Below the pieces are notes generated by a model. It did not search any database. It was not told the origin of the DNA and saw only the letters and a program-made list of their open reading frames with translations. DNA of 64,000 bases. It comes from Eledone cirrhosa (taxonomy: Eukaryota). Below, in pieces: positions 1 to 64,000 of this stretch (the first letter of the stretch is position 1; each line of letters starts with the position of its first letter). Location: contig OZ024741.1 in the NCBI GenBank assembly GCA_964016885.1, forward strand, positions 141,856,001 to 141,920,000, in the 5' to 3' direction. The position numbers were made by a program, and so were the translations under genes.

Positions 1-1872
1 GCGGCTGGATTTGGGCCCGTCTTCAGAAGCTGGATCGCTGCTATGCACAGTGACATCTGCTCTGGTGAGAGTGGTGAGAGTGAACAGTCACCTTTCGGAA
101 CCGTTCAACATCATGCGCTCGGTCCGCCAAGGATGTCCCCTCTCGTCCCTCTTGTACGTATTGACTCTCGAACCATTACTGCACAAACTGGAGACGTTGA
201 GGGAGGGGGGGGGGATTCCGCGCGAACTAGGATGCGGAAGATCCGTGTCAGCATATGCCGACGATGCCACCGTAGTGGTGTCGAACGCCAAACACATCGA
301 GGCGATCGGCACTACACTAAGAGAATACGAAGCGGTGACAGGAGCAATGATCAACCAGGAAAAGTCAGTGGGCCTGCAGCTCGGCACCTGGAGAGGCAGA
401 TCCATGCCGTCCAACAGCGTCGTCGGGCGCTGGACAGACAGACCAGTTAAATTGCTCGGGGTCTGGTTCGGTCCGGATCTCCAGACGGACAAAAACTGGG
501 ACGAGGTGACGAGCAGTGTGGCTTCTTTCACCCAGAAATGGGCCGAGAGGAAGGTATCCCTGAAAGGTCGAGCGGAGGTGGCTAACGCGTATATCGCGTC
601 CGCCATCTACTACCGCCTGACAGTCGAACCTTGTCCTAAGCCCCGCCTGACTGCGCTGGAGCGTTTGCTCTTTCGCTTTTTGTGGAAGGGACGCGCTCCG
701 ATGGTGAGGCAGTCCATCTGCCGTCAACACCCGCTACGTGGAGGGCTTGGAATGTCGTGGCTGATGATGCGCAGACACGCGCTCAGGCTACGACATCTCC
801 ACCTCTTCCTCGACGGTGATCAGGTGTGGTCTCCGTTTGCTAGACGCGTCTTTCCCCAACTCGTCTCCTTGACGGAGCTGCACTCCTGGGTCAAGCGAAG
901 ACCGAGAGGGAGCGCTTGGAGACTGGAATGTCTTCAGGCGCTCACAGCCCTTGACCAATCGGGCAAGGTGATCGGTGGAAACTCCACCTTGGCGTTCTAT
1001 AGAGGATTAGTGGAGGGGAAGAGCGACGACGTACTTGGGGAAACTCTAGGCGTCGACGAAAATCAACTAGCCAATCTCTTCGGAAAAACTTTCGGGCCGG
1101 AGCCTATGGACAACTTCCAGAAATTCCTGGCCTGGCAGTGCTACCGAGGAGCTTTGCCAGTTCGGGATAAACTCTACAGGCATGGAGGTGCCGTCAGCCG
1201 GGCATGTCCGAGATGCGCGCAGGGCGACGAAACCGTCCTGCACGCACTCGTCCAGTGTCCGAGCATTGCTGACTTGTGGGTTTATGTCGAACACCTGCTG
1301 TCGCGTGTAGGACGGATCCAGCTATCAGCTGAGTCCATCGTGAGGATTGCCCCGCCCTCTTCCTTTAGCCGGGAAGGGCAGGCAGTTTTTATCTGTCTGG
1401 TGGCCATGGCGAAAGAGATAGTATGGTGGACACGTTTGAAAGGGCTGAAGACGAGCACTTACCTCTTCGGTGATGCCCTGATTAACTTTTTCGAATTTCA
1501 TTTAAAAAGGAAAATCAGGGTAGAAAGGGAAGTGCTCTCTTCCCAGCATTTTGTTGAAAGATGGGTGAGAGAGGCAAGAATGGCCCGAGTGAATGGGCCT
1601 ACTCTGAGTATGTGTCTGTAAATTAAAGGTGGAAAACTTGGAGAGGGCACTTGCCCTGGTGGTCAGGTCACTGTGGCTTTTTAATGGGCTTTCTCCACGA
1701 ATGTCCCTCGGAAGTCTCCCCCCTATTGGGGAATATTTTCATCGTTCTATTATTACATCCTCTGTTTCTTGTTTTTTACACGCAGAAATGCCCATTTGTA
1801 CCGCCCTGTATTTTCCTGTACTGTCCTTAATGTCTACTTTATGTAGACCCTTGTGGTTAATAAAGAAAGCAT
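1..1872 (+). mobile_element. Tx1/L1-clade LINE family A, 3' part (ORF2 RT C-half, 3' UTR), followed by (ATT)n
   Basis: ORF 11-1621 has QGCPLS and YADD RT motifs and a CPRC..ETVLHALVQC knuckle. Near-identical to ORF2 at 40877-44296. The 3' UTR ends AATAAAGAAAGC then (ATT)n. Confidence 0.95.
11..1621 (+). CDS. Partial ORF2 (reverse transcriptase C-half plus CCHC) of a Tx1-like LINE, cut by the window edge
   Basis: ORF track 536 aa. The first ~20 aa differ from the intact copy, indicating a frameshift or small duplication near 60-80. Confidence 0.9.
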   Translation: MGPSSEAGSLLCTVTSALVRVVRVNSHLSEPFNIMRSVRQGCPLSSLLYVLTLEPLLHKLETLREGGGIPRELGCGRSVSAYADDATVVVSNAKHIEAIGTTLREYEAVTGAMINQEKSVGLQLGTWRGRSMPSNSVVGRWTDRPVKLLGVWFGPDLQTDKNWDEVTSSVASFTQKWAERKVSLKGRAEVANAYIASAIYYRLTVEPCPKPRLTALERLLFRFLWKGRAPMVRQSICRQHPLRGGLGMSWLMMRRHALRLRHLHLFLDGDQVWSPFARRVFPQLVSLTELHSWVKRRPRGSAWRLECLQALTALDQSGKVIGGNSTLAFYRGLVEGKSDDVLGETLGVDENQLANLFGKTFGPEPMDNFQKFLAWQCYRGALPVRDKLYRHGGAVSRACPRCAQGDETVLHALVQCPSIADLWVYVEHLLSRVGRIQLSAESIVRIAPPSSFSREGQAVFICLVAMAKEIVWWTRLKGLKTSTYLFGDALINFFEFHLKRKIRVEREVLSSQHFVERWVREARMARVNGPTLSMCL

Positions 1873-2134
1873 TACTATAATTATTATTATTATTATATTT
1901 TTTTATTATTATTATTTCGAAATAAATAGTTTGTGTTTGTCTTTTTTGCGGTTGTGTATGGCTGTTATTGATTGATGGTTTTTAAACTCTGATATTGTAT
2001 AAACTAGAAATTTCAACATCGTGACATTTTACCAGTTTCAATATATTAGATATTTTGAACTCTATGATAAAATATGAATTTATTCCTGTTTTGTTCTTGT
2101 TTTGATTTTGGTTTTTTATTCATTGATTTCTAAT

Positions 2135-2492
2135 ATCTTCTTTGCTCATTTATTCCGAAGAGATCTATAAGAGCAGAGGCCTCGGACACATGCCTTCCAG
2201 TGTCCTATCAGAAGCTACACTCTCCAAACAGACCGCGGGGATTCTCAAGCGGAACCAACCGAGCTTATGAATGTTATCCAACCAACTTGCTCTTGGTCTA
2301 TCTCATGGTCCCCTGCTGGTTAATTTCACCCATAAAATCTGTCCTGCGATTCTACCCTTAGAGAAGTAGCTGGTCTAACTGGTGCGACTCCCTGATATCC
2401 ATGCTACATACCCTATCGACTAACGTTACTCCAAATACACTTTGGAGGAACCCTATTTCTGCCGCTTGCATTCGCGATCGTATTCACTCGGT
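2135..2492 (-). mobile_element. Degenerate 3' fragment of an RTE-clade LINE (GAA-tailed family)
   Basis: Reverse complement aligns by eye to 37700-38058 (ttggataacat(t/c)cat(a/g)agct.gg.tggt..cgctt ... gaataa.tg.gc.aagaaga). Confidence 0.7.
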
Positions 2493-2493
2493 C

Positions 2494-2553
2494 AAGAAGA
2501 AGAAGAAGAAGAAGAAGAAGAAGAAGAAGAAGAAGAAGAAGAAGAAGAAGAAG

Positions 2554-2583
<30 letters not shown>
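2494..2583. repeat. (AAG)n microsatellite
   Basis: About 30 perfect units. Confidence 0.99.
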
Positions 2584-2584
<1 letters not shown>

Positions 2585-2722
2585 GGGGCGGGATCACTTC
2601 GCTCCACGGAAAGAATTTTAAATCCCAGGGTAGTAATTTTAGCCAAGGGGAGAACTGAGCAGAAATGTTAGTCGGGGAAAGATATATCAAACGACATACC
2701 AATATACGACAATATAGTGTAT

Positions 2723-2791
<69 letters not shown>

Positions 2792-2888
2792 ATATATATA
2801 TATATATCAAATTGAATATATGTATATCATATGAAATACCAAAAAAGCCAATTAGAGTGTATACTGTGTATATAGTATTCAATATTTA

Positions 2889-4245
2889 CAGTGGCGGCCA
2901 AGAGATAATGGGGGCCCACCCACAAATAGAATGCTATCATTTAATTTTTATAATGAATAAATAATATTTTCAAAAAATACATAAGTGAAATCAAAACAGT
3001 GCAATCAAATTTTTGCGGGAAAAAATGTGTAGTTTTTACTAATTATAGTGTATGTATACTGTACATATTACTGGCAGTATACAGTAATACTAAATGTTAA
3101 TACAGAATATTATACTTACATTTTTAAATAATTGTGAATGTATAGTATACGATATAATTCGTTGAAACTGAAGGAGGTTGAGATGTGAAAAACATTATTC
3201 AATGTTTGTGACCTGTTCAATCTCATACATTCTTTTTCCTTCTTCCTTCGAGTCGAGTCAACTCACATCGAGCCGCTGATCTCTGTTCTTCTAGGTAATA
3301 TTTTACCCAACGCCGCTTCGACGGCATTTTGCTGTTGTAACAGCTTCCATACGCCGAGTTTCCCCATTTCCTTGAGAATATATATATATATGTATATATA
3401 TATAGTTTATCAAAGTTATTTCGCTGCACATCTGCAACATCGTCAGTGGTGCTATTGTTTCCTCCCGTTGCATTGTATTTTCTACGCCATCTTTATTTAG
3501 TCTGTTTATATATTTATTTATTTATTTGTTTATTTTATTTTGTCTCATTTGCGCATGTAACGCGGAGTTATTGTAGGTTCACCCGGGTGAGCACTCGGTG
3601 TTTAGTATTCTGTCATTACTACTACAGAGGTCCGACGAGTTGTTGATTCCTGAGTCGAGCCATATCGAACCTTGAGCTGATTAGTAGCGAAACGCGCGTC
3701 ACCAACCAATAAACGTAATGAAGGGGTAACCATTCATCCTTGTATTATTATTAGTATATATATATATATATATATATATGGTATTAGGATTGGTGCTCTG
3801 AAATAACGATGTATACATGAATGTATGTATAGTATCTATATATACCGTATGTTTAATTTAAAACATTTAGAAAATCATACGCTATCAGTTTTAAAGTAGT
3901 GACTATATCACTTACTTCTTTTCGGCGAAAGAAGGGGGAGAAGCGGACAGTCTGTTTCACGCTGGTTGGCGTCCATCAGAGCCACGTACTCCCCTGCTTT
4001 CGCCGAAAATTATAGAAGCTGGCTTCTTATAGAATTCCAGTAATAATTAGGAGCTGATTATACAGAGCAATTGCCGGTCCAGCAAAAATTAGGTATTTGG
4101 ATTGGTGCTCTGATATAGCGATTTATACATGAATGTATGTATAGTATATTTGGCAATATACTAAATAAACATACGGTATATTGCCAAATATACTATACAT
4201 ACATTCACGTATACATCGCTATTTCAAATATACTATACATATATA

Positions 4246-4331
<86 letters not shown>

Positions 4332-4388
4332 GAAAGGTATAGAAAACACTGCAGCGAAAAGCCAACAGCATTCCATAATATATATATA

Positions 4389-4458
<70 letters not shown>

Positions 4459-4764
4459 TGTGTGCGTGTGTGTGTGTTTCCATGTATGTATGCTGTATGC
4501 ATGCATGAATGAATACAGTAAACTAGACAACCAGTAATTCTAACTGTTAGCACTATCATATTTCTATTAATTCCCTAGGAAATTGTTTGACCAAATGCTT
4601 TGCTTATTTTGTATTTATTTTTAACATATTTTCATTCTTTCTCTTAGATTTATTTTTAAGCATTGGCCCCTAAAATACTACAGTGGGACTCTGCAATACC
4701 ACCGTGGGCCCCCTGGGGCCCATTTGCCATTGGGAAACCTGGCAACCTAGCCAGTCCGCCACTG
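2889..4764. mobile_element. Non-autonomous hAT-like DNA transposon with secondary insertions
   Basis: TIRs CAGTGGCGG (2889) and CCGCCACTG (ending 4764). 8-bp TSD aatattta (2881-2888) / aatattca (4765-4772). Subterminal GGGCCC motifs at both ends. Confidence 0.8.
3629..3703 (+). ncRNA. Type I hammerhead ribozyme candidate with enlarged stem II
   Basis: ggt-CCGACGA-gttgttgatt..gattagtagc-GAAA-cgcgcg-TC-acc. Palindromic stem III, U4C core variant, AATAAA at 3708-3713, inside a (TA)n-flanked insert. Confidence 0.7.
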
Positions 4765-4900
4765 AATATTCATATATATGAAATGAAATAGCAATAAATC
4801 TAACTATAGTGTATATGTATCAATTAAAATTAAAAATATATACCCAACTGTAGTGTACATTGTTTATATATCAACTGAAATACCAATATATCCAACTGGA

Positions 4901-4932
<32 letters not shown>

Positions 4933-5243
4933 GTATATATGAAGAAACAGGGGCTGTGTGGTTGCTAGATAAAGTGTATTTAGAAATATCTGTTGGTGAT
5001 CACCGACATTTCTACGCATATATATATATATATATATATATAAGTATGTACACGTACATACATATATGTATACAGACGTACAGTAGTATGTATATATATA
5101 TACATACATGCACACATATATATATGCACGTATGGATTCACCGAACATTTATCATAATGCTTGGTGTTTGTAAACAACCATCCCGTATTAAGCCGTAGTG
5201 TCTAGCAACCATCGTTGCTCGTTTGTTCAACACTGACAAAGGA

Positions 5244-5286
5244 ACGCTGTACTAGTTTCAAGCTTATTAGCTATCGTCAGCAACGT
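5244..5286 (-). ncRNA. Minimal type I hammerhead ribozyme
   Basis: Minus strand reads acgttg-CTGACGA-tagc taataa gctt-GAAA-ctag-TA-cagcgt. Stem I acgttg/cagcgt, palindromic stem III. The stem II closing pair is a non-canonical U-U. Confidence 0.75.
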
Positions 5287-5944
5287 ATACCTTTCTGCCA
5301 GATTGTTGAACGTATATACTTACCTTATGCATATTAACGGATGAGTAGCCCAATTTGCATATCGAGTGGGTTAATCGGCCGGGTGCACCGAAAACGATAA
5401 ACGGAAAAAATGAAACGAAATTTCATTTCCCACTCTTAGTACGGCTGTTACTTAAATATAAGTATGTACACGTACATACATATATGTATACAGACGTACA
5501 GTAGTATGTATATATATATACATACATGCACACATATATATATGCACGTATGGATTCACCGAACATTTATTATAATGCTCGGTGTGTTTGTAAACAAACA
5601 TCCCGTATTAAGCCGTAGTGTCTAGCACACCGTAGTGTCTAACACACCGAGAATTATAATAAATGTTCGGTGAATCCATACGTGCATATATATATATGTG
5701 TACATGTATGTATATATATATACATGCTACTGTACGTCTGTATACATATATGTATGTACGTGTACATACTTATATTTAAGAAACAGCCGTACTAAGAGTG
5801 GGAAAGGAAATTTCGTTTCATTTTTTCCGTTTATCGTTTTCGGTGCACCCGGCCGATTAACCCACTCGATATGCAAATTGGGCTACTCATCGGTTAATAT
5901 GCATAAGGTAAGTATATACGTTCAACAATCTGGCAGAAAGGTAT

Positions 5945-5987
5945 ACGTTGCTGACGATAGGTAATAAGCTTGAAACTAGTACAGCGT
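5945..5987 (+). ncRNA. Minimal type I hammerhead ribozyme (second copy)
   Basis: acgttgCTGACGAtaggtaataagcttGAAActagTAcagcgt, with one extra stem II mismatch. Confidence 0.7.
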
Positions 5988-6252
5988 TCCTTTGTCAGTG
6001 TTGAACAAACGAGCAACGATGGTTGCTAGACACTACGGCTTAATACGGGATGGTTGTTTACAAACACACCGAGCATTATAATAAATGTTCGGTGAATCCA
6101 TACGTGCATATATATATATGTGTGCATGTATGTATATATATATATACATACTACTGTACGTCTGTATACATATATGTATGTACGTGTACATACTTATATT
6201 TAAGTAACAGCCGTACTAAGAGTGAGAAATGAAATTTCGTTTCATTTTTTCC

Positions 6253-6384
<132 letters not shown>

Positions 6385-6422
6385 TCCTTTCGACTTGCTT
6401 CGTCTCCTAGTTATATATAGAT

Positions 6423-6500
6423 GAAAAGATTCAAGACCCCGACGGCTGAGCTCCGACCGTTTCGACAGCTAGCTCAAACGTCGGGGTCCTGAATCTTTTC
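6423..6500. repeat. 30-bp-arm inverted repeat with a hammerhead 3' half (GAAACGGTC, minus strand) in the loop
   Basis: gaaaagattcaagaccccgacggctgagct / agctcaaacgtcggggtcctgaatcttttc; the loop contains gaccgtttcg. Confidence 0.85.
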
Positions 6501-6606
6501 TTATTACCCACACTACTACACCAAATATCGAGTACTCTGGTGGATTATGATCTAGCTGGTTTTTAGCACACCCTATCTGATACATACATATGTATATACA
6601 GAGAGA

Positions 6607-6702
6607 GAGGGTGTCCCAAAAGTGTATACACGTTTTATTACCTGAACAGACAATATTTATTAGAATGCTAGTGAAGTGTGTCCATATTTTTTGGACACCC
6701 TG
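6607..6702. mobile_element. ~95-bp Tc1/mariner-type MITE
   Basis: Imperfect TIRs agggtgtcccaaaagtgtatacac / gtgtccatattttttggacaccctg followed by TA. Confidence 0.6.
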
Positions 6703-8171
6703 TATATATATCAAATAAAATACCAGAGTAGCCAACTGGGCATTGTGTATATCAAAATGAAATATCGATGTACCCAACTATAGTGTGCATTGTTTATATA
6801 TCAAAAGAAATACCAATAAACCTAACTATAGTATATATTATATATATATATCAAAAGAAATACCAATATACTCAATTGGAATTAACTGAAACACTCGTCG
6901 TCGGAACCAACGGAGGCCCAAACATATAATAGATTTGCTTCGACAGTTTGTAACGTATTAGATTCTTACTTAGTCAAACATGATCTTTACATGTTATAAC
7001 CTTCAAATTGTTTTAGACCAAAACAATAAAATCCATTTAGAGAATCTTTAATTCATATTTCTTTCGTAGTTGTTACTTAAAGATCATTGACGCTATCAAA
7101 GATTATTCCCTTAGAAGTAAAACAATACTTGAAATCTATTTTATTTTCAAATACTGAAACAAACAATGCAATGACGAAAATAAGTAAATATGTTTTATAT
7201 CGAATATGAACCATATAAGACGTGTGATTATAGCTTCGAGCAAATTAAAATAGAAATTAATAATATATCGATGTTTTCTATTATCAAACGTCTAATGATT
7301 TCTCTATTCTTAATAGCTGGAACAAACTTTTTTTTCTGAAGTAAGTCAAAAACAGCTGGTGTATTTCATCTTAAATAACGACAGCTCTATAGAATTTTAA
7401 AAATAAAATATTACATATGAAAGCTCATTATAATGGAATATACATTTCTTAAAATAGTTTTGTTTTGGTTCTTTATGCTTCCTGTTTCTACTTGATTCAA
7501 ATTGTCAATTTACGTCATCCAAATCTGCAAAATGAAAATGAAAAGAAAGAAAAAGAAACGAAAATAAAATTCAACGACGTGAGGAAAACTTCTAGAAAGG
7601 AATTCACGAATATACATACTTTGCCGTACATTTTTGAAGTACGTTTTCTATTTTATTTTCATATATTTTAAAATATTCACTGTTGATGACAAGTGTTTCA
7701 GTTAAAACTACTAATTTGTAAAGGAAATGTATATATATCAACTACACGGATATATTGAAAAGACTGATTTCCGTGTGAATAGTTTTCTAGAATATTCTGA
7801 AAGAATGAAATACCGATAAAAGAAATGAAAACCTATATACGGATATTTGTTTCTTTAACATGGAAATTTTATATAACATTTTAACAACTCTCTCCTTCAT
7901 AACACTATTATATCCAAACTTTGTAACTATAGAATATAGTATTTATTTAATCACATCTGAATAACTATAAGAGCAGAACGTCTTCCCCTGGGGAAGGTCA
8001 TATATTTTCCCTTGTAAACTAATAAGATATATAAGATTTCTATTGGTTGATATATCACATAACCGGCAAATAATTGACAGAATGCTTTGCTGTATTTATT
8101 CGTTTCAAATCTTCTCCCTCTCGCTCACTCTGTCTCTCACTTTTTCTATATATATATATATATATATATAT

Positions 8172-8245
<74 letters not shown>

Positions 8246-8954
8246 AGAGATGGTTTCAATGATGAGAGTTTCCGTTGCCAGATCAACAGAACATCATGCC
8301 CGTGAAACTAACCGCAAGTTGCTGAGCATTCCACAAACACATGCACAAATCTTGAAGCTGCTCTCAGTTCATGTAGACTAATATATATGTTAAAAAGCGA
8401 CATGATGCGGCTCTCGTTTCATGCGAACGATTATAAATATTAAAGGCTACGTGAAACGGCCCTAACCGTGAATCAATACCAAACTTATCTCCCAACTTAG
8501 ACTAAAGTTCCCAACACAAAATATTTTTGTCTACAAAATTCTCATTTATGTCTCACGATTTCATTGTATTTAATCCTATTGTCTAATACATATCTGCTAA
8601 CCTTTAGCAAGATCAATCAATACTTAGCATTGGGGTTACATTGGACAAATAATTCTATCTGTGATTTCATGGTATATATATTTATATAAAGACTACTTGT
8701 TCACCATAGTAACAACATTGGGAAATATAAAAAGTTTCTTTTGATGTCATTCGAAAACAAAAATCAATAGAATTAGATCAGTGAAATTACGAATGACGCT
8801 TAGAAACCAAACACGCATTAGATAAACATGCATCGCAACATGGAGAGATGCAGTCATCCATTTATCTTGATGTTTAACTATGCCTACATGTTTTATTGAA
8901 TAAATGTGTTGAGCCGTATTTAGAAACCAACACACACATACACACACGCGTGCA

Positions 8955-9078
<124 letters not shown>

Positions 9079-9340
9079 TATGTATTATGTATATATGTAG
9101 TAAGTATATAAAGTATATATATATATATATGTGTGTGTGTATGTGTGTGTATGTATGTGTGTGTATGTATATGTGTGTGTGTATGTGTGTGTATGTATTT
9201 ATATATATGTATATATATATACCTTAACACTTCACACAAAGTAAAACATTTCGTTTTAATCATTTTCTAACCCAGAAAAAAGAGAGAAACAAAAAATGAA
9301 AAAAATATTTTTTTATTCCTAATAATCGTCTCTTTCTCCC

Positions 9341-9384
<44 letters not shown>

Positions 9385-9497
9385 AAAAGTAAATGAGACA
9401 TCGGTGATAGTTGACTCAACAAGCTATTTACTATGGTAGGTTCGTTGAAGGGTAGTTCCTTGATCGTTCCGTGATCAGTAGTTGTTGGACAATTTAC

Positions 9498-9763
9498 AAG
9501 AGGTAAAAAGAGGATTAACACAGATAAGCTATATAATAGGGCTTATTCCAAGCATTTACAACTCGATTTGAAATACATAAAGTAATACGTGTATGGTGAG
9601 TTTTCAAAACACCGGGTTTTGAAATTTTGCCAGCCACGTTCTATTATTTAGGATAGCGATTTCAAGACAAAAATCAATTTAACACCGGAGATGAAACATG
9701 TGTAAATGCTTGGAATAGACCATATTATATCGCTTATCTGTGTTAATCGTCTTTTTACCTCTT
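9498..9763. repeat. Inverted repeat (~62-bp arms, 140-bp spacer) in a (TA)n-flanked insert
   Basis: aagaggtaaaaagaggattaacacagataagc...agcatttaca versus tgtaaatgct...gcttatctgtgttaatcgtctttttacctctt. Confidence 0.9.
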
Positions 9764-10277
9764 ATATATATTTATATATAGATATATATATATATATACA
9801 TGTGTGTGGGGTGGGTGCGTGTGTGTGTCTGTCTGTTTGTCTGTCTGTGTGAATGTCAACTTTCTTACTATTTTAAATATCTTAGTTTTCGCACCTATGT
9901 AAACTAATTTGGTTCTAGAAAGAACTAGAAGAATCGATCAGGTGACTGAAAAGGATTCAGTTCTTTGAAAGACATGAAGTTTGACGATACATAAGATATA
10001 ATTGAAATTTAGTCGGAATGAGAACACATGTATTCAAAGATTTCATAAAATACCATATAAAACCAGATTGACATCTGGTGCAAGAAATATTGCCGGCTTA
10101 ATATTGCTGGCTTAATTAGTTGAATGTTGTTCGAACAGATTTTGTAAAGTATTTGCAATTCTATATATAAAAGTTCAAGAGTAAATTAATTGAGGGGTAT
10201 TAGATCTTGTGTTGATAAGAAATTAAGAAATTAAAACAATGTAAGTGCATGGATTTTTCAACGCTATATACTAATTT

Positions 10278-10694
10278 AGAAACTGGCGGTGAGAGACCAC
10301 AGCTGCGGTACTACTGACTTGTAGTTAGATTCTCTCAAGAAAGAATAGTTGGACAGATTATAAGGTAAAATGCCATCGACAGTAGGCCAGAAGTAGACTA
10401 CTAACAAGGTGGTTGAATAACAAGCATAAGCTAGGATGGTCTTGCTTGGAGATCCATCCATTTTGGAGGTAGTTGCTTCTTGTAGGAACCCTCTGGAAGG
10501 CGTAACTAAAGCGAATTTCTCGGGAATAAGTGGACAAGAAGAAGAAGAAGAAGAAGAAGAAGAAGAAGAAGAAGAAGAAGAAGAAGAAGAAGAAGAAGAA
10601 GAAGAAGAAGAAGAAGAAGAAGAAGAAGAAGAAGAAGAAGAAGAAGAAGAAGAAGAAGAAGAAGAAGAAGAAGAAGAAGAAGAAGAAGAAGAAG
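10278..10694 (+). mobile_element. RTE-clade LINE 3' fragment with an expanded (GAA)n tail (10536-10694)
   Basis: Similar to 37780-38058; ends ggaataagtggacaaGAAGAA... Confidence 0.7.
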
Positions 10695-10838
10695 ACTCGA
10701 GTTGCTAATGTTGGTATGACAAACTGTGGGGGGAGGGGTCACTTCGCTCCCAGGGAAGGAATTTTAAATCCCAGGGTAGTAATTTTAGCCAAGGGGAGAA
10801 CTGAGCAGAAATGTTAGTCGGGGAAATATTTATCAAAC

Positions 10839-10944
10839 GACAATATAGTGTACCAATATACGACAATATAGTGTACCAATATACGACAATATAGTGTACC
10901 AATATACGACAATATAGTGTACCAATATACGACAATATAGTGTA
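10839..10944. repeat. 23-bp minisatellite (gacaatatagtgtaccaatatac) x ~4.5
   Basis: Perfect tandem copies visible directly. Confidence 0.95.
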
Positions 10945-11355
10945 AAAGCCAGAAATTTGGGAAATGGGAAAAATTGATTACATAGACCCCTGTACTTTTT
11001 TATCGACCCCAGAAGGATGGAAGGTGAATTTGACCTCGGTGGAATTTGAATTCAAAACGTAGAAATTTGTAGCTACATGTCACAAAGAATCTTGTCCTGT
11101 ACTATAATGACTATGTCAATCCACCGCCTTCAAGTCAGTTATTAAATTCTCTCTAGCATTGGCACAAGCCCAGCAATTGGGAGAAGGGGAGAGTCGGTTA
11201 TATCTACCCTAGTACTTAACTGGTACTTTGTTTTATCGACCACAGGAGAATGACAGACAAATTTGACCCCGACAGTATTTAAACTCAGAACGTACAGAGG
11301 CGGGACAAACTCTGCTAATACACCCCCTCTTGTCTGTCATTAATAATAGAAAAAT

Positions 11356-11541
11356 GGCGGTGAATTGGCAGTATCGGTAGAGGGTCGGACGCCATGCTTT
11401 GACGCATAGAGTTACGGCCCTTGCCATTCTGAGTTCAAATCCCGCCGAGGTTAACTTTGCCTTTCATCCTTACGGGGTCGATAAAATAAAGTACCAGTAA
11501 TGTACTGGGTAATTGCTGGCCTTGTGCTAAAAAGTAGAAAC
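11356..11541 (+). mobile_element. tRNA-derived SINE, family 1
   Basis: A box tggcagtatcgg, B box gagttcaaatcc, core gcctttcatccttacggggtcgataaa. TSD taataatagaaa (11341 and 11545). Older minus-strand copies lie at ~10945-11320. Confidence 0.9.
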
Positions 11542-12674
11542 AATTAATAATAGAAATATTTGTTTAAACAAGTTGTGGAGATTTAAATGGGAGGAACTGT
11601 AGTTCTTTTCTGACTCCGCGTGAGTTTAGATTTCTTAAAGGTTTGTCCAAACGAAAAACGGATAGGTTTTATTAAGCTGCTGAGTGGATGTATTAGGTAA
11701 TTAGGCGATATAATTGTTCCTAATTACCTTATATTTTAATACTCAGTGCGTAAAATGTATCTTGGTCATTTAGAAACAAACAGAAATGACTTTGGTGTAA
11801 AAAAGCATGTTTATAATAAAAACGTGATTCTATATTAACAGTGGCATTAATTTTTACTCAAGAATATATCCTATTTGTTATTCAAATAATAAGAAATGGT
11901 AGAATAATTAATCAATCTAATATATTTATTGGAAACTGAATCATCTGAATGAATGGATGAATGATTAAGCATGGATATAATAACAAAAATTGTTAATTAA
12001 GATCTTTAATGGTAGCCTAGAACTGTTAAAGACATGTGCGTGAATTTGGTGTTAATTTAAGCTTTAAATTGAGGTGTGAATTGAAGAGTAAATCTAACAG
12101 CAAATTATTAAATGAGTTTAATGTTTTGAATCGGGGTATTTAATGGATGCAGCATAACCGAATGGTTGAAGAATTCATCTCGCAATCATTCGGCCATGAA
12201 GGTCATCTCCTCTCTAGATCTGCAGACACTCGATTTCTTCCAGTGAAGGACAGAGAATGTAATTGAGAGGAAGTGAAAAAGCTATATAGGGGACGAATCA
12301 ATCCTAGTAGAAAAATAGTACTTTTGACGACCTCAAAGGCTAGAAGACAAAGTTGACCTCAACAGGTTTTGAACTCGGAGCGCAGGACTGAACGAATACT
12401 GCAAAGCAAACTATCCAACGTTCTAACGACTATTATAGAACCTCGAAAATAGATAAATATCTTCGAAAAAGACAAAACGTTTTTCCTCTGTTGAATCATG
12501 GAATTAAGACAAAACAACAGTTTATATTTTTGTTTAATTTACTTTACTATCATTTTTTATGAAACTAAAATATTTGTTTCAGTTTTGTAGGTGAATTGAA
12601 ACTTTTCATATATATTTCTCTACTAAGTAATAAAATATTGTATGCTTATTCAGTACCATTATATATAACACGAC

Positions 12675-26080: not shown

Positions 26081-27261
26081 TTCATAGATATTAAATATTT
26101 AATGGATGGACCTCCACAGTTTCTGATGATGAGTTTTCTGGTTTCTCGTTCAACGGAACAGCCTGCTCGTGAATTTCACAGACAATTGGCCGGGTATTAC
26201 ACAGACACGTGTTCGCTTCTCGAGAAGATTCAACATGATACAAATACAGTCCATCTTACCAAGTTTTAAATAGTTTTGCGTACATGCAATTTCCTTTAGA
26301 AACCTGAGGCTAAGGTAAATGACACTTACTTAAGAGGCCACGAGTCGGAGGGACGTAATAAGAATGCCATCGTGCCATACGGTATGTCTTGAGCATTTAA
26401 ACTTGATGGGCCCATCCCTCTCAAAGTCTGAACACACTTGATTTCTACCAGAGAGAGGTGGAAAGGAAATAAATATAGAGGAGAAATCCTTCCCAGTTTT
26501 TTTTACTGGCACTTAATTAACCTCGAAAGAATTAAAGACAAAAGTTAACCTCGGCGGGATTTGAACAAATGCCACAACGCATTCTTTCCGACGTTCTAAC
26601 GACTCTGCCAATTCCCCGCCTTCACTCATATATATATTTATGTAAATATTTATTTCAATGAAAATTTTTTTACATTATTTTGTAAAAGAAAATATGGCTT
26701 TAAAACAAGTTTTAAACTTTTCAGAAACATATGCATTTTCTTTTCAAACATATGTTTATTGCAATATAGTGAAAGGTAAGCTTCGGGCGAGTCGTGTTTA
26801 TCATGTGCTTTTAATTCCTGATTAATTTAATGTCATCTCAATTTATTTGCACAGATAATGCCAGAAGATGAGGCATACACGTCTGGCAACATAATAACTT
26901 GGAGCAGGAATAATCAAATAATTAATTTCTTCAAAACCGTACGACCCTCTCCCAGTGTTATAAGGGAAGAAAGTCAATATAGTTGTCTGTTGCACATGTC
27001 TTCTTTCACTGTGGCAATGTGGCAATAGAAGTACACAAAATCCAGAAACTGCTACCACAGACGTGCCGACTTTTCAAAATATTCTATCTTCTTTCAAGAT
27101 ATTCAGACCAACATATACATAAAAATCAAAGCCCTTTCCTTATCATCATCATCATCAACATTCATTTTCCCTTGCTTGTATGGGTTGAACGTGTCTCCTC
27201 CAACACAGATTCCCTCTACTTATATTATGCAGATCGATATACGTATAAATGTTACTGTCCT

Positions 27262-27294
<33 letters not shown>

Positions 27295-27329
27295 TTCACC
27301 ATTATATTCGCCATTTTATATACATTTTC

Positions 27330-27620
27330 CTTGTTTGCATGTGTTGAACGAGTCTTCGCCAGTCCAACTTCCCTTCACACGTTGCGTTCCTTTAAGATCA
27401 GCTCTCACTACCTCCGCCCATTTTTTTTTTCTCTCAGTCTTCCTCAACTGTAGTGTTTCTTTTTCCACTGATATCTCCTGACACACCTTCATTCAACGAT
27501 CATCATCCATATGCATCATCTGTCTGTACCAAAGCAATCTTCCCACTTGTTCACTGCATTTAATGCCCCTTATAACCAGGGTCAACATTTTGAGATTAAC
27601 TCACACTACTTGTGCTCAGG
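27330..27620 (-). mobile_element. Degenerate RTE-like 3' end with (GAT)n tail
   Basis: Minus strand translates to RLLWYRQMMHMDDDR, resembling the RLRWYGHVxRM C-terminal motif of RTEs. Confidence 0.45.
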
Positions 27621-28426
27621 TTTTCCTTGATCTTCTCTTCTGTAACTTCCTTCGATTGGGATATCTTGATAATTCTTTTCTCAACGATCCTCGTGCATAC
27701 AAATCAGTGTCAAAGCAAACACAATCTTGTATCTTACACACCACGTCTGAGTCCTCTTCAGCCCAGTTTTTCTCACAACTTATATGTGCTTCATCATTCA
27801 TGCACGCTAACAATATACATCTATTGGTGCAAGCTTACTTCGTTTCTCTGTGGCCTTCGCAAATCCTCTGTATACATTGCCTAACGTAATTCGTCTCATA
27901 TTAGAGTAGCTTGCAATGCCTTGCAAATGCTACGGTAACAATTACTATGCCAATTTTTGATAGGTTTGTATAAAGTAACAATGCAATTCAATGCTGCGTC
28001 TATCCATGACAATAATATTTACTGCAAGGAGCCATTGCAAGCCATTACAATACTGTACACGCAATAAAATTAGATATGAAAACATTAGTTGAGAGCACTA
28101 CAATTTTATATAGCGTTCCACACAAAATGAAAAGTGTATATATGTTGTCTTTGCTAATAGAAAACTGGAAATGTTATTGTTCTAAACTAAATATAAAGGC
28201 GGTGATAAATAAATACAAAACTTCCTTACAATAAAAACTTAAACTTGAATGTAGTGGTGTGCTTAATAAAACATGTTTAAAAGAGTTCTTCCCTATTTAT
28301 AAACACACACTCACACACATACTCATAAATTTACTGCATGTTACTGCTAACTCTAGTCGAAAACAAATGTCCGTATGTCATCCATGATAAATGTACGTAC
28401 AAACTACCTTATGCATATATATATAA

Positions 28427-29830
<1,404 letters not shown>

Positions 29831-31630
29831 GTAGTTCGCGCGATGAATCAGTGTGTGGGATACAGTATGTTAAAAGGCTGGGTCTTTGAATTAGAGATAC
29901 AAATCCTTTATTTTCCAATTGGTTAGACTAGACTAACGTGAAATAAAGTATCTTGTTCATGGACACACAACTCCCCGGGAATCGAACCCGTTAACTACTA
30001 ATTCACGCACCTTCAATTTAATAGTATACTACATAACTATAAGAAGTGCCGTTATCTACAGTAAAATCATGTCTGACGTTAGTACTTACTTGCTGTGAAG
30101 GCGCGTGACTTAGTGTTTAGAGTGTTCCCCTCAAGATCGTATGGTAGTGAGGTCAAAACCCACAGTGCGTTGAGCAAGAGAGTTTATTTCATGTTACTCC
30201 ATTTCACTCAACAAAATCAATATTTGCAACTATAATGCAAATGGCCATTCTTGTCATGCATATTCACGCAGTGAATCACCCTGAAAACTACCTTCAGGAT
30301 ACACGTGTCTAAAATAGACATAGAGGAAAAATCGACCCCAGTATTGGAGTAGTATTGCACCTATTAACTTCGAAAGGATGAAAGGGAAAGTCAACATCAG
30401 AGAATCGAAGCGAATGCTACAAAGCATTCTCGTTGACATTTTAACGACTTTGCCAACGCACCAGCGAGGTGATGAAATATATATAACGTACAATCTTTTA
30501 ATTATATGGTAAGTTAAAGAGGCAAAAATAACACAAATCATACTCAAAGACTTTGTTATTTCAAAAACATTTTTATTAATACACACCTCAAATGACAATC
30601 ACTGCGGGACGATATAAAAACGCTCGAAGCCAATCAGTAGGACGTATTTCACTGAAATCATAATGAAATCACATATTGATTAGATATATGAAGGAATGCA
30701 ATTACTGAGACAACTTAATATTAAATTACTGTTAAGATTAAAATAATGGAATTTTTCAATCGGCAAAGAAAAGAAATATAATTAAAACGATTTCAGATTA
30801 AAACGTTCTTTGAAACAAAATATCAATTAATATTTTTTATCATATAGAAAGCGACCTGTCTTTTAATCTTTCTGGATTGAAGAAAGGAAAGTTTGTGATG
30901 AATGAGAATTTACAATATTTAAAAATGATTTAGGAATAACCTCTTTTGACCAAGCACAAAGCTATTTTTGTAGGACAAACGATAGAAATGATGGAATCGA
31001 TTTCTTGTATAGCATTCATTGCAGTCATCGGCAAAATGATCTAGGAAGTTTACCGCTGTATGAAAACCAAGTTAAAATCAGGGAAAAATATATCACCATT
31101 ACTGTATCCATATGGGTCAAAATCCTAGTACTCTATTATAATTAAATCATCGATCTATAGAAAATCAATATTTTAAGAATAGAATAAGCAGAAGAGTGAT
31201 AGCATTGCCTTTAATAAGAGCAATATGAAATGACATAAAACAGGAATTGCACTGTGGACAGGCTTGGAAATAAAATAGGAAAATTGATTACAGACATAGC
31301 TACGTTGAATCATACAGATAGAATGAACCTCCGTCGGTTTCGACGATGAGCCTTCCAGTTGTTCGAGCAATGAAAGAGCCTGTTTATGAAATAGACATGT
31401 AAGTGGCTGAACAATCTACAAACACGGGCACTCTTCGCGTAGATATCTGAACGATTCGGCGTGAAAGTGTATACAAGGCTAGTTCTACCTACCAGTTGGC
31501 TTGGCCCGTAAAATCTAAATTTAATTCAGCTTCATTTTACTGCTGCTATGGCATATAAAACTAAATTTCTTTTTCCTCTTTTGAGTAGCATTGTGTGAAT
31601 AAAAATTGAATTTAGATGTCGTCAATAATG

Positions 31631-31671
<41 letters not shown>

Positions 31672-31677
<6 letters not shown>

Positions 31678-31853
31678 CAAATAGTGAAAACAATGAAATT
31701 AAACAAAATACGGGTAATTCATAGTAAAACTCATTATTTATAAATAGAATGAACATACGGAGAACTACCCCCCAGAAACGATCGTAAAATAATGAGTTTT
31801 ACTATGAATTACCCGTATTTTGTTTAATTTCATTGTTTTCACGATTTGTATTA
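31672..31853. repeat. Inverted repeat (~68-bp arms) with a hammerhead 3' half GAAACGATCGTA at the start of the right arm
   Basis: ataatacaaatagtgaaaac...ctcattattt versus aaataatgag...gttttcacgatttgtattat. Downstream 31925-31985 resembles 34000-34060. Confidence 0.9.
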
Positions 31854-31982
31854 TTTTGACACTGCTTACAATGAATTATATCGTTGAAATTTTGTATTTT
31901 AAACTTTGCTTCACAACATCTACATACGGATTACATTGAGTTCTGCATACGGCTTGGACCCTACCATTAATTGGTGGATTTA

Positions 31983-32024
<42 letters not shown>

Positions 32025-32063
32025 GAATAAAAACAAAGAAACAGTTCCTTATATTAAAAAATT

Positions 32064-32200
32064 CATCATTTTACGATCGTTTCTAGGATATATATGTGTG
32101 TGTTAGTATGTATATCATATAGATCTATGTAAAAAATTTACAAACTATCAGAGGGAATATACATTACCTACACATATATATACTGTCTTCAGAAATAATG
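32064..32200 (-). ncRNA. Type I hammerhead ribozyme with a ~100-nt stem II insertion
   Basis: cattattt-CTGAAGA-cagtatatatatgtgt...acacatatatatccta-GAAA-cgatcg-TA-aaatgatg. 8-bp stem I and intact core. Confidence 0.75.
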
Positions 32201-32917
32201 ATATTGGTTTATTGAAAAAAACCAACAAAGATTTAATATAATAGGTCTGTTTGGGAACAGGTTTTGAATTGACCAATAGAAAAGTAGTAAGTGGTCAAGT
32301 TGATAGAATAGTAGTAGTATAAATTTAATTTAGGGGTAGAGGAATGCAGACTTCAGTTTTGAATGGAAAGAGTATTTTGAATGAAAAGATTACTTTGGGT
32401 ATGAAAATAGGTCAAGCCGGTGAAAGGTACACAAAAATTTGATGTTATTAAGGAATAATGCTAATGTTAAAATCTAAGGAGAATAAGATTTTACGATAAA
32501 TGTGTTAGTGAAAAATATCAATCTTATTTAAAACATAAGGAATTTAAATCAATAAAAAGAAATTAAATTAATTTAATTGATAGGTATATTTATAGGGATA
32601 AATTTATATTAATTCAGATAGATATGATAAATAAGAGTAAAATGTTAATAAAGAATGTTGTTAAAAACGAAGGAAAATGATTTTTTTGGGGGGATAAATG
32701 TATTAGTGAGAAATAACAAACTTATATAGATTACAAGGAATTTAGATTCATAACAGGAAATTAAAATAGTTTATATGTATACTTATTGGTATAAATTTTT
32801 GGAAAAGATAGCTGTAAAAGGGAAATAAATTATGCAGTTCTTAGTAGTAGAATATTAATTATAGGTTAACTAATTTAAACAAATTAATTATAATAATTTG
32901 GAAAATATAAGTGTATA

Positions 32918-33481
32918 TTAATTAGGTTTATAATATTTGAAAGTTTTTCTAATTCTATGATTGCACGATATAATTAATTCTTGTCGCTTATTTAATAGGA
33001 TATCCTTAGATTTCATTATTTCAAAAAGTTCCTGGGAACATAATTTACATTCATATCTATTATTTTGATAAGGGGTGGCCCTTTTGAGCACACTCCAGGT
33101 CAGGTTATAATCGATATTCTTTTTTCTATAATTATTAATTATTTCAGCTAAGGATGCTGTATTAGCTAATGCGGCATTTTTAAAACTGTGTTTGTGGCTT
33201 TTAAATCTTACTTTAAATTGGTTAGAAGTAGCTTCTATATATGAATAAGTTGAGTCCTTAGTGCTAATTTTACATTTATATACAATGTTATTAATAAGGC
33301 AATTTCCTTTTAATGGGCAATTTGCTTTGTTTCTACAGTTACAACCTTTCGTGAATGTTATATCAGGGGAGTTAGTCAAATTAGGTGTGGAATTTTCTCG
33401 ACTTGTATGTGAATGAGATGGTGGTTTGCTGTGGTTTATTTTAGTATTATGGTTAGTTTGATGTGTTGGTGGTATATTCAT
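32918..33481 (-). pseudogene. GIY-YIG endonuclease domain of a Penelope-like element
   Basis: CNCRNKANCPLKGNCLINNIVYKC...SYIEATSNQFKVRFKSHK...CKLCSQE...LLNKRQE. The conserved YIG reads YIE here. Confidence 0.88.
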
Positions 33482-33651
33482 GGTTTTTTTTTACATTTAT
33501 ATGCATTGTAGGCACTTATATTTTGTTGTATATTTTTGGTTGTGGAGTAGGAGAATTTGACCGTTGATCTATTTAAAATTTGATGGTATTTATTTGATGG
33601 TATTTATTAAACAACATCGAAACCGTTATAGATGAGTTACTTGGTATAAAT

Positions 33652-33730
33652 TAAAGATAATATACCTAAAAAACTTTTAAAGATAATATACCTAAAAAAC
33701 TTTTAAAGATAATATACCTAAAAAACTTTT
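33652..33730. repeat. 26-bp tandem triplication (taaagataatatacctaaaaaacttt)
   Basis: Visible directly; lies at the PLE inversion junction. Confidence 0.9.
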
Positions 33731-34077
33731 TACTATCCTAGAGAAAAACTTCCCGCCAAACCATAAATTCCATCAAATTTTAAATAGATCAACGGTCAAA
33801 TTTTTTTACATAGATCTATATGATATACATACCAACACACACATATATATCCTAGAAACGATCGTAAAATGATGAATTTTTTAATATAAGGAACTGTTTC
33901 TTTGTTTTTATTCATTATTTTTATTAATTTATCTTGACTCTGTTTTCCTTTGTTTTTCATCGAAAAGATTTTGAATACATCTTCTCTTTTCATGATATTT
34001 GGATTACATTGAGTTCTTCATACGGATTGGTCACTACCGTATATTTTGGTAGATTTATCTACATATATATATATATT

Positions 34078-34282
34078 AGTAGAAATGTAAGCTATCGCCG
34101 TATTTTGACTAAAGAAATTAAAGAAATTATTTAGCCTGATAGTGGGGTTAAGAACCCTCGGAGAAATGGAAAAAGATGAGTATTGACGTTCCATTTCTCC
34201 GAGGGTTCTTAACCCCACTATCAGGCTAAATAATTTCTTTAATTTCTTTAGTCAAAATACAGCGATAGCTTACATTTCTAAT
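34078..34282. repeat. Near-perfect palindrome (~93-bp arms, 17-bp spacer) between (TA)n tracts
   Basis: tagaaatgtaagctatcgc...gagaaatggaa / ttccatttctc...gcgatagcttacatttcta. Confidence 0.97.
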
Positions 34283-34592
34283 AATTTCAAACCAACTCGC
34301 TGTTTCGAAAATATATATATATATATATATTAAATAGATGACATTCATTTCTATAAATCTATATTTGAGGTTGGTGGGACCTTAGACATGATAAGACAGG
34401 GGCAGAAGGGGATGTAGAATAAATATGGTTTGAACATATGCTGTCGAACGGAGACTACGGCAGTTCGTTAAATTTATATTTTCTGTCGAAGGAGGTGTCC
34501 GACAGCGACCAGGAACAAAGCACTTAGATGAACTATTTACATGCGTAATTGTGTTTCGTGTATGTATGTCCCAATGTTGGCCACTATGTTAC

Positions 34593-34880
34593 ATATGAGG
34601 TGTAGTAGATTCTGTTTCTCTGTTATATACGAAGTGTGACGGCGTCTGTTCTCTCTTACATATGATGTGTAGTGGCGTTTGTGTCTCTGTTGGGGTCTCT
34701 TTCTCTGTTAAATACGATGTGTAGTGGCGTCTGTTTCTTTTATATACGATGTGTAATGGATTTTGTTTCTCTATTATATATGAGGTGTAGTGGCGTCTTT
34801 TTCTGTGTTTCATATGATGTGAGGTGGCGTCTCTTTCTCTGTTATATACGATGTGTAGTAGCGTCTCTGTTATATACGAT
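34593..34880. repeat. ~34-bp minisatellite x ~8
   Basis: Consensus close to atacgatgtgtagtggcgtctgtttctctgttat. Confidence 0.9.
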
Positions 34881-35262
34881 ATATCAAGCCGACGGAAGTA
34901 ATAGAATCAAATATCACATGTTGTTTATCTGTATTATAAGTTTTGCACTTTAACGAATTATCACGACTAAACCAAGCTAAGTACATACATTACATATTTA
35001 TTTGCTTCTCGTTGTGCTCAGACTTCAAATAACGTTGAGTCTACATCGCCTTTCATTGCTTGGAGGGGTCAATAAATGTAATACTGTTTTAATGTAAAAC
35101 GATTTGTTTGATGATAGCAATGCTTACAAATGTGTAACGTTATTAGCAAGAGATTAGAATTAGAATTCTCGTAGTTAATTAGTAGTGACTCAGCAAAAAA
35201 TGCCTGTGGGTTTCATATAATAATTTGATTTAATCCAAATACTGGTAATCATGTGTAATAAT

Positions 35263-35681
35263 TGTTTCTACTTTAGGCACAAGGCCAGCAATTACCCAGA
35301 GCATTACTGGTACTTTATTTTATCGACCCTGTAAGGATGAAAGGCAAAGTTAACCTCGGCGGGATTTGAACTTCAGACTGTAAAGGGACGTAACTATGCT
35401 AGAAAGCATGGCGTCCAACCCTCTACCGATACTGCCAATGCACCGCCCTCATGTGTAATAATGATTTCTAGTATAGGCACAAGGCCAGTAATTTGTGGGG
35501 GGAGGGGAAAGTCGATTAAATCGACTCAGTACGTTACTGATGCTTTCTTTTATCGACCCCGTAAGGATGAAAGGCAAAGTTAACCTCGGCGGGGTTTGAA
35601 CTCAGACCGTAAAGGACCTTAACTCTATGCGGTAAAGCTTGGTGTCCGACTCTCTACCGATACTGCCAATCCACTGCCCTT
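35263..35681 (-). mobile_element. Two family-1 SINEs of different subfamilies with a triplicated 14-bp TSD
   Basis: tcatgtgtaataat at 35249, 35449 and 35682. Confidence 0.92.
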
Positions 35682-35868
35682 TCATGTGTAATAATAATTA
35701 ATGATGTAGCTTGTTATTTTCTTAAGTATAAGCTAATATTAAGTAGAATGCTCTATCTATTAGTACCTCTACCGATCTGTTGCTCTCTGGTACATCAAAT
35801 GTTCTTCAACAATACACATCTTTCTTAATAATGACTTTAGACTATGTAGTAAAACAGTTATTCATAAT

Positions 35869-36087
35869 TGTTTCTACTCTTAACACAGGGCCAGCAATTT
35901 GAAGATAAAGGGAAACGTCGATTAAATCAATCCTAGTGTTTACTGGAACTTTGTTTTATCGACCCTATAAAGATGAAAAGCAAAGCTAACCGCAGCAGGA
36001 TTGGAATTCAGAACGTAAAAGGCAGTAACTCTATCACGCAGAGCATGTTGTCCAACGCTCTACCGATACTCCCATTCCACTACCCTG
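35869..36087 (-). mobile_element. Family-1 SINE with a 17-bp TSD
   Basis: aaacagttattcataat at 35852 and 36088. Confidence 0.88.
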
Positions 36088-36441
36088 AAACAGTTATTCA
36101 TAATAGAAAATAACATACTCATCTGTAACTAATTCAAATACCGTTCTATATATTATCGAGACTATAATAAAGTAAGGAGCGCGGGACTGCATCCAAAATA
36201 AATTTTTTTATCCCGTTTGTAAAATAAGTTCGATTACTTTGAATAAATGATGAATGAATATTACATAATTCATGTACTAAACTTCGTAACTAAATTTTGT
36301 ATTTATAAATAATTTAAAATTGACTTCTTTTCAAAATTTCAAATTTCTACACTTCCGGTATATCGTCGCCACCACTACCACTTCAACTACCATATATATA
36401 TAAAGAGAGAGTTTTTGATGAGAGAGAGAGAGAGAGAGAGG

Positions 36442-36517
<76 letters not shown>

Positions 36518-36779
36518 GGTTTTCTACACGCTGACGCGTATGATTGTGCACATACATCTATAGGTATGAGTATATAACTATAATAGCGCAAACACTAACA
36601 AATATAATATATACAAAGGAAAGGGTAAGGAATAAAAAGAAAGAGACAAAATACACAAGCACGTAATGCTCACATCTAAGACCCCATAGAACAATATACA
36701 GCCGAAAGAATGGAAAAACGAGACGCTACTAGAGCAAAAGATACCAATGTAGCGAGGAGCACTGGGAAACCTCTCTAAT

Positions 36780-37200
36780 AATTTTTGAAGCAAGCCAGCA
36801 CGCTCGCAGCGTTACCTGGGGTAATGGCGAGGCTGAGGTGCTGGAACAACTAAGTTCCCTCGTGAGCATCACCTGTTACCTCTGTTTGGCGAGCCGCCAG
36901 TGAAGATAAGAATCTCGCTGTCTATAGCCCGACTCCCTCAAACGTCTCGAACGCCCCAGGCTGGATAATGTAGTTAGCTGACAGAACATGGTATTTTAGG
37001 ATTTTGTTCCGTTCAGCTGCGGATGCTGTAGCTCTCGTCCTTACCGTTGCATCCAGAATGTGGGAGGAAGCAAAAGAGTAACTGTGACTGCCCAGGTAAG
37101 TCACCTGCCTCTTGACCAGGAGCACAGATTAAGACCGTCAAGTCTTTTCCCATCAATTCTGGACAACCCAGACGGTTCCAAAATTGAGGGGATGTTTTTC
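36780..37200 (-). pseudogene. CRE-clade non-LTR retrotransposon 3' fragment (RLE domain)
   Basis: Frameshifted translation ILEPSGLSRIDGKRLDGL...SFASSH...AAERNKILKY...AFETFEG...LFQHLSLAITPGNAASVL, which matches the CRE C-terminal pattern. Confidence 0.75.
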
Positions 37201-37384
37201 CGGGCCAAAGCTCTTGAGTGGTAATAGGACAGTGTGTGTATGTGCACGCGCGAGTTTGTCGGTGTTCTTAAAGACGTGTGTGTGTGTCACTGTTTTTAAG
37301 TTAGAGACATATGTGTGTATCCCTTTCCTTCCTTTTACACACACATACATTCACACAAACACACATACACATTGTGTGATTGAC

Positions 37385-38058
37385 GGGTGGACAGAAGTCC
37401 CTCAAATTTATATACATGTGAATGGAGTTCTACTGAAGCAGTTAGAGAAGTTCAAGTATCATGGAGCCGTGTTAATGAGTGATGGAATGCAGGAGGCTGA
37501 ATTAAGTGCAAGAATTGCAAAAGCTGATGCAGTAATGCGCCAGCCTCAGCAATCAGAATAAGGGGGGTAGGTGTAAAAGCCAAACTCGCTGTCTTCCTGG
37601 TATTCCTGCCAACTCTTACCGAGGATCATGAATCTTGAGTAATGACCAAAAGAATACAATTGCAAATAAAAGCGGCAGAAATGGGATTCCTCCGAAGGGT
37701 CTTTGGAGTAACGTTACTCGATAAAGTGCCTAGCTCAGAGACCAGAGAGTCACTCCTGGTAGAGTTGCTACTTCTCTGAATTGAGAGATCACAACTCCGA
37801 TATTATGAGGATGTGGTTTGAATGTCTCAGTAGAGAATCCCTGGACACATTTTACTGACAAAACCAACCGTTAAGAAACCCAGGGGTAGACCCTGAGCAG
37901 AATAGTTGGATAACATCCATGAGCTTGGCTGGTCACGCTTTGGGATCCAGCTGGATCAGTTAGAGATGTTTGCTTCTGACAGACGCTGGAAGGAGTGTTT
38001 GAGAAGGACTCTGATCCCACGACCCTCTCAGAAATAAGTGGGCGAAGAAGAAGAAGAT
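37385..38058 (+). pseudogene. RTE-clade LINE 3' part with (GAA)n tail
   Basis: NGVLLKQLEKFKYHGAV...ELSARIAKA, AAEMGFLRRVFGVTLLDK and KPRGRP motifs, with stops and frameshifts. Confidence 0.8.
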
Positions 38059-38487
38059 ACTGTCAATTTACTTTTCAATTTACATATATATATATATGCG
38101 TATAATACCAATATGCACACTACATATGCTAGCAGAAAAGCGCCCGGTGGTTAGCATTGTTTTGGTCATGATCGTATTGTCGTACGTATGGTGTGTTTTG
38201 TCTTGGTACAAAACATTTTATTTCACATCATTTCAGTCCACTCACCTGGAAAGAAATTCCCTGTAACTACAATTCGAAGGGGCATCTTTGTCACAGTCAC
38301 TATGTCGTTCTGAATCTCCCTGATAACTAACTACGTAAGTCATATATGTGTCTGTGGAGTACTTGACCACATGTGCGTTACTGAAGATCTGTAGCTCAGT
38401 GGTTAGTGCGTTCGACATCTGGCATTGCGTCGCAACCTGGAGCTAGACATTTTTACTTCCCGTTATTCCAGTCCATTCAGCTGTAAA

Positions 38488-40546
38488 CAAATGGGCATTT
38501 CTGCGTGTAAAAAAAAAGAAAAACAGAGGATGTAACAAAAAAGAAACAATTAAATATTCCCCAATAGGGGGGAGTCTTGCGAGGCACATTCGTGGTGAAA
38601 GCTCATTAAAAAAGCCTCGGTGACCCTGACCGCCAGGGCAAGTGCCCTCTGCCAGTTTTCCAACTTTAATTTACAGGCACATTTTGTTGTTTTGTTTTGT
38701 TTGTGTTTGTTGTGGGTTTGTTTCTGTTTCGCTTTTTGGTGACTTTTGTGGTGTAGGTCATGGTGGTGTTAGGGTTAATGATGGTGATGGTGTTGGTGTT
38801 TGTGGTGATGGGGTTGGTGATGCTGGTGTGGATGGTGGCATGTCTGTCCTAACTTTTTTGTTTGATAGTTTATTTGTTTCCCTCTGTATTTTGTTTTTGG
38901 AGTGGGAAGGAAGAGAATTTTTTGGGGGGGTTTCTTTTTTTCTTTTTTCCTGATACCGTTTCCCACTCCTCGTCGTCACAATCTTTCTCCAGTTGTGATA
39001 GGCCGGGGAGTGGAAAATCCTCCACAGGTGTTAGTTTTGGTTGTGGCGTGGTGGATGGTCTAGGCGCTGGTGCTAGTTCTGAAGCGTTGGGTGGTGGTGG
39101 TGTTGGTTTTGCTACTGTTGCTGGGGTTGTTGCTGTTACATGTGCTTCTGTTGTTGTTGCTACAGTTGTTGCTGTCATCTCTTCTGCTGGTGGTGCTGAT
39201 GGTTGAGTCACTGGGGTGGGTAGGAGAGGTGGCCTCAACCTTTTAGCCTGAGGGCAGAAAGCCCTTAGGTGGGTTCCTTCACCACAAATGACACACCTAG
39301 GCCTTCTGCCCTCGACAATTATGGTGAGGTGGCTGCCGTCAGTGAGGTCTATTACCTCTGGGATCTCCTCAATGCTTTTTTGGTCCGCTTGGATCAGGAG
39401 CTCCATCCCAGATCCGGACCAGTTCTCCTGCTTTTCTTTCGCTATTTCGATTATCTTGGTGTTGGCTTCAATGCCGGCGAGGACGGCAGCTATTAGCCAG
39501 GGAATTTCGATGGCCGGTGGAACGTGGGTCACCCTGATCTTTACGAGTCTCTGGCCACAATAGCTTGGGACGAGTATGAAGTCGTCACTTCTTAATGGGG
39601 CCATGGAGTGTTCTCTAGCCTCCTCTGGTGTTTCAAAGAAAACGTCCACGGTTCCATACTTCTGCCCACGTCTGATGTGGGTTTTTTTTGCCCACACATG
39701 TCCCAAAGCTTTTTGGATTTGGGACTCGGATGCCCGTTCCAGTCGGCGCAATTTTACATTAATTGTTCGATAAGACACAGTGCATAGGCGCCGATGCTCC
39801 ATTTTATTAGGTGGAGGGGGGGCTAACCCTGTACCCATCTTTCTTTACCATTTTTTTGTCTTCTAATTCCTCCTGAGTTACCTGAAATGCTTCGCACTGT
39901 TTTGCTACTCTGGCAAAACTCAGGGTGGTTTTCTTAATGTCATTGTTGCTGTTGTTGTTATCGTTATTTTTGTTATTATTAATTTTAGTTTCAGTTGTGG
40001 TGGTGGTGGCGTCAGTGGTGTTCGGTGTGGAAGAGTTCATTTTGGTTGAATTCATTTCGACATCACGAGTTAATTTATTTTTTCTTTTGTTTCTGTTGTT
40101 GCGGTGGTGGTGGGGGTGGTGGTTGTCGTGGCGGTGGTGGTGGCGGCGGCTTTAACACCTGCAGTCATTGGTAATGGCGGGAAATGAATGTCTGCCTGAG
40201 ACAAATTTAAAATATTGCTACTGCATATATTTTTAGTGTTGGCAAACGTAGTAATATTTACAATGCTGGTGTCGGTGTGAGGTGTTAGTTTGTGAGGAAG
40301 GCTCTCAGTTGCTTGGTGCAGAGGTGAGTTAGCTATGATTTTTTCAAAGAAATTTTTTGATAATAATAAAAGTTTAAATTTTGGGCACAAGGCCCCAATC
40401 TTTTGGGGTGTCCTTTTCAGATAACAATGTATGTGCACTTATATAAAGTTAACAATAAAAATTTTCCATAAATGCCAATTTTAAATAACTGAAAAAAACA
40501 AACCTTTGCGGAGCTCACGATGATACGATTTACTACGTAGGTCGCC
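38488..40546 (-). mobile_element. ORF1-only Tx1 derivative (HAL1-like half-LINE)
   Basis: 5' end abuts (AAT)n. The frameshifted ORF1 runs straight into ATGTGCCTGTAA and a Tx1-A-type 3' UTR at ~38680. No ORF2. Confidence 0.85.
38870..39838 (-). pseudogene. ORF1 core (RRM-like plus CCHC knuckle) of the half-LINE
   Basis: GQKYGTVDVFFETPEEA and CVICGEGTHLRAFC; homologous to 44332-46422. Upstream parts lie in other frames (39807-40055, 40070-40438). Confidence 0.85.
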
Positions 40547-40607
<61 letters not shown>

Positions 40608-40614
40608 TAATAAT
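40547..40614. repeat. (AAT)n spacer / target
   Basis: Same-polarity tracts also at 46636-46654, 50515-50565, 51461-51478, 57298-57321 and 60249-60299. Confidence 0.98.
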
Positions 40615-40876
40615 GATTTCTTTATTAACCACAAGGGTTTACATAAAGTAGACATTAAGGACAGTGCAGGACAATGCAGGACGGTACAAATGGGCATTTC
40701 TGCGTGTAAAAAAACAAAAACAGAGGATGTAACAAAAATAACAATGAAAATAACAATGAAAAATTCCCCAATAGGGGGGAGACTTCGGAGGGACATTTGT
40801 GGAGAAAGCCCAGTAAAAAGCCACAATGACCCTGACCACCAAGGCAAGTGCCCTCTCCCAGTTTTCCACCTTTAAT

Positions 40877-43800
40877 TTACAGATATATGCTCAGAGTAGG
40901 CCCATTCACTCGGGCCATTCTTGCTTCTCTCACCCATCTTTCAACAAAATGCTGGGAAGAGAGCACTTCCCTCTCTACTCTGATTTTCCTTTTCAAATGA
41001 AATTTGAAAAAGTCAATCAGAGCATCACCGAAGAGGTAAGTGCTCGTCTTCAGCCCTTTCAAACGTGTCCACCATACTATCTCTTTCGCCATGGCCACCA
41101 GGCAGATAAAAACTGCCTGCCCTTCCCGGCTAAAGGAGGAGGGCGGGGCAATCCTCACGATGGACTCAGATGATAGCCGGATCCGTCCTAAACGCGACAG
41201 CAGGTGTTCGACATAAACCCACAAGTCAGCAATTTTCGGACACTGGACGAGTGCGTGCAGGACGGTTTCGTCGCCCTGCGCGCATCTCGGACATGCCCGG
41301 CTGACGGCACCTCCATGTCTGTAGAGTTTATCCCGAACTGGCAAGGCTCCTCGGTAGCACTGCCAGGCCAGAGATTTCTGGAAGTTGTCCATAGGCCCTG
41401 GCCCGAAAGTTCTTCCGAAGAGATTGGCTAGTTGATTTTCGTCGACGCCTAGAGTTTCCCCAAGTACGTCGTCGCTCTTCCCCTCCACTAATCCTCTATA
41501 GAACGCCGAGGTGGAGTTTCCACCGATCACATTGCCCGATTGGTCGAGGGCTGTGAGCGCCTGAAGACATTCCAGTCTCCAGGCGCTCCCTCTCGGTCTT
41601 CGCTTGACCCAGGACTGCAGCTCCGTCAAGGAAACGAGCTGGGGAAACACGCGTCTAGCAAACGGTGACCACACCTGATCACCGTCGAGGAAGAGGTGGA
41701 GATGTCGTAGCCTGAGCGCGTGCCTGCGCATCATCAGCCACGGCATGCCCAGCCCTCCACGTAGCGGGTGTTGACAACAGATGGACCGCCTGACCATCGG
41801 AGCGCGTCCCTTCCACAAAAAGCGAAAGAGCAAACGCTCCAGCACAGTCAGGCGAGGCTTAGGACAAGGTACGACGGTCAGGCGGTAGCAGATGACGGAC
41901 GCGATGTACGCGTTAGCCACCTCCGCTCGACCTTTCAGGGATAGCTTCCTCTCGGCCCATTTCTGGGTGAGAGAAGCCACCCTGCTCGTCACCTCGTCCC
42001 AGTTTTTGTCCGTCTGGAGGTCCGGACCGAACCAGACCCCTAGCAATTTAACCGGTCCGTCCGTCCAGCGTCCGACGACGCTGTTGGACGGCATGGACCT
42101 GCCTCTCCAGGTGCCGAGCTGCAGGCCCACTGACTTTTCCTGGTTGATCATTGCTCCTGTCACCGCTTCGTATTCTCTTAGTGTAGTGCCGATCGCCTCG
42201 ATGTGTTTGGCGTTCGACACCACTACGGTGACATCGTCCGCATATGCTGATACGGATCTTCCGCATCCTAGTTCGCGCGGGGCCCCCCTCAACGTCTCCA
42301 GTTTGTGCAGTAATGGCTCGAGAGTCAATACGTACAAGAGGGACGAGAGGGGACATCCTTGGCGGACCGAGCGCATGATGTTGAACGGTTCCGACAGGTG
42401 ACCTTTCACTCTCACCACAGAGCAGATGTCGCTGTGCATGGCAGCGATCCAGCCTCTGAAGACGGGCCCAAAGCCAGCCGCCCTCAGGACTGCCGCTAGG
42501 TAACGATGGTCGACCCTATCGAAAGCTTTCGACTGATCTAAATTGATCAAGGACCCACCCGTGCCAGGTTCCCTAGCTACCCTCTCTACGATGTATCGCA
42601 TGAGGTGGAGGTTGTCGTGGATGGATCTGTCGGGAATGGCGCATGTCTGCGCCTCTCCCACCAGGCCACCAACGACAAGCGCCAACCTCTTTGCTAGCAC
42701 CTTGGCCAAAATCTTAAACTCTGTGTTTAGCAGAGTTATGGGCCGGAAATTATCTATGTTATCCCCCTTGTTCGGATCCTTTCTCAGCAGTGCCACCGCT
42801 CCTCGGCTCACAGAACTGGGAATTCTCCCGTTCTGTTGCCAGTTGCAGTAGACGTCCGCCAAGAGGCCTCCGAACAAGTCTGGCATCTGTACGTAAAGTT
42901 CATAGGGCAGACCATCCAAACCAGGCGATTTACCCCTTGTGCAGCCAGTCATTGCCTCCCTTACTTCAGCGGCTGTTATCGGCTTTTCGCAACACTTCGC
43001 CTCAGTGGCCGAGAGCCGCGGCAGTCCGTCGAGGTAGACACTAAAGTCCATCCCTCTACCCGGCCCCCCGCTGCCCCCGAACAGCTGAGCGAAGTGTCGC
43101 TGAAAAGCTTCACACATTTGCCCGGGATCGAGTAGCATGCGCCCGTCGTGGTCCACCAAAGACCGGATCGTGGCTTTGTTGCCACGACGCGCCTCCGCCA
43201 CTCGGGCCCATTGAACGGCTTTCGTCCCCTCGTGTCTGAGAGCACGCACCCTTGCTCTGACAATGCAGCCTTCGTGCTTTGCATTGAAGAATTGGTCAAG
43301 GGCCAATTTCGCCGCAAGCACGTCGGTCGCAATGCCTTTGCTAAGCGCCTCGTCTAATTTTCTAACTAGTTCTCCCTCTGCTCTATTTTTCTCTATTGCT
43401 AAAGCCTTACTAAACCTAATCGATTCTATTCTAATCGCTCTTTTCAGAGCAAACCACCACTTGTTGTTGACGATGGCCCCCGTCAACGCCCGCTTAACTA
43501 GTTCGCTAATCCGGTCTCTGTAGGCCTTGCGCGCTGGTAAGGACGCGTTTAGCTTCCAGTAGCCGGGTCCTCGTCTATGAAGCCTATCTAAGTCAAGCAC
43601 ACAGGTCACGAATTTGTGGTCCGTGTAGCTGACTATCTTGAATTGTGGACAGCCTATGCTAGACCTATCTATTTCCCTACAAAATACTCTATCTAGATAT
43701 GATCTGGATGACCCTATGCGGTTTGTCCAAGTCCACATTGGCACATTCGGGAAATCCAATCGGTACCTGTCAGACAGTTCAAAACGCCTGAGCAGGTTGG

Positions 43801-44296
43801 TGAGGCTCTTGCACCCTCCACCCCTATCCGCTAATCCCACACAGTCCCAGCGTGCATCTAAGATCCCGTTCCAGTCGCCCACTAACACTAAAGAGCGGGA
43901 CGTTCCAAGAAAGGTCTCCAGACGCCGGAAGAAATCAGGCCGCCCTGCTCCTGTCGGGGCATAGACGGCCACTAGCCTGAAAGCTTGCCCGTCTCCGCTG
44001 GTCACGTCCAGCACCACCAGCTTACCCTCTGGGTCCAGGAAGATGGCCCGTATGGCGAGATCCAAACCTCTCCTAAAAAGCACAGCAACTCCTCCACCCG
44101 ATCCAGGACGGCTGGGAGATGCGTACACATCGTAGCCGCCGAAGATCGGTGCGAAGGCCCGTGCTTCGGAGATTCTGGTCTCGCTGATGGCCACTACATC
44201 TATGTTTAGTGACCTGAGGTCGTTGAGCAGGTGACCCTGCTTCCATGACGACCCCAAGCCACGCGCATTTATGCTGCCTATTCTGAGTGAGGTCAT
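40877..44296 (-). CDS. ORF2: APE endonuclease, reverse transcriptase and CCHC (1139 aa)
   Basis: SINARGL, ISET, GDWN, SYLDRVF, YTDH; KSPGLDG, FRPITLLN, DQSKAFD, QGCPLS, YADD; CPRC..H..C. Confidence 0.97.
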   Translation of the reverse strand: MTSLRIGSINARGLGSSWKQGHLLNDLRSLNIDVVAISETRISEARAFAPIFGGYDVYASPSRPGSGGGVAVLFRRGLDLAIRAIFLDPEGKLVVLDVTSGDGQAFRLVAVYAPTGAGRPDFFRRLETFLGTSRSLVLVGDWNGILDARWDCVGLADRGGGCKSLTNLLRRFELSDRYRLDFPNVPMWTWTNRIGSSRSYLDRVFCREIDRSSIGCPQFKIVSYTDHKFVTCVLDLDRLHRRGPGYWKLNASLPARKAYRDRISELVKRALTGAIVNNKWWFALKRAIRIESIRFSKALAIEKNRAEGELVRKLDEALSKGIATDVLAAKLALDQFFNAKHEGCIVRARVRALRHEGTKAVQWARVAEARRGNKATIRSLVDHDGRMLLDPGQMCEAFQRHFAQLFGGSGGPGRGMDFSVYLDGLPRLSATEAKCCEKPITAAEVREAMTGCTRGKSPGLDGLPYELYVQMPDLFGGLLADVYCNWQQNGRIPSSVSRGAVALLRKDPNKGDNIDNFRPITLLNTEFKILAKVLAKRLALVVGGLVGEAQTCAIPDRSIHDNLHLMRYIVERVAREPGTGGSLINLDQSKAFDRVDHRYLAAVLRAAGFGPVFRGWIAAMHSDICSVVRVKGHLSEPFNIMRSVRQGCPLSSLLYVLTLEPLLHKLETLRGAPRELGCGRSVSAYADDVTVVVSNAKHIEAIGTTLREYEAVTGAMINQEKSVGLQLGTWRGRSMPSNSVVGRWTDGPVKLLGVWFGPDLQTDKNWDEVTSRVASLTQKWAERKLSLKGRAEVANAYIASVICYRLTVVPCPKPRLTVLERLLFRFLWKGRAPMVRRSICCQHPLRGGLGMPWLMMRRHALRLRHLHLFLDGDQVWSPFARRVFPQLVSLTELQSWVKRRPRGSAWRLECLQALTALDQSGNVIGGNSTSAFYRGLVEGKSDDVLGETLGVDENQLANLFGRTFGPGPMDNFQKSLAWQCYRGALPVRDKLYRHGGAVSRACPRCAQGDETVLHALVQCPKIADLWVYVEHLLSRLGRIRLSSESIVRIAPPSSFSREGQAVFICLVAMAKEIVWWTRLKGLKTSTYLFGDALIDFFKFHLKRKIRVEREVLSSQHFVERWVREARMARVNGPTLSIYL

Positions 44297-44331
44297 GTTT
44301 AAAATAGAGTGGAAAAGATGGGAAAGACCAC

Positions 44332-46422
44332 TTACCGTACTTTTGGTAGAGGAGGGATGGTTTTTACATCCCTTTTCACTTGATCGTCTGGTGAAGGGAC
44401 CGTTGAATCGTCCCTTCGGCTGGTCGTCGGCTCTTCTAAGAGAATGTCTGAATATACTCTTCGATTGATGGTTCCTCCTAGGTCCCTGAAATCACCAACT
44501 GCGTTGGGGAATTTCGTTTTAATGTTTCTGTATTGTTTCTGTGCTATTTTTAGCAGTCTTATGTTAGTTGGCGTTTTGATTGGTGCTGGTATTATGTAGT
44601 CCTGTTGTGAAATGTCTGTGTGTTCAATTATGTAAGTCATTAGTTTCTTGTTGTGTGTGTTTATTGCCGTGCATTTGTTTTTCTGGGGGTGGGGTGTGGT
44701 TCTGCTATTTTCTTGTCGTTGTTGCTGGGTGTGTGTGTTTTGTTGTTGTGTTTGCGATGTTGGTGCTTGTGGTGGTGGTGTTGAAGGTGTTGTTGGCGGT
44801 GGGGTTGTCGCCGGTGGTGATGGTGGTGCTGGTGTGGGTGGTGATGGTGTTGGTGGTGTTGCTGCTGTGGGTCTCTTTGCAGTAGACTTTACCCTTTTCT
44901 CATTTCTTTCCTCCCTTTTCAAAGGCGACGATGCGCTGCTTCTGCGTTTGTGCCTTCTTGCGACCTTTTGCCATCCCTCTCCCACCTCACACTCCATGTC
45001 TGATTCTGTAAGGTCGGGGAGGGGTACCAGCTCCACTCTTTCACTTGTTGGTGATGTTTGCACTGGAGTCTCTGTTGCAGCTGCATTTGGTATTGCTGTT
45101 GTTGTTGTTAATATTTCCACTGCTGCTGCTGTCTTTGATTTCCGTGGAGTGGGTATGGGTGCCACGGACCTATCGTTCCTGGTTGCCGCTTGTCCTGTTG
45201 CTGGTAGCCGTGGAGCCGGATTCGGAAGGAGGGGGGTTTTCTCCTTTCTCAGGGTCTTCTCGTTGCAGAAGGCCCTGAGGTGAGTCTTCGATCCACAGCG
45301 AAAGCATTTCGGGCGTTTGCCCTCAACACTTATGGGCAGTTGAGTGCCGTTATCGAAGTCTATCACATCCGGGATAGCTTCGATGCACTCCTGGTTGGTT
45401 TGGATTAGCATCTCAATGGAGGAGCCGACCCAATCTTCTCTTACTTTTTTCTGTACTTGCAGTACAGTTGTTTTGTCCTCGATTCCGACGAGGACAGACG
45501 CGGCCAGCCAAGAAGGGGTCATTCCGGGGGGGACGTGGGTCAGTTTGACCCTCACAATTTTTTGCCCGCAGTAGGAGGGCACCAACACCATTTCCTCGCT
45601 CCTTAGGGTCACTACTGATTGGGCCTTTGCCTCCTGGGGTGTGGCAAAAAGTACGTCTACGGTGGCGTATTTTTTGCCTCGGGTGATGTGCGTTTTCCTC
45701 TGCCACACAGACCCCAAGGCTTTTTGTATTTGGGCCTCTGTGGCTCTTTCCACCCTACGGGATTTTGTACTTACTGTACGGTACGTGACCGTACAGTGCT
45801 CTTGGGTTTCGAAAAAATTTTTCGCTGCCTTGCAGATTGCTCGGTGTCCGTTCTTTGTCACCATCTTCTTCGCTTCCTCTAATTCCTCATTTGTTATGAG
45901 GATTGTTTCCAAGTTTTTCGCAATACCTGCAAATGAGATTGGTTTTTCTCTGCTGTTGTTGTTGTCGTCAGAGCTGCTGGTACTTTTGTTGTTGCTGCAG
46001 GTACTACGACTACTGCCTCCGCCGCTGTTGCTGTGGTTGTTGTTGGTGTTGCTGCTGCTAATGCTGTTGTTCTTTATGCTGCTGGTGATGCTGTTGCGGC
46101 TGCTACTGTTGTTTTCATTGTCACTGTTGCTGTTGTTATTACGGCTGCTACTGCTATTATTCCTGACGTCAGACGAATGAACTGGGTTTTCGTATTTCCC
46201 GCACACCTGTTTCGTCGCTGTCGTCGTCGTCGTGGAGAAACCTTGCACGCTTTGCACGAGACTTTTCTTTTCTTTCGTCGCTTGCGAAAGAGAAGGGAGG
46301 GAGAGAGACACATTTAAAGAAGGGAGGGAGAGAGACAATCTTCTCTCTGCTGTAGTGATGATTGAGGAAGAAGAAGACGGAATGAGTGGGAGTGACGTAT
46401 GAAATTTCTTTTTCGTAGCCAT
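44332..46422 (-). CDS. ORF1: Gag-like RNA-binding protein (RRM-like plus CCHC)
   Basis: Likely start aaaacATGG (MATKKK). CFRCGSKTHLRAFC knuckle, S/N-rich N-terminus and P/T-rich C-terminus. Confidence 0.92.
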   Translation of the reverse strand: MATKKKFHTSLPLIPSSSSSIITTAERRLSLSLPSLNVSLSLPSLSQATKEKKSLVQSVQGFSTTTTTATKQVCGKYENPVHSSDVRNNSSSSRNNNSNSDNENNSSSRNSITSSIKNNSISSSNTNNNHSNSGGGSSRSTCSNNKSTSSSDDNNNSREKPISFAGIAKNLETILITNEELEEAKKMVTKNGHRAICKAAKNFFETQEHCTVTYRTVSTKSRRVERATEAQIQKALGSVWQRKTHITRGKKYATVDVLFATPQEAKAQSVVTLRSEEMVLVPSYCGQKIVRVKLTHVPPGMTPSWLAASVLVGIEDKTTVLQVQKKVREDWVGSSIEMLIQTNQECIEAIPDVIDFDNGTQLPISVEGKRPKCFRCGSKTHLRAFCNEKTLRKEKTPLLPNPAPRLPATGQAATRNDRSVAPIPTPRKSKTAAAVEILTTTTAIPNAAATETPVQTSPTSERVELVPLPDLTESDMECEVGEGWQKVARRHKRRSSASSPLKREERNEKRVKSTAKRPTAATPPTPSPPTPAPPSPPATTPPPTTPSTPPPQAPTSQTQQQNTHTQQQRQENSRTTPHPQKNKCTAINTHNKKLMTYIIEHTDISQQDYIIPAPIKTPTNIRLLKIAQKQYRNIKTKFPNAVGDFRDLGGTINRRVYSDILLEEPTTSRRDDSTVPSPDDQVKRDVKTIPPLPKVR

Positions 46423-46654
46423 GTTTTTTTGTTTAAAATGAAATTTTGGGTACAAAACCCCAATAACTGGTTATTTAACCCCGAAGGGCCAAATAACGGA
46501 CAGAAAGACCCCTCTCACGAGGAGGAGGGTGTCTTTATCAACAATTTGGTTCAAGTTTTAAACAATTTACAATTGTTTTAACGGTTAAAAATTACTATAC
46601 CTTACAGAGCCGAGCCTCCGTCAACCATGGCATTCAATAATAATAATAATAATA

Positions 46655-49600
46655 AAAAAAAAAAAAAATAAATAAAAAAAAACGAGAAAAACAAACAGAG
46701 AAAAACAAAAACAAAAAAAGAAACCCCAAAAACGTAAAGAAAATAAGAATGAAGAGAGAAGCAGGCGGACGGACAGAGAAGAGGGGGGAAAAAGTAAAAC
46801 TTAAAAAACAAAAACTAAGTCAGACATTCGAATACTACATTACAGTGAAACTTATGCTTATTCATTTTTGGGGCCCTTTCTGCCCGTGTGTTTGTTTGTT
46901 TATGTGTGTCCGTATACAGCGTGGTGATAATGCCACACAAGGGCCAAGTGGGATGGCGGATCCACAGATGGCTATGTAAACATACGTTCGCCAATCCTCG
47001 ATAAGAGTGTTTAAATATCGAACATAAACAGTTCGAATAACGGTGAAATGGAGACTAGAACGTCATGTGACAGACTCTCACCCAACAGGTGCCCCCTGGC
47101 TCAGCAGCAGGAACCTGACTGTCAACCAAATACTGCTGATGTTGGAGGAAGAAGAAGAAGGAAAGGGGCCAGAACCAACTGGACGAAAGAATTGAATAGA
47201 ACTGTTATGCAATGCTACCTGAAAAGTAACCCCAAGGAGAGGGGCTACAGGAGACGGATGCATAACATCTGGAACGAGATTGGTTTATTTAAATTAGATG
47301 AACAAAAATTGGCCGGGCAGGCTCGGGTAATAAGAACTAATGGGTGGATAAGCGAGCTGGAACTGGAGGAACTGAGCAGAGAGAATGGCTTGGAGATGGC
47401 GGGTGTAGTATGCCAGACAAGCGAGCCGGCGGGAAATGAAGGTGAGGAGGTCCTGAGAACGGAGGAACCACCCGAAGCAGACAATGATCTGAATACTGAG
47501 ATAAATAATACCTGGAACAGAGATACGGCCACTGAGGAGATGAATGCTGACGGGCTAGGACAAGATTCGGTTGACATCCTAAATTTAGTGGTAGATGAGT
47601 TGAACAATGATAGTGGGAGACCTATGAACCTAAGATTTGTAGACAGGAAAAAGTTAAAAGAAACAACAGCTAAGGTAAACAAAGTCATCCCATACCTTGA
47701 GGCGAGGAGTCTTCACCAGTGCAACAATATCCTCAAAGCAACAGCAAATACGGTGAGGAAACTACTTGGTATAAAAGCGAGAGGAAACAACAGACAAGAA
47801 AGAGCAGAGCCGTGGTGGAAGAAGCGACTGAGTGGGCAAATCGGGGAAATGAGAAATGACATAGGAAAGCTTGAGTCACTGCTGAATGGGACACTAAAAA
47901 ACATAGGCACTAAAAATAGACTGGAAATAAAATACAAAACTAGGAGTAAAAAGCTAAATATTATCATAGAGGAATTGAAGCAACGCATTGTAGCAAAGAG
48001 TGCCAAAATCAGGCGATACGAGAACAGAGTCAGTCAGTATAAACAGAACCGCATGTTCGACAACAACCAGAAGATGCTGTTTGGACAGCTTGAGGGGAAA
48101 GAAAGAGGCAACGACTTGATCCCTGGGGCGGAACAAGCTAAAACATTCTGGAGAGGAATATGGGAGCAGGATGTTAGACACAATGCCCAGGCAGGGTGGA
48201 TTGAGACAGTACAGAGGGAGATCGGTGAGCAGGCACAACAACAGACTGATTTGAGTATCACAGTTAAAACTCTTAAGGGGCAAGCCAAAAAACTAACCAA
48301 CTGGAAATCACCAGGCCCAGATGGTGTGCAGGGGTATTGGATTAAACATTTAACATCCCTCCACCCGAAGCTGACGGCCATGTTCAATGACTGCTTGGTG
48401 TCGGGTGAGGTGCCAGAGTGGTTGACAAAAGGTACCACAGTTCTGATAATGAAAGACCGAAGCAAGGGTAATGATGTTACCAACTATAGACCTATCACAT
48501 GTCTGCCCGTAATGTGGAAACTGTTGACGAGCATTGTGTCTGAGGAAATCTACCATCACCTCCACACAAACAACTTGTTACCGGACGAACAGAAACGATG
48601 CAGAAAGAAGTCACGTGGTACAAAGGACCAGTTGCTTATTGATAAGATGGTAATGGGGAATTGCAGGAGGAGACACACTGATCTTGCCATGGGATGGATA
48701 GACTACAGAAAGGCATTTGACATGGTGCCTCATTCCTGGATCACCAAAAGCCTGGAGATCTTCAGGGTGGCAGATAACATCAGACAGTTGCTGGGCAGGA
48801 GTATGGGGTCCTGGGAGACAGAGTTGACATCAACTGGAGTATCCTTGGGAAGCGTGAAGATCAAGAGAGGTATCTTCCAGGGAGATAGCCTGTCCCCTCT
48901 GTTGTTTGTCCTTGCCCTGATGCCCTTGACCATTATGCTGCGAAAAGTGAGAGCAGGATACAAGTTGGGAAGGGGAGAGCTTACCATCAATCACCTCCTC
49001 TTCATGGACGATCTTAAGCTCTTCGGGAAAAGTGAGAAGGAGTTGGATGTGCTTGTTGACACTGTCCGTATTTTCAGCAGTGATATATGTATGCAGTTTG
49101 GTATTGGTAAATGTGGAGTCATTGTGATGAGGAGGGGTAGGTTGAGCAGAAGTAACGGGATCCAGATACCAACAGGTGAGATGATAAAGGAAATTGACTC
49201 TGAGGAAGGATACAAGTATTTGGGCGTTCTGGAGGCTGATGGCATAAAGAACAAAAAAATGAAGGAATTGTTAAGAACTGAATACATTCGGAGAGTAAGG
49301 AGCGTATTGAAGTCACATCTGAACAGCAGAAATGCCATAAGCGCAGTAAATTCCCGAGCTGTGTCTATTATTAGGTACAGTGCGGGAATTCTGAGATGGA
49401 ATGTTGCTGAACAAAAAGAAATGGATAGGAAGACTAGGAAGCTATTGACTATCTACAACATGTTCCACAAGAGGAGTGATGTCGATAGACTCTACCTAAG
49501 GAGATCTGAGGGTGGAAGAGGTCTTATCAGCATAGAGGACTGTGTTCAGATGGAGAAAAACAACCTATACAAATACGTGACCTATAGTAAGGAGCCAATG

Positions 49601-50513
49601 CTCAGAGCTGTACTGAAGGAGGGGACAGTAGGCCAGGGGATATCCGAGGAGGAAATAACATCAAGGAGGAAGAGCAGCCTTAAGGGAAAATCCCTTCATA
49701 GTACCTTCTTTGAGAAAACTGAATTTAGAGATCCACAGACATGGAACTGGTTGAGAAGAGGAGACCTCAAAAAGGCTACAGAAGGAATGCTAATGGCTGC
49801 GCAGGAGCAGGCCCTCAAAACGAAGTGGTTGAAGCACCATATCTACAAGGAGGAGGCTAGCCCACTGTGCAGGATCTGTGGAGAGAGAGAGGAGACTGTG
49901 GCCCACATTGTGTCCGAGTGTAAACACCTAGCCCAGACCCACTATAAGGGCTGGAGACACGATGTGATGGGCAGGGTGATCTACTGGCACCTGTGCAAAG
50001 TAAACAATCTACCACATTCTGAGAAATGGTATGAGCATAGGCCAGAGGCGGTGATGGAGAACAGTCAGGTGAAGGTGCTGTGGGATTTTAGGATACAGAC
50101 GGACAAAAATCTGGAACACAATAGACCTGACCTGGTGGTTGTGGACAAAGAAAAAAGATCGTGCCTGATTGTGGATGTGGCCTGCCCGTTCGACACGAGA
50201 GTGCAAGAGAAGGAGAGGGAGAAAATTAACCGATACCAGGACCTAAAGTGGGAGGTGAAAAGGATTTGGAACTGCCATGAAGTCAAAGTGATCCCGATTG
50301 TCATAGGCGCACTGGGGACTATCTCCAAAGGTTTCCAGGGATGGTTAAAGAAAATCGGCCCCTTCACGCTTTTTGGAACGCTTCAAAAGGCATGCTTGCT
50401 TGGAACGGCAAGAACCCTCCGATACGTCCTGAATATCTGAGGCTGCAGGTAGTGGCTTGATATTCAATCCAACGGACTTTCCAGTTAACCAACATCAATG
50501 ACTGAGATTCAAG

Positions 50514-50514
<1 letters not shown>
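46655..50514 (+). mobile_element. Near or full-length R4/Dong-clade retrotransposon, family 1
   Basis: Single RT-RLE ORF and a short 3' UTR, flanked by (TAA)n, the known target type of Dong elements. The exact 5' end within the A-rich leader is uncertain. Confidence 0.93.
47048..50440 (+). CDS. RT, CCHC and restriction-like endonuclease (1130 aa)
   Basis: NWKSPGPDG, YRPITCL, GIFQGDSLSP, FMDD; CRICGEREETVAHIVSEC, RHD, RPDLVVVD..DVACP..EREKINRY. Confidence 0.96.
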   Translation: METRTSCDRLSPNRCPLAQQQEPDCQPNTADVGGRRRRKGARTNWTKELNRTVMQCYLKSNPKERGYRRRMHNIWNEIGLFKLDEQKLAGQARVIRTNGWISELELEELSRENGLEMAGVVCQTSEPAGNEGEEVLRTEEPPEADNDLNTEINNTWNRDTATEEMNADGLGQDSVDILNLVVDELNNDSGRPMNLRFVDRKKLKETTAKVNKVIPYLEARSLHQCNNILKATANTVRKLLGIKARGNNRQERAEPWWKKRLSGQIGEMRNDIGKLESLLNGTLKNIGTKNRLEIKYKTRSKKLNIIIEELKQRIVAKSAKIRRYENRVSQYKQNRMFDNNQKMLFGQLEGKERGNDLIPGAEQAKTFWRGIWEQDVRHNAQAGWIETVQREIGEQAQQQTDLSITVKTLKGQAKKLTNWKSPGPDGVQGYWIKHLTSLHPKLTAMFNDCLVSGEVPEWLTKGTTVLIMKDRSKGNDVTNYRPITCLPVMWKLLTSIVSEEIYHHLHTNNLLPDEQKRCRKKSRGTKDQLLIDKMVMGNCRRRHTDLAMGWIDYRKAFDMVPHSWITKSLEIFRVADNIRQLLGRSMGSWETELTSTGVSLGSVKIKRGIFQGDSLSPLLFVLALMPLTIMLRKVRAGYKLGRGELTINHLLFMDDLKLFGKSEKELDVLVDTVRIFSSDICMQFGIGKCGVIVMRRGRLSRSNGIQIPTGEMIKEIDSEEGYKYLGVLEADGIKNKKMKELLRTEYIRRVRSVLKSHLNSRNAISAVNSRAVSIIRYSAGILRWNVAEQKEMDRKTRKLLTIYNMFHKRSDVDRLYLRRSEGGRGLISIEDCVQMEKNNLYKYVTYSKEPMLRAVLKEGTVGQGISEEEITSRRKSSLKGKSLHSTFFEKTEFRDPQTWNWLRRGDLKKATEGMLMAAQEQALKTKWLKHHIYKEEASPLCRICGEREETVAHIVSECKHLAQTHYKGWRHDVMGRVIYWHLCKVNNLPHSEKWYEHRPEAVMENSQVKVLWDFRIQTDKNLEHNRPDLVVVDKEKRSCLIVDVACPFDTRVQEKEREKINRYQDLKWEVKRIWNCHEVKVIPIVIGALGTISKGFQGWLKKIGPFTLFGTLQKACLLGTARTLRYVLNI

Positions 50515-50565
<51 letters not shown>

Positions 50566-50566
<1 letters not shown>

Positions 50567-51460
50567 TATATGGAAAATACCCAGAACGAGCTAACAATCC
50601 TGATGTTGACAAAACTTTAACCCATCAGTGGTTGGCATCCTCTGGACTGAAATCGGAGACTGAAGGACTGATTATATCAGCACAAGATCAGTGTCTGCCA
50701 ACAAAAAATTACCAACCCAACATAATAAAAAATGGATGCAGCCCATTATGCCGTGTATGCAAAAAACAACCAGAGACCATTGACCATATAATTTCAATGT
50801 GCAGTCCTATAGCTCAAACCGAATACCTAAACAGGCATGACAGAGCTGCACAATACATACTTTGGATAATGTGTAAGCATTTTGACCTGCCCCATCAAAA
50901 GAATTGGTGGGAGCATCAACCACCTCCCATACGTGAAAAAGATCACATCTCAATCTTGTGGAACTTTAGCATCGAAACAGACCGAAAAATAGATGCAAAT
51001 GGACCTGATATAATATTGAAGGACTTTAAAAAGAGGATATGCCTGCTAATTGATATGTCCGTTCCAATTGACAAGAATGTATCTATAAAAACATTTGAAA
51101 AATTGAGCAAGTATAAGGACCTGGAGATAGAAATTGGAAAAATGTGGAAATTGAGAACTAAAACAATACCAGTGGTTGTAGGCGCTCTGGGAATGATACC
51201 TAAGGGATTTAATGATTACTTATCGCAAATCCCAGGAAACCCGCGTATAGGAGAAATACAAAAGATAGTACTAATGGGAACTGCCCATATACTAAGGAAG
51301 ATTCTGTCAATATAAGTACATCACAAGTCTAAACACTAAAGATGCATGTGTGAGTATGTAGGTTCTTTCTTGAACATGGCGGACCTTGTTGTCTCTTGAG
51401 GTCACTGGTTGTGACTTGGTGATAACTCGTATGAACATAAAGCAAGATAAATGCAGCTGT
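50566..51460 (+). mobile_element. 5'-truncated R4/Dong-clade element, family 2 (RLE domain, ORF to 51315)
   Basis: ETEGLIISAQDQ, CRVCKKQPETIDHIISMC, RHD, PDIILKD, EKLSKY. Different 3' UTR from family 1; (TAA)n tail. Confidence 0.92.
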
Positions 51461-51478
51461 AATAATAATAATAATAAT

Positions 51479-54400
51479 GATTTCATTTATTGGCCACAAG
51501 GGCCGACATATAGGGGACAATACAAAAGACTGGGACAGTGGGGTTTTACAGAAAAATCGAGTAAACGATATGAATAACAATAACAAAGTAACAATAACAA
51601 AGTAACAATAAAGTAACAATAAAATTACAAGAAGAAGTTCCCCAATAGGGGGGATGATCACCTAGGGTTCGCTCAGGTACACCACCAGTCTTGAACGACA
51701 CGACGCTTCGAGAGCACCCTGGAAGGGCACCCCTCTCCTCTTCAAATTTACCTACCTACAGCCGCATGACCAGAGTAGGCCCACTCACACGGGCCATTCT
51801 CGCCACATTCACCCACCTTTCAGCAAATGTACTGGGAGGCAGCACTTCTCTCTCCACCCTCACCTTCCTTTCCAAGTGAAACTTGAAAAAGTTGATGAGG
51901 ATTGGCCGAAGAGAAAAGTGTCTGTCTTCAGTCCTTTCAACCTCGTCCACCATACAACCTCTTTCGCTACTGCCACCAGACAGAGGAAAATTGCCTGCTT
52001 TTCCTGGACAAAAGAAGGCGGCGGGTCTATCTTCACTATGGACTCGGCCGATAGCCTGATCCGTTCTACACGCGACAACAGCTGTTCAATATAACTCTAC
52101 AAGCGGTTTCGTCGCTCTGCGCGCATCTCGGGCAGGTCCGTCTGACAGCACTTCCATTCCTGTAGAGTTTATCTCGAACCGGCAGTGCCCCCCGGTAGCA
52201 CTGCCAAGCGAGGGATTTTTGGAAATTATCCATCGTCCCCGGCTCGAAAGTCCTCCGGTACAGACTGGTTAGTTCGATTTCGTTGACTCCCAGAGCCTCT
52301 CCGAGTGCGTCGTCGCACTTGCCCACCACTAATCCTCTATAGAATTCGAGAGTGGAAGTTCCACTGACCGCATTGCCCGCCTGGTAGAGGGCAGTGAGTG
52401 CCTGGCAACATTCCAGATGCCAGTCACCCAGTCTCGGTCTCTTCTTGACCCAGGACTGCAACTCAGTCAAAGATACGAGCTGCGGAAAGGCCCGTCTAAC
52501 AAACGGCGACCACACCTGTTCCCGTTTAGGCAGAATATCTGGAGATGCCGCAGCCTCAGCGCGTGCCTGAGCATCATTAGCCACGGCATGCCCAGCCCTC
52601 CACGTAGAGGGTGCTGGCAGCAGATGGACCGCTTCACCAGCGGAACCTGACCCCTCCACAAGAATTTGAAGAGGAGCCGCTCCAAGATGGCGAGGCGCGA
52701 ATGGGGGCAAAGGACGACAGTCAGACGGTAGTAGATGACGGACGCGATGTACGCGTTCGCCACCTCCGCCCGACCTTTCAGTGATAGCTTCATCCCAGCC
52801 CATTTCTGGGTGAGACTGACTACCCTGCCCATCACCTCGTCCCAATTCTTATCCACCTGGCCTGGCCCGAACCAAACCCGAGCAACTTTACCGGTCCGTC
52901 GGTCCAGCGCCTAAAAACGCTGTTGGACGGCATGGACTTGCCTCTCCAGGTGCCGAGTTACAAGCCCACTGACTTTTCCGGGTTAAGTTTTGCTCCCGTC
53001 AACCTTTCATATTCCTCCAATAAGTTGCCGACCACCTCGATTTCTGAGGTGTCCGACACCATCACGGTGATGTCGTCCGCATAAGCCGACACAGCCTTTC
53101 CGCGTCCCGGTTCGAGCGGGATGCCCTGCAACAGCTCCAGCTTCCGCAGTAAAGGCTCGAGAGTCAATACGTACAGAAGGGAGGAGAGAGGGCACCCTTG
53201 ACGGACCGATCGGGAGACCTGAAACGGTTCCGAGAGGTGGCCATTAATTTTGACCATCGAGCAGGTGCCGCTGTGCATTGCAGCGATCCAGCTTCTGAAG
53301 ACGGGGCCGAAGCCAGCCGCCTTGAGGACAACCTCCATGTACCGATGGTCGACCTTATCGAATGCTTTCGATTGATCTAAATTGATCAGAGCCCCACCGA
53401 AGCCAGGTTTACACCCTACCCTCTCTATGATGTATCGCATTAGGTGGAGGTTGTCGTGTATGGACCTGGTTGGGATTGCGCAACCAAATCCCCGACGACA
53501 AGCGCCAACCTCTTCGCTAACACCCTGGCCAAAATCTTAAACTATGTGTTGAGCAGAGTTATGGGCCTGAAATTGTCTAATGTGTCCCTCTTGTTCTCGT
53601 CTTTCCTTATCAGCGTCACTACGCCCCGGCTCACAGAACTGGGAATACTCCCGTTTTGCTGCCAGTTGCAGTAGAGGGCTTCGAGGAGATTGGAGAACAA
53701 GTCTGGCATATTTACGTAAAGCTCGTAGGGCAGACCATCCAAACCGGCTGACTTGCGCTTCATGCAGCCGACAAGGGCATCCTGAATCTCGGCTGAAGTA
53801 ATTGGTCTTTCGCAGCGCCCAGCGTCAGCTGTCGAGAGTTGCGGCAAGCCATCGAGGTAGGGACTGAAGTCCGCCACCATCTCTGACCCGTCACTTCCTC
53901 CGACCAACCGAGCAAAATGTTGGCGAAAGGCCTCACACATCCTCTTGGAATCGCTCAGCTCGTGCCCGTCTCGGTCCGTCAAAGACCGAATCGTGGTTTT
54001 ATTACCACGCTGCGCCTCTGCCACGCGGGCCCATCGAACAGCTTTGGTTCCCTCGTTTCTCAGAGCACGCGCCTTAGCTCTGACAATGCAACCTTCGTGT
54101 TTCGCATTGAAGAAATGATCTAATGCCATTCTCGCCGCTAGCACATCAGTTGCAATGCCACTACCAATAGCCTCGTCTAACTTATCTACAAACTCCCCCT
54201 CCTTTCTATTTTTCTCTAATGCTACTTCTTTGCTAAACTCTATCGACATTACTCTAATCTCTCTTTTGAGAGCCCCCCACCATCTATTGTTGACGATTCC
54301 CGCTGTCAACTTTTTCTTAACTAAATTGTTGACCTGGTCCCTGTAAGCCTTACGTGCCGGAAATGACATGTTTAGCTTCCAGTAACCAGGTCCTAACCTA

Positions 54401-57297
54401 CGCGTTTTATCTAGGGCGACCATACAGATCACAAACTTGTGATCTGAATAGGTGACCGTTTCAAAACGTGGACAGCTTACACTATTTCTGTCTATTTTCC
54501 TAATGAATATCCTGTCTATATACGATCTAGATGACCCTATGCGGTTAGCCCAGATCCACACTGGCGTATTAGGGAAATCCAGTCGGTACCTGTCAGACAG
54601 CTGGAACTGGCTGATCAGGTTCTTGAGGCTTTTGCACCCCCCCGCTCCTATCGGATACTCCCACACAGTCCCAGCGTGCGTCTAAGATGCCGTTCCAGTC
54701 CCCCGCTAACAGTAAAGGGCAAGACGTACCCAGAAAGGCTTCCAGGCGTCTAAAGAAGTCCGGCCGTCCTGCCCAAGTAGGAGCATAGACGGCCACCAGT
54801 CTAAAGGCACCACCTTCATTATTGTTCACGTCCAGGACCACCAACTTCCCGTCCGGGTCCCGGAAGATCGACCTTACCTCGAGATCCAGGCCTTTCCTAA
54901 ACAGCACTCCCACCCCGCCTCCCATTCCCGGCCGGCGAACAGATGCAAAGATCTGATAGTCGTCGAAAATGGAGGCTAGTGCGCGCGTGTCGGAAATCCT
55001 GGTCTCGCTGACTGCAATTACATCCATTTCTATAGACCTGAGGTCGTTGAGCAGGTGACCCTGCTTCCAGGACGATCCCAGGCCTCGAACATTTAAACAT
55101 CCTACTCTTAATACGGCCATGTTGACAGGTTAAACAGAGAGAGAGGAAGGTTTACTTACCTTCCGGGCTCTTGTGAAGGTCGGGTTTCTTTTGGGAACCC
55201 CTTTAAAAGTCTTGAAGTGGGTTTTACGTTCGGGGTTCCCACGTCCCGAAGAAAGCTGTCTCGTATTTCTTTGAATATGTCGAGCGACATTCGTACCAGA
55301 ACCAAATCTTCCGGCACGCGAAATGTGCTCGATTTAAAAATTTCCCCCTCTTTTTGTATATTTTCACTTCGTGCTACGAGGGCCATCAGTTCCTTGTTGG
55401 CCCTCCTGACGAGCACGAAGTTTTGTATGTTTTGTTGGTGTGATTTTATTTGTTTGCGTGGCTGTGGTGGTGATGGTTTTGGTGGTGTTGTTTCGGTTGT
55501 ATCTGTGTTTGTTGTGAGTGCGGTGTCTGTGGTTTCAGATGTTTGTGTGTATATTTGTTCTTGCGTCTGTTTCGGTTGTTTGCGTTTGGGGGATTCGGGG
55601 GATTCTGGTGGTGTTGACGTTGGTGTTATTGGAGAGATGTTTGCGTGGGTGGTGTCTGCGTTTCTTATTGTGGGTGCTTTTGTGCTTTGTTGAGTTTTTT
55701 TGTTTTTTTTGTGTTTCCTTTTTTGTATTTTGGGGGATTTGGGATTTTCCTCATTTTCACTACTGTAGATGAGGGGTCTGTGTCTGTAAGTGTGTCTGTA
55801 TGTATATTTATGGTTTTATTGGTGTATGTATTTTGGGGGGGAGGGGAATTTGACAGCTTTCCTCGTTTCTCCCCTGGGTGGTCAATGTTCGTGGTGTTCT
55901 TTCTATTTGTGTTGTTGGTGGTGGTTTTGCCGGTGCTGGTGTTGGTTGTGGTCCTCGCCCCGGCGTCGGCAGCAGTGGAGCCTTTCGACCCCTTGCCTCT
56001 TTCAGCAGTTGAGGGCAGAAGGCTCGCAAATGGGTTTTTTCCCACAAACAAAACACTGCGGCCTTTTGCCTTCGGTCATAATGTGAATGACGGTCCCATT
56101 CTGAATGCGGATATGGTCCGGGATTGTCTTCACATTCTCGGGCCTGATCTGGAGAAGGATCTCCAGGTCAACCCCGGACCAGTCCTCTCTGGCCGTTCTG
56201 GTCACTTCTATAGGGACTGTATCCGTCCCCTCCACAATCACACATCCCAGAAGCCACCACATGTCAAGTCCTGGTGGGATTCTGGGAATGCGGAGACGAG
56301 CCGTTCTTTTTCCCATGTGGGAGGGGTACATTATGACCTTGCTGGTTTTACAAGGAGTCATAGCGTGTTTCATAGCGAGGGCTTCTGATTTGAACAACAC
56401 CCTAATGGTGCCGTACTGTCTGCCCCTCTCTATGTACTGGGTGTCTTCTCTGATGCACCTCAGCGCGACTTCGACATCTTCTTGTGGGATTAAAGCTGCC
56501 CTTTTGGTTTGTGCTGAGATGGATCTATAATGCACCGTTTTGCGCTCCACTGCCTCAATAGCTTCTACCGGGACAGTTAAGTTGGCCCAAGTTTGCTCTT
56601 GCTTGATGAGCTTCCATGCCTGGGCCAACTTTTCATCTTTGTTTGAGAGGTCCATGTTGAAGCATGGCCTCTTTTTTGCTGCTACCGCAGCGAAAGTGTT
56701 CTTCTTGTTGTCGTTGGGGGTGTTGATGTCGTTGTTCTTGTTAGTGTTGTTGTTAGCACTGTCACTGCTATCATTGTTGTCTTTGTTGCCACCGTTGTTC
56801 TCGGTGCAGTTGGTATTGTTGCTGTTGGTGTTGTCGCTATTTGTTTCATGTTAGTGGTGTGTGATATTGTTGTATTTGTTATTTTTTTTTTTTGTTATCT
56901 GTATTTTCGTTGTCGCTGTTACTGTCATTTTTTTCAAAATTAGTGTTCTTATTGGTATCATTGGTGTCTTTGTTTACCTTGTTTGTGGTGGTGTTTGTGT
57001 TATCAATGTGTGTTAATTTCGCTGTAGCGCTCCTCTCAACTTCTACGTCGTTGTCGCACGACAGCAGACATATCGCTGGGGGGCGTGGTTCAGCCATGTT
57101 TTTTTTTCTTCGTAAATTTTTTAACATGTAAAAAAAGTTCAAATATTTGGGCCAAAAGACCCAAATATTATACTTTCCCCTCACGGGGCAAAGTATAAGG
57201 GCTTATATCCCTTACACAGAAATATTTAACAACAAATAATTTTAACAGGCAAATAAAGCGACTTACTGTGAGCGAGCAAAATACGTCCGCTTAGAAC
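51479..57297 (-). mobile_element. Full-length but frameshifted Tx1 LINE, family B
   Basis: ORF2 pieces at 54593-55120, 53542-54666, 52958-53440, 52467-52856 and 51756-52500. ORF1 pieces at 55156-57098 (CFVCGK..HLRAFC). (AAT)n at both ends. Confidence 0.95.
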
Positions 57298-57321
57298 AAT
57301 AATAATAATAATAATAATAAT

Positions 57322-60248
57322 ATCCTAAACTTAGTGGTAGATGAATTGAACAATGATAGTGGGAAACCTATGAAGCTAAGATTTGTAGACAGGAAAAAGT
57401 TAAAAGAAACAATAGCTAAGGTAAACAAAGTCATCCCATACCTTGAGGCGAGGAGTCTTCACCAGTGCAACAATATCCTCAAAGCAACAGCAAATGTGGT
57501 GAGGAAATTACTTGGCATAAAAGCGAGAGGAAACAACAAACAAGAAAGATCAGAACCTTGGTGGAAGAAAAGACGGAATGATCAAATCAGGGAAATGAGA
57601 AATGACATTGGAAAGCTTGAGTCCCTACTGAATGGGACACTACAAAACAGACACTAAAAATAGACTGGAAATAAAGTACAAAACTAGGAGGAAAAAACTA
57701 AATATTATCATAGAGGAACTGAAGCAACGCATTGTAGCAAAGAGTGCAAAAATTAGGCGATACGAGAGCAGAGTCAGTCAGTATAGACAGAACCGCATGT
57801 TTGACAACAACCAGAAGATGTTGTTTGGACAGCTTGAAGGGAAAGAAAGAGGCAATGACTTGATCCCTGAGGCGGAACAAACTAAGACATTCTGGAGAGG
57901 AATATGGGAGCAGGATGTTAAACATAATGACCAGGCAGTGTGGATTGAGACAGTACAGAAGGAGATTAGTGAACAGGCACACCAACAAACTGATTTGAGT
58001 ATCACAGTTGAAACTCTTAAGGGGCAGGCCAAAAAACTAACCAACTGGAAATCACCAGGCCCAGATGGTGTGCAGGGGTATTGGATTAAAAGTATAACAT
58101 CCCTCCACCCGAAACTGACAACCATGTTCAATGACTGCTTGATGTCAGGTGAGGTACCAGAGTGGTTGACAAAAGGTACCACAGTTCTGGTAATGAAAGA
58201 CCGAATCAAGGGTAATGATGTTACCAACTATAGACCTATCACATGTCTGTCCGTAATGTGGAAACTGTTGACAAGCATTATGTCTGAGGAAATCTACCAT
58301 CACCTCCACACAAACAACTTGTTACCGGACGAACAGAAAGGATGCCGAAAGAAGTCCCGTGGTACAAAGGACCAGTTACTTATTGATAAGATGGTAATGA
58401 GGAATTGCAAGAGGAGACACACTGGTCTTGCCATGGGATGGATAGACTACAAAAAGGCATTTGACATGGTGCCTCATTCTTGGATCACCAAAAGCCTAGA
58501 TATCTTCAAGGTGGCAGATAACATCAGACAGTTGTTGGGCAAAAGTATGAAGTCCTGGAAAACAGAGTTAACATCAGCTGGAGAATCCTTGGGAGGCGTG
58601 AAGATCAAGAGAGGTATCTTCCAGGGAGATAGTCTGTCCCCTCTGTTGTTTGTCCTTGCCCTGATGCCCCTGACCATTATACTGCGAAAAGTGAGAGCAG
58701 GATACAAGTTGGGCAAGGGAGAGCTTACCATCAATCACCTCCTCTTCATGGACTATCTTAAGGTCTTCGGGAAGAGTGAGGAGTTGGATGTGCTTGTTGA
58801 CACTGTCTGTATTTTCAGCAATGATATATGTATGCAATTTGGTATTAGTAAGTGTGGAGTCCTTGTGATGAAGAGGGGTAAATTGAGCAGAAGCAACGGA
58901 ATCCAGGTACCAACAGGTGAGATGATAAAGGAAATTGACACTGAAGAAGGATACAAGTATTTGGGTGTTCTGGAGGCTGATGACATCAAGAACAAAAAAA
59001 TGAAGGAATTGATGAGATCTGAATACATTCGGAGAATAAGGAGCGTATTAAAGTCACATCTGAACAGTAGGAATGCCATAAGTGCAGTAAATTCCCGAGC
59101 TGTGTCTATTATTAGGTACAGTGCGGGAATTCTGAGATGGAATGTTGCTGAACAAAAAGAAATGGATAGGAAGACTAGGAAGCTATTGACTACAACATGT
59201 TCCACAAGAGGATTGATGTCGATAGACTCTACTTAAGGAGATCTGAAGGTGGAAGAGGTCTTATCAGCATAGAGGACTGTGTTCAGATGGAGAAAAACAA
59301 CCTACACAAATACGTGACTGATAGTAATGAGCCAATGCTCAGAATTGTACTGAAGGAGAGGACAATAGACCAGGGGATGTCCAAGGAGTAAATAACAACA
59401 AGGAGAAAGAGCAGCCTTCGTGAAAAATCCCTTCATAGTACCTTCTTTGAGAAAACTGAATTCAGAGATCCACAGACATGGAACTGGTTGAAAAGAGGAG
59501 ACCTTAAAACGTCTAGAGAAGGAATGTTAATGGCTGCGCAAGAGCAGGCCCTCAAAACGAAGTGGTTGAAATTTACAAGGATGAGGCTAGCCCACTGTGC
59601 AGGATCTGTGGAGAGAGAGAGGAGACTGTGGCTCACATTGTATCGAAGTGTAAACACCTAGCCCAGATTCACTATAAGGGCTGGAGACACGATGTGATGG
59701 GCAGGGTGATCCACTGGCACCTATGCAAAGCAAACAATTTACCACATTCTGAGAAGTGGTATGAGCATAATTCAGAGTCGGTGATAGAAAACGATCAGGT
59801 GAAGGTGCTGTGGGATTTTAGGATACAGACGGACAAGAAACTGGAACACAATAGACCTGACCTGGTGGTTTTGGACAAGGAAAAAAGATCGTGCCTGATT
59901 GTGGATGTAGCCTGTCCATTCGACACGAGAGTGCAAGAGAAGGAGAGGGAGAAAATATTAACCGATACCAGGACTTAAAGTGGGAGGTAAAAAGGATTTG
60001 GAACTGCCATGAAGTCAAAGTGGTCCCGATTGTCATAGGCGCACTAGGTACTATCTCAAAAGGTTTCCAGGGATGGTTAAAGAAAATTGGCCCCGCCCTG
60101 CTTTTTGGAACGCTTCAAAAGGCATGCTTGCTGGGAACAGCAAGAACCCTCCGATACGTCCTAAATATCTGAGGCTGCAGGTAGTGGCTTGATATTCATT
60201 TGAACAAACTTTCCAGTTAACTAACATCAATGACTGAGACTCAAAAGC
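57322..60248 (+). mobile_element. 5'-truncated, frameshifted Dong family-1 copy
   Basis: Colinear with 47576-50514. FMDD has become FMDY; several frameshifts. Confidence 0.95.
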
Positions 60249-60295
<47 letters not shown>

Positions 60296-60299
60296 TAAT

Positions 60300-63200
60300 G
60301 ATTTCTTTATTAACCACAAGGGTTTACATAAAGTAGACATTAAGGACAGTGCAGGACAATGCAGGACGGTACAAATGGGCATTTCTGCGTGTAAAAAACA
60401 AAAACAGAGGATGTAACAAAAAATACCAATGAAAAATTCCCCAATAGGGGGCAGACTTCGGAGGGACATTTGTGGAGAAAGCCCAGTAAAAAGCCACAAT
60501 GACCCTGACCACCAAGGCAAGTGCCCTCTCCCAGTTTTCCACCTTTAATTTACAGATATATGCTCAGAGTAGGCCCATTCACTCGGGCCATTCTTGCTTC
60601 TCTCACCCATCTTTCAACAAAATGCTGGGAAGAGAGCACTTCCCTCTCTACTCTGATTTTCCTTTTCAAATGAAATTTGAAAAAGTCAATCAGAGCATCA
60701 CCGAAGAGGTAAGTGCTCGTCTTCAGCCCTTTCAAACGTGTCCACCATACTATCTCTTTCGCCATGGCCACCAGACAGATAAAAACTGCCTGCCCTTCCC
60801 GGCTAAAGGAGGAGGGCGGGGCAATCCTCACGATGGACTCAGATGATAGCCGGATCCGTCCTAAACGCGACAGCAGGTGTTCGACATAAACCCACAAGTC
60901 AGCAATTTTCGGACACTGGACGAGTGCGTGCAGGACGGTTTCCTCGCCCTGCGCGCATCTCGGACATGCCCGGCTGACGGCACCTCCATGCCTGTAGAGT
61001 TTATCCCGAACTGGCAAGGCTCCTCGGTAGCACTGCCAGGCCAGAGATTTCTGGAAGTTGTCCATAGGCCCTGGCCCGAAAGTTCTTCCGAAGAGATTGG
61101 CTAGTTGATTTTCGTCGACGCCTAGAGTTTCCCCAAGTACGTCGTCGCTCTTCCCCTCCACTAATCCTCTATAGAACGCCGAGGTGGAGTTTCCACCGAT
61201 CACATTGCCCGATTGGTCGAGGGCTGTGAGCGCCTGAAGACATTCCAGTCTCCAGGCGCTCCCTCTCGGTCTTCGCTTGACCCAGGACTGCAGCTCCGTC
61301 AAGGAAACGAGCTGGGGAAATACCTGTCTAGCAAACGGCGACCACACCTGATCACCGTCGAGGAAGAGGTGGAGATGTCGTAGCCTGAGCGCGTGCCTGC
61401 GCATCATCAGCCACGGCATGCCCAGCCCTCCACGTAGCGGGTGTTGACAACAGATGGACCGCCTGACCATCGGAGCGCGTCCCTTCCACAAAAAGCGAAA
61501 GAGCAAACGCTCCAGCGCAGTCAGGCGAGGCTTAGGACAAGGTACGACGGTCAGGCGGTAGCAGATGACGGACGGGATGTACGCGTTAGCCACCTCCGCT
61601 CGACCTTTCAGGGATAGCTTCCTTTCGGCCCATTTCTGGGTAAGAGAAGCCACCCTGCTCGTCACCTCGTCCCAGTTTTTGTCCGTCTGGAGGTCCGGAC
61701 CGAAGCAGACCCCTAGCAATTTACCGGTCCGTCCGTCCAGCGTCCGACGACGCTGTTGGACGGCATGGACCTGCCTCTCCAGGTGCCGAGCTGCAGGCCC
61801 ACTGACTTTTCCTGGTTGATCATTGCTCCTGTCACCGCTTCGTATTCTCTTAGTGTAGTGCCGATCGCCTCGATGTGTTTGGCGCTCGACACCACTACGG
61901 TGACATCGTCCGCATATGCTGACACTGATCTTCCGCATCCTAGTTCGCGCGGGACTCCCCTCAACGTCTCCAGTTTGTGCAGTAATGGCTCGAGAGTCAA
62001 TACGTACAAGAGGGACGAGAGGGGACATCCTTGGCGGACCGAGCGCATGATGTTGAACGGTTCCGACAGGTGACCGTTCACTCTCACCACAGAGCAGATG
62101 TCGCTGTGCATGGCAGCGATCCAGCCTCTGAAGACGGGCCCAAAGCCAGCCGCCCTCAGGACGGCCGCTAGGTAACGATGGTCTACCCTATCGAAAGCTT
62201 TCGACTGATCTAAATTGATCAAGGACCCACCCGTGCCAGGTTCCTTAGCTACCCTCTCTATGATGTATCGCATGAGGTGGAGGTTGTCGTGGATGGATCT
62301 GTCGGGAATGGCGCATGTCTGCGCCTCTCCCACCAGACCACCAACGACAAGCGCCAACCTCTTTGCTAGCACCTTGGCCAAAATCTTGAACTCTGTGTTT
62401 AGCAGAGTTATGGGCCGGAAATTATCTATGTTATCCCCCTTGTTCGGATCCTTTCTCAGCAGTGCCACCGCTCCTCGGCTCACAGAACTGGGAATTCTCC
62501 CGTTCTGTTGCCAGTTGCAGTAGACGTCCGCCAAGAGGCCTCCGAACAAGTCTGGCATCTGTACGTAAAGTTCATAGGGCAGACCATCCAAACCAGGCGA
62601 TTTACCCCTTGTGCAGCCAGTCATTGCCTCCCTTACTTCAGCGGCTGTTATCGGCTTTTCGCAACACTTCGCCTCAGTGGCCGAGAGCCGTGGCAGTCCG
62701 TCGAGGTAGACACTAAAGTCCATCCGTCTACCCGGCCCACCGCTGCCCCCGAACAGCTGAGCGAAGTGTCGCTGAAAAGCTTCACACATTAGCCCGGGAT
62801 CGAATAGCATGCGCCCGTCGTGGTCCATCAAAGACCGGATCGTGGCTTTGTTGCCACGACGCGCCTCCGCCACTCGGGCCCATTGAACGGCTTTCGTCCC
62901 CTCGTGTCTGAGAGCACGCACCCTTGCTCTGACAACGCAGCCTTCGTGCTTTGCATTGAAGAATTGGTCAAGGGCCAATTTCGCCGCAAGCACGTCGGTC
63001 GCAATGCCTTTGCTAAGCGCCTCGTCTAATTTTCTAACTAGTTCTCCCTCTGCTCTATTTTTCTCTATTGCTAAAGACTTACTAAACCTAATCGATTCTA
63101 TTCTAATCGCTCTTTTCAGAGCAAACCACCACTTGTTGTTGACGATGGCCCCCGTCAACGCCCGCTTAACTAGTTCGCTAATCCGGTCTCTGTAGGCCTT

Positions 63201-64000
63201 GCGCGCTGGTAAGGACGCGTTTAGCTTCCAGTAGCCGGGTCCTCGTCTATGAAGCCTATCTAAGTCAAGCACACAGATCACGAATTTGTGGTCCGTGTAG
63301 CTGACTATCTTGAATTGTGGACAGCCTATGCTAGACCTATCTATTTCCCTACAAAATACTCTATCTAGATATGATCTGGATGACCCTATGCGGTTTGTCC
63401 AAGTCCACATTGGCACATTCGGGAAATCCAATCGGTACCTGTCAGACAGTTCAAAACGCCTGAGCAGGTTGGTGAGGCTCTTGCACCCTCCACCCCTATC
63501 CGCTAATCCCACACAGTCCCAGCGTGCATCTAAGATCCCGTTCCAGTCGCCCACTAACACTAAAGAGCGGGACGTTCCAAGAAAGGTCTCCAGACGCCGG
63601 AAGAAATCAGGCCGCCCTGCTCCTGTCGGGGCATAGACGGCCACTAGCCTGAAAGCTTGCCCGTCTCCGCTGGTCACGTCCAGCACCACCAGCTTACCCT
63701 CTGGGTCCAGGAAGATGGCCCGTATGGCGAGATCCAAACCTCTCCGAAAAAGCACAGCAACTCCTCCACCCGATCCAGGACGGCTGGGAGATGCGTACAC
63801 ATCGTAGCCGCCGAAGATCGGTGTGAAGGCCCGTGCTTCGGAGATTCTGGTCTCGCTGATGGCCACTACATCTATGTTTAGTGACCTGAGGTCGTTGAGC
63901 AGGTGACCCTGCTTCCATGACGACCCCAAGCCACGCGCATTTATGCTGCCTATTCTGAGTGAGGTCATGTTTAAAATAGAGTGGAAAAGATGTGAAAGAC
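60300..64000 (-). mobile_element. Tx1 family A copy (ORF2 60550-63968, 1-bp deletion near 61722), continuing beyond the window
   Basis: Near-identical to 40615-44328; ttaaccggt to ttaccggt splits ORF2. Confidence 0.96.

Follow-up and report, generated by a model that had tools for sequence, protein, structure and literature searches.

Tx1-like (APE-type) and R4/Dong-type (RLE-type) retrotransposons of Eledone cirrhosa occupy (AAT)n microsatellites in fixed and mutually opposite orientations, an opposite-strand rule that holds genome-wide for copies numbering in the thousands. We consider it likely that the two types nick and prime from different strands of the repeat, and that arrays of these elements are built by serial insertion. 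In the window (the whole 64,000-nucleotide stretch analyzed here), a chain of seven non-LTR retrotransposons, joined through six (AAT)n tracts of a single polarity, runs from 38487 to 64000; the four Tx1-like copies are all on the minus strand and the three R4/Dong-type copies are all on the plus strand. The initial annotation had described these elements, junctions, and orientations correctly. Its description of (AAT)n as the only intervening sequence is accurate for all six tracts, except that two of them (40547–40614 and 60249–60299) are interrupted; its placement of the array also stands, but the array continues to ∼72,700 and comprises nine LINEs, and the leftmost element has no ORF2, tail, or left tract.

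That element (E1; 38487–40546, minus strand) consists of a Tx1C head and ORF1 fused to the 3′ UTR, with ORF2 deleted and the last ∼70 nt and tail missing; no (AAT)n is present at the left edge (38487), and an Rfam search of the left flank returned no match. Its head is joined to the tail of the next Tx1 element through (AAT)18 and interrupted units (40547–40614; this and all following tracts are on the plus strand). The second element (E2; 40615–46635, minus) is a full-length Tx1A copy with ORF1 at 46422–44335 and ORF2 at 44296–40880, followed at a head-to-head junction by (AAT)6 (46636–46653), which is the tail of neither neighbor. Next is an R4-type DongA copy (E3; 46654–50514, plus), which has one open ORF (47048–50437), lacks at least ∼90 nt of the 5′ UTR, and meets with its tail, across (AAT)17 (50515–50565), the truncated head of an R4B copy (E4; 50566–51460, plus) reduced to the CCHC-RLE end and the 3′ UTR. 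The (AAT)6 at 51461–51478 forms a tail-to-tail junction with a full-length, frameshifted Tx1B copy (E5; 51479–57297, minus), the ORF2 of which has 75% DNA identity to that of E2, and (AAT)8 (57298–57321) forms a head-to-head junction with a 5′-truncated, decayed DongA copy (E6; 57322–60248, plus; 92.6% identity to E3). Finally, (AAT)14 with interrupted units (60249–60299) lies at a tail-to-tail junction with a second Tx1A copy (E7; 60300–64000 in the window, minus), which is full length to 66323, has 98.6% identity to E2, and carries one ORF2 frameshift. Outside the array, a full-length Tx1C copy extends into the window with its 3′ portion (1–1872, plus); it has an (ATT)n tail (1873–1916) and a head ∼4 kb left of the window, directly after (ATT)8, in agreement at both ends with the claim that this copy obeys the same rule.

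Beyond 66323, the order is (AAT)5, an R4B copy (plus), (AAT)7, a SINE fragment (minus), (AAT)3, and a third, older R4-type copy (plus) that finishes near 72,700, for a total of ∼34 kb. The four Tx1-like copies in the window array represent three families (A, B, and C) and the three RLE copies two (DongA and R4B, which share 31–48% amino-acid identity); the nine LINEs of the whole array belong to six families with differing truncation points and staggered ages, and identity to the nearest copy ranges from 93% to 99.8% among the array elements. The 3′ end of the SINE folds differently from the 3′ stem-loop of Tx1A and Tx1B, and we do not claim it as a partner of Tx1.

A separate ORF1 with a CCHC knuckle is a feature of Tx1 elements. 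The ORF1 of E2 (696 aa) has such a knuckle (CX2CX4HX4C, residues 373–386) and no Pfam match, and it resembles RNA-binding clusters of the CCHC and ZCCHC3 types (scores 0.90–0.93); a literature search for ZCCHC3 together with Tx1 found no paper. ORF2 (1139 aa) encodes APE, RT, and CCHC domains with catalytic motifs present, and has Pfam matches to Exo_endo_phos, RVT_1, and zf-RVT. The order of its domains (N-terminal APE, RT, and C-terminal CCHC) fits the Tx1 clade of the L1 group, and its best solved relative is human L1 ORF2 (E 3e-51). In a quick RT tree of 40 rows, which held no named Tx1, Kibi, Koshi, or Keno reference, E2 falls beside an Argonauta protein and unnamed relatives at 42–46% identity; we infer Tx1 clade membership for these families. 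Over the first 336 nt of E2, each of the 40 scored matches shows 100% identity. Metagenome contigs were scanned for a 44% relative in order to learn its target, and none was found.

The single ORF of E3 (1130 aa) has the R4/Dong architecture, with an RT followed by a CCHC motif and a PD-(D/E)xK restriction-like endonuclease; the motifs FMDD, CRIC-HIVSEC, RHD, RPD, and VDVACP are all present. Its best solved relatives are R2 proteins, it has no Pfam match to Exo_endo_phos (i.e., no APE), and no named reference element occurs among the 120 homologs listed. An HDV-like ribozyme has been reported at the 5′ end of R4/Dong elements (PMC3774820); E3 lacks the true 5′ end. An exact 31-base pattern from the DongA 3′ end has 4,030 matches in the genome, and 24 of the first 30 DongA tails on C1 start with an AAC variant unit, and the tail is therefore inherited.

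The flanks and polarity of these elements were observed directly across the genome. Heads of Tx1A lie directly after (ATT)3 in 2,323 of 2,403 copies (97%) and those of Tx1C in 2,387 of 2,584 (92%), so that full-length Tx1-like heads meet the repeat in one fixed phase in 92–97% of copies; non-repeat 5′ flanks, which the initial annotation would have counted against its proposal had most Tx1 copies shown them, are confined to a minority. Tx1-like heads number ∼54% of tails (4,987 vs. 9,314), a high full-length share. Distinct junctions were also counted in 220 fetched loci, which were picked by element ends, several from the same arrays, so that the counts are not independent; as background, the chance that a 15-nt flank is scored ATT is 0.2% per position in the window outside the array, and the chance of AAT is the same. 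In this census, ATT adjoins 128 of 129 full Tx1 heads and 150 of 162 Tx1 tails, and the 43 truncated Tx1 heads comprise 17 on ATT, 2 on CTT, 1 on AAT, and 23 others that have no repeat under the scoring rule, some but not all of which are explained by later deletions or insertions. The (CTT)n flank is found at none of the 129 full heads. AAT adjoins 67 of 81 truncated R4 heads (DongA 36/47, R4B 31/34) and nearly all R4 tails (DongA 77/79, R4B 23/24), and no R4 end in the census lies on ATT. DongA and R4B insert into (TAA)n with the repeat on their sense strand, the polarity of Bombyx mori Dong. Five full-length DongA heads scored as "other," since the DongA sequence in the library does not reach the true 5′ end.

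Across single tracts in the 220 loci, Tx1–R4 pairs are opposite in 102 of 103 cases (one is in the same direction) and like pairs are always parallel (Tx1–Tx1 54/54, R4–R4 18/18; 72/72 together), and genome-wide we count 379 tail-to-tail junctions and none of the tested parallel tail-to-head type; orientation is accordingly far from random. Head-to-head junctions bear repeat that belongs to neither tail, both in the window (46636 and 57298) and in 50 cases in the 220 loci. Among the first 30 long tracts on C1, 15 adjoin one of these LINEs, 13 of them on both sides.

A few Tx1-like copies are flanked by target-site duplications, visible as the same interrupted repeat left and right of the element: at L032 (18 nt), L174 (16 nt), L154 (11 nt), and L069 (19 nt), and at L066 and L169 over 40 nt, the longest length searched; these elements therefore inserted into repeat that was already there. 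Informative duplications are few (∼7 of 118 Tx1-like copies for which both ends are present, 0 of 45 R4 copies); pure tracts cannot reveal any, and most automatic calls were discarded as trivial pure-repeat matches. Together with the head-to-head repeat, they support the earlier proposal of insertion into a pre-existing microsatellite. For its notion of a growing landing pad, which we also regard as likely, the rise in median tract length, from 34.5 nt at head-to-head to 47 nt at tail-to-tail junctions (220 loci), is weak and borderline (p = 0.056). No empty-site allele was seen.

In the mechanism that we favor, each type probably nicks and primes from a different repeat strand: Tx1-like RNA ending in (AUU)n would be primed where the (AAT)n strand is nicked, and R4 RNA ending in (AAU)n from the (ATT)n strand. 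We infer that the endonucleases would be the source of target specificity. Arrays likely grow by repeated insertion into the repeat left behind by earlier insertions; one insertion would turn a tract into two and add a duplication or tail, so that more targets would be found where elements already sit. The (ATT)n tails of SINEs may seed some arrays.

It is rather unlikely that RNA–DNA pairing is the main determinant, with a 3′ (AUU)n on the Tx1-like transcript, and perhaps a 5′ one, annealing to select sites for a loosely specific endonuclease. The fixed phase of full-length heads alongside repeat at just 17 of 43 truncated heads, the high full-length share, the location of some Tx1-like copies in (ACT)n, (CTT)n, or other repeats, and the published description of SART1 RNA pairing with its target (PMC7265360) are consistent with it. 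However, truncated copies, which are unable to bring a 5′ repeat from the RNA, are ∼200-fold enriched for it with a strand bias of 17 to 1, and the duplicated interrupted flanks differ by locus. Pairing of this kind is compatible with endonuclease-based targeting.

We give practically no credence to the absence of targeting, in which repeats would be templated tails only and elements would build up passively in gene-poor regions; repeat tails in both groups, the inherited DongA tails, and the repeat-rich region accord with such passive build-up, but it predicts no strand rule and is already contradicted by the repeat at the 50 head-to-head junctions and by the truncated R4 heads after (AAT)n (67/81). 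Misassembly, or tandem duplication with unequal crossover, is a highly improbable origin for the array: six families with differing truncation points and ages argue against it, as do the same junction types at hundreds of other places, despite the similarity of E2 and E7 (98.6%) and the possibility that L066 is a tandem duplication. In a comparison of reads and contigs with 50600–60200, all of the families occur in four runs and none of the pieces bridges the locus-specific junctions, which is compatible with misassembly. No RNA data set was listed as containing the sequence, a result with no bearing on expression.

Each part of this arrangement has published precedents, including the convergence of APE and RLE elements on a shared site and insertion in opposite directions within a single repeat. 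If the sense strand is used to name both, the (ATT)n target of the Tx1-like elements presumably differs by one base from the Koshi unit. Like the elements here, those of Kibi, Koshi, and crocodilian Tx1 families are APE-type and insert in microsatellites, namely (TC)n, (TTC)n, (TTCC)n, and (TTTC)n (PMC4494074); here the target is (ATT)n, rather than (TC)n or (TTC)n, and the host is a cephalopod. Dong (R4 clade; Bombyx, Anopheles, and the snail Biomphalaria) targets TAA repeats (PMC3812793), and in B. mori it sits after (TAA)n on its own sense strand (PMC3774820), a polarity shared by DongA and R4B; in contrast to Dong, three divergent R4 families here occupy shared arrays, interleaved with APE elements. 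Keno (Tx1, APE) and Utopia (RLE) are likewise two lineages with different endonucleases that arrived in parallel at the same U2 snRNA gene site (PMC4640811), but they share a 3′ flank in an RNA gene and hence an orientation, whereas the elements here are opposed in a dispersed, self-regenerated microsatellite. TRAS1 and SART1 also insert within one simple repeat, (TTAGG)n, in opposite directions, and the endonuclease is the chief factor in this (PMC7265360); they belong to a single group of APE elements and are restricted to telomeres, in contrast to the differing folds and the arrays along chromosomes described here. In agreement with the initial annotation, which knew of no TTA-specific Tx1 lineage co-nesting with Dong, our literature search found neither an (ATT)n-targeting Tx1 lineage nor its pairing with Dong/R4.

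Dong-R4 elements are reported as recently active in Octopus vulgaris, in a study whose main text maps cephalopod hotspots without explanation, presents no target analysis, and does not use the word "target" (PMC13282606). These findings offer, at the level of sequence, a reason why LINEs cluster in a cephalopod genome. We suggest, tentatively, that an undescribed and still-active Tx1-type lineage, mostly full-length and with an APE retuned to (ATT)n, may form with Dong/R4 and an (ATT)n-tailed SINE a mutual, target-regenerating community that occupies about half of all long (AAT)n tracts and gives rise to cephalopod hotspots. The two types bring together, in nature, endonuclease folds that are unrelated and that act on opposite strands of the same three-base repeat; each type has copies that are intact and very young, and whether the enzyme or RNA pairing sets microsatellite specificity is therefore directly testable. 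The large proportion of full-length copies among the Tx1-like elements is also relevant to the formation of 5′ junctions and to site-specific gene delivery.

The window (G000:C2:141856001-141920000, within a 3.0-Gb assembly) carries, at 38487-64000, the end-to-end chain described in the initial annotation, in which seven elements (E1 to E7, left to right) lie with six (AAT)n tracts between them, all of one polarity. The three Dong-type elements placed on the plus strand are indeed RT-CCHC-RLE elements (E3, at 46654-50514, E4, and E6; R4 elements hereafter, of our families DongA and R4B). Of the four Tx1-type elements placed on the minus strand, E2 (40615-46635), E5, and E7 have the APE-RT-CCHC layout, and E1 proved to be an ORF2-less derivative of that group, whose families carry our labels Tx1A (E2, E7), Tx1B (E5), and Tx1C (E1). 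RT is the sole domain common to the APE-type and RLE-type proteins (27% identity). Both ORFs of E2 are open, with the full set of APE and RT motifs, as is the single ORF of E3. E7 extends past the window to 66323, and the chain continues rightward through an R4B copy (+) with (AAT)n on both sides, a fragmentary SINE (-), and an R4-type copy (+) that is older and reaches ~72,700, the latter two likewise separated by (AAT)n; the whole array spans ~34 kb, with nine LINEs drawn from six families. Against their closest fetched copies, E1 is 93%, E5 95%, E3 99.5%, and E2 99.8% identical, a spread that fits serial insertion over time.

About 70 nt are lacking at the left end of E1, where no tract adjoins, and a short stretch matching the Tx1 3' UTR lies at that junction, which suggests that a microhomology deletion removed the element's tail and tract. 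This edge (38380-38495) adjoins sequence resembling a tRNA-derived SINE; an Rfam search of the flank returned no match. Elsewhere in the window, two long pure (AAG)n tracts (2494-2721 and 10536-10875) are each followed by a copy of one ~200-nt repeat (83% alike), and long inverted repeats at 5035-6258 (94%), 15613-15942 (94%), and 34075-34285 (92%) are possibly foldback or MITE-like elements.

The opposite-strand arrangement on (AAT)n is real for both groups and extends genome-wide, as seen in exact-pattern counts and in a census of distinct junctions at 220 loci (element matches of at least 85% identity; flanks with at least 12 of 15 bases fitting the repeat, slack of at most 6 nt), which were selected on element ends; many come from the beginning of contig C1, and some from common arrays. 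Against a background of 0.2% per polarity, ATT adjoined 128/129 full Tx1 heads (5' ends) and 150 Tx1 tails (3' ends; 1 AAT, 11 other), and AAT adjoined 77/79 DongA tails (AAG in 2/79) and 23/24 R4B tails. Truncated heads followed suit in DongA (36 AAT, 1 AAG, 10 other), R4B (31 AAT, 1 AAG, 2 other), and less uniformly Tx1 (17 ATT, 2 CTT, 1 AAT, 23 other). Across one tract, Tx1 and R4 copies were opposite in 102/103 cases, and Tx1-Tx1 (54/54) and R4-R4 (18/18) pairs were parallel. By exact pattern, 2,323 of 2,403 Tx1A heads and 2,387 of 2,584 Tx1C heads directly follow (ATT)3, and the repeat precedes all 30 fetched Tx1A heads, with both tract length and the sequence beyond varying. The shared Tx1 tail has 9,314 matches, heads amounting to ~54% of tails, a rough figure because the two patterns differ in sensitivity; a single DongA tail variant has 4,030. 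Genome-wide, a DongA tail faces a Tx1 tail 15-45 nt away in 379 cases and a parallel Tx1A head in none, and of the first 30 copies on C1 located by a DongA tail, 14 have the 5' junction in view, 12 of them directly after (AAT)n. A few copies of both groups lie in (AAG)n/(CTT)n, a single Tx1A lies in (ACT)n, and a truncated Tx1A follows two CCCTAA units (L162, L165, L095, L190, L154, and L181); such copies hint at relaxed specificity, and part of the (CTT)n flanks may be R4B heads read in reverse.

The alternative raised at the outset, that (ATT)n is only a templated tail, is not borne out, because the repeat occurs at head-to-head junctions (window 46636 and 57298, and 50 among census pairs), before truncated heads, and as interrupted tracts duplicated on either side of Tx1-like copies, three results that show a target present before insertion. 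The duplicated tracts flank Tx1-like copies in L032, L174, L154, L069, L066, and L169, in the last taking in the first 8 nt of the adjoining element's head; L192 is ambiguous. Informative duplications number ~7 in the 118 Tx1-like copies that have both ends and 0 in the 45 R4 copies. Counting against a clean picture, the repeat is absent at 23 of 43 truncated Tx1-like heads; several are of other subfamilies or were disrupted afterward by R4 insertions or deletions, a partial account, and two do have the repeat, missed by the scoring rule. Tails are partly templated as well, since an AAC variant unit opens 24/30 DongA tails, and it also occurs in most of 100 listed DongA-Tx1 tail junctions. The data leave room for a repeat carried at the RNA 5' end, as full-length heads lie in fixed phase and the full-length share is high, but truncated heads have no means of bringing such a repeat. 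By the established scheme of target-primed reverse transcription, priming of an (AUU)n-ending RNA requires a 3' end on the (AAT)n strand, and that of an (AAU)n-ending RNA a 3' end on the (ATT)n strand. The Tx1-like and R4 groups would thus use opposite strands of the repeat, a choice that either the endonuclease or RNA pairing may set.

Growth of arrays at sites of earlier insertions is well supported, and a net lengthening of the repeat by each insertion is plausible. A one-phase pattern for tracts of at least 7 units has 33,393 matches; among the first 30 on C1, 15 adjoin these LINEs (13 on both sides, several from one array), 5 adjoin only the (ATT)n-tailed SINE described below, and 10 neither. 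Tracts measure 34.5 nt head-head, 42 nt head-tail, and 47 nt tail-tail, a weak rise (p = 0.056 between extremes). A further repeat family ending in (ATT)n hosts these insertions in L221, L242, and L248 and lies upstream of Tx1 heads in L005, L173, and L175.

The Tx1-like copies are putatively placed in the Tx1 clade by their domain layout, since the tree included no named reference sequences; the R4 copies show those Dong features that were tested. Among named proteins, the closest to E2 comes from Argonauta hians (74% identity), which makes an octopod host very likely, and a large sister group comprising unnamed proteins (P0002-P0084, some clusters of hundreds) is 39-53% identical to E2 ORF2. 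Tx1A and Tx1C are alike in ORF2 and at the 3' end (~94%) and differ in 5' UTR and ORF1 (L063:4015-9870 versus window 40615-46635), which suggests a 5' swap. One abundant SINE, whose tail is (ATT)n (L061:7349-7519, minus strand; window 11356-11546, 12658-13082, 17147-17338, and 35256-35447), is parallel to Tx1-like copies at 14/16 junctions, the other two being a single place, and opposite to R4 at 8/8. Its last ~30 nt are similar to the Tx1B 3' end, (ATT)n precedes 7/14 of its heads, and folding of its 3' end did not form the Tx1-like stem-loop; a Tx1-like family may mobilize it.

Every ingredient has a precedent. Dong targets TAA repeats, in a snail included (PMC3812793), with a known polarity (PMC3774820) that matches the R4 copies here, and the Tx1-clade Kibi, Koshi, and crocodilian families target TC, TTC, TTCC, and TTTC repeats (PMC4494074); Dong and Kibi/Koshi resemble our R4 and Tx1-like elements, respectively, in mode of working. 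Keno (Tx1, APE) and Utopia (RLE) reach one U2 site in parallel (PMC4640811), and TRAS1 and SART1 insert into (TTAGG)n in opposite directions (PMC7265360). Dong-R4 and L1-Tx1 are abundant or recently active in octopus annotations, the available text of which holds no target analysis for them (PMC13282606; PMC8967140); that of PMC4758252 and PMC8869645 adds nothing to the comparison. Our search, which covered literature outside Repbase, found neither an (ATT)n-specific Tx1 lineage nor Tx1-Dong co-nesting, and further Tx1 targets in Figure 3 and the supplements of PMC4494074 may bear on novelty. Two features, a Tx1-like lineage specific for (ATT)n and its pairing with Dong on opposite strands in arrays that are dispersed and growing, appear to be undescribed in the literature searched, and the co-nesting pattern itself is real, genome-wide, and mechanistically coherent.
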